This document shows, piece after piece, positions 1-64,000 of a stretch of 64,000 bases of DNA. Numbering within the stretch: position 1 is the first letter of the stretch; each line of letters opens with the position of its first letter. The notes under the pieces are model-generated. The model ran no database searches, had not been told where the DNA came from, and saw only the letters and a program-made list of their open reading frames with translations. The translations under genes and the position numbers were made by a program. Origin of the DNA: a virus (taxonomy: Duplodnaviria > Caudoviricetes). Where the stretch lies: the IMG/VR virus record IMGVR_UViG_3300028048_000038, positions 256,001-320,000 of that record; one strand, 5' to 3'.

Positions 1-107
1 GTAATTTTTTTTCTATTGGCAACCTCTTTTTCATCCTCTTCCTTGAGCTGTTCATCAATTTCTCGAACTTTCTTGATTGCCTCTTCATTTGCTTCGTAAT
101 CTATCAT
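1..107 (-). CDS. hypothetical protein, partial (MIDYEANEEAIKK...), runs off window edge
   Basis: ATG at 107, open frame to base 1; in frame with the TAG of the upstream gene. Confidence 0.55.
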   Translation of the reverse strand, partial: MIDYEANEEAIKKVREIDEQLKEEDEKEVANRKKI

Positions 108-113
108 AATGCG

Positions 114-452
114 CTACTTTTTGCGATTCATTGATATTGAACCACCTCTTTTCAATGCAGGACCCATATCAACTTGATTTGTCTTTGCTTGAGTCACATC
201 ACCAAGATTATGTGCTTGACGCATGATAGGTTCACTAAATGCGTTTCCTCCTACTTTTTTTTTATTCTTTCCTCCAAAAGCAGGCGCATCAATATGGTTC
301 TTAGCTTGTCCAGCAGCACCACCTACATTGATACCAACACAGTTTGTAGCACCACCACCGCCAATTTCGCCATCTTCTTTCAATATTCTATATACAGCTT
401 CCTTTACAATATTATGTAAGTCGCTCTCTGTAAGTCTAATTATCTTGTTCAT
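114..452 (-). CDS. putative internal head/cargo protein with N-terminal RLTESDLH tag
   Basis: MNKIIRLTESDLHNIVKEAVYRILKE; late motif at 474-482. Confidence 0.7.
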   Translation of the reverse strand: MNKIIRLTESDLHNIVKEAVYRILKEDGEIGGGGATNCVGINVGGAAGQAKNHIDAPAFGGKNKKKVGGNAFSEPIMRQAHNLGDVTQAKTNQVDMGPALKRGGSISMNRKK

Positions 453-473
453 ATATAAACACATTTATTTTAA

Positions 474-482
474 TATAAATAT
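474..482 (-). promoter_or_regulatory. putative phage late promoter ATATTTATA (one of >15 copies)
   Basis: Same sense-strand motif shortly upstream of starts at 1813, 4663, 12307, 12418, 17602, 24429, 27924, 35576, 37068, 38404/38417, 44876, 44898, 48573, 49531, 54820. Confidence 0.7.
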
Positions 483-514
483 TACACTTATACCAAAATT
501 TTTATTTAGATAAT

Positions 515-542
515 AAAAAAGGGTGATTGACAATCACCCTTC
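515..542 (-). terminator. intrinsic terminator
   Basis: AAGGGTGATTG-A-CAATCACCCTT inverted repeat; A-run gives a U-tract on the minus strand. Confidence 0.7.
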
Positions 543-564
543 TCATTTATTGATAGATTTTATA

Positions 565-978
565 TTACTGTTGACTGTAATTTTGTGTGCTAAACGTTCT
601 TTGTTGAGCAGTTTGAAGTCTACCTTGAACTTTTTTCAATGTCATATCTAACTGTTGTTTAAGTTGTTCAATTGGGACTTCCAAATCTTGTGGGTCTAAT
701 ACCTTTATTGCATTAAGAGAATTCTCTATATTTGCTTTATGCTTTTGCATCATAGAAAGATTGCGTCCTGCTTGAGCTGTATTTTGAATATTTTGCCCTA
801 AATTTTGGATACCTTGTTTTGCTTGTGCAAATTTGTTTCCTACAGCTTGTTTTCCAGCTCCCCATAAAGCACTCCATGCCCCTTCATCCATACCATTTTC
901 CTTAAGGTATACTCTCACTGCATCCTCAACAAGCATGTGAAGGTCTTGTTCTGTCAATTGAATTGGTTTCTTTTCCAT
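565..978 (-). CDS. putative internal head/cargo protein (tag + Gln-rich helical region)
   Basis: IQLTEQDLHMLVEDAVRVYLKE...MDEG. Confidence 0.7.
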   Translation of the reverse strand: MEKKPIQLTEQDLHMLVEDAVRVYLKENGMDEGAWSALWGAGKQAVGNKFAQAKQGIQNLGQNIQNTAQAGRNLSMMQKHKANIENSLNAIKVLDPQDLEVPIEQLKQQLDMTLKKVQGRLQTAQQRTFSTQNYSQQ

Positions 979-983
979 ATCTT

Positions 984-1172
984 TTATCCTTCTATTTGTT
1001 CGTTGTTAGTTTCAGTATCACCAGAGGTAATCGGTTCTTCCTCATCAGGTCTGATGTATTTCTTATTCTTAATTTCCTTAACGTCCGAAATAGAGTATGA
1101 GTTTACATCATACATTGTATTATCATCATCAAATCCATAAAAATCAAGAGTTCTTACATTATTTTTTGCCAT
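984..1172 (-). CDS. small hypothetical protein
   Basis: ATG ORF packed in operon. Confidence 0.55.
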   Translation of the reverse strand: MAKNNVRTLDFYGFDDDNTMYDVNSYSISDVKEIKNKKYIRPDEEEPITSGDTETNNEQIEG

Positions 1173-1194
1173 TTTTTTTCTATTTTTATTAAGT

Positions 1195-1590
1195 TTATTT
1201 TACACTGAAATAGTCATTATATAGTTTCCTTATAAATGCTTTTTTCATTGGATTTCCAATCCTCTCCTTATCCTTCATTTCCTTCTTAATCCTCTCAGAC
1301 CAATCATATGTTACGTAATAACGAGATTCTTGCCTTCCAGTTGTTTCATCATATGGTTCATCAATCCTCTCATCCTTGGTGATAATCCCATAATCATAAA
1401 GTTTCTTTCTAAGTTCTCCATTATGAAGTCCACAGCCCTTTAAAAGCTCGTTTGGGACTGTTCCTATGGGGTCTTTGCGTATTCCCTCTATAAACGCAAC
1501 AACGCTGTCGTAAAAGTCTTGAAAAGGTGGTCTTCTGTTGTCCTCTAGGAGTCTGTTGAATACTGCCTCATTGATGTGTATTAACTTCAT
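1195..1590 (-). CDS. hypothetical protein with I-NE...RLLE tag variant
   Basis: MKLIHINEAVFNRLLED; ATGA overlap with upstream gene. Confidence 0.65.
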   Translation of the reverse strand: MKLIHINEAVFNRLLEDNRRPPFQDFYDSVVAFIEGIRKDPIGTVPNELLKGCGLHNGELRKKLYDYGIITKDERIDEPYDETTGRQESRYYVTYDWSERIKKEMKDKERIGNPMKKAFIRKLYNDYFSVK

Positions 1591-1796
1591 CTAGTTACTC
1601 CTCCCTTCCATGTGCTACTACGATTCCACAAGGTACGAAATAAGTCTTCAATTACATCTGCTGTTATGTCCTTAACTGCTTTCTTAAAGTCCCTTGAGTT
1701 ATAAGCAGAAGATAAGCGGTTGGATACAATTGATTCAACCTCAGTCTTGCTTATTTCCTCATTGATAATTTCTCTTATTCTGTTCTCTGAAATCAT
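1587..1796 (-). CDS. small putative prohead-associated protein
   Basis: MISENRIREIINEEI; late motif 1813-1821. Confidence 0.6.
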   Translation of the reverse strand: MISENRIREIINEEISKTEVESIVSNRLSSAYNSRDFKKAVKDITADVIEDLFRTLWNRSSTWKGGVTR

Positions 1797-1830
1797 ATAA
1801 CATTATTTTTTATATAAATATCATAATAAC

Positions 1831-1858
1831 AAAAAAAGGGTGCTATAGGTAGCACCCT
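1831..1858 (-). terminator. intrinsic terminator
   Basis: AGGGTGCTA-TAGG-TAGCACCCT plus A-run. Confidence 0.7.
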
Positions 1859-1874
1859 ATATCCATTTTTTCTT

Positions 1875-2294
1875 CTAGCATCTTTCTAAGTCCTCTCCTT
1901 TAAGAATCCTACTGAGTATTTTGATTCTTTCTTTATCGTTTAAAGAAACTTGTTTTAAATGTTCGTTTATTGTTTTATCAACTAATTCATTATATTTTTT
2001 AAGGGCTTCTTTCAAATTTGTGAAAAGAAACTCTTCTTGACCTTTAAATTTCCCACCTATTTGTACTAAGCCATTTGAGTCTTTTGGTTTAGATGGAACA
2101 AAATATCCATTAGGGTGATAAGTGTGTACGTGTTGCCCTCGCAAAATTGGCATACCATCTAGACCACCTCCTTTTATAGTGTCTCTTTTGCAATCGGCAA
2201 ATACGTTAATGCCAACATAATCATTTTCTTGCGATTCAACTTCATAAACAGTTGGCAAACATTTTCCAATCGTAAGTTCTTCAATTTTAATCAT
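1875..2294 (-). CDS. hypothetical protein (early cassette)
   Basis: 139-aa ORF in the unit downstream of the promoter at 3566-3597. Confidence 0.6.
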   Translation of the reverse strand: MIKIEELTIGKCLPTVYEVESQENDYVGINVFADCKRDTIKGGGLDGMPILRGQHVHTYHPNGYFVPSKPKDSNGLVQIGGKFKGQEEFLFTNLKEALKKYNELVDKTINEHLKQVSLNDKERIKILSRILKGEDLERC

Positions 2295-2403
2295 AATTCT
2301 TTATTATTTAAAGTGTTGACCTATTTTGTGAATAAACGATTTATAAGTTCTCTCTTTTCCATGTAATAGGCATTGTTTTCATTTATTATCATAACTTTCT
2401 ATT

Positions 2404-2796
2404 TTATCTATTATCTAAGACCATCCAAGTGTAATACTTGTATTCGTCTTTCTGTTCATGAACCTTAAAACCAACTGACTTGTAGAATTCAACTAGCTTG
2501 TCATCTGGAAATTCTCTTTCATACGTAGAATGAACAATCAAATAGATGAACTGCCCCTTTGTCTCTTCCTTTATATGGTTAAGCAACTCCCTTCCATAGC
2601 CTTTGCGTCTATGATTTGACCTAAATTCACCTAGATAGAAAATATCATCAGTACTTGGAAACCCTAAACGTTCTCTTCGAGATTTCTCCATATATACCCT
2701 ATTGATTTCTAGACTAGAAAGGCAAGCCCCATCTTCATTCTCCAAACGGTATCGAGTGGTTCTAAGATTCAAATGCTTAACTGTTAATTTGTTCAT
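2404..2796 (-). CDS. GNAT-family acetyltransferase
   Basis: HRRKGYGRELL acetyl-CoA loop and LVEFYKSVGF C-terminal motif. Confidence 0.75.
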   Translation of the reverse strand: MNKLTVKHLNLRTTRYRLENEDGACLSSLEINRVYMEKSRRERLGFPSTDDIFYLGEFRSNHRRKGYGRELLNHIKEETKGQFIYLIVHSTYEREFPDDKLVEFYKSVGFKVHEQKDEYKYYTWMVLDNR

Positions 2797-3542
2797 TATT
2801 TCTTGATGATAAAATGTTTCTCTTTGTTGTCAATTAAATCCTCATACTTACCATTGTAGTACTCAGCCTCCTTAATCTGGTACTCTGCATAATCCTTGCT
2901 ACCTCTCTCAGCAAATTCCTTTGCTCTCTCAGCATGGTACTTAGCACAGTCCCTATTCCATTCAGCAAGCTTATCAACTTCATCCTTATCGATAATTTGA
3001 ACTAATCTGTATGTACCATCACCATTCTCTAATGCTGTAAATGTCTTATAGGTACAAGAATCATAGGTATTTTCTTCATCATTCCAGTTAAGATGTGGGT
3101 CGTAACCCACAACATCCTTTTCACTATAAATGTTGTCGAGATAATGGTGTACCAACTGTAAAGCAGTCTGTAAGCAAAGAATATAATTACCGAATGCATT
3201 GGTCTCCATAATGGTTTTATGATGATACTTAGGCATAATCTTTGCCTTTAAGATACTATCAAAGATATTATGCATCAATTCAATCACAATAACAGCTTGA
3301 GGGCATCTTTCTAGGCTTTCTTGATTGAAATGTTCGATGAATGTATTAAGCATATCTTTCATCTTATCCGCACAATCAGCATGGAAATCATTTGAAAAGG
3401 TGCGCCAGAATGGGTGCTCCTTAACCTCATCATGCTTCTTTCTAAGATGTTCCTTGAACTTATCTTCCCACCAAGCATCTACTTCTTCATCTGAAAGAGT
3501 TAATGCCTTTTTAACTCTTTCCTCTTTAACCTTTTCATCCAT
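2796..3542 (-). CDS. hypothetical protein (first gene of early cassette)
   Basis: 248-aa ORF directly after a host-type promoter. Confidence 0.65.
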   Translation of the reverse strand: MDEKVKEERVKKALTLSDEEVDAWWEDKFKEHLRKKHDEVKEHPFWRTFSNDFHADCADKMKDMLNTFIEHFNQESLERCPQAVIVIELMHNIFDSILKAKIMPKYHHKTIMETNAFGNYILCLQTALQLVHHYLDNIYSEKDVVGYDPHLNWNDEENTYDSCTYKTFTALENGDGTYRLVQIIDKDEVDKLAEWNRDCAKYHAERAKEFAERGSKDYAEYQIKEAEYYNGKYEDLIDNKEKHFIIKK

Positions 3543-3565
3543 TTCTTCTGAATTATTTTACGGTG

Positions 3566-3597
3566 CAAAGGTACGAAAAAAAATTGGACTGACCAAA
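3566..3597 (-). promoter_or_regulatory. Bacteroidota sigmaA-type promoter overlapping a hairpin
   Basis: TTTG-N20-TACCTTTG; inverted repeat ~3579-3614. Confidence 0.8.
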
Positions 3598-3622
3598 TAA
3601 TCAATCCAATTTTTAACAATTA

Positions 3623-4198
3623 TTAATCCTTGTTTTCTGCTCCTTTCTTTAGTTTTTCCATCAAATCGCCATCTTGAGTGATTGAATCCTTCCAATTTGA
3701 GAATGCATCCCTAATTTTACCCAATGTTCTTGCATTAGTATCTGTAAGCTGCATTGCATCACACCAGAGATAGCACCCGTCACCACTTGGGTCATTATAT
3801 CTAAACTGAAAATCAAGATTCAATGAAGGTATCTTACCGTCCAATGTCATATCATCAGCCTTTGGATAGTACTTCAAAGCATTCTCTGAAAATTGTACGT
3901 TATTGTTGATAGCCTTTCTGATTGCTTCCTCTTGTGATACCCTAACGTCACCAAATTGTGGCGTATTCTTTGTAATCTCAAAAGAGTCTTGGTGACTTTC
4001 ATCAACTTCCTCTTCCTCAGTTAAGATTTTTTTTTTACTATCGTCAACAGCCTCTTTCATTAGGATTTTAGCCCTTGTAATGAAGTTGTCCTTCTCTTCA
4101 CTCTCATTGACAAATTGTTCTGCTGCCCATTTTGCTTGCTCAATTCTACCCTTTCTTAAAGTGTCGAGCATCTTTCTTGTCATACTGTTCTCGCTCAT
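3623..4198 (-). CDS. hypothetical late protein with several x-E sites
   Basis: ATG at 4198 (MSENS); FVNE, LMKE, ILTEE. Confidence 0.6.
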   Translation of the reverse strand: MSENSMTRKMLDTLRKGRIEQAKWAAEQFVNESEEKDNFITRAKILMKEAVDDSKKKILTEEEEVDESHQDSFEITKNTPQFGDVRVSQEEAIRKAINNNVQFSENALKYYPKADDMTLDGKIPSLNLDFQFRYNDPSGDGCYLWCDAMQLTDTNARTLGKIRDAFSNWKDSITQDGDLMEKLKKGAENKD

Positions 4199-4203
4199 TT
4201 TTA

Positions 4204-4647
4204 TTAATAGTCTATTTCTACACCATTCCAAGAATAGCCAAACAAATGGTCTATCCTCTTTGGCTTCTTATTTTCTAGTTTAACACTCTTAAATGTCTCC
4301 TTGAATGCAGTTTCCTCGATTTCATCAACCTTCTTAAACTCAATGTTGTTTGATGGAATAATAACGCTTGGGTCTCCATTCATAAACTCAATAGCCTTTT
4401 CAATTTGTTCTTCTGTTGACTCATATTCAAGTTTCTTATTCTCTATGAATGGTTCTGCTGCCATGTTCTCGGCAATTGCGTCTAGATATTCTTGCTCAAT
4501 TGGTGGGTCTTGCTCAACCAAATTCATTTCAATCTCTTGTGATTCAATTATACTGTTTGCCACTTCTTCAATAACCTTTTTAGGGGTTGTTTTCTTACTT
4601 GTGGCTTTCTTAGTAGTTTTTTTCTTTGTAGTTTCCTTTTTTACCAT
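4204..4647 (-). CDS. hypothetical protein, Lys/Thr-rich N-terminus
   Basis: MVKKETTKKKTTKK; late motif 4663-4671. Confidence 0.6.
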   Translation of the reverse strand: MVKKETTKKKTTKKATSKKTTPKKVIEEVANSIIESQEIEMNLVEQDPPIEQEYLDAIAENMAAEPFIENKKLEYESTEEQIEKAIEFMNGDPSVIIPSNNIEFKKVDEIEETAFKETFKSVKLENKKPKRIDHLFGYSWNGVEIDY

Positions 4648-4673
4648 AGCTCTCTTATTATTTATAAATATCA

Positions 4674-5399
4674 TTATCCTAGCAATTCTTCCATATCATC
4701 ATACATCATCATTGATGAACGAAGTTTTCTGATGGCTGTTAATTTCACTTGTCTCACCCTTTCAGAACTGAGATTATATTTCTTACCAATCTCATTCAAT
4801 GTCAATTCTCTCTTATTACTTAGTCCATAATAATGTTCAATAATTTCTTTTTCCCTTGAATTAAGTGAATTTAGGAGCTTTCCGATTATCTCTCTCTGGT
4901 TTGCTCCCAATTCCTTCTTATATTCATCGGCTTCATTTGAAAAACCAACATCACCAATACCATTAATCATTTCATCTTCCTCATCAGCTATCTTACGTTC
5001 AAAGATGCTATCATTGGATTCTGTTGGGTCAATCTCAACCATTGTGATTATTCTCTTTCTCTTAATAGCTTCCAACATTCCTTGTCTTATCCACCATACA
5101 GCATAAGAAATAAATTTGACATCCTTCTCCTCATCGAACTTTTCGATAGCTCTCAATAGTCCCATATTCCCCTCTGAAATTAGTTCCGAAATGGAAAGTC
5201 CACGACCAGTATAATGTTTTGCAACATCAAACACAAACTTCAAATTTGCCTCCAATAATTCATTCTTGGCTTTTAGATTACCCTTTCTTGATAGTTTAAG
5301 TAACCTTTTTTCCTTTGCCTTTGTTAATGGTTTATATTTCTTTAAATCATTATAATAGACTTGTGTCGTTCTATTAAAGTCATTTACATATTGATTCAT
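4674..5399 (-). CDS. sigma-70 family (RpoD/RpoH-like) sigma factor
   Basis: Region 2 ANLKFV...ELISEGNMGL...KFISYAVWWIRQ; region 4 TLNEIG...SSERVRQ. Confidence 0.92.
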   Translation of the reverse strand: MNQYVNDFNRTTQVYYNDLKKYKPLTKAKEKRLLKLSRKGNLKAKNELLEANLKFVFDVAKHYTGRGLSISELISEGNMGLLRAIEKFDEEKDVKFISYAVWWIRQGMLEAIKRKRIITMVEIDPTESNDSIFERKIADEEDEMINGIGDVGFSNEADEYKKELGANQREIIGKLLNSLNSREKEIIEHYYGLSNKRELTLNEIGKKYNLSSERVRQVKLTAIRKLRSSMMMYDDMEELLG

Positions 5400-5416
5400 A
5401 TCGATTGGTTAAACAC

Positions 5417-7786
5417 TCATTTCAAAACAACCTTTGAAATGTTATTTTCCTTAACTACTGATATATGATTCTCACACATATCACGTACCTCATCAGAGTG
5501 ACTTATCAAGAATACTGCATCGTATTGTTTTGCAACTTTCTCAATAAGGCTTTTCATATTATCATAATTTGCTTTCGCTACACGTCCCCACAGCTCATCT
5601 AACGTAAGTATACTTGCTTTTGGGATTGTCGAAAGTTCTGAAAGTACTGCTCTCAAAGCTATTCCACTAGCTGTAAGTTCAAATCCGCTACCACTACTTA
5701 AATTCGAATAAACCCCATCCTTGATTAGATAGAACATAACGTCATTCTTCTGGTTTATTGCTACCTCAACATCAAAATCACATACATCATTCAATAACTT
5801 GGATAACTTTGCGTTGATTATTGGTAATGTCTTTCTGAGAACCATCTTCGAAATACCATCCTTGCCAACAAGTTCAAGATAAATCTTCCAATTTCGAACA
5901 AGTTTCTCTTCTTCTTGTAATTTTTTGATTACCTCTCGTCTATCCTCAACTTGCCTATTGTAGTTCTTTATCTCTGTCTCATTCCTTGTAATAACGCTTG
6001 TATTGGTTTCTTTGGTATTTCTTTTATCTCGTATAAATACATCATTATTGCGAATCTGAATATCAATTGCGTTGTTTTTATCAATTGCCTCACTGTTCTT
6101 ATCATATTCAGTCTTTGCTGATTTGTATTCTTGATACTCCGCACGCAACTTCTCAACATTAACCTCCAATGCTGCTTTTTTAATGGTTAGATTCGACTTC
6201 TTGTTGTATTTCTCTCTATCAACCTTTAGTTTCTCAATCTTCGCTGTTAATTTCGCCTTTAATTCACTCTTTTTCTTTCCGTCAACAGAAAGTCTCTCAA
6301 GTTCCTTAGTAAACTCAGATATCTTAGCTGAATTATCCACATTATCTAGCTTTCTTCCGCATGTAGGACAAATCTCACTAGATTTAAGATGCTGTATGTT
6401 ATGCTCGGTATTCTTATATCTCTCTCGCATAACTGCAATTTCCCCAGTAAGTTTTGTTAGTTCAGTCTGAACTTCATCATATTCTTCAACTGAGAAATCA
6501 ATATCGCCAATACTTTTTAACTCCCTACCAATATCTTCAATTTCTTCTTTCTTTTTCTTACCATTGAATATACTATCTTCTATTTTCTTATTCAATGTGG
6601 TAATATCAATCTTAAGAATATTGTTATCAATCACAGACTTTGAAGCCAACAAGGTTTCCTTATTCTTCTCTAAAGTTGTTATCTCATTATCTAAGGTCTT
6701 ATTTTCTTTCTCTAGCTTCTTAATTTCTTCAGTTAAAACTTTCTTCTGCAATTCAAATGCCTCAATCTCTTGGAGCATTGTTTCCTCATTGTATCTATTG
6801 GATAACAACATTGGCTTGATTTCAGAGTTGAATTTTTCCCTTGCTAGTTTGTCTTTTTCCTCAAGGGGTAGTAATCCTATCCATCTTGATAAAAGTCTTC
6901 CCCTATCGGCTTCTTTTTTGTTTACAAGGTCATCTAAAGTGGACTCTGTGACTGACATAATTAGGTCAAAGTCGCTTTCAATTCCTATTGCATCCTTAAT
7001 AGACTTATTGGTTTGTATTCCGTTTTCCTCTTGTTGATTCTCAATATCGTATTCCTCAAGTTCCTCTTTGGAATCGCCTACAATCTTATAATATTCAACC
7101 CTTTGGGTCGTTTTACTCTTATCACTTCTTCTATTCAATGACGGTCTTGATAATGTTCTCTTGATGACATAATCAGTACCATCAATATTAATACACCCTT
7201 CTACCTCAACATTGGTTTCATTTGGTAAGTGTTTGTTGAATATTTTATCTTGAGTATCAACCTTTTCAGTCTTACCAAACAGCAAGAAATGAATCAAGTC
7301 AATTGATAACGTTGTCTTTCCACTTTGGTTTTCACCACTTAATGAAGTAAGACCATGAATGTTTGTAAAATCAAAATAATTGTCAGAGCCGTAACTTAGG
7401 AAGTTACTCCAGCGTATCCACTTAATAGAGTATCTTTTATATTTATCATACACTTGATAGTCAATTTTTCCATTAATTTCAGCATCTATCTTCTTTATTA
7501 AATCAAAGTCATAATTTGAAATATTCTTTGTCTTGAGATAAGATTCGAACAACTTAATCTGAAATTGTGGGTCTTGAACGTTCTGTATCACATCAGTATT
7601 AAGAGAAATCTCCTTGCCTTCGTCATCAACCATTAAGAATTCAGGTATTACCTTAATCTTCTCCTTTGGAAGATTGTATTTCTTACTGAACTTTGCAATG
7701 ATTGATTTTTCCTTTTCCTTGTTGTAGTCATAAGGCGATACATTCCAATGGACATTGATTTTACTCTTGCTCTTTATATCTATCAT
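5417..7786 (-). CDS. sbcC: SbcC/Rad50/T4 gp46-like recombination ATPase
   Basis: Walker A GENQSGKTT, coiled coil with CPTCG hook, SGSGFE signature, LTLDE Walker B, ISH. Confidence 0.9.
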   Translation of the reverse strand: MIDIKSKSKINVHWNVSPYDYNKEKEKSIIAKFSKKYNLPKEKIKVIPEFLMVDDEGKEISLNTDVIQNVQDPQFQIKLFESYLKTKNISNYDFDLIKKIDAEINGKIDYQVYDKYKRYSIKWIRWSNFLSYGSDNYFDFTNIHGLTSLSGENQSGKTTLSIDLIHFLLFGKTEKVDTQDKIFNKHLPNETNVEVEGCINIDGTDYVIKRTLSRPSLNRRSDKSKTTQRVEYYKIVGDSKEELEEYDIENQQEENGIQTNKSIKDAIGIESDFDLIMSVTESTLDDLVNKKEADRGRLLSRWIGLLPLEEKDKLAREKFNSEIKPMLLSNRYNEETMLQEIEAFELQKKVLTEEIKKLEKENKTLDNEITTLEKNKETLLASKSVIDNNILKIDITTLNKKIEDSIFNGKKKKEEIEDIGRELKSIGDIDFSVEEYDEVQTELTKLTGEIAVMRERYKNTEHNIQHLKSSEICPTCGRKLDNVDNSAKISEFTKELERLSVDGKKKSELKAKLTAKIEKLKVDREKYNKKSNLTIKKAALEVNVEKLRAEYQEYKSAKTEYDKNSEAIDKNNAIDIQIRNNDVFIRDKRNTKETNTSVITRNETEIKNYNRQVEDRREVIKKLQEEEKLVRNWKIYLELVGKDGISKMVLRKTLPIINAKLSKLLNDVCDFDVEVAINQKNDVMFYLIKDGVYSNLSSGSGFELTASGIALRAVLSELSTIPKASILTLDELWGRVAKANYDNMKSLIEKVAKQYDAVFLISHSDEVRDMCENHISVVKENNISKVVLK

Positions 7787-7789
7787 TTC

Positions 7790-8137
7790 TTATTTCTTTT
7801 TAATAATTTGAATTTTTCGAACTGTTATCCCTTCTTTTCTTTCTTCAGTTGGTTTGCTTTCTTCTTTTTTAATTGTGGTTGGCTCTTCTCTTTTAGTTGT
7901 GGGTTGTTCTTCCACTCCTTTAATGTCAACTTCTTTTTTTCCATTTGTTCTCTTTATGTCTTTTATTCCCTTAGTTTCCCTTTCAACATTATCCTTTGGC
8001 GAAATACCAAATTTAACAATATTGAAGCCTTGAGATAAACATCGATTTGCAAACGCATTAATGTCCTCAATCTCATTTAATTCGCAATATTGACGAATCT
8101 GTCTCTCAAGCGTCTGGTTTACATACAATCTTCCCAT
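7790..8137 (-). CDS. hypothetical protein, probably leaderless
   Basis: ATG 4 nt downstream of TATCTTTG. Confidence 0.6.
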   Translation of the reverse strand: MGRLYVNQTLERQIRQYCELNEIEDINAFANRCLSQGFNIVKFGISPKDNVERETKGIKDIKRTNGKKEVDIKGVEEQPTTKREEPTTIKKEESKPTEERKEGITVRKIQIIKKK

Positions 8138-8141
8138 AATG

Positions 8142-8173
8142 CAAAGATATAAAAAATATTTTAATTTAACAAA
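8142..8173 (-). promoter_or_regulatory. Bacteroidota sigmaA-type promoter
   Basis: TTTG-N20-TATCTTTG. Confidence 0.75.
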
Positions 8174-8258
8174 TTTTAATGAATATTTTTTTAAATATTA
8201 TTTAAAATATTATTTTAAATTATTATTATTTTAATATATTATTTAATATTTTATCATT

Positions 8259-9032
8259 ATGAATAAAGAAGGAAAAGAAGTATATTTGTCTTTGGACGTT
8301 TCGACTGCTTGTATAGGTATCAGCATCATAATTGACGATGGCTCTGATTACGGCAAAATCGTTGAATTAACCCATATAAGCCCAAAGGTTTCAAACAAGA
8401 TTAAGGGAATAGAACAATTGTTTTTAAAGAAAAAAATATTTGAAGAATTCCTTATCAAATATAAGGACTTTGGAATTGATTATGTGGTTATTGAAGAGCC
8501 TCTTCTGAGGTCAAATAATGTAAACACAGTATCAACATTATTACGTTTCAATGGAATGGTCTCAGATTGCGTTTATAACGTATTAGGGATTGTCCCAAAC
8601 TACATATCATCCTATGAAGCAAGAGAGTATGCATTTCCAGAACTTATGGCAATAAGAAAGTATGGAAAAGATGAAAAACAATATCCTTATTCAAAAATTT
8701 ATAAGGAAATTAAAGATTGTAAATTGGTTTTATTCGGAAGTTATCCTTGGACAATTGACAAAAAAACAGTTCTTCAAGATAAGGTAGCTGATATATTTCC
8801 AGATATTGAATGGTTATATAATAAAAAGGGAGAACTTAAGAAGGAAAACTTTGATGCATGTGACTCATATGTTGCTTTCTTAGGATTCTTGAATAAAAAA
8901 CGACATGGGGAACTATCATTTTCAAGTGAAATCAATGGTGAAGCTAATGACGGAAAAGGAACTAGAGAAATTGATTATGTTGTAAGATATTGGAATAAAA
9001 AAGAACAAAGAAAAACATATGTTAATGAATAA
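8259..9032 (+). CDS. RuvC-like Holliday junction resolvase
   Basis: LSLDVST..IG, VVIEEP, FDACDS acidic motifs. Confidence 0.7.
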   Translation: MNKEGKEVYLSLDVSTACIGISIIIDDGSDYGKIVELTHISPKVSNKIKGIEQLFLKKKIFEEFLIKYKDFGIDYVVIEEPLLRSNNVNTVSTLLRFNGMVSDCVYNVLGIVPNYISSYEAREYAFPELMAIRKYGKDEKQYPYSKIYKEIKDCKLVLFGSYPWTIDKKTVLQDKVADIFPDIEWLYNKKGELKKENFDACDSYVAFLGFLNKKRHGELSFSSEINGEANDGKGTREIDYVVRYWNKKEQRKTYVNE

Positions 9033-9060
9033 AGCGAGACTCAACCAAGAATCTCGCTTT
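9031..9060. terminator. bidirectional terminator; near-identical inverted copy at 50743-50772
   Basis: AAAGCGAGA...TCTCGCTTT between convergent genes. Confidence 0.75.
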
Positions 9061-9065
9061 ATTGT

Positions 9066-9428
9066 TTATTCGTTTCCAAATTCTTTTTTAAAATATTCAA
9101 TTTCTTTCTTATTGGCATGTCTACCAAACTCTAAAAGTGTCCAGAGTCTACACATTGGCTGCGGAGTATCATATTTACTAGCTTTATCCAAATTAGTTAA
9201 TATCAATTGCTTACTTGCAGCGTAGCCACCACACACTTGAATCTCGTCAAGTCTGAAAAGATACTTATCACGATGCATGATAATGTCACCAATCTTGTAC
9301 TTTTTCAAGACCTTTTTCTTCTCTATCTCATGGAGTTCAAAATCGAGCGAATAAAGTTCATTATTTGTATCCTCAATGAGCTTCTTTTTTTTCTCTATAA
9401 GATTGAGTATTTCTTGTTCCCTATCCAT
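9066..9428 (-). CDS. hypothetical protein
   Basis: 120-aa ORF. Confidence 0.6.
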   Translation of the reverse strand: MDREQEILNLIEKKKKLIEDTNNELYSLDFELHEIEKKKVLKKYKIGDIIMHRDKYLFRLDEIQVCGGYAASKQLILTNLDKASKYDTPQPMCRLWTLLEFGRHANKKEIEYFKKEFGNE

Positions 9429-9622
9429 AAATTACTCCTAATGTTACAACAACTCCAAATAAAACCATAACAGCAAGTCCAGTTCCAATTTCACCAAAGT
9501 TGAAATTCAACTTGTAACTATGAAAGTTTCCACAAGTGGCAAGAATGCCCTTCAGTTCCTTACACATCTTCAGATGCTATAATGCATGCAATAATGATAA
9601 ATATAATTAATGTTGCACTCAT
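9421..9622 (-). pseudogene. frameshifted small membrane protein
   Basis: MSATLIIFIIIACIIAS.. stops at codon 21; a shifted frame continues LKMCKELKG...LAVMVLFGVVVTLGVIYG* and overlaps the next start. Confidence 0.5.
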
Positions 9623-9623
9623 A

Positions 9624-10133
9624 TTAAATAGATTTTATAAGTTCTAAAATTTCATCAGTTATCTCATCAAAATAATCAATATCTTCAGAGTATAAGCAAT
9701 TATTTGCATAATCTTTAATGTTGTTAATTTTGTCAATTATAAGAGCCTTTGTATCAACTTGTTTAGTTGGTTTAATCGGATTAATCGCTTTCTCTGCATC
9801 TTCTCTTGTTAAAAAGAAATCCCCTTGAATTGTCATAGGCGCATTTGGAACATCAAATCCACCTTTTGTATAATCCGTAAGAATTAATTTTCCATTATCA
9901 TCTATTCCCATTACATCAATGAATGGAATTGCATAATCTGGTTTGAAAATTTTTTTATTATTTGGATTTTCAAAGCCAATTGTAAATGAATATGGCTCTG
10001 TTTCATAGATATCAGAGACATCTTTTTCTTTTTTAAATACCCTAATATCTAATTCATAGATTTTAGAGCCTTTCATTAGATAACAATGTGTCACATCATT
10101 TAAAACCTTTTTTCTTAATTCTTTTAAATCCAT
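9624..10133 (-). CDS. hypothetical protein (early cassette)
   Basis: 169-aa ORF after promoter 10160-10191. Confidence 0.65.
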   Translation of the reverse strand: MDLKELRKKVLNDVTHCYLMKGSKIYELDIRVFKKEKDVSDIYETEPYSFTIGFENPNNKKIFKPDYAIPFIDVMGIDDNGKLILTDYTKGGFDVPNAPMTIQGDFFLTREDAEKAINPIKPTKQVDTKALIIDKINNIKDYANNCLYSEDIDYFDEITDEILELIKSI

Positions 10134-10159
10134 ATTTTTTTATTTTAAAAACTTTGATG

Positions 10160-10191
10160 CAAAGATACGAAAAAAAATTGGATTGACCAAA
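10160..10191 (-). promoter_or_regulatory. Bacteroidota sigmaA-type promoter overlapping a hairpin; near copy of 3564-3617
   Basis: TTTG-N20-TATCTTTG; AATTGGATTGA...TCAATCCAATT. Confidence 0.8.
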
Positions 10192-10216
10192 TAATCAATC
10201 CAATTTTAACCTTTAT

Positions 10217-10546
10217 TTACCAAAACTTTAATTTATTTACCATTTCATTAATTTCATCATTCTTAAGTTCTTCCATAAGTTCACCAATAAATGATGCAAC
10301 ATCAACCCAATCATATTCGACCTCATCATTTAAAATCTTCTCATGAAACACTTTCATTTTTTCTTCATCATTGGTTTCCCTATAATATTCCTCTTGAATC
10401 TGAAATGAATAATTTGTTATTTTTCCAATCATCATAAGAAAATTATATAGTTTATAAGCTGAGTTGAAACTTAATTCAAATCTATGTTTTATATAAATCT
10501 CCAATAGAATTCTCTCTATTATCATTAAATTCTTAATTATAATCAT
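10217..10546 (-). CDS. hypothetical protein
   Basis: 109-aa ORF. Confidence 0.55.
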   Translation of the reverse strand: MIIIKNLMIIERILLEIYIKHRFELSFNSAYKLYNFLMMIGKITNYSFQIQEEYYRETNDEEKMKVFHEKILNDEVEYDWVDVASFIGELMEELKNDEINEMVNKLKFW

Positions 10547-10557
10547 AACATTTTTAT

Positions 10558-12012
10558 TTAACTATTTGCCCAATTGTTATTATCATTAGGGTCGATTCCT
10601 TGACGGAGAAGGAACTTACTTGTAACAATCTTATAATCCTTTGGATTGAAGCCATAATCAGCCATGTCAACATCAAAATAGTCCTTCTTAAATTGTCTCA
10701 ACTCGCTTGGGTCATACTCAGCGTAATCCCAACCGTTAACTATCTTGTTTGTTGCCTTGTTTACAGCAAAGTGAGAGTAGTTCTGATTGTTTTGAAATGA
10801 CTCACCTTCTTCAGTTGGATAAGAACACTCGTCATCATCTTCTAGACTGTTTCCAGCCATCTTCTCTTCCCATTCTAACTCATCGCTACCATTCCATTCA
10901 TTTAATTCTTTTTTTTTAGAATTCTTGCTTTCAAAAATATCAATCATAGCTTCATACCACTCTTCAGATTTTCCAGGATATTTTTGTCTTAACCTTCTAT
11001 TTTTATCTAACCAATATTCTTCCCACTTCTTATCTCTTTCATTAGCTAAATCCTCTTGGTATGCTCTATCGTCAAGCATGTCTGTCATACGTCCTTCATA
11101 TTCATCAGCACCCCATTCCCTTAGAATGTTCTTAACAGATTCCATAACTAAGTTTCTTAAATCACCCTCAGTTAGTCTTAATATGTTTTTACCCATAGTT
11201 TTCTTAGTCATTTCTTGTAAATCATTCAAATCTATTTGATATCTTTCTCTCGCAATTGTTCTGAAATCTTGAGGATTTATATCAATACCATCAACTGCTC
11301 TATATAAATTATCGTTGATATAAACTATCTTTTCACCATTAATTGTTGCAGCAATCCAAAGAATTGAATTTGACTCAAAATTGATATACTTAAATTTTAA
11401 ATTGTTAATCTGATTTATATAATCTTGAATTCTTTCCTCTTCTACGCCCATCTTTCTCAATGCTGCAACTCCATCAATTTCACGTTTTGCTTTAAGGTAA
11501 GGTCTAACTTGTTCAGGAGAAAGCTCCTTAATAATATGTCCCTCCTTGTTAATTGCATAAACAACACCTTTTGGTTTAACTCCAAATATGTTTTGAGGAT
11601 TATAAGAGTGAGATTGCAAATCCGCATTTTGACCATTATAAATTTCTGGACCATTTGGACTCCAATTTGTACCTTGTTTGTAACCAACCTTATCAGCTAT
11701 TGGGTCAATACCAAAATTGGTTCTGATATCATTGGCTGAGGCTTTGAATTTGCCATATTTTTGTCCAACGGTAGTCCTGTTAAGATACCTCATGTTATAG
11801 CTAGTAATCTTAACTAAAGCCCCAATTTCTTCTTCACCTCCAAATACAGTGTAATCTGGATATTTCTTCATTCTATTAGTAGCTGGATTTCTTCTACTAA
11901 CAGTTGGAACGTCTAAGTTTGCTCCAGTCACATAACCGATGGTAACGAACTTTCCGTTACCAATCTTATCTAGTATATCAAAAAATTCACTTGATGATGC
12001 AACCCTTCTCAT
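10558..12012 (-). CDS. multi-module putative internal head polyprotein
   Basis: Internal ILRLTEGDLRNLVMESVKNILRE tag; LQE, IFE, LNE sites between modules. Confidence 0.65.
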   Translation of the reverse strand: MRRVASSSEFFDILDKIGNGKFVTIGYVTGANLDVPTVSRRNPATNRMKKYPDYTVFGGEEEIGALVKITSYNMRYLNRTTVGQKYGKFKASANDIRTNFGIDPIADKVGYKQGTNWSPNGPEIYNGQNADLQSHSYNPQNIFGVKPKGVVYAINKEGHIIKELSPEQVRPYLKAKREIDGVAALRKMGVEEERIQDYINQINNLKFKYINFESNSILWIAATINGEKIVYINDNLYRAVDGIDINPQDFRTIARERYQIDLNDLQEMTKKTMGKNILRLTEGDLRNLVMESVKNILREWGADEYEGRMTDMLDDRAYQEDLANERDKKWEEYWLDKNRRLRQKYPGKSEEWYEAMIDIFESKNSKKKELNEWNGSDELEWEEKMAGNSLEDDDECSYPTEEGESFQNNQNYSHFAVNKATNKIVNGWDYAEYDPSELRQFKKDYFDVDMADYGFNPKDYKIVTSKFLLRQGIDPNDNNNWANS

Positions 12013-12016
12013 ATCG

Positions 12017-12286
12017 TTAAAAATCCTTTAACCATTCAGCTTTCTGGAAGCTTTCAATCATTTTATCATCGTCTGTACGATATTTTGCTGCTGCCTCAGT
12101 TGAATCAGCAGCATCTATTGCGTCTTGGCTATTATAGTCCTTATCACCAAATACGCTATTTACTTTGGTGATGTCATAATATGCTCCAACAGCATAATGA
12201 CCATTTGCTCCGAATACAACTGAATCCTCGTCAAGATGCATCGCCATAGCCTTTAAAATGTCACTATCTTTGATTTTCTTTGCCAT
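12017..12286 (-). CDS. hypothetical late protein
   Basis: Late motif 12307-12315; LDE, MIE sites. Confidence 0.6.
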   Translation of the reverse strand: MAKKIKDSDILKAMAMHLDEDSVVFGANGHYAVGAYYDITKVNSVFGDKDYNSQDAIDAADSTEAAAKYRTDDDKMIESFQKAEWLKDF

Positions 12287-12324
12287 CTTACCTAAAATTT
12301 ATTTATTATAAATATCTGAAAATA

Positions 12325-12356
12325 TTTGTTTTTCTCGATTATTTAACATATCTTTG
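12325..12356 (+). promoter_or_regulatory. Bacteroidota sigmaA-type promoter for the endonuclease-primase unit
   Basis: TTTG-N20-TATCTTTG. Confidence 0.75.
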
Positions 12357-12440
12357 CAATATAAAATAAAAATTACTTAGAAGTTTTAATAAATAAATAA
12401 CTTTTTAATTGCTGCAAATATTTATAAGAAAACAATTAAT

Positions 12441-13835
12441 ATGAAAGGTAAAAAATTAACAAACGAAGAATTTATCAAAAGAGTAAATGAATTATATAAC
12501 GCAAAATATGATTTGTCAAAAGCTGATGTGAATAATAGAGACGAAAAGGGTAGAGTGTGTATAATTTGTCCAATTCATGGTGAATTCTGGAAAACCCCTA
12601 ATAATGTATTACTTGGTCACGGATGTCCAAAATGTACTTTTGAAAAAATTGGACAAGATAAAACACAAACAACAGAGTGGTTTATAAATAAGTCCAACAA
12701 AATACATAATAACAAATATAATTATTCTAAAACCAAATACATAGGAAACAGATACAACGTAGAGATAATATGCCCAATTCATGGTTCTTTTATTCAGCAA
12801 GCAGATAATCATTTAAAAGGTATGGGATGCCCTAAATGTGCTTGTGAAAAAATAAGCAAATTAAGAAGTATCTCCACAAATGATTTTATAAAACGCTCAA
12901 AAGAAATATTTGGCGATAATAGATTTTCATATGAAAAAACCAATCTTGAAGAAAGAAGAGAAGACGGAAAAGTTTGTATAACTTGTCCTATTCATGGCGA
13001 CTTCTGGCAGTTACCATCAAGTCATCTTCAAGGTAATGGATGTCCCAAATGTGGCTTAGAAGAAATAAAAAAAATATTAACCAAAACTACAGAACAATTT
13101 ATAGAAGAAAGTAAAAATATTCATGGTGATAAATACGATTATTCAAAAGTTAAATATAAACATAGCTTAGATAAAGTTTGTATAATTTGTCCAAAACACG
13201 GCGAATTTTGGCAAACGCCATCAAGTCATTTAGATGGTAGTGGATGCCCAAAATGTGCAAATAATCAACCAATAAACACAGAAGAATTTATTAAAAGGTC
13301 AAAAGAAAAACACGGTGAATTATATGACTATTCTAAATCTGAGTATAAAAATAATAGAACTAAGATAGAAATAATATGTCATAAGAAAGATTCAAACGGA
13401 ATAGAACACGGCTCTTTTTTCACTACTCCTCATTCTCATATACAAGGAAGTGGCTGTCCGAAGTGTAAACAAAACTATCGTTTAGAAAATGAAGTTAGAT
13501 TGTTACTAACCAAAAATAATATAGATTTTGAAGAAAAGAAAACATTTGATGGATTAAAATATAAAAGCGCACTTAGACCTGATTTTTATTTACCAAAAGA
13601 AAATATAATAATAGAATGTCAAGGAGAACAACATTTTAAACCAATTAACTTTGGTGGAAAAGATACCAAAACGCTGCAAAAAGAATATGAATTAAATCAA
13701 ATAAGAGACAAAATTAAAAAGAAATATTGTGAAGAACATAATATCAAGTTATTAGAATATACACATTTAGATATTAAAAATAAAAATTTAATCAAAACAA
13801 AAGAGAGATTATTAAAAGAAATTAAAAAAAAATGA
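12441..13835 (+). CDS. free-standing homing endonuclease: five CPxHG..HL.G.GCPKC-type zinc repeats + C-terminal DUF559/Vsr-like nuclease
   Basis: Repeats visible; PDFYLP..NIIIECQGEQH motif. Confidence 0.85.
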   Translation: MKGKKLTNEEFIKRVNELYNAKYDLSKADVNNRDEKGRVCIICPIHGEFWKTPNNVLLGHGCPKCTFEKIGQDKTQTTEWFINKSNKIHNNKYNYSKTKYIGNRYNVEIICPIHGSFIQQADNHLKGMGCPKCACEKISKLRSISTNDFIKRSKEIFGDNRFSYEKTNLEERREDGKVCITCPIHGDFWQLPSSHLQGNGCPKCGLEEIKKILTKTTEQFIEESKNIHGDKYDYSKVKYKHSLDKVCIICPKHGEFWQTPSSHLDGSGCPKCANNQPINTEEFIKRSKEKHGELYDYSKSEYKNNRTKIEIICHKKDSNGIEHGSFFTTPHSHIQGSGCPKCKQNYRLENEVRLLLTKNNIDFEEKKTFDGLKYKSALRPDFYLPKENIIIECQGEQHFKPINFGGKDTKTLQKEYELNQIRDKIKKKYCEEHNIKLLEYTHLDIKNKNLIKTKERLLKEIKKK

Positions 13836-14866
13836 TTGACGAAATTAAAAAAATTTACGACATATTAGTATTGATTCTAGGGGAATCAAAAAGTGGATTT
13901 GATAATGACAATTTTCAATATCAATTTCCTTGTCCAAAATGTATTGAAAGAAATGGAATAACAGAAGCTAGAAAATTTAATTTAGAACTCAATATCAAAT
14001 CTCAATTATTTAATTGTTGGTCTTGCTCATCAATGGATGAACACATGAGTGGTACTATTGTGAAGCTTATCAGAATGTACGGAAATGAAAAGCTACTACA
14101 AGAGTATAAGGACATCATTCGTGCCATTCGAGACAGTGAGTTATACAAACTTAACTTCAGCTCGAATGACTTCAATATCGACACGTCAATCATTGAGAAG
14201 GAAGACCTTAAGTTTCCACCTAGTTTCAGACCATTCAAGGAAGGTAAGTACTATAACAAGGGTGCAATGAGATACCTTAACGAAAGAGGTATCGGCTGGG
14301 ACATCATCAATCGTTATAATATCGGATTCACAGAAAAGGAAGAAGATAAGAAATGGAAGAAATCTTCATACAGAATAATCATACCATCGTATAATGAATA
14401 CGATGAACTCAATTATTGGGTCGGAAGAGACTACCTACCTAAGAAAGAGGGATTTACAAGGGTTAAGTATGACAATCCAGATGCTAAGAAAAAGGAAATC
14501 ATATTTAATGAAAATAAGGTACAATGGGATGCAGATATTACACTAGTCGAAGGTACATTTGACCACATCGTTGTGCCAAACTCTATTCCATTATTGGGTA
14601 AGTCACTCAATAAGGAATACAAGCTGTATTGGGAATTAATTACAAAGGCAAATGCCAATGTAAACATATTTCTTGATGCTGATGCATTTAGTACCGTAAA
14701 GGAAGTATACAAGTTCTTGAATCATGGAAACCTTTACGGCAAAGTGAGGTATATACCAATGGAGGGGGATGAAGACCCATCATCATTGTATGAGAAGGGT
14801 GGATATAAAGAAATTGCTAGGCATCTTGCGAATGCCCAGCAAATTGATGAAGTTTATCTACAATAG
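13832..14866 (+). CDS. DNA primase (zinc-binding + TOPRIM)
   Basis: CPKC...CWSC; YLNERGI, RIIIP, KYDNP, LVEGTFD, FLDADA, EDP. Confidence 0.88.
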   Translation: MIDEIKKIYDILVLILGESKSGFDNDNFQYQFPCPKCIERNGITEARKFNLELNIKSQLFNCWSCSSMDEHMSGTIVKLIRMYGNEKLLQEYKDIIRAIRDSELYKLNFSSNDFNIDTSIIEKEDLKFPPSFRPFKEGKYYNKGAMRYLNERGIGWDIINRYNIGFTEKEEDKKWKKSSYRIIIPSYNEYDELNYWVGRDYLPKKEGFTRVKYDNPDAKKKEIIFNENKVQWDADITLVEGTFDHIVVPNSIPLLGKSLNKEYKLYWELITKANANVNIFLDADAFSTVKEVYKFLNHGNLYGKVRYIPMEGDEDPSSLYEKGGYKEIARHLANAQQIDEVYLQ

Positions 14867-15008
14867 TCTGCCACAAACTCTTTGATGGTAACTTTGGTAT
14901 AAATACACTCATAAACTGACAAGCAAATACTGCGAGTAAGACACATGGTATCAATATTATCACCAATACTACGATAGCCACAATAAGAATCCATTCAAGT
15001 GTTGTCAT
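14817..15008 (-). CDS. small membrane protein
   Basis: Long hydrophobic N-terminal stretch. Confidence 0.55.
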   Translation of the reverse strand: MTTLEWILIVAIVVLVIILIPCVLLAVFACQFMSVFIPKLPSKSLWQTIVDKLHQFAGHSQDA

Positions 15009-15367
15009 ATTTTATTTTCTAATTCGGAATAGAAGATGTTTCTTTTTATCGGTTTAAAAAGGAAATTACAAAACCAGACCACTAGTTTGCATATGGGATA
15101 GATAGTGATACTATATAATGGCTTAAGAAAGAACTTATACAGTAAAAATATCACTATAGCAATAGAAGGTATTATGCAATGTGGAGGTATGAAGAACCAC
15201 CAAAATGGTACGGTCTCTGGCTCACTACACCAACGGTCATCTTTCGTCATTAGCTCCTTTGTAAACTCTTTGAAAATACCAAATTTACTTGAAATATAGA
15301 GATACACATAGTTTATCACTACCATTATCAACCATACCAAACAAAGATTTAAAATTATTTCTTTCAT
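15005..15367 (-). CDS. membrane protein
   Basis: Two to three hydrophobic segments. Confidence 0.6.
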   Translation of the reverse strand: MKEIILNLCLVWLIMVVINYVYLYISSKFGIFKEFTKELMTKDDRWCSEPETVPFWWFFIPPHCIIPSIAIVIFLLYKFFLKPLYSITIYPICKLVVWFCNFLFKPIKRNIFYSELENKI

Positions 15368-15639
15368 TATTCTTTAGTTATTTTTCTTAAAATCAATTCT
15401 CCATCAAAATGTTCAGTTCTCATTGCATAGCCACACTTGGGGCAGCGATAATGAGACACAACTGTTAATGCATCAATTTCTCTGTTATAGTTCGAAAAAG
15501 TGCAACCTACCTCTAGGGTGTAATGGCTACCACTACCATTTTTGCAGCCACAATACTGTTTTTCAATATTGGACTTGGCATATTTTTTTGCTTTTCTTCT
15601 CTGTTCCAATATCTCTTTTATAGTGTGTGATGTTTTCAT
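15367..15639 (-). CDS. small zinc-ribbon protein
   Basis: CGC...CPKCG. Confidence 0.55.
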   Translation of the reverse strand: MKTSHTIKEILEQRRKAKKYAKSNIEKQYCGCKNGSGSHYTLEVGCTFSNYNREIDALTVVSHYRCPKCGYAMRTEHFDGELILRKITKE

Positions 15640-16241
15640 TCCTTAATTTTTAAAATTTCACCCTTAACCCATGCCTTTGTGACATCAAAGTTGCTAAAGT
15701 TATTACCCTCAATGAAATCATAAGACAGCATTGGGTAATCATTCTCAGTGTTATCGTCATGCTCAATCGAGATTGAAACGATAAGTGAACATGCGCCATC
15801 CTCTCCCTTATCCTTGTTATAGTCATCAAGAGCCTCCTTAAGTATTGCGGTATAGTCCATTTCCTTTGATGAAAGGCTTACCATGTCCTCACCCTTGACA
15901 CCAAGGGAATTAAAGAACTTGATTGCCTCCTTAATCTCCTTGTTGGAACAAAGCACACAACTAATCTTGGTATCGTTGCCCTTGAGGTAGTTGAAGAACA
16001 TCTTAGCCTTGCTTCTAAGAATCTGAAAGCGCACGATAATGTCGCTCTTATCCTCAGTATATGGCTTTGAATAACGTACAACAATATCTTCCTCGTCAAC
16101 TAGATGTCTTCCAGCTAACACCATTGAGTTGGCAAAGTCCATATCACTCTCAAAGTCTGTTAGATTGAAAGTAATTGGGTTTGCATCAACGGTTGCTAAG
16201 TCCAAACCGTCTAACCATTTAACAAAATCATCGTAAATCAT
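15636..16241 (-). CDS. hypothetical protein
   Basis: 201-aa ORF with ATGA overlaps at both ends. Confidence 0.65.
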   Translation of the reverse strand: MIYDDFVKWLDGLDLATVDANPITFNLTDFESDMDFANSMVLAGRHLVDEEDIVVRYSKPYTEDKSDIIVRFQILRSKAKMFFNYLKGNDTKISCVLCSNKEIKEAIKFFNSLGVKGEDMVSLSSKEMDYTAILKEALDDYNKDKGEDGACSLIVSISIEHDDNTENDYPMLSYDFIEGNNFSNFDVTKAWVKGEILKIKE

Positions 16242-16453
16242 AGATATCTCTTATTTCTTTCTACTATTTTCTCAACTCTCTCCTTTGACTCAAAATCGAG
16301 GAACTCGAAATTGAATCTCTCACCTTCCTTGTTATATACAGCAGAAGGTTTGCCACTTCTGAGAATACTAATCTCAGAGACTAATACAGTGCGATTGGTG
16401 AGAACACCCTCAAACACCACTCCAAACGGCTTGCTAAATGTTATTTTGCTCAT
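16238..16453 (-). CDS. hypothetical protein (first gene of early cassette)
   Basis: ATG at 16453 after promoter 16472-16502. Confidence 0.6.
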   Translation of the reverse strand: MSKITFSKPFGVVFEGVLTNRTVLVSEISILRSGKPSAVYNKEGERFNFEFLDFESKERVEKIVERNKRYL

Positions 16454-16471
16454 ATCTTTTATTAATTGTTG

Positions 16472-16515
16472 TAAAGATACGAAAAAAAATTGGGATGACA
16501 AAATATCACCCCAAT
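16472..16515 (-). promoter_or_regulatory. sigmaA-type promoter variant overlapping a hairpin
   Basis: TTTG-N19-TATCTTTA; TTGGGATGA...TCACCCCAA; same layout as 3566 and 10160. Confidence 0.65.
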
Positions 16516-16534
16516 CTTTAACTATTATTAACTT

Positions 16535-16681
16535 TTAAACCTTAATTCTTTTTCCGTTTTCATCAAAAAACGTATATCTTGGTATTCCATTATTATCAGT
16601 TGACCAAACAACTGAATGATATATTATATCTTTTTCAATTGATGACCAAGTTACATCTATTTCACTAATTTTATTTCCCAT
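16535..16681 (-). CDS. small hypothetical protein
   Basis: MGNKISE..., ATG just after the endolysin stops. Confidence 0.45.
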   Translation of the reverse strand: MGNKISEIDVTWSSIEKDIIYHSVVWSTDNNGIPRYTFFDENGKRIKV

Positions 16682-16688
16682 ATTACTA

Positions 16689-17189
16689 CTACTCGCCAAA
16701 TTTAAAGTCATTAAGTCTGTTAAGCCATCCAGCAAGAAATTTCTCCTTTCCATTCTTAGCTATATCTTGGAAATGCTTCTTTCTTCTGTTCCAGAGCTTA
16801 TTGAATAATTCCTTTTTATCTTTATAGTTATTAATGGCGGCAATGGTTTTAGAGCCTACAACGCCATCATCCTTAACACCAAGCACCCTTTGTGGTAGCT
16901 TGATACCATAAACGCCACTAGTCCAGCACCAATCTACAAGCAAATTGGCAATTGATTGATTATCAATCTCATCAGCTTTCCATCTATCCCAATATCCTTC
17001 CTTAAAGATTAAATCCCATTCAGCTTGCGTTATTCCTTTCAAGTCTTTGCAGTTCTTATCCTTTCCGAAGAATTTCCTATATGTAGCCAACGTAACACCC
17101 TTCATAGTACAAGTAGCCCCATCGATGTTGCCACAATAGCCACCTTCCCATTTAAGTACAATTGGCGTTAATTTTGTGTAAATTGCCAT
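16689..17189 (-). CDS. endolysin, glycoside hydrolase family 108 with peptidoglycan-binding domain
   Basis: WEGGY, T.KGVT, QRVLGVKDDGVVGSKT, GWLNRL. Confidence 0.88.
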   Translation of the reverse strand: MAIYTKLTPIVLKWEGGYCGNIDGATCTMKGVTLATYRKFFGKDKNCKDLKGITQAEWDLIFKEGYWDRWKADEIDNQSIANLLVDWCWTSGVYGIKLPQRVLGVKDDGVVGSKTIAAINNYKDKKELFNKLWNRRKKHFQDIAKNGKEKFLAGWLNRLNDFKFGE

Positions 17190-17197
17190 AAATGTAA

Positions 17198-17581
17198 TTA
17201 TTTTTTATTTCCAGTATCTGTTAATACCTTATCGCTCTCCAAGAATACCTTCTTGAAAAATTCATATAATGAGCTAGTTGGATGGTCTGCATATTTCTTC
17301 AAACCCTCAATAGCTGTTTCTCTAATCTTACCGATAATTGGTTCATGTTGAATAACCTCTTGAGCATGCATTGCAATCTCTTCCTCAGAATCTCCATTTC
17401 CCATCATCTGTTGTGGTTGTTGCTGCATCATTAATGGGTCTTGTGGTGGCATTTGTTCACCCATTCCTTGAGGGTCTTCCATTGCTCCCTCATCACCGTT
17501 AAATAGATAGTCTTCTGAGAGTTGTGTTTTCAAAACCTTTAACTCTTCTACAATATTCTTAATATCTTTTTCCTTATTCAT
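17198..17581 (-). CDS. hypothetical late protein (Gln/Met-rich)
   Basis: Late motif 17602-17610; QLSE site. Confidence 0.6.
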   Translation of the reverse strand: MNKEKDIKNIVEELKVLKTQLSEDYLFNGDEGAMEDPQGMGEQMPPQDPLMMQQQPQQMMGNGDSEEEIAMHAQEVIQHEPIIGKIRETAIEGLKKYADHPTSSLYEFFKKVFLESDKVLTDTGNKK

Positions 17582-17621
17582 AATAAAACGTTTTATTTCT
17601 ATATAAATATTACATAGGAAT

Positions 17622-17663
17622 AAAAAAAGAGGTTAGATTCGGTCTAACCTCTTTTCTTTTTTT
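17622..17663. terminator. intrinsic terminator
   Basis: AAGAGGTTAGA-TTCGG-TCTAACCTCTT with A/T runs on both sides. Confidence 0.8.
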
Positions 17664-17664
17664 A

Positions 17665-20600
17665 TCATGGATGTGGAACATCGCTTTGTCTTACATTATT
17701 CATGTAGTTATAGCCACTAGCCTCAGAAGATTCGTCTGTTGAGTAATTGGTCTTATAACCAGCTGCTTCTGCCTTTGCTTTAGCCTCTGTATCACTTGGA
17801 CTGTAGTACAAACCGCAATCCCAAATATTACTCAAATATAGACCATTCTGCATAGAATCTATTGATGGTGTAGTTCCACTAGGACCTTCTTGTACACATG
17901 CAATTCTAAGAACGTTGGTATCAGTGAATTCGTTGGTTGTTGGGTCAATGTAATCACCAGTCAAATCATCAATAATTACGTCATCATCGGTTTGTTCTGA
18001 GAATCTACCACGAGAAAGTCTTGCGTGAACTTGCATCTTTCTGTTTGCTCCATCCTCAACCCATTCTGATTCAGTTGAACAAGTCTTTCCGCTTACCCAC
18101 ATTGTGAGAAGTTCACAAATCTGGTCATTAAGCATTTGGTCAGCCTCGTTGAATGAAGTTGCAGCACTGATAATACAAGCGCCTACATATGGTTGATATC
18201 TTGCACCCTCTCCACACTCTGGTAACATTGAACCCTCGCCATAAAGCATTTCATATATCTTATTGGCTTTCTTGTCAATACATTCAACATCGTCTGAAGA
18301 TTCATCTATCTTTGATTCAACTCTAGCTAGATTTTGGTCTAAGATAAAGTCTGCATTACTGAAAGATGTTGCACTATTAGTGTATTTTCCTTGTGGATTT
18401 GGCTCGTATCTATATCCTTCTCCACACTCTTGTCCTATCTGATGACCTAAGACTACATTCTCAAGAACCTTAAGTTCGTTCTTGGTACATTCAGCAGTTT
18501 CCTCTGCTTCGCTCATTGCAGATGAAGAAACGTAGAGTCCGTTATTAACAATCTGAACAGCATTATCTGGTAGGTTTGTTAACAATATACGTCCGCTAAG
18601 TTTGTCTTGTCCTCCAGGTTCTACCGATGGGGTCTTTGTCAACTCTACAGCACTATTCTCAGATGCATTATATGTATCCCACTCATTGAACAACTCTGCT
18701 ACTGGGAAACTAACCGTATGTACACCACCATTACCGTCATGATAGGTTATCACTAAGGCTTTATTGGTTGAATCGTATACAAGACTATCAATTACAGTAG
18801 CACCAGCAAGTTGATACTCCTCTTCTCCTGCTGTTGTAGTAAGCTTAATCTTGTTTGTGCCAGTATCGTATGATAGATGAGCTGTTGCATACAAGCCTTG
18901 ACCAAGTTTGATTAAGTTGTCACCCCCTTGAATCTTCACATTTGCCTTAACCACGTTGTTTTCTTCACTTGGAATGTTGAAGTCGATTGATGTGGTGTCA
19001 TCAAATGTTAGGGTTGCATCGATAATCATCTGTTCAAGTTCGGCATCCTTTGCTTGTCTTGCTTGCGTTTCTGCTGTTAGAGCGTTTGACAAGTTCGTGT
19101 CAGCATTTTCTCTGTTGTTCTTTTCAGTCTCCAATGCCTCTGAAATGGTATTTTCAGCAACTTGTGCTCTTGAAACCTCTTGATTGATTCTTGATGATAA
19201 ATCTGCATCTGCAACTGTTCTGTCAGAAGTCTCGTCAGCAATCTTCTGATAAAGTTCATTATCAGCGTTCTGTGCTCTAAGTGTCTCAGTGACGATTGCT
19301 GCATTAAGTTCGCCTTCCTTGGTTTGCGCCCTAGAAATCTCAGCCTCAAGCCTTGTATCAAGTCTTTGTTCGGTTTCTCTTGCACGTGCCTCTTCGGAAT
19401 CAATCTTGGTGTCGAGTATTTCTTCAGCATTTTCAGCCCTTGATGTTTCATCATCAATAAGATGTGAAAGGTTGTTGATTGATGTCTGTAATGCAGTTTC
19501 AGCACTGATTGCACGAGTGACTTCAGTATCAATCTTAGAGTTAAGAGTGTTCTCTTCTGATTCTGCACGATTGATTTCGCTAGTCAAATCACTTCTCAAC
19601 TGTGCGATTGCACTCTTATTATCTTCAATCTGTTGACCAGATACATAAAGTGCGCCATGCTCATTTTTAAGTATATTGTCATCATGAGCTGTAGTTATAA
19701 CAACCTCACCAGATAGTTTATCCTTTCCGTCAATTACTCTCTGCCTATTGAGTTTAATTGCGCTGTTTGGGTCATTGTACACTTCCCACTCTTGGAAAAT
19801 CTCTCCAAGTGGAATACGGAGTTCCTTCTGTTCAGAACCACTATGATACTTAATGATAAGAGTCTCAGTGGTTGGGTCATATTCCATGCCATCGATTATT
19901 GACACGCTATTAAGCTGAATCTCTTTGCTAACATTCTCAGTAGAAGCATTATCAGATTTTGTAAGAGTCAACTTATTGGTATCAGGATTGTAATTCAAGT
20001 CGATGAAATTATACAAGCCATCATGTTCAAGTCTAAGGGTGTTATTAGGCTCAATTGCGCTTAAGTTAACCTTTACGACCTTTGTAATGTTATCTTCATC
20101 TGAAGAACCAGTAGTGGAAACATCAATTGAATTATCAGTGTTAATGACATCCTTTATACTCTTGTGTGCGCTATCCTTAACAGCATCAACTTCATCTCTT
20201 ACTGTATTACGAGCACCAAATCCATCGCCAATCTCTGTATCAATTGCATCAAGTCTTCCGTCATGCTCAGTATCCTTCGCTTCTGAACGGTCAATCTCAC
20301 CTTGAAGCTTGTCAGCCTCTGAATTAACTTGGTTTTGTAACTGTTCAAACTTGTATGTCACTGTCTCATGTGCATCTGTTGAGAAGCCATTGCCAATTGT
20401 GGTGTCAATTCTACCTTCCTCTCTAGTTGCACGAGCTGTCTCAGAATCAATTTTGTTGTTCAAGGTTTCTTCTGCATTCTCTGCTCTAGCAATTTCCAAG
20501 TTAATCTTATTGTCAAGAGCATAGTCAATTTCATGAAGAGTATCAATCTCTTTCTTAACATTTGAATCCTCACCATGTCTGATATTGTCAGAAGTACCCT

Positions 20601-22029
20601 TTACGAACAACTCATGATTTTTATCAACCAAGATGTTATCTGGGTCATTGAATATCTTTGCGTCTGCTGAAACCTTATCGTTTCCGCTAACCTTTCTAAC
20701 CTTAATGAGCTTAATGTTGTGACCTTCATTTTGAACTTCCCATTCCCAATCACGAATCATGTCACCAATTGGTATTTCAACAAACTGTGTAACTCCCTTG
20801 TTATCCTTATAGGTTACAATAAGAGCCTCCTTAGTTGGGTCATAGTAGATATGTTCAAAAAGCTCAACACTATTCAACAAGATTTCAGTTTTCTTTTCTC
20901 CGTTCTGTCCAGAAGTCTTAAAGACAAGCTTGTTGTCCTTAGATACATACTCTAGCTTAGATGAAGCGAAGAAACCATCTGTCTTTTCAGTGATTATATT
21001 GTCACTATCGCTTGAAAGTTTAATGTTTACAAGGTCATCGAGAGTATCTTTTACATTTGATAGCTCACCGTTTCTATAATAAACTATGTTAGATGCCTTA
21101 CCATCAACGTACAAGTATCTTCCATCACTTGTTCTCTGTAAGATGTTTGTTGATTTCTCCTTATCTAGAGGGAGTGGTTTGCCTTGCTCATCAAACTCTT
21201 CGTCCTTAATTCTTACGTTAGCTTTAAGAACGTCTTGCCAAGGTTCAAGTCTTGAATATTCTTCAGTACCATACTTAACCTCTTCCTTGGTAAGAATGAC
21301 TGGAGACTTAGCGGCATCGCCAATAACATCCCATTCAGCGATAAGGTATTTGCAGTCCACAACAATTTCATCACCCTTCTTCATGTTGAAATGAAGTGAC
21401 TCGTCTTGTACACTATATCTTCCACTGATTAGATGGTCATCTGAAATGTCAACTGTGGTGGCGGAAAGAGTGCCATCGCTGTTACTAACAGTAAATGTAA
21501 ACTCTTCATTTTCCTTATCATAGTCAAGGTTAACGTACATGAATATACCGTCTGGTGTCACCATCAAGTTATCCTTATATCTTACATCATTGAAAATGTA
21601 AGAATCTGCCACCTTAACATCGCCACTTACATAAGTGCCATCATCTGTTTTATTGGCATATAAATTCAATGTCTCACTATCAAGTGGTACAATAGTAAGT
21701 GATTTTAAAGCCTTTTCAAGCTCCTCTTGCAAATCAGCAATTTCTTCCTCTGTTTTATCAATGTCGATGATACAGAATCTGTTCTCACTGTATTGAGTTC
21801 CCTCATTTGTGACAGAACCAATTGCCAAAATGATATGTGGATTTGTCTCATCCTCTTCATTCTTATATCTGAGAACTGTTGGCTCTGAGAACAAAGAATA
21901 CCCAAGAGTTCTGTCATTTACAGAAAGACCACTATCAGCAAATCTTATCTGACTCTTAATGTATCCAATAGCATCTTCCCTAGTCTCGAATACATTGCTG
22001 TGATGTCTAAATTGTAATCTATTATTCAT
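17665..22029 (-). CDS. large fibre-like virion protein (repeated beta modules + E..RA..E coiled coil)
   Basis: About four YD....L.I.Y...IP...EW modules; 18-aa-period coiled coil; two ECGEG.RY.P repeats. Confidence 0.7.
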   Translation of the reverse strand: MNNRLQFRHHSNVFETREDAIGYIKSQIRFADSGLSVNDRTLGYSLFSEPTVLRYKNEEDETNPHIILAIGSVTNEGTQYSENRFCIIDIDKTEEEIADLQEELEKALKSLTIVPLDSETLNLYANKTDDGTYVSGDVKVADSYIFNDVRYKDNLMVTPDGIFMYVNLDYDKENEEFTFTVSNSDGTLSATTVDISDDHLISGRYSVQDESLHFNMKKGDEIVVDCKYLIAEWDVIGDAAKSPVILTKEEVKYGTEEYSRLEPWQDVLKANVRIKDEEFDEQGKPLPLDKEKSTNILQRTSDGRYLYVDGKASNIVYYRNGELSNVKDTLDDLVNIKLSSDSDNIITEKTDGFFASSKLEYVSKDNKLVFKTSGQNGEKKTEILLNSVELFEHIYYDPTKEALIVTYKDNKGVTQFVEIPIGDMIRDWEWEVQNEGHNIKLIKVRKVSGNDKVSADAKIFNDPDNILVDKNHELFVKGTSDNIRHGEDSNVKKEIDTLHEIDYALDNKINLEIARAENAEETLNNKIDSETARATREEGRIDTTIGNGFSTDAHETVTYKFEQLQNQVNSEADKLQGEIDRSEAKDTEHDGRLDAIDTEIGDGFGARNTVRDEVDAVKDSAHKSIKDVINTDNSIDVSTTGSSDEDNITKVVKVNLSAIEPNNTLRLEHDGLYNFIDLNYNPDTNKLTLTKSDNASTENVSKEIQLNSVSIIDGMEYDPTTETLIIKYHSGSEQKELRIPLGEIFQEWEVYNDPNSAIKLNRQRVIDGKDKLSGEVVITTAHDDNILKNEHGALYVSGQQIEDNKSAIAQLRSDLTSEINRAESEENTLNSKIDTEVTRAISAETALQTSINNLSHLIDDETSRAENAEEILDTKIDSEEARARETEQRLDTRLEAEISRAQTKEGELNAAIVTETLRAQNADNELYQKIADETSDRTVADADLSSRINQEVSRAQVAENTISEALETEKNNRENADTNLSNALTAETQARQAKDAELEQMIIDATLTFDDTTSIDFNIPSEENNVVKANVKIQGGDNLIKLGQGLYATAHLSYDTGTNKIKLTTTAGEEEYQLAGATVIDSLVYDSTNKALVITYHDGNGGVHTVSFPVAELFNEWDTYNASENSAVELTKTPSVEPGGQDKLSGRILLTNLPDNAVQIVNNGLYVSSSAMSEAEETAECTKNELKVLENVVLGHQIGQECGEGYRYEPNPQGKYTNSATSFSNADFILDQNLARVESKIDESSDDVECIDKKANKIYEMLYGEGSMLPECGEGARYQPYVGACIISAATSFNEADQMLNDQICELLTMWVSGKTCSTESEWVEDGANRKMQVHARLSRGRFSEQTDDDVIIDDLTGDYIDPTTNEFTDTNVLRIACVQEGPSGTTPSIDSMQNGLYLSNIWDCGLYYSPSDTEAKAKAEAAGYKTNYSTDESSEASGYNYMNNVRQSDVPHP

Positions 22030-22052
22030 TGCTTTATATTGTTTCTACATTA

Positions 22053-24347
22053 TTAAATTTCGCCAAAGTCCGCATCGAACTTAATCTTTACAAAGTGCTC
22101 ATCAATACCATCCTTTGACTTAAGAACTAGATTGTATTCATCCTTTTCAACTGCTGTTGAAAGGGTGTAGTCCTCACTAGTGTCGATGGTTTGACCAGAA
22201 ATTTCATCTTCAGCAGCCTTTGCTCTCTCAATTTCCTCGAAAAGCTCTTCCTCGATTTCATCCTCTCTAGCTGTTGCTCTCTCGGTTTCAGCTTCAATCT
22301 TCTCGTCAAGTATTGTTTCAGCACTGATAGCTCTCTCGATTTCAGCCTCAATCTTTTCATCAAGCATTGTCTCAGCACTGATGGCTCTTGCCGTTTCAGC
22401 TTCAATCTTCTCGTCAAGTATTGTTTCAGCACTGATAGCTCTCTCGATTTCAGCCTCAATCTTTTCATCAAGCATTGTTTCAGCACTGATAGCCCTTGCA
22501 ATCTCAGCATCTAGGTCTTCACGAAGTGTATCAACAGCTCCAGATATGAATCTATCAGCCTCAATACGTTCCATGCGCTCGTTGCTTATTCTGCGGCAAA
22601 GCATTTCATCAGCCCTCTCACGCTCATAACGTTCCTCATCAATCATAGGAACAATTATATGAAGAACTCTCTCTACAACAAGGTCATCTGTATTTTTCAA
22701 AACCTTATCACAGCCATCATCAGAAAGATATACTCTATACTCAATGTTTGTTTGTGAAACCTTTGGTATTTCAACTTCGATGCAACGCTCGATACCTTCT
22801 CCATCAACCCAACAAACAATTGTTGTATCACCACTAGTCTTATCAAAGCATGGATTCTCGATTACAATTGTAGTTCCTTCCTCCATAACCTTCTTTTCCC
22901 AATAAGTACCATTGAATTCATTAATGAACATTTCTACTCTCTTCTCGTTTGGAAGATTGCCATTATTAGGAACTAAAACCTCTGGTGTCTTGTTGCTCTC
23001 ATCGAGATTATCGATTGTTACAAATCCTTTCTTATCAGCAAAGTTGCTCGCAAGCCAAATCTGTCCACTCTGTGGGAAAAGGATAGCCTTATACATCACA
23101 CCATTGATGTATTCAGCATCACGATAGTTAGAGCCATCATAGTTCTTAACCAATCTCACTGAATAATATGGGTCTGGACATTCAGCAACTTGATATACGC
23201 CACTCTTGTCATAGTCAAATACCTTTACATAGGTATCTTGTCCTAGACCTAAATCAGTGGTTGTCCAAAAAGCAGTAGTTTCCTTAAAACCTTCTGAACG
23301 TTGACTACCCCTAACAAATGTAGAAACACCACTTGGCAATATTGTCATACCAAAGTTGTCAGTTCCAACTGGATTTATTTCTACCTCATTAGGCATGTCA
23401 TTAACCTCATCCCAATCGAATGGATAATCCTCGGTGGGCGTTTCATCTACGGTTGTGCAACCAGTGTATGGTCTCTTTCCAGTACAAGTGCATTCGTATT
23501 CAGAGTTAACCCATCCGCATTCTGACTTTAAGTACTTACCAGCAAGTTTACCCAACTCAATGTGGCACTGAGCTGATGTATGATTTCTATAATTACAAGG
23601 TTCAATTGAATTAAGAAGTGCATCCCAATCTGCCTTTGAAGGAACACGCCAATAGTTCTCCCTATCACCAACTTCCTTCCTAATCTCTTCTCTTTCATAC
23701 TCATTGTCAAGAATCTCTTGTATCTTCTTAACACCTTCACCATTGTAAAGATAACCGTAATCGTTAACATATTCCTTGGTAACAAATCTTGTTTGATATT
23801 TTGCATTCTTAGGCAGTTCACTACCATCTGTCAAGTCCAATACCTTGTCAGCTGGAGCCAACATACCAGTTTTCTCAACACCAGCAAGACCAAGAGGTGC
23901 TTTCATAGTACCTATACCCTTAAGCGAACTATCAGAAATAACCTTAGTGAGAATGTCATGACCAATAACATCAACAAGGTTGTCAGCCGTGATTATATTC
24001 TCAATAACAAGATTATGTTCACCTTCATCATCTTTATAAGATAATCTTAATGTTTTACCTTTCTGGTAATCTTTTTCACTTGCAACGAACTCATATGTAA
24101 GATTCTTACAATGTCCTGTATCAGTGTTAATGTCTACAATTATCTTTGCATCATCATTTGTTGTAATGATTAGTTTTCCTTCTGCTTTACATTCATCTTC
24201 CCTAACAAATGTAGCATCCTTAATATCTGCATTTTTTAAGTTAAGGAAATTCTGGTCAATTTGATTTATGGTCAATTTGCAGTTGGCAGTAAAGTCGTCC
24301 TTGTAAGGAGATACTAACTTGTAGTACACAAGACCTCTATCACTCAT
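22053..24347 (-). CDS. fibre-like virion protein with a FISUMP (Fib_succ_major)-like domain
   Basis: YGYLYN, WRVPSKADWDAL, AGKYLKS..GW, FGMTILPSG, FWTTT, YSVRLVK; C-terminal coiled-coil repeats. Confidence 0.7.
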   Translation of the reverse strand: MSDRGLVYYKLVSPYKDDFTANCKLTINQIDQNFLNLKNADIKDATFVREDECKAEGKLIITTNDDAKIIVDINTDTGHCKNLTYEFVASEKDYQKGKTLRLSYKDDEGEHNLVIENIITADNLVDVIGHDILTKVISDSSLKGIGTMKAPLGLAGVEKTGMLAPADKVLDLTDGSELPKNAKYQTRFVTKEYVNDYGYLYNGEGVKKIQEILDNEYEREEIRKEVGDRENYWRVPSKADWDALLNSIEPCNYRNHTSAQCHIELGKLAGKYLKSECGWVNSEYECTCTGKRPYTGCTTVDETPTEDYPFDWDEVNDMPNEVEINPVGTDNFGMTILPSGVSTFVRGSQRSEGFKETTAFWTTTDLGLGQDTYVKVFDYDKSGVYQVAECPDPYYSVRLVKNYDGSNYRDAEYINGVMYKAILFPQSGQIWLASNFADKKGFVTIDNLDESNKTPEVLVPNNGNLPNEKRVEMFINEFNGTYWEKKVMEEGTTIVIENPCFDKTSGDTTIVCWVDGEGIERCIEVEIPKVSQTNIEYRVYLSDDGCDKVLKNTDDLVVERVLHIIVPMIDEERYERERADEMLCRRISNERMERIEADRFISGAVDTLREDLDAEIARAISAETMLDEKIEAEIERAISAETILDEKIEAETARAISAETMLDEKIEAEIERAISAETILDEKIEAETERATAREDEIEEELFEEIERAKAAEDEISGQTIDTSEDYTLSTAVEKDEYNLVLKSKDGIDEHFVKIKFDADFGEI
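22285..22508. repeat. coding tandem repeat, four 54-bp units in ABAB order (108-bp period)
   Basis: Encodes EAE(I/T)(E/A)RAISAET(M/I)LDEKI; sequence at 22286 recurs at 22394. Confidence 0.9.
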
Positions 24348-24455
24348 AATTTACTAATTATTTTTAATTTATTATTTTCCTTAAAAATAAATAGCAAAAA
24401 CATCTCCTTTATTATTGTTATTTAACAAATATTTATTATAAATCTTACAAAAATT

Positions 24456-24782
24456 ATGAAGCATCCAAAAGGATATTGGAAAAATAGGGAAAATATAATG
24501 GCTGAAGCTAAAAAGTATTCGACCAAGGAAGAGTTTCAGAAGGGGAATTTAACTGCTTTCCTTGCGGCCCATCGCTATGGGTTTATAGATGAGATGGAGT
24601 GGCTCGTTAAGCAGAAGCAACACAAGAATGGGTATTGGACTTATGAGCATATTGAGGAAGAGGCGTTGAAGTACAATACTAAGACAGAGTTCTTCAAGGG
24701 AAACCAAACAGCATATAGAAAAGCATTGGAAATGGGTGTCATAGATGATTTCTTCATGTTGAATGGTTATGTAGAAATGTGA
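24456..24782 (+). CDS. two-repeat putative DNA-binding protein without a nuclease domain
   Basis: GYW...E.I..EA.KY.TK.EF.KGN.TA...A...G.ID twice; late motif 24429-24437. Confidence 0.6.
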   Translation: MKHPKGYWKNRENIMAEAKKYSTKEEFQKGNLTAFLAAHRYGFIDEMEWLVKQKQHKNGYWTYEHIEEEALKYNTKTEFFKGNQTAYRKALEMGVIDDFFMLNGYVEM

Positions 24783-24785
24783 AAA

Positions 24786-24812
24786 ATGGAGATAGAATCG
24801 TCTATCTCCATT
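24786..24812. terminator. terminator between convergent genes
   Basis: AATGGAGATAGA-ATCG-TCTATCTCCATT. Confidence 0.75.
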
Positions 24813-24819
24813 CAATGTT

Positions 24820-25296
24820 TTAAAATGGTATTTTCTTTAGATTTCCATTATTTTCATAGTAGAACATTTCTCCGTTTTTAACAACAATGTTTGGCCACTT
24901 CTTATCATATCCGTGATAGTTTGCTCTACGAGCACGAACCCACATTCCAGCGTTTAGAACCTTCTGCTGTATTGGACTCAACTTGTCTTGGTTATCATAA
25001 AGCCACTGCATTTCCTTCTCAGAGAAGATATGGTCTTGTGACTCATGTTCTTTTAGAATATTCTTTACAGCTTCCATCACCATTCTGTGAAGGTCGTTCT
25101 CGGTCAATCTTATGATATTTTCCTCAACTTTCTCTGGAAGTCCCTTATGCTTTGTCTCAGCAAAATCCTTGACATCACTCATTGACATTCCATCTGCTGC
25201 TTTCTTTATCTTGCTGCTAGCATCCTTCATTTCACCCTTCTTATAGGCATCTACCATTCCGAAGAATCTCTGTTGCGCTTTACTTTTGCTTGGCAT
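24820..25296 (-). CDS. DUF3008-like domain + internal RLTENDLH tag
   Basis: MPSKSKAQQRFFGMV...DFAETKHKGLPEKV; IIRLTENDLHRMVMEAVKNILKE. Confidence 0.65.
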   Translation of the reverse strand: MPSKSKAQQRFFGMVDAYKKGEMKDASSKIKKAADGMSMSDVKDFAETKHKGLPEKVEENIIRLTENDLHRMVMEAVKNILKEHESQDHIFSEKEMQWLYDNQDKLSPIQQKVLNAGMWVRARRANYHGYDKKWPNIVVKNGEMFYYENNGNLKKIPF

Positions 25297-25323
25297 ATTA
25301 ATCTATTATTTTTATTTTTGTAA

Positions 25324-25938
25324 TTATTTAAGCTTAACTCTTATTAAAAAATCTTTCAAACAAGCATTCACATCATAATCTATATCTCTTACTATTGAAT
25401 ATAAATCATCACAGTCCAAATTCTGCGTCTTCAAGAATTCAACATCTTCATCATCACCATTTCCAAATGCTCTCTTTAGTTTCCTATTAAATGCATTCCC
25501 ATATGTAGGTATATACCCTCTGAAACGTTTTCCATCCCAATATATGAAAAACAATATAGGACACTCCCAATCACCGCCAGCGTAGCATTTCAGATATGTT
25601 ATACCTTTCCGTGTTTCCACTTTACCGATTGCACCAAGATTTTCGCAATCATAGTCTATCTTAGATATATCGTCTAGCAATGTTGACAATTCTTTAGGCT
25701 TATTGTTCTTGTAATTGTTACAAAACCTATATACAAAACTATCTAAGGAAAATTTTCTATCATCTTCTTTATTTCGTTCATAAATCTCTTTAATTTTTTC
25801 CTCAAATTCTTTTGCTGAAATCTTTGCTGCCGTTCTACCGCCATTAGGAAGTTCAACATCTAGATTAACAACATACCTTTTTCTACCGCCCTCTATAATT
25901 AATCTCAACTGAGATTCATTTAACATTATTCTTTTCAT
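25324..25938 (-). CDS. putative cargo protein with NESQ tag
   Basis: MKRIMLNESQLRLIIEG. Confidence 0.6.
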   Translation of the reverse strand: MKRIMLNESQLRLIIEGGRKRYVVNLDVELPNGGRTAAKISAKEFEEKIKEIYERNKEDDRKFSLDSFVYRFCNNYKNNKPKELSTLLDDISKIDYDCENLGAIGKVETRKGITYLKCYAGGDWECPILFFIYWDGKRFRGYIPTYGNAFNRKLKRAFGNGDDEDVEFLKTQNLDCDDLYSIVRDIDYDVNACLKDFLIRVKLK

Positions 25939-27901
25939 ACTTGTAATTATTCTCAATTATAAGTTGTTCCATAAAACAGTTATAAATTTTGAATGAAGAA
26001 ATATAACCGATAAAGGTTCCAGCAAAGTTCTTCTCAAGTGGATAAACCCTCGTTGGGTTTAACATATAGTTATACTGTATTGTTTCTGCAAGTCCTTGTG
26101 TTCCACCTCCAAGTGATATGTTATATGGTACACCTTCTTGCTTATCATATATCTCATTGAGAGCCTTTAGATTAAGCATCGGTAGTTCTTTAGAGATATA
26201 AACCAATTTTCCATTGACATAGAACATCAATTTCATCTTTCCGAATATAAATGAGATTCTCACATTAACCGTTGTCCATTCACAATTTGGTATTACATTC
26301 TCAAATGAATATCCCTCAATGATGCTTGTTTTGTCTCTTCCTTCCTTTTCACAGTCTATTGTAAGCATCCTATAACCTATTTCACCGTTATCTGTGATTC
26401 TAAAGGCTAGAGCGTTGTTATAGATATCATCATAAGGATTATATTCGTTTGCTGATTGGTCACGAAGTTCGTCTATGTTTGAAACGGTATAACCAGTCTT
26501 GGTGCGATTCATTAAGATGAATAGATTACCCTTAAATTTACTCTTGCGTCCAGCAAACATAAACTGTGTTCCTTCAACCCAGTTTGATACAGTCTTACCA
26601 GTCTTTGTTCTATCGAAGAAAAGGAATTTATTATCTGTATAGAAATAATATTGATTTGCTTCTGATAATTTAAAGCCATTGTCAGTGTAATATTCAAAGT
26701 CTGTAATATCAAGTTCTGGCTCAATATAAACCACAGCCTCTTCAAGTGACATTACCTCTCCGTTATCGAATATATAATCCTCACCAAATTCAGTTCCCAT
26801 CTTCAATGGGTTTGGGTCAAATACGTTTTTCTCTTTTGGTATCCTCTTATATGAGATTGGACAGCCACACCCATGAAACCAAGGCTTCAATATATATTCT
26901 TCCTCATCTGATTCTTCTCCACAGCACCAAGTAAGTCTCTTAAACGGAAGGTCACTATCACAAGGTATAACCTTTTGTTTCTTATCTGATACAACTTCAA
27001 TATAATATGACATATCATCCCAATCACATGGGTCATCCTCATAATATGAAGGGTCATAGTATTTGTAGTCGGTATAATCGCCAAGTTCGAATGGGTCATA
27101 CCCATCAAACTCTGGATTTGGGTCATAAAAATTTCCTATAATATAATCCTTTTTATCAATTTTACCATCTTCCACGAAGTCATCAACGCCTAGTTCATAG
27201 CAATCCTCAAGACCATCTACATCATCCTTATCATAGAGATAAATCCATTTATTTTCTGCCCTAGTGCCAACATAGAAGAATATACCCTTATTTTGAGGAT
27301 ACTTGTCATTCAATGTCTTGTCAGATTCCTTCTCCAAGTCGCATCTTTTCAAGGTGAACTCTAGATTAAGTGTATCTCCATGCTCAAATATTGTTGGAAG
27401 TATTTGGTATTTATCACATTCAGTCTTGAAAAAGCCTTGATAGAAGCCTCCATTAAGCTTTACGCATCCATTTTCCTTGTACAGTGGATAATCATACTGT
27501 AAGGTACTTCCACTAACGGCATGAAGCTTTAATCTGTAGTCATTCTCTTTTATCTTGAAATTGTTTTCTTGGAATATCTCCAAGAAATCTTTATTGGTTA
27601 TTCTGTCTTTTCTGAAGGTGAAGAGTCCGTTATCAACCCCAAGATATGTTATATTATATAAGGTATAACCAAGTGCCAATGATTTGTCCCACACATATCT
27701 GCTTTTACCATAAATCCAATTATCAGAATCGAAACATTCTTCATCTGACAAATCTATATATGATATAAGACATTTATCATACAAACCATCGTTAATCTTA
27801 AATGAGCCATAAGAATCCTTGTTAACGAAAAAGTCCCAATACTCATCCTCGTTAATTCTCAAATATAGATTATTGTAATTGTTTACCTTTAAATTTGCCA
27901 T
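25916..27901 (-). CDS. putative virion structural protein (beta-sandwich/LamG-like C-terminus)
   Basis: WTTVNV...LMFYVNGKLV...ISLGGG...FIGYISSFKIY; late motif upstream. Confidence 0.55.
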   Translation of the reverse strand: MANLKVNNYNNLYLRINEDEYWDFFVNKDSYGSFKINDGLYDKCLISYIDLSDEECFDSDNWIYGKSRYVWDKSLALGYTLYNITYLGVDNGLFTFRKDRITNKDFLEIFQENNFKIKENDYRLKLHAVSGSTLQYDYPLYKENGCVKLNGGFYQGFFKTECDKYQILPTIFEHGDTLNLEFTLKRCDLEKESDKTLNDKYPQNKGIFFYVGTRAENKWIYLYDKDDVDGLEDCYELGVDDFVEDGKIDKKDYIIGNFYDPNPEFDGYDPFELGDYTDYKYYDPSYYEDDPCDWDDMSYYIEVVSDKKQKVIPCDSDLPFKRLTWCCGEESDEEEYILKPWFHGCGCPISYKRIPKEKNVFDPNPLKMGTEFGEDYIFDNGEVMSLEEAVVYIEPELDITDFEYYTDNGFKLSEANQYYFYTDNKFLFFDRTKTGKTVSNWVEGTQFMFAGRKSKFKGNLFILMNRTKTGYTVSNIDELRDQSANEYNPYDDIYNNALAFRITDNGEIGYRMLTIDCEKEGRDKTSIIEGYSFENVIPNCEWTTVNVRISFIFGKMKLMFYVNGKLVYISKELPMLNLKALNEIYDKQEGVPYNISLGGGTQGLAETIQYNYMLNPTRVYPLEKNFAGTFIGYISSFKIYNCFMEQLIIENNYKYEKNNVK

Positions 27902-27923
27902 TATTTATAGATTATTTGCTTAA

Positions 27924-27937
27924 TATAAATATTTATA
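27924..27937. promoter_or_regulatory. palindromic bidirectional late promoter
   Basis: TATAAATATTTATA between divergent starts 27901 and 27958. Confidence 0.7.
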
Positions 27938-27957
27938 GCAAATAAAAGAATGGAATT

Positions 27958-28206
27958 ATGAAAATAATTAATTTGAATGAATCTCAGTACAGTAGGTTGT
28001 TTGAAAGCGTTACAGACCAAGACTTTGGAACTAGTACAGTTCCAGAATATGATGGTTTGGATAAGGTTGAGCTTCAGCCAACAATAACTGACAAAGATGG
28101 AAGTCCTAAGAAGGCTAATCCAATGGATACTGAGAAATTCGCAGATACACAATCTCCACAACAATGGGGTGCTGTAGGTGGTAGGAAATCATCAAATACA
28201 ATTTAA
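27958..28206 (+). CDS. small protein with NESQ tag
   Basis: MKIINLNESQYSRLFES. Confidence 0.65.
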   Translation: MKIINLNESQYSRLFESVTDQDFGTSTVPEYDGLDKVELQPTITDKDGSPKKANPMDTEKFADTQSPQQWGAVGGRKSSNTI

Positions 28207-28208
28207 CA

Positions 28209-29627
28209 ATGGCATTATTTTTAGAGGATTCACAGAAAGTAACTAGAAGGAAGGCTCCAGTTCCATTGAAGGATAGACAATACTATAGTGCATGGTATAA
28301 TGCGCTAGAGAAAGTCATGCCTAAAAATAACCTTAAAAACCTTAAGAGTCTTGCATCTACCAAGGCATATAATAAAAAAGGTAACGATAATTTGAACGGT
28401 AAGAAACAAAATACTAGCTATGTTAGCGTTGAGGATGCAAAGAAGAGAATGCAGAGAATGAATCCTAACGATATAACACAAGGTGGACAAAAGGCTTATA
28501 ATTTCTACAAGAAGACTATAGAGAGGGCTAGAAGCCAAGCAGAGGTATCTCCAATAGAGCCTCCAAAGCCTACCGCAAGTGTTAAGCCTAGCAATGTTAA
28601 CATCACAAAACAAAGCGTCCCTACTGCAAAAATTAAGACTGAGGGCAGAATTATAAAGGAAGAATTTGACAACAATCATATATTTTGGGATTATCTAAAT
28701 GATTACGGTGCTAATTACGTTTTTAATGAATTTTTGCAAAATCCAAATGGTAAGGAGAGTTGGGGCGTATTGATTAACCCAGATATGTATGCAAAGGCAT
28801 TAAGGGAATTCACACGTTTTGGTAAATTAACAACCTTTCCTACTAAATACATCTATCAATGGATGGGAATTATCATGAAGAATACTGCGATATTAAATGC
28901 TAACACTGAAATAGCAGGTCACAGTAGTAATTTCCCATTTGAGGAGTTTGAAGATTTCTTAGTCAGTTACTATGGCACTGATAGGGACATAGATGTGAAT
29001 TACGACCATACGGTGAGGATAGAGATAACACCAGAGGAAGTTGTTAAATTATGTAATGACGAGCCTATCCGTATAAATGAAGATGCTGTTGATAAATACG
29101 GACAAACGTATTTCCCTTGGGTAACTCAAGGTGAGGCTGAATTAATGGTAAAAAATCAAGAGTTACAACGTCAAAGAGAAAAGTTCCAGCAAATGTATGG
29201 CGATTTGGGAACATATGTTGAAAATTATAACAAAGAAAACAAGAATCGTGAGCAAATAACGATTGACTACCAAACAAACAAGATTTATTGGGAATTGGAT
29301 ATGTTTGAATTGTTATATCAAATTGGAATAACAGATGAGTGGATGCAGATGCCAGATGGAAGTGATGCGTTTTCTGACTTTGGCATTGAGCCAATTGTAA
29401 ACATTATTTCAGAATATGATGAGGACTTGCCACCAGAGAAGGTATTGGTTTTGGTTAACAAGGTATTGGATGTATATCACCAGAGAGGTGATTTAAGTTC
29501 AATATTTGTGCAAGGTGGTTCTAAGGCACTTGATAGGATTGCCGAGGAAATTAAGAGAAATAATAAGAAGGTGTATATCACCGAAAAACAAATATTAAGG
29601 TTACAAGATGGCAAACACAATCGATAA
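28209..29627 (+). CDS. multi-module putative internal head protein
   Basis: FLE, IIKEE, INE, IAEE sites; C-terminal KKVYITEKQILRL. Confidence 0.6.
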   Translation: MALFLEDSQKVTRRKAPVPLKDRQYYSAWYNALEKVMPKNNLKNLKSLASTKAYNKKGNDNLNGKKQNTSYVSVEDAKKRMQRMNPNDITQGGQKAYNFYKKTIERARSQAEVSPIEPPKPTASVKPSNVNITKQSVPTAKIKTEGRIIKEEFDNNHIFWDYLNDYGANYVFNEFLQNPNGKESWGVLINPDMYAKALREFTRFGKLTTFPTKYIYQWMGIIMKNTAILNANTEIAGHSSNFPFEEFEDFLVSYYGTDRDIDVNYDHTVRIEITPEEVVKLCNDEPIRINEDAVDKYGQTYFPWVTQGEAELMVKNQELQRQREKFQQMYGDLGTYVENYNKENKNREQITIDYQTNKIYWELDMFELLYQIGITDEWMQMPDGSDAFSDFGIEPIVNIISEYDEDLPPEKVLVLVNKVLDVYHQRGDLSSIFVQGGSKALDRIAEEIKRNNKKVYITEKQILRLQDGKHNR

Positions 29628-30009
29628 TACATTTAGAAAGATTGGTAATACCATAGAGAATATTATGGGTGGGTCAAGTACCCAACAGTCATCTTCTAAT
29701 GGAACTACCAATGGTAAACAAACTTGTCTTGAAAAATTTGGTATTGAAGCAAGGAAAGAACATCTATATAGAAATGAATGGAAGGTTGACTTGCAATACA
29801 CAAAGGCATTGGTAGATGCTGAGTATATGGTACAGACTGAATTCCCAGTTGGAAGTACAGACCAATCTGTTCAAGACCAAATGGAAACAGCTAAAAAGAA
29901 AGAAGAGAAAGCCAATAAGACTAAATTGGACAAGCTAAGAGAGAAAAGAGATAAATTAAATACAAAAATTGAAACTTTAGAAGGTAAATCTAAGGTTGAG
30001 GAACTATAA
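29608..30009 (+). CDS. hypothetical protein, N-terminal paralogue of the next gene
   Basis: MANT...NGKQTCLEKFGI. Confidence 0.6.
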   Translation: MANTIDNTFRKIGNTIENIMGGSSTQQSSSNGTTNGKQTCLEKFGIEARKEHLYRNEWKVDLQYTKALVDAEYMVQTEFPVGSTDQSVQDQMETAKKKEEKANKTKLDKLREKRDKLNTKIETLEGKSKVEEL

Positions 30010-30065
30010 TATTTACAATTAACTATTTATAATAGAAAATAAATTACTTAAATTTTATAAAGAAT

Positions 30066-30500
30066 ATGGCAAATACAGTTCAGAACGGACAGACTTGTCT
30101 TGAAAAAGCTGGAATAACTGAACGTCATAATGAAATAACTCGTTCAGATTATAATATTGAAAACCAATACAGTTCTTTACATCAAGACGCAATAAGTGAT
30201 GGTGATGCACAAGGTAAAGGGCATCCTACTGTAAAAGGGCATACACATTGGCTTCCAACGTGTGACGGAACAGCAAATAATGGAATAAATTATAGTAATT
30301 TTGCAACGAGTCCAGAAGACCAAATTGGCGGTAAATATGATATTGATGGATATCAAGACAGGCCTGGGCGCAAAACACAAATGGCTCGTTCAATATATAA
30401 TTATCAAGAACAATATGGTGCAAATCTTGTAAATACAGAACAGAACCAGCAAGAAGGACAATATGTTATGGGTCAACAGATTGGTAATAAAAATATTTAA
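30066..30500 (+). CDS. hypothetical late protein
   Basis: MANTVQNGQTCLEKAGI; CTATTTATA at 30023-30031. Confidence 0.65.
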   Translation: MANTVQNGQTCLEKAGITERHNEITRSDYNIENQYSSLHQDAISDGDAQGKGHPTVKGHTHWLPTCDGTANNGINYSNFATSPEDQIGGKYDIDGYQDRPGRKTQMARSIYNYQEQYGANLVNTEQNQQEGQYVMGQQIGNKNI

Positions 30501-30537
30501 AAATTTAGAAGCATCTAGATTCTTAATACATTTACAT

Positions 30538-30641
30538 AAATGTGGATAGGTGGGAGTAGCTACCCACTGATAAGGTTTTCGCTTCAATCTTCCACATTTT
30601 TTGTTTTAAAATTAGAAGCGATTATAATAGAAGCGAATATG
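30538..30641 (+). promoter_or_regulatory. structured RNA leader of the homing endonuclease
   Basis: AAATGTGGA/TCCACATTT outer stem, GGTGGG/CCCACT inner stem, TTCGCTTC complementary to GAAGCGAA just before the ATG. Confidence 0.55.
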
Positions 30642-31625
30642 GCAAAAAGAATAACACAAGAAGAATTTTTAAACAAAGTTACAAGTATATGCGGAGATAA
30701 TATTGATTTTTCTAAGTCAGTTTATATTAATGATGCAACAAAAGTAATGTGTATATGCAAAAAATGTGACAACATTTGGTGGGTGACTCCTAACAATCTT
30801 AAACACGGAAAAGGATGCCCTAGTTGTAAACATAAATCAAAAAAATATACATTAGATGAGTGGTTTAAAATGGCTGAAAAAGCACACAACGGAAAATATG
30901 ATTTATCCTTGATAAATGAATATCATTCTAGAGAACAAAAAATGAAGATTATTTGTCATGAAAAACATCTAGATGGAAAAGAACATGGCGTTTTTGAAAT
31001 ATCTAGCAGTTCGTTTTTACATGGTAGAGGATGTCCATATTGTGCTATTAATGTTATAAAAGAAAAACAAAAGAAACCATTTGACCAAATGGTCAAGGAT
31101 GCAAGAAAAATTCATGGTGACAAGTATGAATATAATGAAGATACATACGTAAACGCACAAACACCAATGAAAATCTTTTGTAAGGTTCATGGCGAGTTCT
31201 GGCAAACGCCTCATAAGCATATAAATGGAAAACATGGATGTCCTAAATGTAAAGAAAGTAAACTAGAAGGAGAAATATCAAAATTGTTGTCAAAAAATAA
31301 CGTTAAATATGTAGAAAAAAAGCATTTTGAGTGGCTAGGATTACAGCATCTTGATTTCTATCTACCAGAATATAATGTCGCAATAGAATGTCAAGGAGAA
31401 CAACATTATGAAGGAAAAAGTTTCAGTTCTGATAAAACAAAGAAAACTTTAACAGAGAATCTTAAGATACAACAAGAACGTGATTCAAGAAAGAAGAAAC
31501 TTTGTAAAAGAAATAATGTAAAATTGTTATATTTCACACATTATAAAAATATCAGTGAAGATGAAGTAACGTTTAAAAATAAAGAAAAATTATTAAACAA
31601 AATATTTACTTATGAGAAGTTATGA
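30639..31625 (+). CDS. free-standing homing endonuclease (three zinc repeats + DUF559/Vsr-like nuclease)
   Basis: GCPSC, GCPYC, HGCPKC repeats; HLDFYLPEYNVAIECQGEQH; ATG at 30639. Confidence 0.85.
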   Translation: MAKRITQEEFLNKVTSICGDNIDFSKSVYINDATKVMCICKKCDNIWWVTPNNLKHGKGCPSCKHKSKKYTLDEWFKMAEKAHNGKYDLSLINEYHSREQKMKIICHEKHLDGKEHGVFEISSSSFLHGRGCPYCAINVIKEKQKKPFDQMVKDARKIHGDKYEYNEDTYVNAQTPMKIFCKVHGEFWQTPHKHINGKHGCPKCKESKLEGEISKLLSKNNVKYVEKKHFEWLGLQHLDFYLPEYNVAIECQGEQHYEGKSFSSDKTKKTLTENLKIQQERDSRKKKLCKRNNVKLLYFTHYKNISEDEVTFKNKEKLLNKIFTYEKL

Positions 31626-31953
31626 TAATGATAGATTACATAAGCTAGCGAAGAACATCCTCATCGGCATGGAACTTGTTGACAAGAGGGTAGATTCAAT
31701 CAAGAAGGCTAATGTAAAGAAGGAATTAAACGAGGAAGAGACAAGGCAAGCAATTGCTGAGACCAACGCTTTCTTCGCTGATAGAAAGATGCAGAGAAAG
31801 CTAGAAGCATTGAAATCATTGATTGTTGATAACACATACCAAAACCAACTTAATGAAATATATGGCAATCAAAGTATGAATATCATGCCTCAGAGTCGTT
31901 TGGATGAAATGAACATGAAGGTTAATTATAACCCATATAACGAAAAAGATTAA
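31612..31953 (+). CDS. hypothetical protein with L-x-E sites
   Basis: ELNEEE, QLNE, RLDE. Confidence 0.6.
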   Translation: MRSYDNDRLHKLAKNILIGMELVDKRVDSIKKANVKKELNEEETRQAIAETNAFFADRKMQRKLEALKSLIVDNTYQNQLNEIYGNQSMNIMPQSRLDEMNMKVNYNPYNEKD

Positions 31954-31955
31954 AA

Positions 31956-32681
31956 ATGAAAATAACTCTACAAGATAGAATTAAACCATTCTTAAATGAG
32001 GCGGTTGACAGTGAATCAGTATTACAGTCCATCAGAAATAAAAATAAAGTACGCATTAGATATGATGATGGACAAGCCGATAATGCTGGGAATCCAAAAG
32101 GCACACGTGTCATCATGCCAATGGCAATAGGGACAACGAAGAAAGGATATCCAGTTGTCAGAGCATATCAAGAAGGTGGTGGGTCTCGTAGAGGTGTACC
32201 AAAGTGGAAATTCTTTCGTCTTGATAGAATTACTTCTTGGACTCCATTGGTGAACAAGAAATTTAATGAACCCCCATTGGGTTATAATTTCAATGGTGAT
32301 AGGACAATGGGCACATTTATTGACAATGCAAAGTTCAATGATTTTGTAAGTCCATTGGATAGACAAAGAATGCAATTCAGAAATGATGTTAAGATAGGTC
32401 AACAGCAAAATACGTCAAAAGGTCCAGTTGAACAGCCAAGAGTTACGCAACAATGGAAGAAAAACGTCTATACATCTCAGCCTAATAGTAAAAAATATGA
32501 TATGATTAGACAGAATATAGACAATACCCCCAAAAAAAATGATGACTTCTGGCGTCTCTTTGACCTCAATGATGCTGAAAAGGCATTAACTGAGCCACAG
32601 AAAGGACCGATTGATAATGGTTATGATACAGATGATGTCGATTTTGACGAAAATGATTACGCAAACAATAATAGAAGATAA
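31956..32681 (+). CDS. WYL-like domain protein
   Basis: VRIRY...RVIMP.AIG...VVRAYQ...WKFFRLDRI. Confidence 0.65.
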   Translation: MKITLQDRIKPFLNEAVDSESVLQSIRNKNKVRIRYDDGQADNAGNPKGTRVIMPMAIGTTKKGYPVVRAYQEGGGSRRGVPKWKFFRLDRITSWTPLVNKKFNEPPLGYNFNGDRTMGTFIDNAKFNDFVSPLDRQRMQFRNDVKIGQQQNTSKGPVEQPRVTQQWKKNVYTSQPNSKKYDMIRQNIDNTPKKNDDFWRLFDLNDAEKALTEPQKGPIDNGYDTDDVDFDENDYANNNRR

Positions 32682-33373
32682 TGGCAAATTTGACTGAAGA
32701 ACAAAAGAAAGTTAGATTAAATGAATCCATGTCAAGGGCTGCAAAGCTCATGAAATTGGAGGCAAATGGTACTCTTGATAAAATAGCAGCAGGACATAAG
32801 GATGGTATTAATGAATCACTTAATGGTGATACATTAACTAGTGATTTGATGACAACAGCTAGGAATAGAAAGACTCAAGCACCACCTTCATTCGGTGGAC
32901 AGATGGGTGAAAACGCTGCAAACGTACCAGCCGCAATCAGAGAAGCATTCATGTCCAATCCAATAGACTATGGTTCATTAGGTGGCGGTATGGATGGAGA
33001 TTTATCATTCCTTACTGAAGGTCTAGATTTAATGCAACAACCACAAACTCAACAAGTGGTGACACCTCCACAGAACATCAGACAGATTGTTAATGAGGGT
33101 GTACAACAACAATATGCACCTCAACCACAGATGCAATACACAACAGCACCTCAGATTGATTATCCAATGATTAGGACAATTGTTGAGGAAATCGTAAGAA
33201 AGTATGCTGTTTCATTGAATAAGAAGATTGTGAATGAAGGTAAAGGTAACGAAATTAATACCATTGCTTTAGGTAAAAATTTCAGATTCCTAGCCTCAGA
33301 TGGTACAATATATGAATGCGTTATGAAGAAAGTAGGTAACGTAAATGATAAAAGAAAGAGTGTTAACGGTTAA
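32681..33373 (+). CDS. hypothetical Gln/Pro-rich protein with repeated x-N-E sites
   Basis: RLNE, INE, IVNE twice. Confidence 0.6.
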   Translation: MANLTEEQKKVRLNESMSRAAKLMKLEANGTLDKIAAGHKDGINESLNGDTLTSDLMTTARNRKTQAPPSFGGQMGENAANVPAAIREAFMSNPIDYGSLGGGMDGDLSFLTEGLDLMQQPQTQQVVTPPQNIRQIVNEGVQQQYAPQPQMQYTTAPQIDYPMIRTIVEEIVRKYAVSLNKKIVNEGKGNEINTIALGKNFRFLASDGTIYECVMKKVGNVNDKRKSVNG

Positions 33374-33386
33374 CACTCTTTTTTTT
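33355..33386 (+). terminator. intrinsic terminator overlapping the stop codon
   Basis: AAAGAGTGTTAAC-G-GTTAACACTCTTT plus T-run. Confidence 0.75.
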
Positions 33387-33438
33387 GCTTTATATATTGA
33401 TTTATCCCTCAAATGTTTTTATTTTTTATAAAAAAAAT

Positions 33439-33903
33439 ATGATAGAGTATTTCGATGATGGACGTGTTAAAAGCGTAAAGGGTTATGGAATAACTTGTAA
33501 TATAGATATTGACTTTGATAATCCAGACCTTGAAAAAGTAAAGACAATAATGTTGAATGACTTTTCAAGAAAGTTAATGGCAATCCACAATGAACATATG
33601 TATGCAATGCCAAATGCCTTATTTATGTATGGTATTTTCGAGAGAAGATATTATGACGATATTTTCATGTCAATAACCAAAGAAGTTAAACGTGAAGTTG
33701 TTAATTTGACTGACACTAATTATATTGCCAATTATGTTTTCGAATATTTCAAAAAGTATTATAACGGTCCAGAAGAAATGATGCCAAAATCAGCAAAGGA
33801 AATTAAACGTTGGTTCTCAGCTAGTGAGTTTCCATTCATGTGGGCGACATTGTTCAGAAATATGGATGGAAAGGTTTCTATGGGCTATATGATTACAAGA
33901 TAA
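33439..33903 (+). CDS. hypothetical protein
   Basis: ATG at 33439 after A-rich leader. Confidence 0.6.
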   Translation: MIEYFDDGRVKSVKGYGITCNIDIDFDNPDLEKVKTIMLNDFSRKLMAIHNEHMYAMPNALFMYGIFERRYYDDIFMSITKEVKREVVNLTDTNYIANYVFEYFKKYYNGPEEMMPKSAKEIKRWFSASEFPFMWATLFRNMDGKVSMGYMITR

Positions 33904-33927
33904 TAAATTATTTTAATATATTAAAAT

Positions 33928-35142
33928 ATGGATAAAAAAATTAAAATGTTGGTGATACCTAGTGATAGGACTGGTGTGGGTAAGTTCCGTTCAGTAGACC
34001 CACACACTTACATTCAAGAACATTATGGTGATGAATTCGATGTGGATATTGTTTACAGTATGCCAAACGGAGACCTTGAGGCTTTCTTAAAGCAATATGA
34101 CCTTATTCATATACACAAGCAACTTGATAAGCAGTGTAAGATTATGGATATGATTAAGTTCTTGGGTATACCAGTAATAATCGATGTTGATGACCACTTT
34201 AAACTTGGAGAAGACCACCCAATGTCACTTACGGCAAAGAAGGAAAAGTGGCATGAACCAATTATCAATCACTTGAAGAAAGCTGATTATGTTACAACTA
34301 CAACTCCAATCTTTGCCAATATACTTAAGAAGTATAATAAAAATGTGGCAGTGTTCCCAAATGCCATCAATCCAAACGAGGAACAATATACTGTTCCAAA
34401 GACACCGCCTACTGACAAACTTAGAGTTGGTATCATTTGTGGTTCTTCACACTTAAAGGACTTACAGTTACTTGATGGTATTGCAAAACAAATCGATAAG
34501 GATAAGGTACAGTTTGTACTATGTGGTTTCGATACAAGAGGTAATAGAACAATCTATAACCAACAAACTGGTGAGAAAACCACGAGACCAATATTACCAG
34601 AGGAGAGTGTATGGTGCGATTATGAGAAGATTTTTACAGACAATTATAATAATGTATCACCAGAACATAAGGAATTCCTTTTGAAGTATGTTGCGAATGT
34701 TGATGACCCATTCACAAATGAGCCATATCGTAGAATGTGGACTAGGGATATTAACAAATATGCTACGCATTATGCCAATGTTGATGTACTTATAGCACCC
34801 CTAAAGGAAAACGAATTTAATAGTGTTAAATCTGAACTAAAGGAAATTGAGTGCGGATTTACTCATACTGCATTTATCGGACAGAACTTTGGCGCATACA
34901 CCATTAACCTAGCCCCAATGATTGAGAAAGGTGGTAAGATTAATGAGGAAGGTACTGCACTATTAGTTGATTCAAGAAAGAATCATAAGGATTGGGCTAA
35001 ATACATCAATAAGCTTGCTAATGATAGGGATATGCTTAAGAAGCTACAAGACAATTTGTATAACTTCGTAAAAGATAGATATTCACTTGAGACAGTTTGC
35101 AAGCAGAGAGTTGAGCTATATAAGCAAATAGCTAAGAAATAA
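33928..35142 (+). CDS. glycosyltransferase (GT-B fold)
   Basis: GVGKFRS..P, IIDVDD, GSSHLKDL, DVLIAPL...FN..KSELK.IE. Confidence 0.8.
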   Translation: MDKKIKMLVIPSDRTGVGKFRSVDPHTYIQEHYGDEFDVDIVYSMPNGDLEAFLKQYDLIHIHKQLDKQCKIMDMIKFLGIPVIIDVDDHFKLGEDHPMSLTAKKEKWHEPIINHLKKADYVTTTTPIFANILKKYNKNVAVFPNAINPNEEQYTVPKTPPTDKLRVGIICGSSHLKDLQLLDGIAKQIDKDKVQFVLCGFDTRGNRTIYNQQTGEKTTRPILPEESVWCDYEKIFTDNYNNVSPEHKEFLLKYVANVDDPFTNEPYRRMWTRDINKYATHYANVDVLIAPLKENEFNSVKSELKEIECGFTHTAFIGQNFGAYTINLAPMIEKGGKINEEGTALLVDSRKNHKDWAKYINKLANDRDMLKKLQDNLYNFVKDRYSLETVCKQRVELYKQIAKK

Positions 35143-35181
35143 AGCAAAAAGAGTGGGGATTGTTCCTCACTCTTTATTTTT

Positions 35182-35556
35182 TTACACATTTTCCTTAAGG
35201 TATTTGTTAATTGATTCTGTAATGGCTTTATTAATCTTACCTTCAAATTGTTTAGCCTTTTCCCAAGAAATAGTGTTATCTTCAGCATTACCTCTAGGAC
35301 TCAAAGCCTTACCAAATTCTTCTCTATCCTCTGGAAATGCTCTTCCAACTTCCTCTTGGTCTGCAAATTGTCTATCAAGACCTCTTGATATTGGATTATC
35401 TGTTCCAATGGTTGCTGCTGCACCCAAGCCAAGTGCTGCGCCAAGTCCTGCTGTCTTAAGGGCATCCTTGCCCCAACCTTCTTCAACTGTACGTCTTACA
35501 GTTTCTTCTACGATTTTATGTAAATCTGATTCTGTTAATCTTATAATCTGTGTCAT
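35182..35556 (-). CDS. putative cargo protein with RLTESDLH tag
   Basis: IIRLTESDLHKIVEETVRRTVEEG; late motif 35576-35584. Confidence 0.7.
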   Translation of the reverse strand: MTQIIRLTESDLHKIVEETVRRTVEEGWGKDALKTAGLGAALGLGAAATIGTDNPISRGLDRQFADQEEVGRAFPEDREEFGKALSPRGNAEDNTISWEKAKQFEGKINKAITESINKYLKENV

Positions 35557-35586
35557 AATTAAATATGTATTTTAATATAAATATCA

Positions 35587-37062
35587 TTAAGCTTTAAATT
35601 CTGATTGGTCAACTGGTGAACATTGTATTATATGTTCAATCAGTAATTTGATTTTTTTAAATGTATTCTTATTAGTATATATGAAACCGTATTTTTCATT
35701 ATCAATCACAGCTTTTTTGGATATTGCAGAATCTAATAGATAAATTAAGTTAACTTTTCCATCAGATTTTTCTTTTTTCTTTTTATCTCGTTCTATATTA
35801 ATACCTAATGAGTTTTTATTATTCCAACCACCATCAATAAAATGCTGTTTTCCTTGACATTCAATGGCAATATTATAATCTGGTAAATAAAAATCAAAAT
35901 GTTGTAGTCCTAACCAAAGAAAATGCTTACCATTCACATAGTTAATATGATTTTCTTCTAGTGTTAATCTAGTGTTACGCTCTAATGAAGATTCTTTACA
36001 TTTAGGACAACCATGACCATTGCCACTTATATGAACCGAAGGCTTCATCCAAAACTCTCCATGAATCGGACATATCATTCTCATATCTGTTCTATAATTT
36101 ACAAATGTATCTTTATCATAAATATATTTGTACCCATGTTTGTTTCTAGCCTCTTGTATAAAGACTTCGAATGGCTTTTTTTTAGGGTTTATTTTGTTTT
36201 CTTTCATACATTCCTTACATCCAGAACCGCTTAAATGGCGGTAAGCAAGAATTTTAAAATATCCATGTTTTTTACATTTAACAACTACATCACTATGGGC
36301 ATCAATATACACAGTATTTTCATCATAAATCCACTTATCGTTATGGACTATTTTTGCTTTTTTAATAAATGATTCCGTATCATGAACTCTGTTTTGAAGA
36401 ATTGGTTTTTTAGAACTTAAAATTGATAAGGGTGTTGTTATTATTCTACACCCTTCATGAATTAGCGTTAAATTAGTGGTGTTATTAACATATATTGTTT
36501 CAGATGTATCATAAAAATATGGAAATTTCTCGTTAAGTTTTTTTATAAAACTTTCAGTATCATGGACATAGTTTTTAATGTAATTTTCATGCCTTTCTTT
36601 TGCATGTTGGATATTTTTTTCCTTAGACTTCTTGACACAATTTGGGCAATTCCATTTGTTTCTCCTTGGTGTTAGAAATAAAGCTGGTCTCTCCCAAAAG
36701 TCTTTTCCGCACACATTACAAGTAAAACATACTCTACCTTTTTCATCACGATTTAAAGAGTCAACTTTATCATATGAATATCTATTTCCATATAGTTCTT
36801 TCCCTCGCTTTATAATTTCTTCAGTTGGTGTTTTTGCCTCATTATGAGATTTTTTATGGGCACATTTAGGGCAACCAACTTTGCATAAATTTATGAAATT
36901 ATCTGGTCTAACTTCCCATTCATAACCACAAGTATTACACTTTATTAGTATTTTAGTTTTGTTATCTTTATACTCGCCTAAAACACTATATTTACCAATA
37001 CCATATTTAGCATCAATTTTTCCTATAAAATTATCTTTTTTATCTATAATATTTAACTTCAT
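35587..37062 (-). CDS. free-standing homing endonuclease fused to a copy of the neighbour's C-terminus
   Basis: Zinc repeats, HFDFYLPDYNIAIECQGKQH; ends ...SPVDQSEFKA. Confidence 0.85.
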   Translation of the reverse strand: MKLNIIDKKDNFIGKIDAKYGIGKYSVLGEYKDNKTKILIKCNTCGYEWEVRPDNFINLCKVGCPKCAHKKSHNEAKTPTEEIIKRGKELYGNRYSYDKVDSLNRDEKGRVCFTCNVCGKDFWERPALFLTPRRNKWNCPNCVKKSKEKNIQHAKERHENYIKNYVHDTESFIKKLNEKFPYFYDTSETIYVNNTTNLTLIHEGCRIITTPLSILSSKKPILQNRVHDTESFIKKAKIVHNDKWIYDENTVYIDAHSDVVVKCKKHGYFKILAYRHLSGSGCKECMKENKINPKKKPFEVFIQEARNKHGYKYIYDKDTFVNYRTDMRMICPIHGEFWMKPSVHISGNGHGCPKCKESSLERNTRLTLEENHINYVNGKHFLWLGLQHFDFYLPDYNIAIECQGKQHFIDGGWNNKNSLGINIERDKKKKEKSDGKVNLIYLLDSAISKKAVIDNEKYGFIYTNKNTFKKIKLLIEHIIQCSPVDQSEFKA

Positions 37063-37114
37063 TTATATATAAATATTATGAATTTCAAAATAATCTTTAA
37101 ATAATTAATAGAAA

Positions 37115-37654
37115 TTATGTTGTAAATTCTGAAGAATCAACACTATAGCCTTCCCACGTAACCCATAAACTAGTTGTACCCCATAAGCTATGGGCATTAG
37201 CATATCCATTGTTAATTGCATTGAGAACAAAATATTCAGAGTGTTCTGGCGTAACTTGTACCATAATATAGTCTCCTTTTTTGGCATCGACATTAAGTTC
37301 TTTTAATGTCTCTGGATAAACACCAATCGTTATCTTTCCTGGCTTCATATAAGTGCCAAGTTGTTTTGACTTATCATATGATTTTAATTCTGGTTCTTCA
37401 ATCTTATATGTGCATGGAATTTCAATTGGTGTCTTGAATGCCACGTTATCTGTATCTGTTTCCCCATACACAGCATCTGTCTGTGTTTGCGAAGCATCTA
37501 CTTGATAGAGCACAACAGTTTGTCCCATATCTTGTTCGATATAGTCCTTTCCTATTTCTCTCTCCAATGCAAACATTTCCGCATCGTAGAATAGACTGTT
37601 TCTATTAATAGGAACACGTCTTACATTATTTGTATTAAACTTTAAACTAGCCAC
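37115..37654 (-). CDS. putative neck/head-closure protein
   Basis: GQTVVLY, DAVYGE, P.EIP, GDYI pattern; GTG start; tentative. Confidence 0.5.
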   Translation of the reverse strand: MASLKFNTNNVRRVPINRNSLFYDAEMFALEREIGKDYIEQDMGQTVVLYQVDASQTQTDAVYGETDTDNVAFKTPIEIPCTYKIEEPELKSYDKSKQLGTYMKPGKITIGVYPETLKELNVDAKKGDYIMVQVTPEHSEYFVLNAINNGYANAHSLWGTTSLWVTWEGYSVDSSEFTT

Positions 37655-38396
37655 GATAATATCCCTCCCAATTTTCTAAGTTCATTCCAGCATCGAGAAT
37701 TACAATCATTGGTTTGCCATCTCTATTCACGATGCCATAATTCTCTGGTTTAGTTAAATCACCAATTTGTGTGTTCATGATGAACTCCTTAAGTTGTTTC
37801 AACCAAGGGTTTTTCCTTATATATTCTTCTATTTCCTTATGATAATAACCTTCGCCAATAGTATAATTTGTCTCAAGATAGCATACTATATCATATACGT
37901 CATAAGGAACTTCATTATAACTTCCTTTTGGATTTTCAAAGTAATTAATATATTCAGAACCCATTTGATTATAATACCTATAATAGAATGGTATATCTAT
38001 AATCTTTTCAAAATCAATGTCTTGTGCTGGTACAACATTCTCACAAATTACATATGAAAAATTCTCATCATTTCCGAATATTCTAACCAACAATGGAGAT
38101 TGTGTGTCTTCATATAGTTGGCACTCAAGACGATTCTGAGCTTTACCAGCTTCATATCTGCCATTCGCCAACTTTAGTACTAGGTTATCACTCAACATGA
38201 AGACACATCTAGAAGAGCCTTGCGCAACTGGTTCTCCTAACCATTTCCTACAATATTCAAATTGTAACTTTCCATTATATTCCTCATCAGAAAAAGCGTC
38301 ATTTCCAAGCACAGATAGTTCGTCAAATGAGAAACCTTCCCTATATGCTTCAAATAATCTTTTCTTTTGAGATTCGTTTATTTTAACTATTTTCAT
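37647..38396 (-). CDS. kinase-like protein with NESQ tag
   Basis: MKIVKINESQKKRLFE; QGSSRCVF..VLKLA, QN..E, DL...NYG, VILDAG. Confidence 0.6.
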   Translation of the reverse strand: MKIVKINESQKKRLFEAYREGFSFDELSVLGNDAFSDEEYNGKLQFEYCRKWLGEPVAQGSSRCVFMLSDNLVLKLANGRYEAGKAQNRLECQLYEDTQSPLLVRIFGNDENFSYVICENVVPAQDIDFEKIIDIPFYYRYYNQMGSEYINYFENPKGSYNEVPYDVYDIVCYLETNYTIGEGYYHKEIEEYIRKNPWLKQLKEFIMNTQIGDLTKPENYGIVNRDGKPMIVILDAGMNLENWEGYYRG

Positions 38397-38500
38397 TATA
38401 AAATATAAATATTTCTTATAAATATCTACATTTTTTCATTTAAAATACTTGATTTTTTCAAAAATATTTTTATATTTTATCAAAGATAAAATATAAAAAT

Positions 38501-40456
38501 ATGGCACTTTCTTTAACAAAAATTGAAAAAGCATATGAATTACTTAAGAATTATAAAGGTGATAATTCTTATATAATTAAGCTCAAAAACATTGCAATTG
38601 CTTATCAAACGAGAGCATTAAATGATTTTGAGTCTGAATATATTTTGTCAAATTACGAGAGAGAACCAAAGGAAATAAATAAGATTGTAAAAATTGCTGA
38701 TTGGTACGGTGAAAAGCTACAAGGTGATTTGGGAATTGATTTTGTGCCAAAGGTGTTGAAAATAACTTGGTTTCTAGGGGAGATGGATAACTTGTATCAC
38801 TTCTATATCATTTACAGAAGGTCACAAGAAAAAGCAATTGAAATATTTGCGCCAAAGAAGGCAATATTGACAGATTTCTTGATGGAAGACTATCATGATT
38901 ATCCATTCAATGTTGATAAATATATAACTGACAAAAGAACGCCTATGTCACATCAAATAGATGCAGCAAAATTTATGTTATCTAGGAAAAGGTGTATTAT
39001 ATCGGACGAACAAGGAAGTGGAAAGAGCTTCTCAGCCATTTTAGCAGCCCTAGAAGGCAATTTTAAACATGTGTTGATAATCTCCCCATCGTCAGTTAAG
39101 AAAACATGGGAGAAGGAATTAAAACTGCTTGTAGATGAAAATGACATTACAATTGTTCAAGGTTCGAAGTGGGATGACGCAAAGTTTACAATCATCAATT
39201 TTGACGTTCTTGACAATTTTTATGAAATTCCAGAACAAACGGTTAAAACTAGTGAGCTTAACGTTGATGATAATGGTAATGTTATAAGAGAATATAAAGA
39301 TAAAAAAATCGTCTCTAGGAGCAAGAAAATAATCGAGGAGGCAATGAGTAATAGCCAATTATTTCAGAGCCACTACGACCTTGTAATCATCGATGAGGCG
39401 CATAGATTATCCAATAACACATCAAATAGATTTAAGATAATTGCTGATTTGCTTAAAAGGAGTAACCCAAGGGGTATATTTGAGCTTACTGGAACTATGG
39501 TCACTAACACATCTAGAAACTTATATAATCTTTTAAAACTTATTGGTGTTCCAATTACCAACGATTGGCAATATTATATGGAACGTTATTGTGGAGCAAA
39601 ATTCTACTTTAAAAAGAATGAAAAAAAAGCTTACACAGCAATGTACTTAAAAGAAAAAGAAAAGGGTTCTTGGTATGATTTAACATATGATGAAAAAGCT
39701 GAATTAGACAAAATATTAGAAAAAAAATGTAAGAAATTATGTATCTTTGGTGAAGATACAAATATGGAAGAACTTCAAGAAATCATTAAGCCATATTACC
39801 TCAGACGTTTAAAAACTGATTTTGCTGAGATGAAAGGCAAAACTATTAAATGCATTCATTATGAGATGAGTGAAGAAGAAAAAAGGTCTTATGATGAATT
39901 ATGGGAGAAGTACCTTGAATTACAAGAAGATAAGGAAAAAACAGAAAAGAATAAGAAGCTTATTGAGGTCTCATTAATGCGACAATGGCTTGCTGATAAG
40001 ATGATTCCAAAGACAATAGACCTTGTTAGGAAGTGCATCGATGTGGGAAGAAAGGTAATCATATTCTGCGCTTATGATAATGAAATTAAGAAACTAACTG
40101 AAGAATTTAAAGATATATGTGTATATCATAATGGAAAACTCAATGAAAAAAAGAAAAACGATGCAGTCGAAAGATTCCAAAATGATGATGGAATTAAAGT
40201 ATTTATTGGAAACATATTTTCAGCTGGGGTTGGTCTAACGCTTACTAAAGCATCTGTAGTTGTTTTCAATAATTTCTCATTTGTCCCTAGTGATAACTTA
40301 CAATGTGAAGATAGGATATACCGCATAGGACAAGAAAAACATTGTACCATTTACTATCAGTCATTTAATGGCACATATTTTGACAAGATGCTTGAAATCG
40401 TACACAATAAAGAAGATGTTATAAATAAGATTATTGTAACAGAAAAAGAAAAATAA
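38501..40456 (+). CDS. SNF2-family helicase
   Basis: DEQGSGKS, IIDEAH, LTGT, YLRRLK, AGVGLTL, QCEDRIYRIGQ. Confidence 0.92.
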   Translation: MALSLTKIEKAYELLKNYKGDNSYIIKLKNIAIAYQTRALNDFESEYILSNYEREPKEINKIVKIADWYGEKLQGDLGIDFVPKVLKITWFLGEMDNLYHFYIIYRRSQEKAIEIFAPKKAILTDFLMEDYHDYPFNVDKYITDKRTPMSHQIDAAKFMLSRKRCIISDEQGSGKSFSAILAALEGNFKHVLIISPSSVKKTWEKELKLLVDENDITIVQGSKWDDAKFTIINFDVLDNFYEIPEQTVKTSELNVDDNGNVIREYKDKKIVSRSKKIIEEAMSNSQLFQSHYDLVIIDEAHRLSNNTSNRFKIIADLLKRSNPRGIFELTGTMVTNTSRNLYNLLKLIGVPITNDWQYYMERYCGAKFYFKKNEKKAYTAMYLKEKEKGSWYDLTYDEKAELDKILEKKCKKLCIFGEDTNMEELQEIIKPYYLRRLKTDFAEMKGKTIKCIHYEMSEEEKRSYDELWEKYLELQEDKEKTEKNKKLIEVSLMRQWLADKMIPKTIDLVRKCIDVGRKVIIFCAYDNEIKKLTEEFKDICVYHNGKLNEKKKNDAVERFQNDDGIKVFIGNIFSAGVGLTLTKASVVVFNNFSFVPSDNLQCEDRIYRIGQEKHCTIYYQSFNGTYFDKMLEIVHNKEDVINKIIVTEKEK

Positions 40457-40496
40457 TGTTTATTTCTTCTATTATTAACTATATTTTTTAAAAAAA

Positions 40497-40643
40497 ATGA
40501 GCATTGATAAGGGAATTTATAATAATGGTGTCAAAGGACTCTTGAGTTTATGGGAGATTGAATCATTGCCAAGAGACTATGAGGTATACAAGTCTATGTT
40601 TCGTGATGCAACTAAGAGAAGAGAAAGTGATAAACAAAATTGA
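40497..40643 (+). CDS. small hypothetical protein (48 aa) whose stop codon is supplied by the IS end
   Basis: MSIDKGIY...SDKQN*; TGA at 40641-40643 lies inside the IS right end. Confidence 0.5.
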   Translation: MSIDKGIYNNGVKGLLSLWEIESLPRDYEVYKSMFRDATKRRESDKQN

Positions 40644-41927
40644 CATACTCTCCTCGCTAAAGCAAGGAGATTCTTGACTCAAACGCAACCGCCTCGAAAC
40701 CAAGTGGTTCGATGGTCTTACCATTGCTCGTCAATTCGTAGATGCCCCTACGAAGTATCATTTCAGCAGCATGAACGTCACGGTCATGGACTTGCCCACA
40801 ATGTGGGCACACCCAACTCCTATCGTTCAAACTGAGATTGTCATTCTTATAACCACAGTCACATAACTTGCTGCTTGGAAACCACTTGTCAATCTTATGC
40901 ACAGTGCAGCCATACTTGGTTGCAACTTGTTCCAAGATGCTGACAAACTGTGCGTGAGCAAGGTCATTCATCTTGCAACCCCATAAGCGAGACATTCCAC
41001 TGAGGCACAAGACCTCAATGAATATACTGTCATAACGCTTGCATAACTCATGAGCAAGCTTCCATTGGAAGTCATTACGTTTGTTGGCAACTGACTCATA
41101 GAGTCTGCACAAGGAAAGCCTTGCTTGCTCCTTGTGATTGCTGCCACTGATACAACGAGAATGCTTCTCAGAGGCTTTCCTAATCCTTCTGAGGTCTTTC
41201 TTAAGGAACTGTGGGTTGTTTACCTTCTCACCATTTGAAAGGGTCAGATACGTCTTAAGACCAAAGTCAATGCCAATGCTTGCACCATCGTGTGTCTTAG
41301 CATAGCTCTTAGGACTTGCGTCTGTTATGACGTAAATGTACCATTCATTAAGGTGGGAACGCTTAACTCTCACTTGTTTAACCTTACCATCGTAAGGACG
41401 AGACAAGGAGAACTTGTAATCCTTCTTGCAAGAGTTAACGTGGAACACGTTACCACACAAGGAGAAGCCTCCTTGTTTATAACAGAAGGAAGCGAAGTCA
41501 GCAGTTCTTTTGAACTTTGGAGGTCTCTTTGCAAGGTGTTTGAAGAACCTTGCATATGCAGCATCAAGGCGTTGCAAGACCTCTTGTGCTGACTGCGAAT
41601 GAAGGTATGTGCGCTTGATGCGCTTTGCAAAATGCCTCTGCATTGCAGCGCAAGAAACGTATTTACCGTAGAGTCGGTAGTATCGTTTTTGTAGCGCAAG
41701 AGCGTGATTCCATACAAAGCAAGCCTCAGACAACATATTGTCCAAGTGACTTGTGTTTTTAGTTCTGTATTTGTATGAAATCATAGTCTTCAATATTTGT
41801 TGTTACAAAGTAACAATAAATATTGCGATGAATTGAAAAGTTATTAAAAATTAGAAAAAAAAAAATAAATAATTTTTCCCAATTCATCCCACGCCTAAAG
41901 GCAGTGGGCTTTCTTGGGAATTTTTTC
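40640..41927 (-). mobile_element. non-autonomous IS200/IS605-family element (tnpB only) with IS608-like ends
   Basis: Left: TTAC|N15-AAAG-CCCACTGCCTTTAGGCGTGGG hairpin; right: GAAT-CTCCTTGCTTTAGCGAGGAG-AGTATGTCAA; more GC-rich than flanks; no tnpA. Confidence 0.9.
40657..41784 (-). CDS. tnpB: RNA-guided endonuclease TnpB
   Basis: SYKYR, CFVWN.AL, GIDFGL, FIE.L, FPSSKLCDCG..WVCPHCG..HDRD. Confidence 0.93.
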   Translation of the reverse strand: MISYKYRTKNTSHLDNMLSEACFVWNHALALQKRYYRLYGKYVSCAAMQRHFAKRIKRTYLHSQSAQEVLQRLDAAYARFFKHLAKRPPKFKRTADFASFCYKQGGFSLCGNVFHVNSCKKDYKFSLSRPYDGKVKQVRVKRSHLNEWYIYVITDASPKSYAKTHDGASIGIDFGLKTYLTLSNGEKVNNPQFLKKDLRRIRKASEKHSRCISGSNHKEQARLSLCRLYESVANKRNDFQWKLAHELCKRYDSIFIEVLCLSGMSRLWGCKMNDLAHAQFVSILEQVATKYGCTVHKIDKWFPSSKLCDCGYKNDNLSLNDRSWVCPHCGQVHDRDVHAAEMILRRGIYELTSNGKTIEPLGFEAVAFESRISLL

Positions 41928-41939
41928 GTAAAACTAGGC

Positions 41940-42070
41940 TTTATAAGACTAATTGGAGAAGAAACTGATGTATATGAAAATAAAAACGAAATCATAAAAC
42001 TGATTAAAAATGGAAAATGATGAAACTGTTTATTTGTGTTTTATAAGACTAATTGGAGAAGAAACTGATG
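41940..42070 (+). repeat. exact 31-bp direct repeat (41940-41970 and 42040-42070)
   Basis: TTTATAAGACTAATTGGAGAAGAAACTGATG twice, 100 bp apart. Confidence 0.95.
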
Positions 42071-42411
42071 GATATTACAGATATGAGTTCATATTCACTG
42101 ATAATATCGATGAATTCTGGGGTGAGGGCTTTGAGTATAAACCTTGTTGTTTGGTGAATAATCTCATTCCAAATGATGAGTACATGACAGAGATTCATAT
42201 TGTGAAAATGAAGATAAAACTTGACTTAATACAAGATTCATGCTGCTTTGGCTTTCAAGATTGTACTGATGGCATTATTGCGCTAGCTTGGGAAAACATG
42301 GATGCATATGAGGATTATCCAGAGGATGGAAGGATATTCTTCAGATTCGGTGAAACTCTTGAAGAAGTTGAACGTAAACTTGCAATAAAGAATATTTTAA
42401 TGTTGAATTAA
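42010..42411 (+). CDS. hypothetical protein
   Basis: 133-aa acidic ORF. Confidence 0.65.
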   Translation: MENDETVYLCFIRLIGEETDGYYRYEFIFTDNIDEFWGEGFEYKPCCLVNNLIPNDEYMTEIHIVKMKIKLDLIQDSCCFGFQDCTDGIIALAWENMDAYEDYPEDGRIFFRFGETLEEVERKLAIKNILMLN

Positions 42412-42413
42412 CT

Positions 42414-42668
42414 ATGGTTGAACCAAAATTTCAAAAGGGAGATTATATAATCAGTAGAAATAGCGGTAATATGGGTATCATAAAAGGTATTACAAAAAAA
42501 GGATACTACCAATTCGAGGCATATTATGGTGCAATGTTTGATGAATTAAAAGACGTTAAGGATAAGAACTATGATTTACAAATTAATTACCAGAAATTCT
42601 ATGAACTATGTACGGAAGATGAAAAGAAAAAACTCAATGAGATAATAAAAGAAAAAGGAGAGAATTAG
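42414..42668 (+). CDS. hypothetical protein
   Basis: 84 aa, PKFQKGDYI start. Confidence 0.6.
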   Translation: MVEPKFQKGDYIISRNSGNMGIIKGITKKGYYQFEAYYGAMFDELKDVKDKNYDLQINYQKFYELCTEDEKKKLNEIIKEKGEN

Positions 42669-43060
42669 TTTCTCTCCTTTATTTGCCTTATTTTATCTTT
42701 TTCAGAATTGAAACCTTTGGCAAATCTATCTTGCATCTTTAAATTTCCATTTCTTTTTTCTTTGGCATAATTTGACACATTATAATAATCATTTATGTTT
42801 CCACTTGTTGATTTTCTTGCAGCCAATCTGCCCAATAGACGTTGACCATCTTCAGTGTCTCCTATTTCATTTAATACTTTATTAACAGTTTCTTTTACAA
42901 TATTATGAAGGTCAGATTCTGTTAATCTGATTATTCCCTTTTTCATATTCTTTGACTCCATTTGTATGTTATTTTCATTCTGTTCCTTTGAAGCTTGATA
43001 CATTTTTCCAAACCCCATAGCTTGCGCCAATTCAAACCCATTCTTAAAAGGTAGTGCCAT
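42665..43060 (-). CDS. putative cargo protein with internal RLTESDLH tag
   Basis: IIRLTESDLHNIVKETVNKVLNEIG. Confidence 0.7.
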   Translation of the reverse strand: MALPFKNGFELAQAMGFGKMYQASKEQNENNIQMESKNMKKGIIRLTESDLHNIVKETVNKVLNEIGDTEDGQRLLGRLAARKSTSGNINDYYNVSNYAKEKRNGNLKMQDRFAKGFNSEKDKIRQIKERN

Positions 43061-43062
43061 AT

Positions 43063-44466
43063 TTATTCATTGTTTAATTGTTTCATTATTCCTTCGTACA
43101 TGAAGTCTGCAACCTTCATGATTGAATCAAATACACTTGCACAGTTGTTTACATTCATTCCCCAATTTGCAAGGTAATTAAAATGTTCTTGTTGATTTTC
43201 ATAGCCAAATCCACTTAATACAATCCAAGCGCATAATTCAGCCTCTTGTTCGATAATGTCAGTACCTCTTAACATACTGCCGCCACGATAGAATTTCTTA
43301 AGGGTTGGATTTGTTGTACTGACAACCTCCCAGTGCATTATTTGGTGTGCTGTTTCATGAATTACTGTACTAAGTAAACCATGATTCTTCTTATCATCTA
43401 CAATTTTTACTTTTCCACTAATGCTAGCCGAACCACGTGAGCCACCCATTGTATCAACTGGTACAAACTCATAACTCTTAACACCAATTGATTTACCAAA
43501 CTCTATACAAGCATTGATTAATATTCTTTCTTTATTGGTTTCGTCACTGTCAGCATCATACCATTTGAAATTATTCTCTGGAAACTCTTCAGCGCCTTCT
43601 CCTTTAATCAAGTCTGAGATGTCATATGCAATATATTCCTTAAAACCTCCTTGTGGGTCTGGATACTTCGTTTCCCTATCCAATCTACGTTTCTGCGATG
43701 GAGTCAATTCACTGATTGCCTTTACCCCCTCTTTTTCAAGGAATCTTCTTACAACCTCATCATATTGAGCACCAAACAACTTCTTAAATGAAGCTGGCAT
43801 AGCCAATACGATTGGTGTTGCGTCTGGTTTTGGCGTATAGCCCATTTCTCTCCATTCACCCTTTGAGCGTACATCAGTAGCATTTCCTTTCTGTAAGAAG
43901 ATAAGAATTGTATTTAACAATGATAATTGATGTCCTCTATGCTTCGACATCTCAATTCTAAACCTCGTCAATTCTGCAAGTGCTTCCATTGTTTCCCTAC
44001 TACCAACACCTTGAGCAAGTTTCTTCTTAAATTCTTCAGCATTTGCGATAATACCATTACCATCAATACGTACTTGGTCACTTGCTTGTGCTTGCATGAT
44101 AATATCTTTCAACTGTTCAATTGATGCCAATACTTGTTCAATTGTTCTGTTGTTTCCACCCTCTGGTGGTGTTTCTTGACTTCCTATCTCTTCAGCAAAC
44201 TTTTTTATCAAAGGATAGACTTCTTGTTCGCTGCCATCCCAAATAATCCAACCCCAAGCTTGTGGTACACCCTTAACGTTTCTGATATATCTATTATATG
44301 GCAAGTATTCCATGCCATATTTTTTCATCAACTCTTTATTATTAAACGTGTTGTCAGTTGATAAATTTGGGTCTACATAAACCAATTTAAAACCTTTTCC
44401 ATTCTTGGTCTTTAATAACTCGTTTGCTGCTAATTCGTAATATTCTCTTAAAAGATTTTTTCTCAT
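43063..44466 (-). CDS. ArdC-like protein (ssDNA-binding domain + zinc metallopeptidase-like domain)
   Basis: SLLNTILI..Q..AT.V....W...G, YDIS, HETAH, EQEAE..A.IV, YLANW. Confidence 0.65.
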   Translation of the reverse strand: MRKNLLREYYELAANELLKTKNGKGFKLVYVDPNLSTDNTFNNKELMKKYGMEYLPYNRYIRNVKGVPQAWGWIIWDGSEQEVYPLIKKFAEEIGSQETPPEGGNNRTIEQVLASIEQLKDIIMQAQASDQVRIDGNGIIANAEEFKKKLAQGVGSRETMEALAELTRFRIEMSKHRGHQLSLLNTILIFLQKGNATDVRSKGEWREMGYTPKPDATPIVLAMPASFKKLFGAQYDEVVRRFLEKEGVKAISELTPSQKRRLDRETKYPDPQGGFKEYIAYDISDLIKGEGAEEFPENNFKWYDADSDETNKERILINACIEFGKSIGVKSYEFVPVDTMGGSRGSASISGKVKIVDDKKNHGLLSTVIHETAHQIMHWEVVSTTNPTLKKFYRGGSMLRGTDIIEQEAELCAWIVLSGFGYENQQEHFNYLANWGMNVNNCASVFDSIMKVADFMYEGIMKQLNNE

Positions 44467-44467
44467 A

Positions 44468-44857
44468 TTATTTAGGTAAAATTCTAATCATTAACTCATT
44501 TCTAATCGGCATATTGAGTATACCACTTGGATATGTATATGAATCATTCTTAATATTTCCATTAAAAGTAATTTCAAAAGTTCCCTTATATGAGCCAGCC
44601 TCCTTTGTGTCACGTGCTTTCCAATCATAGCATATGACGTATTGTTCTGTACAGTCATCATTCTCACGTAACTTAATATAAGCCTTTGCCTTTGCAACCT
44701 TTGTCACATTGGTATCAATGTTGACCATTGTAAATGTTATTTCAGCATTCTGAATACATTCATGAAACTTGTGAAAATCATGTCTGCCATCCTCAATTAA
44801 CTCCATGCGTAAAGTAGGGAGCGTACTATTCTGTTTCAAAAAGAAGAACTGTGCCAT
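44468..44857 (-). CDS. BppU-like Ig-fold baseplate/structural protein
   Basis: ITFTM, YDWKARDT..AGSYKGTFEITF; late motif 44876-44884. Confidence 0.55.
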   Translation of the reverse strand: MAQFFFLKQNSTLPTLRMELIEDGRHDFHKFHECIQNAEITFTMVNIDTNVTKVAKAKAYIKLRENDDCTEQYVICYDWKARDTKEAGSYKGTFEITFNGNIKNDSYTYPSGILNMPIRNELMIRILPK

Positions 44858-44922
44858 TGTATATTTCTTATTTCTTATAAATATTACCATTTAACAAATA
44901 TTTATTGTAAAAAATCAAGATT

Positions 44923-46233
44923 ATGTTAATACAACCAAAACCATATATGGATAAACTCAAACTACGTCACCATGCACATGGCACTGAGAGACGTAGGAAT
45001 ATGTCAAAGGTAATATTGGAGTATGGTACGCCATTTCCAAAACCAATCGAATTCAGTGACATAGACCAAACAATGTATGACTGGGTTGTAAAACACATAG
45101 ACGTTGTATATGATGGTAAGAAACTTCCTATCTATAAGCTATATAGCACGCAAAGACTAAGTGAGTATATACAAGAATGGGATAAACAAGATGAAACTGG
45201 AAATCCAATTATAAATTTCCTAACTGTAACTCGTGAACTTAATCCACAAAAGGGGGAAAGTCAAGGAAATTATTTTAATATCCCAGGTCATAAGGATTTC
45301 GCTATGTTCTATGTTCCAGTATTGCAAGAAAATGGTACTGAGGCTTATGATAAATATACAATGAAACAACCAACCCAGATTAATTTTATATATACCGTTT
45401 CTGTGATATCGAATAAGATGGAAATCATAAATAAGGTTAACGAACTTATGCATTATGAGTTTAATGCCATTGATTGTTATATTTCACCTAATGACCACCC
45501 AATGTCAATGACATTAGATGATGTATCTGACGAATCAGAATATACAATAGATGACCGTAAATATTACTCACAGTCATATAAGATAAAGGTTAGAGGTTAT
45601 ATCATTCGCAAAGAGGATTATAATGTTGAAAGAATACCTTCTAGAATGATTTTATCTTCACATGAATCTGATGCAAGTGGCATTGTAAATAGAAGAGGTA
45701 AGAATAGAAGGGAAGACGAAAAAGTTATATTTATGGAAGGTTTCAGCAATAAGATAGATGTAATGGCTAAAGATGACCATTGTGAAGTTATACCAATCGA
45801 TGAGAAAGATAAACCAAACATCATATATGAGCCTTCAGATGATAATGATAATTGTTGTGAACCAACTCCAAATAGATATTACAATAAAGTTATGAAGATA
45901 ATGATGAATTTCGATGATTGTACATTGGAATTGTCGTTTGTAATTGACAAAGACATGGTGCTTGAAACCGTAGAGACTACCAACGTACATGACTTCAAAC
46001 TTCTCATCAATGGAGAACTTATGAGCTTGGACAATGAAATAAAGTTTTATAAGGATGATGAAATAACAGTTAGAATCAGTAGGGAAGACCTGCAAGCTGA
46101 ATCAGAATTATTCTTAATAGGGTACGACCCTAATGTTGCCATAGATAGAGAGAATATTTCAGAGTCATCACTAGATGAGCCAAGTGATGAAGAAGACATA
46201 ATGATTAATTACCCTAACGAAGATGATATATAA
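44923..46233 (+). CDS. putative tail completion/terminator-type structural protein
   Basis: DIDQTMYDW, P.QINFIY.VSV, KIKVRGYI; late motif 44898-44906; tentative. Confidence 0.45.
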   Translation: MLIQPKPYMDKLKLRHHAHGTERRRNMSKVILEYGTPFPKPIEFSDIDQTMYDWVVKHIDVVYDGKKLPIYKLYSTQRLSEYIQEWDKQDETGNPIINFLTVTRELNPQKGESQGNYFNIPGHKDFAMFYVPVLQENGTEAYDKYTMKQPTQINFIYTVSVISNKMEIINKVNELMHYEFNAIDCYISPNDHPMSMTLDDVSDESEYTIDDRKYYSQSYKIKVRGYIIRKEDYNVERIPSRMILSSHESDASGIVNRRGKNRREDEKVIFMEGFSNKIDVMAKDDHCEVIPIDEKDKPNIIYEPSDDNDNCCEPTPNRYYNKVMKIMMNFDDCTLELSFVIDKDMVLETVETTNVHDFKLLINGELMSLDNEIKFYKDDEITVRISREDLQAESELFLIGYDPNVAIDRENISESSLDEPSDEEDIMINYPNEDDI

Positions 46234-47692
46234 AAGTTATATAGAAAAAACAGATACAATTATCTCAAATAGCAAACTCAATACTGGACTTAATCCTATT
46301 GCAGAGCTTGTATATGGCAAAGACACCATTGTATCTAGAGCATTAATGTATTTTGACCATTCTAAAGTCAAGAAACTAATGGATGATGGAATTATGCCGA
46401 ATATGGAGAAAATGAAACATGTTCTTCACATAACTAATGCTGGGTCTTTGGACTTTACGCAATTACATGAATGTGAAACAAGTTCAATCAATGAAAACAA
46501 GAAGATTCGTGCCACATCATTTGACTTAATCTTTTTCTTGATACCAAAGGAATGGGATAGCGGTAAAGGATTTGACTATTCAATGAATGCGTTAAACGTT
46601 GGCTATTATTCTCCAACACCAATTGACCCACAGAGATTGATATCTACTGATGGCTGCAATTGGTTTCAAAGGATGAATGGTCTTAAATGGGATGAAGAAG
46701 GTGTTTACAGCAATAGCACTCTTTCAGAAGAATATGACAAATTCTCTGCTGGAGAGTCTTCAATCATTATCGCAAGACAACACTTCGATGTTGGGAATGA
46801 AAATATAAACGTTGACATAACTAGCACATTCAACAAGTTTCTAACTAGCGAGTTAATGAACTACGGCATAGGTATTGCATTCTCACCATTATTGGAAACT
46901 ATGGAATCAGAATATGAGAATTATTTGGGACTTTTAACCAATAAGACGAACACATTCTTTGAACCATTTGTTGAGACTAGATATGATGATGTCGTATCAG
47001 ATGATAGAGCAAATTTCGTTCTTAACAAGAACAATAAACTATATCTATATTGCACAATAGGAGATACGTTACAAGACTTGGATAATAACCCAACTGTTAC
47101 AATTAAAAACAGTGATGAAGAAGCTATTATGGAGCTTGAATCACAAAAGCATACTAGAGGCATATATTATATCGATTTAAAACTCTCTAAGGGTGATTTC
47201 GAGGCTGATACGATGCTTTATGACACTTGGGGTAATATATCTTACCAAGGAACAAAATTGGACGATGTGGAACTTGATTTCACACTTAAAGACACGCCTA
47301 ATTTCTTTAATATAGGAAATTCACTAAATGTCACCAATACAACATTCACACCATCGATAAGCGGAATAAAGGAAAAAGAAAATATTAAACGTGGGGATGT
47401 TAGAAAGCTAATTGTATCAGCAAAGCCTAATTATACAGTTAACACTACACAATTGGTTGATAATATCGATATCAGACTTTACGTAAAAGATGGTACTAGA
47501 GAGATAGACGTAATCGAGTGGGATAAAGTTAATAAGGCATTCTCTGAAAACTTCTACGTCATAGATACAAACATCCTTATACCACAGAGATACTACGTTG
47601 ATGTTAAGATTACTTATGGAATGAATAGCATTATTCACCATGACGTTTTATCATTCAATATCGTAGATGATTTAAATAACAAATACGCATAA
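46223..47692 (+). CDS. putative virion structural protein
   Basis: 489-aa beta-rich ORF in a late operon. Confidence 0.55.
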   Translation: MIYKSYIEKTDTIISNSKLNTGLNPIAELVYGKDTIVSRALMYFDHSKVKKLMDDGIMPNMEKMKHVLHITNAGSLDFTQLHECETSSINENKKIRATSFDLIFFLIPKEWDSGKGFDYSMNALNVGYYSPTPIDPQRLISTDGCNWFQRMNGLKWDEEGVYSNSTLSEEYDKFSAGESSIIIARQHFDVGNENINVDITSTFNKFLTSELMNYGIGIAFSPLLETMESEYENYLGLLTNKTNTFFEPFVETRYDDVVSDDRANFVLNKNNKLYLYCTIGDTLQDLDNNPTVTIKNSDEEAIMELESQKHTRGIYYIDLKLSKGDFEADTMLYDTWGNISYQGTKLDDVELDFTLKDTPNFFNIGNSLNVTNTTFTPSISGIKEKENIKRGDVRKLIVSAKPNYTVNTTQLVDNIDIRLYVKDGTREIDVIEWDKVNKAFSENFYVIDTNILIPQRYYVDVKITYGMNSIIHHDVLSFNIVDDLNNKYA

Positions 47693-47694
47693 TA

Positions 47695-47722
47695 AAAGGT
47701 GGGCTTTTTACCCACCTTTTTT
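47695..47722. terminator. bidirectional terminator
   Basis: AAAAGGTGGG-CTTTTA-CCCACCTTTT. Confidence 0.8.
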
Positions 47723-47819
47723 GTATTGTTTGGAAAGCTCAATTACTTCCTTCATATCTTTCTGAAACATTGGTATTCCATCTTCTGGAAGATAACTGTC
47801 ATAGAAGAACAATATCTTC

Positions 47820-48104
47820 TCAAGTTTCTTTGTTAATGTGTTCTTGGTCATTTTGTGCTAATTTAACGAATTTCTCAAGTACATTATCATTGCACACCGA
47901 ATTGATGCTAACAAAGTAATGTACCTCAATCGATGCTATTGACTGAACGATATTACCCCTCTTTTGATATTCCTCACGTATAAGACGTTTAATGGCGTTT
48001 CTAAGTGATTTTCTGCTAGTGGCACGTGCTGTTATATTCTTGTTTTCCACTAGATTTATCTCACCATCTTTGTCAGAAACGTAATATGATATTTTGTAGT
48101 TCAT
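47820..48104 (-). CDS. hypothetical protein (early cassette)
   Basis: 94-aa ORF flanked by short coupled ORFs. Confidence 0.55.
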   Translation of the reverse strand: MNYKISYYVSDKDGEINLVENKNITARATSRKSLRNAIKRLIREEYQKRGNIVQSIASIEVHYFVSINSVCNDNVLEKFVKLAQNDQEHINKET

Positions 48105-48255
48105 TTTGCAAGTTTCATTACCACGTTGCCCAAATTTGCTTTCATACCCTCAGTTGATATACCAATAGAAACTCTACCATCGTTACCAACTACTATACTT
48201 CTAACGTTTTTCTTCATAACCCCTTATAATCGTTTAAAATACATTATTAGATTTG

Positions 48256-48468
48256 TCATGATTCAAATAGAACTAAAATACAACACACGATGAACCAAAT
48301 GACCACCACAACAAGGGCACAGACAAGCCATACCTCAATGCCAAACCAAATAATGTCACTGTAGGTCATTGCTGTCATGCCGACTTTCTTAAGTGCAATG
48401 AGAACACCAACAACTACTGCTGGAATTCCAACACTAGAACTAGCATAAGCTGACTTATTATTATCCAT
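48256..48468 (-). CDS. small two-TM membrane protein
   Basis: Two hydrophobic segments; first gene after promoter. Confidence 0.6.
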   Translation of the reverse strand: MDNNKSAYASSSVGIPAVVVGVLIALKKVGMTAMTYSDIIWFGIEVWLVCALVVVVIWFIVCCILVLFES

Positions 48469-48502
48469 TTCTCTATAATTTGTTTTTTATCGTTTCGTGC
48501 TG

Positions 48503-48534
48503 CAAAGATACGAATAAATTTAGAAATGACCAAA
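48503..48534 (-). promoter_or_regulatory. Bacteroidota sigmaA-type promoter
   Basis: TTTG-N20-TATCTTTG. Confidence 0.8.
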
Positions 48535-48683
48535 TTTTGAACTGAAATATAACGTTTATTAACGTTTTGGAGATATTTATATAAAAATATGAGATGGTAT
48601 GGATGAAATCATTAAATATTACATAATCAAAAGCGCACTAGTTCTTCAATGGGCTAATGCGCTTTTTTTCTAAACTAATTTTT

Positions 48684-49493
48684 ATGGGAAAAAAGAAAAA
48701 CTTGAAGGAAAGCATCACTGAATTGGAAATGGAATTCATTGAGCAAAAGATGAAAGGAGACTGTGCTCTCAATTATCTTACATCGGAAGGGTTATGTTCT
48801 AAATTAAAAACACTTGGTTATAAAATAGATATTAAGTGTAAAAACGAAAAACAAAAAGAGTTCTTGAAATTACTTAAAAACAAAAATTACCAAATATGCT
48901 TTGGAGTTGGCTCACCAGGTACTGGAAAATCCTATCTCTCACTTGCATATGCACTTAAGGAGTTAAAGGACGGTAATTATTCAAACATCATTATGATGAT
49001 ACCTACGGCTCCAGCAGGAGGATTAGACCTAAACCTAGGCTACCTTAAAGGTGATTTAGAAACCAAGATACAACCATATCTTGAGTGTGATGAACAGACA
49101 ATCACAAAGATTTTAAGGAATAGTGGAAATGCTGACCCGTACATGACAGCACAATCCTTAATAAGTAATAACTACATAAAATACGAATTCATTAATTTTG
49201 CATTGGGTAAAACATTCGATAATGCCTTAATATGTGTCAATGAATGTGAACAATATACCAAGGAAAATCTAAGATTGATACTTACAAGATTGGGTGAAAA
49301 TAGTAAAATGATTTTAACTGGTGATTCTCTACAAACAAACCGTAGAGATATTGTTACAAAAAAATCAGAAAGTGGACTACTATACGCAATAGAACATATA
49401 GGTAAATTAGATGAGGTTGGAATCACAGAGTTTACAAGAGAAGACATAGTAAGAAATCCATTAATTACAAAAATACTAGACAATTGGGATTAA
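48684..49493 (+). CDS. phoH: PhoH-family ATPase
   Basis: GSPGTGKS, LGYLKGDLETK, GKTFDNA, LTRLGENSK, GDSLQ, DIVRNPL. Confidence 0.9.
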   Translation: MGKKKNLKESITELEMEFIEQKMKGDCALNYLTSEGLCSKLKTLGYKIDIKCKNEKQKEFLKLLKNKNYQICFGVGSPGTGKSYLSLAYALKELKDGNYSNIIMMIPTAPAGGLDLNLGYLKGDLETKIQPYLECDEQTITKILRNSGNADPYMTAQSLISNNYIKYEFINFALGKTFDNALICVNECEQYTKENLRLILTRLGENSKMILTGDSLQTNRRDIVTKKSESGLLYAIEHIGKLDEVGITEFTREDIVRNPLITKILDNWD

Positions 49494-49556
49494 TAATAGA
49501 TATAAGGGTAGGTATTTTCCTACCCTTTTGATATTTATAGAAAATATTGTTTTATA

Positions 49557-50735
49557 ATGGATTGGAACGAATTTTCACAAAGATTAAATGACAAAATGGA
49601 TAAAACATTTAAGCCAACCGTAGAATGGATGACAGCCAAATATACTGAAATGAATGATGAGTTGTTTGGTGGTGAATTGGGCGATTGTAGTTTTGCCATC
49701 TTTACTACTGGTCGTGGTTCTGAAGGTGGTACTCTTGGTTGGTTTAAGATAACTGGACGCAACATCTATATAAATAGATACAGCCGCAAAATGTATAAGA
49801 ATAACGGTTGGGAAAAGATAGACATTGATAGGAAGAACTTTGTTGGTTTATGCCAGCCTAGAATAGAACTGAATGGTAACTATAGCGGAACTGAGCATTC
49901 TTTCTTAGCTACATTGGTGCATGAAATGTGCCACTACTACACCTATATGTACGGCTATGCCCCAAAACAAGGGCATGGAAGAGAGTTCAAGGAGATTGGC
50001 TATATCGTATCACAGCGTTCAAATGGAATGTTTACCATACAAAGACTTGCGAGTGCCGAACAGATGACTGAAATGGAGTTAAACGATACAATGAAGGCTA
50101 AAAGGGCTAAAAGGTTAGCAAACAAAAAATCATCTGTAACCGCCATTATCGTTTTCACAAAAGAAGGAAAAGTCAAACTCACAATTACTTCCAATCAATC
50201 GCTAGTAAACATGATTTCAACTAGTGAGAAAGAAAGAGGTGATAATGTTGTTACAACAAACGATGCTGAAATTATAGAGTATTTATTCTCCAAGGGATAC
50301 AGAAAAAATATGAGAACATGGAGATATTGGAGTCTTGAAGATAAACCTTGGCTTGGTGAGCTGAAGAGTATGTTGCCAGAGGTTAGTGGGGAAACATTAG
50401 GAATAAGAAGACCAGCAGCGCAACAAGTTCCACCTAAACATACAAAAATGATATTCTCAATCAAAACAAGTAACGGAGTATTCGAGACTGAGGTAACAAC
50501 TCCAAACGATTTAAAAAGGAAACTTAGAGAAAGATTTCCAAAACTTAATGATGAAGCAATAGAAAGATTGTTCAATAATAATGCTAACTACAGAATGGTT
50601 GAAAATATAATGAATACAAAAACAATTATTAAGGAAGTTATTGAAGAATTCATGAGTAATGAGATGAATAATGATGCAATTGCAATAGACCCAGATATGA
50701 ACTTGGGGTTACAGTCACCGTTAGAAGGTGAATAA
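49557..50735 (+). CDS. SprT-like zinc metalloprotease
   Basis: N.ELFGGEL, TLVHEMCH, HGREF; late motif 49531-49539; C-terminal IIKEVIEE helix. Confidence 0.75.
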   Translation: MDWNEFSQRLNDKMDKTFKPTVEWMTAKYTEMNDELFGGELGDCSFAIFTTGRGSEGGTLGWFKITGRNIYINRYSRKMYKNNGWEKIDIDRKNFVGLCQPRIELNGNYSGTEHSFLATLVHEMCHYYTYMYGYAPKQGHGREFKEIGYIVSQRSNGMFTIQRLASAEQMTEMELNDTMKAKRAKRLANKKSSVTAIIVFTKEGKVKLTITSNQSLVNMISTSEKERGDNVVTTNDAEIIEYLFSKGYRKNMRTWRYWSLEDKPWLGELKSMLPEVSGETLGIRRPAAQQVPPKHTKMIFSIKTSNGVFETEVTTPNDLKRKLRERFPKLNDEAIERLFNNNANYRMVENIMNTKTIIKEVIEEFMSNEMNNDAIAIDPDMNLGLQSPLEGE

Positions 50736-50742
50736 AAACAAT

Positions 50743-50772
50743 AAAGCGAGATTCTTAGTTGAGTCTCGCTTT
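50743..50772. terminator. bidirectional terminator, inverted near-copy of 9031-9060
   Basis: 29/30 identical to the reverse complement of 9031-9060. Confidence 0.75.
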
Positions 50773-50779
50773 TTTTCTG

Positions 50780-51694
50780 TTATGATATTCTAACATATTC
50801 TGAAAGGATTGAATTAATGTCATATCCTTCAAGTTGCTTGATATAACCAGGCCAGTCACCACATTGTTCCATACCAGCCCAAGGATGTACGTGATTCATA
50901 ATTGCTCCTTTCATAATTGTAAGGAGTTCGACAAGTTTATCACCCTTTGGTACTTGATGTAATCTATCCATTACAATATCAGAATCTTCATCCTTAATCA
51001 AAGCATCCTTATCGTGTACATTGTCACAAACGTTATTATCCTTATTACTAATAAGGTTAATATTGTCGGCTACCATGTTAATCATGCTAGATACTTGATG
51101 GTTTTGGTTCTTTGCAAGTCCACTCTTATACTTTAATTGTATATAAGCTGGGTCTATGTTATTAAACATGATATTTCCTATCAAACCATTTTCTCTAGTC
51201 ATTGATGGTTCTGTACGAATTCCAGCACGGATATCAACCTCACTCTTCTTTGTGGATTCATTATATTTTAGCGTAACATCTTCAGAACCTCTACCAACAA
51301 CAGATACATCTTCATTGTTTGGAAAAGCTCCTCTAGTCATGTCGAAGTTAGATATCTTCTCAATAGGGTTGAATTCGAAATTTTTAAAGGTAGAAGTAGC
51401 ATCTTCCTTTTTATCATAAGTCATGTATTGAGGTTGAGCAATAACTGGTCCAATATAGTATCTTTGGGATTTGTTGTTGTTACTATCCTCACAAACAACC
51501 AAAACTGCTTCGCCTACTTTTGGTAATACATGGAAAACTTTAGGCAATAAAGGGAATGCCCAAGGAATATCCTCTAATTTCCTTGGTTTATCTTCTGTCA
51601 ATTCTGCCCTAACACGCATACCATCACTGCCATTCTTTGAATAGACATTCTCGACCTCTCTAACCTTTCCGACTTTTACAATTATATTAGCCAT
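50780..51694 (-). CDS. baseplate central spike (gp5/gpV-like)
   Basis: WAFPLLP...PKVGEAV.V, RYYIG; C-terminal HVHP. Confidence 0.65.
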   Translation of the reverse strand: MANIIVKVGKVREVENVYSKNGSDGMRVRAELTEDKPRKLEDIPWAFPLLPKVFHVLPKVGEAVLVVCEDSNNNKSQRYYIGPVIAQPQYMTYDKKEDATSTFKNFEFNPIEKISNFDMTRGAFPNNEDVSVVGRGSEDVTLKYNESTKKSEVDIRAGIRTEPSMTRENGLIGNIMFNNIDPAYIQLKYKSGLAKNQNHQVSSMINMVADNINLISNKDNNVCDNVHDKDALIKDEDSDIVMDRLHQVPKGDKLVELLTIMKGAIMNHVHPWAGMEQCGDWPGYIKQLEGYDINSILSEYVRIS

Positions 51695-51878
51695 CCTTTA
51701 ATATACCTCTTTTTTGTAACTCTTCATTTGCCTTAATGTATAATTCATCAAGCTCTGTTAATTCTTGAATCAATGCAATGATTTTATCTTTTTTTACATT
51801 GTATTCATTTTCGTAACCCATAATCTTAATATTGATTTCTGCGTTACTTAATTTTGTAAAATCTACTTTTTTCTTCAT
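51687..51878 (-). CDS. small coiled-coil protein
   Basis: 63-aa ORF in operon. Confidence 0.55.
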   Translation of the reverse strand: MKKKVDFTKLSNAEINIKIMGYENEYNVKKDKIIALIQELTELDELYIKANEELQKRGILKDG

Positions 51879-51881
51879 AAA

Positions 51882-52244
51882 CTAAAACACTCCACCAAGT
51901 CCTAAACCTGTATTATTAACTGGCGTTGTCTGTAATGTTCCAGGGGTTATCCCAACTTGTATTGACGCATCATTTTTAAGTCCTCTGTATATTTCCTTTG
52001 TTGAAGCAAAGAATGCCCCAACTGTTAGATTTGAGCTACCATCTGGCATCGGTCCAGTAGGTATACCAAGTCTATTTAAATCCTTAACAATATTTGATAC
52101 TGAATAGATAGTTGAAAGTCCAGGTCTACGTATCATTGAACACACCAATAAGATTCTGTTAATCTGTGGAAATGGTGGTCTGACATCATTAAAGAAATTA
52201 GTGATAGTATTACAAATCTGTTCTATACCCATAATATTTAACAA
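51882..52244 (-). CDS. putative baseplate-associated protein
   Basis: ORF in spike operon. Confidence 0.5.
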   Translation of the reverse strand: MLNIMGIEQICNTITNFFNDVRPPFPQINRILLVCSMIRRPGLSTIYSVSNIVKDLNRLGIPTGPMPDGSSNLTVGAFFASTKEIYRGLKNDASIQVGITPGTLQTTPVNNTGLGLGGVF

Positions 52245-54406
52245 TTTTCTTTAGGCTTTTCAGCATTTATTATTTCATTAATATCAATATCAGCATAATC
52301 AACAGTATCAAGTTTAACTTCTTTTGGCTGATAGCCAAAATTAAACCAAACCATAGGACAATTTTTGATAATACTATTGATTGCAGAAGTGTATTCTTCA
52401 ATTTGTTCTCTGAGTAATATTGACTCTATCATTTCCTTAAGTGGTTGTAAATACTTTAGAACAAGTTTAATAAGTTCTTGTATAACAAGGTCACGAACTT
52501 CTTTGATAATAGATATTATTATTCCTTGCATTGCCTTTAACAAGTCCTCGATTGTAAATACTTTCCAATTACCACCCATGATTTGTCTATTAACCTCTAA
52601 CAGTAATAATACCTTTGGTGATAAAATCGCATTAATAATTGCAAATACAAGGTTCTCAATTAAATCAAATACAAATCCAAATTCTATGCTGTATTTATCC
52701 TCTTCTTCAGCACCATTGGCAACTGCTATAGATGCTTGCGTGATTGCACGGTTAATAACGTCTATTCGTTCCTCTAAAGATGATGCAGAGTCATATTCAT
52801 CTAGAATCTCATAAACTTTATCAAGTCCATCAGAACTTGCATTTGAGCCAAATGCATAATCTTTGGCTCTCTTTTCTTCACTAGACCTTAACAGTTGATT
52901 ATATTTTTCATTGTCGAATGAAAAATAACAATCCTCAACTGAAGAATCATCAGAGTTTATAATATTTTTTATGATTTCCTTAATCTTATCTGTAGCATCT
53001 TGATGTTTCTTACCAAGAGATGCATTTAATCCTAATCTAGTATTTACAAGGGTATCCAATAATGTTGTAGCCATGACTTTGGCATCGAACAATTTCATAC
53101 CCATTACAAAATCATAATTAAATTCATAAACAGTCAATCCCTTATAACACTCTACTAAATGTTTCTTGAGTTCGTTTTTATCAGTAATACTAACATTTCC
53201 ACTTCTTATGTTGATTTTAATATCAGTAGTCCCAGTAGTATATGTTGCATAATTCTCAAATTTCGTATATGAAGCTTCTGGTAACTCTTCTTGGTCAAAT
53301 ACAACAGTATACTTTCCATTTATGTCATAATTTCCTTGACTATCAAACAATAAAGGTACAAAACCCCAAGGTTTTTCGCCTTCATCAACTTTCGGAATAT
53401 GAATAAAAGGTTTTGGCTTTATAGTTAATCTAACGATATTATTAACCAATCCGTTTGAAGGGTAAATATTACTAGATGCAGTATCAAAATATTGTAAATT
53501 ACATAATGCGATTTCTTTAGAAAAATCCCTAGACTCAAATCTCTTTTCCCCAAAACCAAGATTCTTTTTTAAATAATCTGCACGTCTTACATACCAGTTT
53601 ACACTACATATGTTTGATGATGTTGGAACTAATATATTTGAAATTATTTTATTCTCACTATCGTATTTTCTATCAATACACATTGAGACTATAGAATGTT
53701 GATAATTTGGATATGTAAAAGTATTACCCAACATTATTGAAGAAGGACTATCGGAATTAAAGTCAACTTGAACTGCATCTAATATTGATGGGTTTGGTAT
53801 TGTTTTACCACCAATTCCATGTATAGAACCAGATATAGAACTAAAGTTTGATGAACTTGGGAATTTACCCTTATGTATTACAAACCACAAAAATGCATCA
53901 AAGTCCTCTGCCCTTGCAAACTTATACACATCATCAATACCATCAAGACCAAAATACATTTCCTTTCCAAAATCGCTCAATGGATTCTCAGACAATTTAT
54001 TTAGAAAATCAATAGACTCGATACTAATATTAATACCATAACCTTCAATTTGTCCGCTACCACATCCAACATTAAGATTTTCCCTATATTTCTCTGGTAT
54101 TCTAGGGTCAACAGAACAAGAAACCATATTTTTAAGATTGGTAAGTAATATGGTTTTAACCGATACCTCCAATACTGGTAATATATATATCAAGAAATTA
54201 GCAAGATACTCCCTAAGTTCTTCATAAGTAACACCTAGGTGCTTTAACAATTGCAAGATATACCCTATTGGATTTGTTGCAAATGTCAAAGAAATACTAG
54301 GTGATGCAAGCATAATGTTCATTATTGCAATCACCTTATCAACCATTGCTTTCGCAGTATCAATGGTTGCCATTGCTTCTTGCTGTTTATCCTTGATGTT
54401 AGCCAT
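52238..54406 (-). CDS. large putative structural protein
   Basis: 722-aa ORF in a late operon upstream of the spike. Confidence 0.6.
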   Translation of the reverse strand: MANIKDKQQEAMATIDTAKAMVDKVIAIMNIMLASPSISLTFATNPIGYILQLLKHLGVTYEELREYLANFLIYILPVLEVSVKTILLTNLKNMVSCSVDPRIPEKYRENLNVGCGSGQIEGYGINISIESIDFLNKLSENPLSDFGKEMYFGLDGIDDVYKFARAEDFDAFLWFVIHKGKFPSSSNFSSISGSIHGIGGKTIPNPSILDAVQVDFNSDSPSSIMLGNTFTYPNYQHSIVSMCIDRKYDSENKIISNILVPTSSNICSVNWYVRRADYLKKNLGFGEKRFESRDFSKEIALCNLQYFDTASSNIYPSNGLVNNIVRLTIKPKPFIHIPKVDEGEKPWGFVPLLFDSQGNYDINGKYTVVFDQEELPEASYTKFENYATYTTGTTDIKINIRSGNVSITDKNELKKHLVECYKGLTVYEFNYDFVMGMKLFDAKVMATTLLDTLVNTRLGLNASLGKKHQDATDKIKEIIKNIINSDDSSVEDCYFSFDNEKYNQLLRSSEEKRAKDYAFGSNASSDGLDKVYEILDEYDSASSLEERIDVINRAITQASIAVANGAEEEDKYSIEFGFVFDLIENLVFAIINAILSPKVLLLLEVNRQIMGGNWKVFTIEDLLKAMQGIIISIIKEVRDLVIQELIKLVLKYLQPLKEMIESILLREQIEEYTSAINSIIKNCPMVWFNFGYQPKEVKLDTVDYADIDINEIINAEKPKENC

Positions 54407-54804
54407 TACTTCTTATTAAGTTCAATTGTCTTAGTTTTTTCCTCTTGCATGTTATTGTCAATCATCTTCTTAATGTCATCAAAGTTGAAGTCCATATTCT
54501 TGATATTTTCTCCATTTTCAATAGCGCCCTTAACATCACCATTATGATGGTATATGTCACTAAGAATCTTTGCAATATCCAATTTCTTTGATATTGCCTT
54601 ATCCTTTATGCCCAAATAATCGTTAATTATTTTTCCGTATTTTGCCTTTCCGTCAATGGATTCATCTTGCAATTGTGTTGCATTTGCCATCTTATTAATT
54701 TCATTCTGTGTTTGAACTATCTGTTCATCAGCTAGATTATAGGCATTCTGAAGCAAATCCCTTATGTTCTGTACATCGTTTATTTCTATCTTAAACTTAG
54801 CCAT
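54406..54804 (-). CDS. hypothetical late protein
   Basis: Late motif 54820-54828. Confidence 0.6.
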   Translation of the reverse strand: MAKFKIEINDVQNIRDLLQNAYNLADEQIVQTQNEINKMANATQLQDESIDGKAKYGKIINDYLGIKDKAISKKLDIAKILSDIYHHNGDVKGAIENGENIKNMDFNFDDIKKMIDNNMQEEKTKTIELNKK

Positions 54805-54839
54805 TTCTGTAATTTTAACTATAAATATTCAAAAATTGA

Positions 54840-55619
54840 TTATTCATTGATAAGTTTCCACTTAACTTCGTAATATCTTTTCTTATACACCTTAAGTGCA
54901 TCTCTTATTTCCTTCGTATTCAACATTGTGGTTTCTTTCAAGAACAAAAGTATCGAACTCTTATTGAATTTATTGCTGCCCATCTGTGCAAAAATATCAT
55001 CCCAATTTGTCATAAGATTAATAAGGGTCATACCAACCTTAACCTCATTTTCATTCAATCTAAGCTTATCCTTATCCTCTAGAATACGTTTAATATTATC
55101 AACGGTATTACCAGTCAATTCAGATAGAAAAGTCCTTCTAGGGTCTGTTTCATCATAAGAAAACCTTATATTATCATCAATACCTCCTTGCACTGATTCA
55201 TTAGGGGTATCATATGATTCATTACGCTTCTGATTCTTTGCAAATTGATTAATTTTATATATTAAATAGTTTTTACAAATTGTACCGCAATATGAATATG
55301 CTTTATAATTTGTTGAAGGGTCAAAACATGATAGTTTCGTCATAAGAAAAGACATTGTATCATCAAAAGTTTGTTGGAATTCTTCATCTGGTGGGTACAG
55401 ACTATATCTCCTTATGATTGATTCTATCATTTTAGTAAATGCTGGCTTTAGCGTTGTATTGAAGATTCTGTTCTTCTCCTTTTCATCGTCAGTTGAAATG
55501 TAATCTACAACAGCTTGCTCTTGCTCTTCGTAGAAATATCCTTTCCTTTCCTTGGAAGGTTTTCTACCTCTCTTTTTCTTAACTACTACTGTTTCTGTAA
55601 TTGCACTAGTTTCAGACAT
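54840..55619 (-). CDS. putative late sigma factor (T4 gp55-like)
   Basis: Basic N-terminus, YF...AVVDY, FDP...KAYSYCGTICKNYLI resembling sigma region 2; no region-4 HTH seen. Confidence 0.55.
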   Translation of the reverse strand: MSETSAITETVVVKKKRGRKPSKERKGYFYEEQEQAVVDYISTDDEKEKNRIFNTTLKPAFTKMIESIIRRYSLYPPDEEFQQTFDDTMSFLMTKLSCFDPSTNYKAYSYCGTICKNYLIYKINQFAKNQKRNESYDTPNESVQGGIDDNIRFSYDETDPRRTFLSELTGNTVDNIKRILEDKDKLRLNENEVKVGMTLINLMTNWDDIFAQMGSNKFNKSSILLFLKETTMLNTKEIRDALKVYKKRYYEVKWKLINE

Positions 55620-55781
55620 TTCTTTAATTATAGATATTTATATTTAGGTAAAATCCCCTAATTAGTTTACATTTTAATACTAAATATCTTATCAAAGGCA
55701 AATCTGTGCAATTTCAACACACTTTCTTTCACATTTTCTCAATTGAGAAAATCTTCGTGTTGCCATTTTTGATGACATTCT

Positions 55782-55817
55782 AAAAAAATGGTGCTAACTA
55801 CCAAAATTAGCACCATT
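55782..55817 (-). terminator. intrinsic terminator of the glycosyltransferase operon
   Basis: AATGGTGCTAA...TTAGCACCATT with A-run. Confidence 0.75.
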
Positions 55818-55833
55818 GATAAAGATTATATTA

Positions 55834-56607
55834 TTATTCTTTGGTATATTCTTTCTTTCTATCTTCCTTGAAGAAATACTCACGTTTCGCAAGGTCAAAC
55901 CACCATTGTGATTCCTCACTATCAACAGTCTCCTTATACATATTAACAAGAGAACCCTTTCTATCAAGAGTATGGTTATATCCTACCTTCGGTATTACAA
56001 ATACCTTCTTACCCTTATTGGTAGCACGTAGAAGCCATTCGTACCAAAAAGTAATCTTAATAGATGGTTTTAAACCTCCAACTTCTTGCCAATCAGCAAG
56101 ATTAAAGATTGAACCAGTTAGATAGAAATCGAAATAATTCTGCAAGCAGTCATTGTCAATATATCCTATCTCATTTGAGAAAGAGCTAGCCCATGCAGCC
56201 TCATTACCGAAACCAATATATTTTCCATTATTGAAATCTGTAATATCCTCAAGGAACATAAACACACTTGTATCTGGCATAAAGTCCATATATTTCTTAG
56301 CATTTGTAAGCCAAATTGGTGTATAAGTATCATCAAACTCAAGGATTGAAAACCACTTAACATCTGGGTTATTTGCAAAAGCCTTAACGCCATTTTCAAC
56401 CAACTCAGCAAATGTACTACCTTCTTCAACTGATGGTACTAATGCTGCTCTATCTGAAAGACCCTTTACCTTTGCTGGCGTAGTGCCCTTTGGTACTGAA
56501 AGACAGATTGACATACCCTCTGGCACTGATTCAATTGCCTTGTTAACAAGCTCTATATTCTCTTTACCGAACTCATGCATCGGTATGATTATTCCTAATT
56601 CTTTCAT
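55834..56607 (-). CDS. glycosyltransferase family 2-like (GT-A)
   Basis: LGIIIP, AIESV, WFSILEFDD, VGGLK, EWLLRA. Confidence 0.7.
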   Translation of the reverse strand: MKELGIIIPMHEFGKENIELVNKAIESVPEGMSICLSVPKGTTPAKVKGLSDRAALVPSVEEGSTFAELVENGVKAFANNPDVKWFSILEFDDTYTPIWLTNAKKYMDFMPDTSVFMFLEDITDFNNGKYIGFGNEAAWASSFSNEIGYIDNDCLQNYFDFYLTGSIFNLADWQEVGGLKPSIKITFWYEWLLRATNKGKKVFVIPKVGYNHTLDRKGSLVNMYKETVDSEESQWWFDLAKREYFFKEDRKKEYTKE

Positions 56608-57693
56608 TTATTCTTCCTCCTTTTTGTTCTTAATTTGAATAATTAACTCTTCCATTTCCTTCTTTCTTCTATCAAGAATATCTGTTACATATGCCAATAT
56701 ATCAGCCTTGGTGTTTTCCTCAGTGAATTCATCATATATTTTCTTAGCTTCTTCAGCAAGAACAGTTGGCACTTTATCAGTAATCCAAGAACGCACAACA
56801 CTTGCAATTTGCTTATGCAATGTATCATAATCATTGAACCATACGCAACAATTTGGAAGTTCTTCTCCATTAGCCCAATCTACAGTTGTAGTAGGAACTT
56901 TAACCATTGTAATACTACCACTCTTCATAGCCTCAAGAGCCGAATACATAAAGCTTGCAGATTCATCAACAACAATCGTGATTGCACCCTCCCTAAGTTC
57001 CTTCGCAAACTCTTCCTTTGATAAGTTTCTAAGTTCCTTAAATGATACCCACTTAAAGAATGGATACTTCCAATAAAATGGCTTAACAATTCTCTTAATA
57101 TCACTCTGGTCTTTTGCGATTACATTAATAACCATCTTCTTAGGCGCAATTGTAGAACCGAATATCTTTGAAATGAATGGTCTAACCTTCTTAAGTTTCA
57201 TATAAGGGAATGACTCGTTAAGTTCTGCTGCTTGGTAGTCTGAATTGGTTATACCCTCTAGAATTCCAAAATCACCAAACTGAGCCACATAAGGCATCTG
57301 TTCAACTACATAATCATAGTTCTGCAAGATAATCACTCTCTTACATGGAAGGTTTCTTGTTTGATTCATAACTTGTGAATAAATCTCTGGAATAAACAAC
57401 ACATCACTAGGTGATGTTCCAACCTCTCCCTTATTAACATTGAAATGTGGGAGACTTGTATATTCCTCCCCTAACCATGCGCCAACACCTACAAACTCTT
57501 CCTCAGTATGAAGCATATTAACATCATATCCCTCACCTTTTAGGATAAGTGCTAAATTATAGATGTATTCAAGAGAACCAGAAGGAACGCCTTTACTATC
57601 GATTACAAAAAAGTATATTCTATTCTCTTTCTTATCTATCTTTGAAATCTCTTTTTCGATATTCTCAATAACCTTTAAATCTTTATCACTCAT
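56608..57693 (-). CDS. glycosyltransferase (GT-B-like)
   Basis: GSLEYIY..A..L...GY, DVLFIPE, ILQN, SALEAMKSG. Confidence 0.65.
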   Translation of the reverse strand: MSDKDLKVIENIEKEISKIDKKENRIYFFVIDSKGVPSGSLEYIYNLALILKGEGYDVNMLHTEEEFVGVGAWLGEEYTSLPHFNVNKGEVGTSPSDVLFIPEIYSQVMNQTRNLPCKRVIILQNYDYVVEQMPYVAQFGDFGILEGITNSDYQAAELNESFPYMKLKKVRPFISKIFGSTIAPKKMVINVIAKDQSDIKRIVKPFYWKYPFFKWVSFKELRNLSKEEFAKELREGAITIVVDESASFMYSALEAMKSGSITMVKVPTTTVDWANGEELPNCCVWFNDYDTLHKQIASVVRSWITDKVPTVLAEEAKKIYDEFTEENTKADILAYVTDILDRRKKEMEELIIQIKNKKEEE

Positions 57694-58021
57694 TGTTTTC
57701 CTCGTTTATATCTTTTATTAGCTCATATGCCTTTAGTGTATTAAGGGTGATGTTTTGCCCCATTGTCAATACCTTTGGGTCTTCTATTGAATCAAGAATG
57801 TCGATAAACATCCTAATCATATCATAACGAATGGTATTTTGACCAGTATAATCATTAACCTTAACTTCCTTAACTTCCCTAGTATTTGGAATCATTGATT
57901 TTGAATCCTTATCATAGATGAAGTTATCTGTAATTTCTACTTCATTGGTTTTCTCATTCGGGTTTCCGAAGATAAAACTTGTAATGTTGTTTAAGTCAAA
58001 AATGTATGGCGTATTTGTCAT
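57686..58021 (-). CDS. hypothetical protein
   Basis: 111-aa ORF overlapping neighbours. Confidence 0.6.
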   Translation of the reverse strand: MTNTPYIFDLNNITSFIFGNPNEKTNEVEITDNFIYDKDSKSMIPNTREVKEVKVNDYTGQNTIRYDMIRMFIDILDSIEDPKVLTMGQNITLNTLKAYELIKDINEENNE

Positions 58022-58617
58022 TCCTTAACCTTATTGAAAAAATTATTATCTGTAATAATGTCAGATAAACTATCATAGTTCAAATCTGCCTCATCTTTAT
58101 GTTGTTCATTGAATTCACGATTAATTAGAACAATTTTCTTTCCTTCTGGTTTCTCCTTCTCAAAGAACTCATTCCTTGCTGTAATAACTGCATCACATTC
58201 CTTCCAAACCTCATCAAGATTAGTAGGGAAAATTACCTTTCTAACTCTAGAGCCAATCTTGCTCAAGAAGAAATAACTAGATTGGATTGTTAATGCCACC
58301 TCATCCAAACTATAAAAGATGATTCTAATATCCTCATCCTCCATATTCTCGATTTCTGCCAACCAATTGTTAATGTCTCTTGGAAGATTCTTATCCATCG
58401 CTGGGCAAGCTCCAAATATCTCAAATGGATAATCGATATATAAGAAATTATTCTTCTCATACTTGCTCTCGAACTTAAGGTACTTCTTAAAGATGTCCAC
58501 CTTATCGTCTAGGTCTTCCCATTCCAATGATGGGTCAAATTCCTTTGCATAATTCTTTAGAATCTGTCTGTTGATATTTCTTACAACATGATTTAGTTCA
58601 ATTCCAATTGTTAACAT
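58018..58617 (-). CDS. degenerate HAD/5'-nucleotidase-like protein
   Basis: TIGIELNHVVRN in place of DxDGV; FFLSK; NREFN. Confidence 0.45.
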   Translation of the reverse strand: MLTIGIELNHVVRNINRQILKNYAKEFDPSLEWEDLDDKVDIFKKYLKFESKYEKNNFLYIDYPFEIFGACPAMDKNLPRDINNWLAEIENMEDEDIRIIFYSLDEVALTIQSSYFFLSKIGSRVRKVIFPTNLDEVWKECDAVITARNEFFEKEKPEGKKIVLINREFNEQHKDEADLNYDSLSDIITDNNFFNKVKE

Positions 58618-58641
58618 AATATTTCTTTAAATAAAAAATAA

Positions 58642-59628
58642 TCATTTTTCTTTATTTTTCAAGGCTTTGTTAAGACAATCTTTACAAATTGGCTTATGTC
58701 CATCTGCCTCTTGTATATCAGCATCATAAACTGACATTTCTTTGCCACATACGGAACAATATCTCTTTCTCTCCGTATTAATCATTTCTGGTGCCACTTC
58801 CTTTCTCTCCTTCTTGGCATATTTTTCAGCCATAGATTTTGAATAATACTTTGATTCAAGGTCAGTTGGTAATCTGAGATATTCATCCCACTCAAGAGTT
58901 AAAAGATACTCATATCCATCTTGTTTAAATTCCTTAAACTTACCACCCTTTATAAATGAATAATTCACTAAATCATCCTCATTATATGCCTTATATGTTG
59001 TAAACGATAAATTATATATTGAAGTTGCTATTTCATTTCTTGAAATTTCATATTCATTTGCATTCAATAATTTCTTTAACTCATTTATAAATGGCATTGA
59101 AGCTGCATCATATGGGTCTGGTTCCGTATTAAAATGTAATGTTGTTTCAACCTTGCCAATCTTTTCATCAATATCAACATCAATCTTCTTTGCAAACTTC
59201 TCTACCTTGAATCTAACAAATGAGTTATAATCTATTTCAAGACGATATCTCTCAATTCCATAATTTCCAACTTGATTCATGGTATCCAATACAGATTGAC
59301 AAATATTTTCATTCTCTTGAGAGAACTTAAATCGTGTCTTATCCTTTGGTTTTTCTTTTTCTTCCTTTACAGCAACACCATTACCAACATATTTATATTT
59401 CTCAGATTCATTTGCTACTCTGTATGTTCTATATCTAAGTTCTTCAACCTCTTGTGTAACTTCACCCTTTAATAAATGTTTTGCAACACGCTTATCAGTA
59501 ACTTGTTGATTTACTTCTGTTCCAGCTTGGTCTGCTTCACCACTACCTAGAATCTCATCCCCAGCAGCCTTAAGACCAAATGGCAATCCATACCAAATAT
59601 TTAGTAATATTTTCTTTAATTTATTCAT
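58642..59628 (-). CDS. hypothetical protein with C-terminal zinc finger
   Basis: CSVC...CKDC. Confidence 0.6.
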   Translation of the reverse strand: MNKLKKILLNIWYGLPFGLKAAGDEILGSGEADQAGTEVNQQVTDKRVAKHLLKGEVTQEVEELRYRTYRVANESEKYKYVGNGVAVKEEKEKPKDKTRFKFSQENENICQSVLDTMNQVGNYGIERYRLEIDYNSFVRFKVEKFAKKIDVDIDEKIGKVETTLHFNTEPDPYDAASMPFINELKKLLNANEYEISRNEIATSIYNLSFTTYKAYNEDDLVNYSFIKGGKFKEFKQDGYEYLLTLEWDEYLRLPTDLESKYYSKSMAEKYAKKERKEVAPEMINTERKRYCSVCGKEMSVYDADIQEADGHKPICKDCLNKALKNKEK

Positions 59629-59852
59629 AATTTTTTAACTTCCTCTCTTATCTTAGATTTTAATAAACCTCTAACTTTTTCTCTATATGAAAAGAATTCT
59701 TGCCTTTCTGAAATCATATTCCTTATATCCTCTGGAATATTCTCAAACTGACTATCTCCAGTTGCGAGTGAATATCCATCAGTCATTCTAGAAAAATCTT
59801 GACAAATATTACTTATCGCACCATATAATGTAATTAATTTATCTAATGTCAT
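59625..59852 (-). CDS. hypothetical protein
   Basis: 75-aa ORF, ATGA overlap. Confidence 0.55.
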   Translation of the reverse strand: MTLDKLITLYGAISNICQDFSRMTDGYSLATGDSQFENIPEDIRNMISERQEFFSYREKVRGLLKSKIREEVKKL

Positions 59853-59876
59853 ATAAATTGCAAAAATTATGCCAAA

Positions 59877-60569
59877 TTATTTCTTTAAGATATCAATTGG
59901 AAACTTGTTACCAAATTTCTCATTAATTATCTCCCTATTCTTATACCAACTATCCTTTAAAGCACCAACAGAATTATGTGCTAATCGGATATTTGTTGTG
60001 ACACCAATCTTACATTTTCCGTCAAAATAATTAGCCAAACAGAAATAAATGTCATAGAAATCAAAGCCGTTTAATTCTCTACTGAAATTCTCAGAAATCC
60101 TTCTTCTATGCGCAGCCATGAATAAACCATCAATAACCACTACTTCTTGTAAATCTTTTTCAAGCAATGGTGAGAATGCTGTCAACCAAGACTTGCCATT
60201 TGCCCTATGAAGTACTTGCCCGAACTTCTTTTCATAGTTCCACCAAGCACCCTTTTCGTCAAACTGAGCAGAGCCAGCAACTCCAATGATTCCATATTCT
60301 TCATTTTCATTGAACAATCTTAATACTTCTTTTCCCCATCCTTCTCTTAGGAACTCGATATCATCATGTATGAAAACGATGACATCACTATCAATCTCAT
60401 TGTTAACAACCATATCGGCATATATCTTTGAGATTGATACCCCTTCTGGATTATGTATCATATATACATGTGTGTCACAACCACAAGTATTCTTGATATG
60501 TTCAATAAAATCCTTATTTTCTTCTGTTGTTTTCCTAGAACAAACAACAACTGCAATATTTTTATCCAT
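59877..60569 (-). CDS. glycosyltransferase family 2-like
   Basis: VFIHDDI, GIIGVAG, IDGLFMA, FDFYDI.FC, H.S.G. Confidence 0.8.
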   Translation of the reverse strand: MDKNIAVVVCSRKTTEENKDFIEHIKNTCGCDTHVYMIHNPEGVSISKIYADMVVNNEIDSDVIVFIHDDIEFLREGWGKEVLRLFNENEEYGIIGVAGSAQFDEKGAWWNYEKKFGQVLHRANGKSWLTAFSPLLEKDLQEVVVIDGLFMAAHRRRISENFSRELNGFDFYDIYFCLANYFDGKCKIGVTTNIRLAHNSVGALKDSWYKNREIINEKFGNKFPIDILKK

Positions 60570-60594
60570 AGGTTTTTTTTAAAAAATAAAAAAA

Positions 60595-60621
60595 GTGAAT
60601 AAGAAATCAACTCTTATTCAC
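60595..60621 (-). terminator. hairpin terminator overlapping a TTGATT-N16-TATTTT element
   Basis: GTGAATAAGA...TCTTATTCAC with A-run. Confidence 0.65.
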
Positions 60622-60630
60622 CTAATTTTA

Positions 60631-61647
60631 TCATTTATTTACAGCCTTTATTGCGTTTTCAGAATTAACAATCAATTTTGCATTCCTAAAACCATGTAAT
60701 TCTTTAACACCAACATATGACATTGCAGAACGTAAATAGTCAATGAAGTTCTTTGTCCATCCTTCCATTGTGTATTCAACCTTTAAGTGTTTCATAAGCC
60801 CTTCACTTGTCTTGGTCTTAGCACCATTCAATGCAATCTGTCCTTGTCTTGATGCCATACCATAGAAAGTGGCAACCAATTCACCATTCTCATTCTTATC
60901 TTTTGGGGCAGCAGATTCAAGCATTTTAGCAAATACACTTCCTACCATAACGTAGTCTGACCCCAAAGCCAATGATTTTATAATATCAGAATAATTTCTT
61001 ATACCACCATCAGCTATTATATATGGGAGACATCGATAATCATCAGAGATTTCCTTCTTAATTTTTGCAATGTCATTAATTAAGGATGCTATCGGCATGT
61101 GGATTCCCGTATTACTAGTACTCAAACAGCCACAACCCGTACCCACAGAACATCTAACGCCCCAAAAACCATGTCTTGCATATTCTTCATACGTATTAGG
61201 GTTTGCAATATTTCCACCCATCAATAATAAATCATCACCATATATGCTTTTTGCCTTGTCTGCAAGGTCGAATATAACTTGCATATGACCGTTTGCAACG
61301 TCTATCAGAGCCTTTAATTTATGAGTGGTGGGCAATTTATCATCCTCATTGCAGAAAACGTCAGAGAACTCCTTTAAAGAGTATGCAGCCCATCTTCCTT
61401 TTGTGGAATAGAATTTCCTTGTATCCAATGGTGCTGTTCTAGGGAGTATGGCATTTATATGATTTTCTTCGAATAGGTTGAAATTATCTTCGCTAATAAC
61501 TGTATCCATTGGTGCTGTAAACAACGGTAACATGCCATCATTGTCCCAAGGTTCGCATTCTGAACGGTGTTTGATGTTGCTCACAACACTTGGGACAATT
61601 GTAACATCGTTATAGGTATAATATGTTCTATTTTCGATTAACCCCAT
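60631..61647 (-). CDS. IMP dehydrogenase / GMP reductase family protein
   Basis: APMDTV, IDVANGH, GGNIA, VGTGCGCL, IADGGI, FYGMAS, SEG, LRSAMSY. Confidence 0.88.
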   Translation of the reverse strand: MGLIENRTYYTYNDVTIVPSVVSNIKHRSECEPWDNDGMLPLFTAPMDTVISEDNFNLFEENHINAILPRTAPLDTRKFYSTKGRWAAYSLKEFSDVFCNEDDKLPTTHKLKALIDVANGHMQVIFDLADKAKSIYGDDLLLMGGNIANPNTYEEYARHGFWGVRCSVGTGCGCLSTSNTGIHMPIASLINDIAKIKKEISDDYRCLPYIIADGGIRNYSDIIKSLALGSDYVMVGSVFAKMLESAAPKDKNENGELVATFYGMASRQGQIALNGAKTKTSEGLMKHLKVEYTMEGWTKNFIDYLRSAMSYVGVKELHGFRNAKLIVNSENAIKAVNK

Positions 61648-62242
61648 TATAAATCCTCCTATTTCTTTTAACGCTATAATTTATTTCAAGCTCCTCATCT
61701 ATATTGTCTAGTTTTCTTATATAACAGAATGGCATGAAATCTCTTTTATTTTCCCAAACTTCACCATCTGTTCCTTCAACATGACCAGATAAATATCCAT
61801 CTTTGAGATTAATATTATCAACTATAACATTCTCAGTTCTTACATCACCCCAAAGAAAAGGGTTTTTATAAGATACAACGTCCCCTATTTTTATGGAATC
61901 ATTGTCCATTATTATATTTTTCGAAACGAAATAATTCCAACGCCTCATTGCTTTTCTGAAGTTCTCCGTAAACATCCCTTCTATTTGCGGAACATCCTTA
62001 TCATACTTATTGTAAACAAGATTACAATTATAAGAGTCAGCTATTTTATCCAATAATCCACAGAATCCACGACTTGCAATCAGTTCATGAATCCATTCTT
62101 CAAATGTCAGTCTGTTTACACAATCACCATCTACCCTTTTAAGTGCATATTTCCTAGGAGAACATACATAATACATTCCCCTTATGTTAGCCATTATTCC
62201 TTGTTCTTTACAAAACCATTTAAAAACTTGTACATCTGTCAT
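61628..62242 (-). CDS. hypothetical protein
   Basis: 204-aa ORF. Confidence 0.6.
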   Translation of the reverse strand: MTDVQVFKWFCKEQGIMANIRGMYYVCSPRKYALKRVDGDCVNRLTFEEWIHELIASRGFCGLLDKIADSYNCNLVYNKYDKDVPQIEGMFTENFRKAMRRWNYFVSKNIIMDNDSIKIGDVVSYKNPFLWGDVRTENVIVDNINLKDGYLSGHVEGTDGEVWENKRDFMPFCYIRKLDNIDEELEINYSVKRNRRIYNGVNRK

Positions 62243-62802
62243 TTCTTATTATTGATTTGTAGGTATGTTAGTTCACTAGCTTGTCTTACGATTGTAGCCA
62301 TAATACTTGAATGCCAACGTGCTTGGTCATCTGATAAATCTCTATCATTAACTGTCATTGCTTCAATCTCTTCAGTTGTTAAAGGTATTCCACACTCAAA
62401 GCACATTGAAATTGAGTGTAAGCCAGTACGAATGGAAGGCAAATCATTATCATATTTGTAAATAAATCCACGTTTCTCGACCTCCCATTGATTATCATTT
62501 GGAATTAATCTAATTGCCTTTGCAATCTGATGCAAAAGGCATACCTTTACTAGAGTAGGTTTATCAACCCTTTTTTCCTCTGGAAGCAACTCATTCAGTT
62601 TCACTGCATATGGTGTAACCACCTTTAAAATAATCTCAAGCAGTGAACCATTATAAGCATTTCCAAACTCATTTGTTTGTGTGAAAGAACCATTCTTTAA
62701 AAGTTCCCCATACTTGTCAACCAAAATACTTGTATCGACACCAACTTGACCTAGCTTCTTAGCATAAAGCTCTAGGTTTTTTTCTCTTTGTTCGTCTGTC
62801 AT
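62239..62802 (-). CDS. HD-domain-like protein (degenerate)
   Basis: AYNGSL, VCLLHQIAK, LTTEE..A, IVRQA. Confidence 0.5.
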   Translation of the reverse strand: MTDEQREKNLELYAKKLGQVGVDTSILVDKYGELLKNGSFTQTNEFGNAYNGSLLEIILKVVTPYAVKLNELLPEEKRVDKPTLVKVCLLHQIAKAIRLIPNDNQWEVEKRGFIYKYDNDLPSIRTGLHSISMCFECGIPLTTEEIEAMTVNDRDLSDDQARWHSSIMATIVRQASELTYLQINNKK

Positions 62803-62805
62803 AAT

Positions 62806-63093
62806 TTATACTTTATAATGTTTAAAAAAATCTTTTAACAAAATATCATAGTTTGATAAATCGAAATGCGTACCTCTTCCACCTTCATCATTAAACCATT
62901 CCTTACGCATTATACCATCCTCATTCTTGTTTTTTATATAGTCGTATAAACATTTTAAACTATTCTGTGGATTAATATAAAATCTGAAATAATACTCAAG
63001 AATAGTGAACTTTTGCCAAAGCCCTTCTTTCTTAAGTTTTAAGGCAAATTTTCTGAACATTTCTCCTTTATATTCTCTTAATCCATCTTTCAT
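62806..63093 (-). CDS. hypothetical protein
   Basis: ATG at 63093 after promoter. Confidence 0.55.
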   Translation of the reverse strand: MKDGLREYKGEMFRKFALKLKKEGLWQKFTILEYYFRFYINPQNSLKCLYDYIKNKNEDGIMRKEWFNDEGGRGTHFDLSNYDILLKDFFKHYKV

Positions 63094-63108
63094 TTTAACA
63101 CCTTTTTG

Positions 63109-63140
63109 CAAAGATATAAAAAATTTGTTAAAATTCCAAA
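63109..63140 (-). promoter_or_regulatory. Bacteroidota sigmaA-type promoter abutting a terminator hairpin (~63145-63173)
   Basis: TTTG-N20-TATCTTTG. Confidence 0.75.
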
Positions 63141-63546
63141 AAAAAATGGGAAGACTTTTTAGTCCTCCCATTCTTTATTTAATATCGGTCATGTACCACG
63201 AACCATTCCCACCAATCATCTTCGAATAATCTATCTACAGTTTCTAAACTCATATGTATTCTACGGTTTCAATAAATGCCTTATGTTCTCCATTCTCTCT
63301 GTCTTCCCACCAATCTAAGAGCCATTGTGGAGGTGTTAATGCAAATTCCCATCCACCTCTGTGCATAGGCTCATAGACTTTCTTTACAACATATTCAAGC
63401 TTCATACCCTACCAAATCTGTTACATTAAGCTTTATTATTTCCCCATTATTATATCTAATCAATAGAAAAGTGCCATCAAATGACGTATCTACAATTAGA
63501 TTGTCATTAATTGGTGAATCGAAATTAAAAATATAATCAAAACTCA

Positions 63547-64000
63547 TTACTCATCAGATTCTTCTTCAGTAAATTGCACATCATCTTCTGTGATGTCAAG
63601 TTTCTTACCACTTGTTTCCTCAATCTTTGCTAGAATGTCTTTCATATAAGTTTTCTTGTATTCCTCTAAAGCCTTTGGATTTAATAGACCATTATGTACG
63701 CAAGACATTTCACCCTCATATGTTACATTCCAAGGTGTTGGCAACTGATTCTTCGTTGTTCTAATCTTTGTAGTGATGCCATATTGATATTTGCTGCCCT
63801 TTGCAGTAGCATCAAGCTTCTTTGTAGCAGCCTTACCAATACCACCCAAGTGAATAATTAATCTAGCGCCATAGAAGAATGTCTTACCACCCTTAAGTTC
63901 AATCGATGGAACGCCACCCATTGAATTCATTGAATCATTCCAAATCTTATTTACACAGAAGAATGTATTTGTAAACTCTTCACTAACCTTCTTTGAAGAT
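63547..64000 (-). CDS. RecA/UvsX-like recombinase, C-terminal part
   Basis: Frame open to window edge: FFCVNKIW...KGGKTFFYGARLII...TKIRTTKN. Confidence 0.7.
   Translation of the reverse strand, partial: SSKKVSEEFTNTFFCVNKIWNDSMNSMGGVPSIELKGGKTFFYGARLIIHLGGIGKAATKKLDATAKGSKYQYGITTKIRTTKNQLPTPWNVTYEGEMSCVHNGLLNPKALEEYKKTYMKDILAKIEETSGKKLDITEDDVQFTEEESDE

Follow-up and report, generated by a model that had tools for sequence, protein, structure and literature searches.

Background

The capsid-targeting sequence (CTS) of phage T4 – M-K-T-Y-Q-E-F-I-A-E (PMC8442874) – is found on the internal proteins IPI-III and Alt, from which the gp21 prohead protease cleaves it (Mullaney and Black 1996, reviewed in PMC9026906). 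It has been suggested that the CTS lets T4-like phages load varied proteins (PMC9026906). In phiKZ, 201phi2-1 and SPN3US, head and ejection propeptides are cut at A/S/G-x-E by a gp21-like protease (PMC7411985, PMC5694885); a role in directing proteins to the prohead has been proposed for these propeptides, which lie at N- or C-termini. Phage-type polyvalent proteins (Iyer, Burroughs, Anand, de Souza and Aravind 2017; PMC5512222) are built of shuffled effector modules in a string-of-beads arrangement. Their genes lie near virion genes, their proposed fate is packaging, processing and injection, and host genomes have captured copies. Encapsulin cargo-loading peptides are short terminal peptides that address unrelated cargo into an HK97-fold shell.

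Here we describe a 24-residue peptide tag from a jumbo phage of the cattle rumen. The tag resembles the T4 CTS in being a short N-terminal peptide on unrelated proteins, in a phage with a gp21-type protease, and in its M-K-x start, hydrophobic positions and L/I-x-E end. It differs in length (24 residues versus 10-19 for the CTS), in having three Glu triads rather than one, in its far stronger conservation and in also occurring internally, in multiple copies and C-terminally, in thousands of protein families. No sequence homology links the two – the likeness is one of format only (M-K-x-hydrophobic...L/I-x-E) – and cultured T4-like phage records hold no match, so we class the tag as a putative functional counterpart of the CTS rather than as a member of its sequence family. 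The phiKZ-type phages are likewise jumbo phages with many head-internal proteins and a gp21-related protease that cuts after Glu, but their propeptides are long (up to ~130 residues), protein-specific and without a common portable sequence, whereas the tag is one reused conserved cassette. Encapsulin peptides differ further: they are C-terminal, uncleaved and unrelated in sequence, and serve a cellular nanocompartment rather than a virus head.

A portable tag in a rumen jumbo phage

The window – the whole 64,000-nucleotide stretch analysed – belongs to a 409.5-kb genome. Six of its ORFs, all on the minus strand, carry the tag, with the consensus K-I-I-R-L-T-E-S-D-L-H-x-I-V-K-E-S-V-x-R-I-L-K-E. 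An earlier sequence-only reading had placed this helix at the N-terminus of three ORFs and inside three others, and both the coordinates and an HMM built from the genome's own copies agree with each placement:

375-446, minus strand: long tag, N-terminus of ORF 114-464 (HMM 56 bits)
898-969, minus strand: long tag, N-terminus of ORF 565-978 (HMM 47 bits)
11116-11187, minus strand: long tag, internal, residues 276-299 of 484 in ORF 10558-12012 (HMM 47 bits)
25048-25119, minus strand: long tag, internal, residues 60-83 of 158 in ORF 24820-25296 (HMM 50 bits)
35479-35550, minus strand: long tag, N-terminus of ORF 35182-35556 (HMM 32 bits)
42866-42937, minus strand: long tag in ORF 42665-43060, internal with the longest start (HMM 54 bits)

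The true start of ORF 114 is probably the second ATG (450-452), giving M-N-K-I-I-R-L. Before the ORF 42665 tag stands E-S-K-N-M-K-K, an element that precedes many internal tags. We considered its E-S-[KR] portion, found before about a third of internal tags, as an L/I-x-E site and rejected it because the third-last residue is not hydrophobic.

The HMM scan proposed in that reading gave a clean separation across the ~410-kb genome, whose genes were called by a greedy longest-ORF procedure: 14 copies in 13 ORFs scored 32-56 bits and the next best ORF 7.7 bits. A 16-nt match to the tag at window positions 52151-52166 is an off-frame chance match. Among public proteins the tag profile matched 5,780 protein clusters, in which the tag usually lies at residues 3-5, often in two copies and sometimes as the last residues. 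No model in Pfam-A, PHROGs v4 or NCBIfam 20 covers the tag in any carrier, a full-text literature search found no paper on its core heptapeptide and none on DUF3008, and tblastn with a two-tag protein found no match among 50,697 phage records of cultured phages. Scanning bacterial genomes with a degenerate DNA pattern, which samples only the commonest spelling of the tag, we found one tagged gene each in the chromosomes of the cultured Prevotellaceae Segatella bryantii DSM 11371 and Prevotella sp. MA2016, both of which lack an S77 protease. The long tag is real, uncatalogued and portable. Its bearers, among them related uncultured gut phages, are probably uncultured jumbo phages of T4 type that form a clade infecting Prevotella-group bacteria.

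Unrelated bodies and module exchange at the tag

The bodies of the tagged proteins had been described as unrelated. With the tag masked, no pair of carriers in the genome matched by BLASTP at E<0.01, and 148 public carriers fell into 67 unlinked groups. This grouping speaks against the carriers being a single fast-diverging paralogue family with a conserved first helix, as does the placement of the tag behind a folded 270-residue domain (ORF 10558), behind DUF3008 (ORF 24820) and at C-termini. Most carriers are small orphans whose homology could be too distant for BLASTP to exclude, and a G-D-T-x-x-G-Q motif after the tag is common to some of them, as paralogy would predict. We regard this explanation as very improbable, along with the idea that the tag is a nucleic-acid element such as a recombination site, translation signal or antisense target. 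Synonymous codons differ freely among the copies, so selection acts on the peptide, and no antisense copies were found; we therefore rejected an explanation at the DNA or RNA level.

The body of ORF 565 is a Q/N/A-rich helical protein with a relative, in contig G009, encoded directly after the prohead protease gene; ORF 24820 has a DUF3008 domain at residues 4-57, ahead of its internal tag. A likeness between the stretch after the ORF 114 tag (G-E-I-G-G-G-G-A-T-N) and the mature N-terminus of T4 gp23 was dropped because this phage's own capsid protein does not have that stretch.

In ORF 10558 the tag separates a folded N-domain from a middle and C-terminal module that can be swapped, and it is modelled by AF2 as a lone helix ending at E299, flanked by disordered linkers. 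Swapped or inserted modules make 88 of 120 homologues non-colinear. In 61 of these 88 homology is lost within residues 297-306, with a mode at 299, which is E24 of the tag, and in 14 it is lost just before the tag. One module was found in two settings: after an internal tag, and encoded by a separate gene with an N-terminal tag. The fold of the N-domain retrieved nothing usable from the PDB (Foldseek, VIA-align) and ORF 10558 gave no result in the ESM Atlas; a BFVD match automatically named PolyVal ADP-ribosyltransferase is a lead only, as the Pfam ART-PolyVal model gives it no support. The proposed portability of the label – N-terminal, internal and C-terminal, on unrelated bodies – is borne out here, down to its place at the exact junction of swapped modules.

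Breakpoints at the tag edges would also fit a mere inter-module spacer and cut site, or a structural helix, of string-of-beads proteins, devoid of any address function and with N-terminal copies as left-overs of gene fission. Many proteins do carry 2-3 copies, and M-[NK]-K, which resembles a gene start, often stands before internal copies. We nonetheless consider this quite improbable: 139 of 250 unique tags are N-terminal, where a spacer separates nothing, the tag is the very end of the protein in 12 of 183 proteins, and all 24 residues are conserved, far beyond the need of a cut site.

The carriers recall polyvalent proteins in combining several disparate, exchangeable modules and in the location of their genes near virion or late genes, as seen in the ORF 10558 family and in a 711-aa protein with two tags (genome positions 20535-22670). 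In polyvalent proteins an embedded zincin-like peptidase does the processing, and no junction peptide is common to them; in the tag system the junction is the conserved tag, fitting the rule of the head protease. Pfam finds almost none of the domains catalogued for polyvalent proteins: on the 148 carriers it matched YodL once and DUF3008 once, with no peptidase domain among the matches, and the ART-PolyVal model was not found in the genome.

A T4-type head protease and the gp21 cutting rule

The sequence-only reading had pointed to the T4 prohead protease. Consistent with that part of its interpretation, the phage encodes an S77 (gp21-type) prohead protease (PF03420, 82 bits, genome positions 356501-356953, in a gene at 356351-357055) together with a gp23-type capsid protein (PF07068, 213 bits) and a T4-type portal (PF07230, 297 bits); a phrog_207 match also counts among the T4-type head gene evidence. 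Tag genes flank the protease gene. Two lie in the protease-headed gene chain of this genome and apparently share its operon. Of the 13 tag-bearing contigs in which the protease could be located, 12 have tag genes no more than about 3 kb from its gene, and S77 is present in 6/6 complete tag-bearing genomes tested, although these counts come from related phages and are non-independent samples. A human-gut bin with 11 tags contains a gp23 fragment; in one 75%-complete tag-bearing contig (G008), S77 matches are weak and gp23 gave no match.

T4 gp21 cuts at L/I-x-E, and processing fails when the cut site has Asp (PMC9026906). We computed positional conservation over 179 unique public tags. Position 7 is E in 178 and D in 1; position 16 has 138 E and 0 D; position 24 is E in all 179. 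Position 9 by comparison is a mixture of D, E and Q. The residue two before each of the Glu-only positions 7, 16 and 24 is L, V/I and L/I, respectively, with L/I at position 22 in 169/179, and conservation collapses directly after E24. The hydrophobic-x-Glu ending noticed earlier is thus strictly conserved. As judged from sequence, the Glu triads match the gp21 rule, though L/I-x-E is a low-information pattern, possible in any Glu-rich amphipathic helix.

The tag genes are also linked to head genes by a promoter-like motif, ATATTTAT, with which the carriers had been said to share transcription units. The motif lies 16-34 nt upstream of the start in 6 of 16 carriers versus 35 of 656 other genes (Fisher p=1.8e-4), and 14/16 carriers stand in tight same-strand gene chains headed by a gene with ATATTTAT, which supports that claim. 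It also precedes the protease, portal and terminase-like genes and that of a 492-aa scaffold-like protein (genome positions 354703-356181). In the window it was located as follows:

475-482, minus strand: ATATTTAT promoter-like motif before ORF 114
1814-1821, 12308-12315 and 27925-27932, minus strand: ATATTTAT before carriers or their chain heads
35577-35584 and 38405-38412/38418-38425, minus strand: ATATTTAT before carriers or their chain heads
27929-27936, plus strand: ATATTTAT before a carrier or chain head

Our preferred reading, which we put a little above even, is that the long tag is an address for the prohead core, like the T4 CTS, joined to a cut site for the S77 protease. The tag's short strand and exposed amphipathic helix would dock the protein on the scaffolding core during head building; in a string-of-beads protein each tagged module would dock in this way. 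Cleavage by the S77 protease would follow, on the C-terminal side of Glu in the L/I-x-E triads and chiefly in the final one, where the tag ends, and would release the body within the head. With address and cut site travelling as a unit, a tag-plus-module cassette could work as its own gene, as a mid-protein fusion or at the end of a protein. From docking to cleavage, packaging and ejection of the tagged proteins, these steps are what we infer.

At 2-3 times the length of the 10-residue T4 CTS, with far stronger conservation and no homology to it, the tag may have a partner that is not the scaffolding core. Such a partner might be a non-capsid hub – a host protein such as RNA polymerase, the sliding clamp or a protease, or else a phage factor – with the tag as a docking helix by which many small effectors come together at a single place during infection. 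Conservation across 24 residues, including the polar H11 and S17, suggests a specific structured interface, and the tag is exposed and unpacked in models. Single copies persist in bacterial chromosomes without a head protease, and many carriers lie far from head genes, amid replication genes. Hub docking leaves unexplained, however, the three Glu-only positions with a hydrophobic residue two before, the conservation and module swaps that end exactly at Glu, and the tag genes beside the protease gene with a promoter motif common to head genes. We consider it unlikely.

A second class of leader peptide

A short form of the tag had been proposed to open four ORFs, and a related peptide to close a fifth. 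We identified a short leader with the consensus M-K-x-I-K-I-N-E-S-Q-x-x-R-L-F-E, whose core, h-x-h-N-E-S-Q, has 7 occurrences where residue shuffles predict 0.07. The long-tag HMM gives every short form 2.6 bits or less, which makes these a second class and not the same motif:

38346-38396, minus strand: short leader (17 aa) of ORF 37647-38396, supported by core count and family conservation
27958-28008, plus strand: short leader of ORF 27958-28206, with 12/16 identity to the ORF 37647 leader and an unrelated body
25888-25938, minus strand: short leader of ORF 25324-25956, which fits by sequence if read from the ATG at 25938
1540-1590, minus strand: weak variant in ORF 1195-1590, I-N-E-A-V replacing I-N-E-S-Q, indistinguishable from chance
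29559-29624, plus strand: C-terminal half-tag-like end of ORF 28209-29627, K-K-V-Y-I-T-E-K-Q, -1.3 bits, chance level

The proposed short form therefore stands for ORFs 27958 and 37647 (identical at 12 of the first 16 residues) and, with the later ATG, for ORF 25324, as a distinct class rather than a shortened long tag; ORF 1195 drops to chance level. The peptide closing ORF 28209 is present as described but, at its score, does not stand out from chance.

The short leader probably represents another peptide of the long tag's kind. In ORF 37647 it is the most conserved part of the family and does not pack against the fold in the AF2 model (pLDDT 43-58 versus ~95 for the body). The body, the one identified by fold, is predicted to be protein-kinase-like; its ESM Atlas matches were confined to viral hypothetical clusters, and T7-kinase members make up 17% of one of them. 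Modules typical of polyvalent proteins include minimal kinases and ADP-ribosyltransferases (PMC5512222), and we count this body in favour of head loading because kinases occur in such virion-delivered proteins.

Implications

If address and cut site are combined in one cassette, tagged genes could be fused or split at no cost, and all the proteins that the clade packages in its heads and injects might evolve by cassette shuffling – an extension we offer tentatively, as possible rather than probable. The lone tagged genes of host chromosomes could then be captured cargo, or even decoys that become packaged in the heads of phages infecting the host.

Even with a non-capsid partner, a 24-residue motif found in thousands of families and absent from every curated library merits a family entry. 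If the preferred reading is true, the T4 form of cargo loading has here been scaled up to a system of cassettes in which modules are joined, split and exchanged at one fixed residue, and the tag would be a ready means of loading foreign proteins into phages that infect the Prevotella group. Injected proteins meet the host first and likely include takeover and anti-defence factors, and they are normally known only through virion proteomics of cultured phages. Should the cassette-shuffling reading hold, the injected set would be readable straight from sequence, across at least 5,780 protein clusters; if the tag is a head-loading label, a simple profile search would list these proteins for hundreds of uncultured jumbo phages from gut and rumen.

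A conserved peptide tag recurs on unrelated proteins

The sequence-only reading placed a long peptide tag at the N-terminus of ORFs 114, 565 and 35182 and internally in ORFs 10558, 24820 and 42665 (all minus strand; ORFs are named by window coordinates), and we recovered all six sites. We scanned the whole virus record with a profile made from its own tag copies, and found 14 copies in 13 ORFs scoring 32-56 bits. The separation is clean, since the next best ORF reached just 7.7 bits. The 24-residue consensus is K-I-I-R-L-T-E-S-D-L-H-x-I-V-K-E-S-V-x-R-I-L-K-E. Outside the window, one protein at genome 20.5 kb holds two tags; further tags are found at 244.7 kb, 253.1 kb and 358.1-359.1 kb (three).

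Two-tag protein outside the window (genome coordinates)
20535-22670, minus strand: 711-aa protein, both tags internal

This protein is another string-of-beads carrier (we call ORFs bearing the tag, or the short leader described below, carriers). Its N-terminus weakly matches DUF5856, and its tail resembles DUF3008 to the eye.

The bodies of the carriers had been described as unrelated, and with the tag masked they indeed gave no matches to one another. Leu, Thr, Ser and Val codons within the tag differ freely from copy to copy, implying that the peptide rather than the DNA is conserved. We found no antisense copies of the tag.

Glutamate triads match the T4 prohead cleavage rule

We profile-aligned 179 unique near-complete public tags and counted residues at each position. 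Three positions take Glu and hardly ever Asp: position 7 (E in 178, D in 1), position 16 (E in 138, D in 0) and position 24 (E in 179/179); position 9, in contrast, is mixed (D 127, E 26, Q 23). A hydrophobic residue stands two places before each Glu-only position (L5, V/I14, L/I22), with L/I at position 22 in 169 of the 179 tags, and conservation drops abruptly past E24, the final Glu. The T4 prohead protease gp21 cuts after Glu in L/I-x-E, and Asp at the cut position blocks T4 processing (PMC9026906). As aligned, the Glu-only triads of the tag match this rule.

The best-supported reading, which we consider somewhat probable, is that the tag would combine an address like the T4 capsid targeting sequence (CTS) with a cut site, reused as a cassette. 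The main rival, that the tag is a docking helix for another hub, seems unlikely to us: it would account for the extreme conservation of the tag but leaves the Glu-only triads unexplained.

The tag marks a module junction in ORF 10558

ORF 10558 (window coordinates)
10558-12012, minus strand: N-domain, tag, variable middle, conserved C-module (residues 404-484); 120 public homologues

Most of these homologues (88/120) are non-colinear with ORF 10558. Homology ends at residues 297-306 in 61 of the 88, the mode being residue 299 (36 cases), which is E24 of the tag; in 14 more it ends just before the tag. Past the Glu, relatives carry differing segments of 0 to about 300 residues, often followed by the same C-module. 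One such segment, beginning L-D-W-K-T-Y, also occurs in a close relative as a gene of its own, where an N-terminal tag precedes it. M-[NK]-K, typical of a gene start, often stands before internal tags, which fits tag-plus-module cassettes that may have been repeatedly fused and split. An AF2 model places the tag between the folded N-domain (1-270) and the later modules, as a lone helix (282-299) ending at E299 with linkers of pLDDT <50 on either side. The address-plus-cut-site reading accommodates a junction at the Glu, which a docking helix for another hub leaves unexplained.

The N-domain has no match in PDB. Its best named BFVD match carries the automatic annotation PolyVal ADP-ribosyltransferase, a lead that Pfam does not support. 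In public proteins P0036-P0183, about one third of internal tags have x-E-S-[KR] 6-8 residues upstream, as does window ORF 42665, and I-G-D-T-x-x-G-Q follows the tag in many cases; both look like additional conserved cassette pieces.

Tag genes lie beside the prohead protease gene

Head genes (genome coordinates)
356351-357055: Peptidase_S77 (S77), gp21-type prohead protease
352613-354631, minus strand, outside the window: gp23-type capsid protein, 672 aa

The genome also encodes a T4-type portal and a 492-aa scaffold-like protein. The capsid protein is homologous to solved T4 gp23. About 270 additional residues split its Pfam match into two parts (profile 3-48 and 106-356), suggesting that a large domain is inserted there.

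Between the protease gene and the portal gene come three tag genes (358084-359135), two of which belong to the tight chain that starts with the protease gene. In T4, the small core-protein genes 67 and 68 occupy the corresponding place. Among 25 tag-bearing IMG/VR contigs, all six complete ones encode S77. In 12 of 13 protease-bearing contigs, the protease has one or more tag genes no farther than about 3 kb away, and frequently the gene that directly follows it is tagged (in contig G009, a relative of ORF 565). Because the contigs come from related phages, this is conserved synteny rather than independent replication. The other-hub rival leaves this synteny unexplained.

The motif ATATTTAT occurs 14-40 nt (mode about 25) upstream of the start of 41 genes genome-wide, including those for the protease, scaffold-like, portal, terminase-like and several HNH endonuclease-like proteins. 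From the genes it accompanies, we infer that it is a late promoter. Consistent with the proposed link between carriers and this motif, it precedes 6 of 16 carriers versus 35 of the 656 remaining genes (p=1.8e-4), and 14 of 16 carriers belong to chains whose first gene has it. Two back-to-back, overlapping motifs (window 27925-27936) separate divergent ORFs 25916-27901 (minus) and 27958-28206 (plus).

The tag is widespread and points to Prevotella-group hosts

No model in Pfam, PHROG or NCBIfam covers the tag, and its core was absent from every paper in the literature library searched. When 1.84 billion representative proteins were searched with a profile, 5,780 clusters matched at E<=0.001, of which 197 did so at E<=1e-10. 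Among 183 public sequences, 123 carry two copies and nine carry three; 139 of 250 unique tags fall within residues 1-13, typically behind M-K-K, and in 12 proteins the tag is the protein end. With tags masked, 148 representatives form 67 unlinked BLASTP groups in which Pfam recognised almost nothing.

Among 50,697 deposited phage records there were no matches. A pattern scan of bacterial genomes gave 28, almost every one from a Prevotella-group MAG of the rumen or gut, which points to this group as probable hosts. In the human-gut bin Prevotella sp. CAG:1092, phage-like contigs hold 11 tag copies, and a gp23 fragment is also present. Two cultured strains that lack the S77 protease each have a single tagged gene within a low-GC islet.

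Host-borne tagged genes
L104, 6932-7195: Segatella bryantii DSM 11371
L108, 5795-6823: Prevotella sp. MA2016

Capture from phages, or a role as decoys, may explain these genes; a docking helix for another hub would also account for them. An IS1595-type transposase adjoins one of the two.

A short leader forms a second class

A short form had been proposed for ORFs 1195, 25324, 27958 and 37647. This leader (M-K-x-I-K-I-N-E-S-Q-x-x-R-L-F-E) is statistically real, with seven occurrences of h-x-h-N-E-S-Q versus 0.07 expected, but ORF 1195 is too weak a member. The long-tag profile gives the leader no score, and we treat it as a second, separate class. The two are bridged by a small number of public long tags with N-E-S-Q in place of T-E-S-D. 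The supposed C-terminal tag of ORF 28209 (K-K-V-Y-I-T-E-K-Q) is too weak to count.

ORF 37647 (window coordinates)
37647-38396, minus strand: 249 aa, 17-residue leader, AF2 pLDDT 89.6

The leader hardly varies across 120 homologues, which are 40-55% identical over the rest of their length. In the AF2 model it has pLDDT 43-58 and is not packed on the body (pLDDT about 95), behaviour that would suit a linear motif recognised by a partner. The body is confidently predicted to have a protein-kinase-like fold: its top Foldseek matches are all kinases or aminoglycoside/choline kinases (probability up to 1.0, weak E values), and Atlas gave a lead only. A host-modifying kinase is possible.

Other carriers and neighbouring genes

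Carrier bodies are mostly of no recognised kind. ORF 24820 opens with DUF3008, and this head has matches in 157 T4-like cyanophage records, where the gene adjoins the small terminase gene. Of four cases inspected, two continue after DUF3008 with a T4-CTS-like M-K-K...I-x-E, in the place of the long tag, and a very basic body. This apparent parallel is suggestive but anecdotal.

Cyanophage DUF3008 gene
L136, 4001-5458: T4-CTS-like stretch and long basic body, Synechococcus phage S-WAM1; also in S-SZBM1 (L139)

Its product looks like an unannotated internal head protein.

The record (409,537 bp, inverted terminal repeats, G+C ~33%; window, bases 256001-320000) also encodes, within the window, recombination and replication proteins (an SbcC-like protein, a primase and an SNF2 helicase), HNH homing-endonuclease-like genes, numerous small orphan ORFs and two adjacent, very large proteins.

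Giant protein pair (window coordinates)
17665-22029, minus strand: 1454 aa
22053-24347, minus strand: 764 aa

The two share a region (phrog_13589); a Fib_succ_major domain occurs in one and a KTSC motif in its partner. They are probably fibre or adhesin proteins.

Relation to known head-targeting peptides

Under the address-plus-cut-site reading, we infer that tagged proteins would dock to the core, be cleaved, packaged and ejected. The tag would work like the T4 CTS (PMC9026906, PMC8442874) and giant-phage targeting propeptides (PMC7411985), and multi-tag proteins are similar to phage-type polyvalent proteins (PMC5512222), with sequence membership in none of these. It differs from all three in length, conservation, triple Glu triads, internal and C-terminal use, fixed-junction role and spread. 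Curated libraries lack the tag, and its mode of action would resemble that of known head-targeting peptides.
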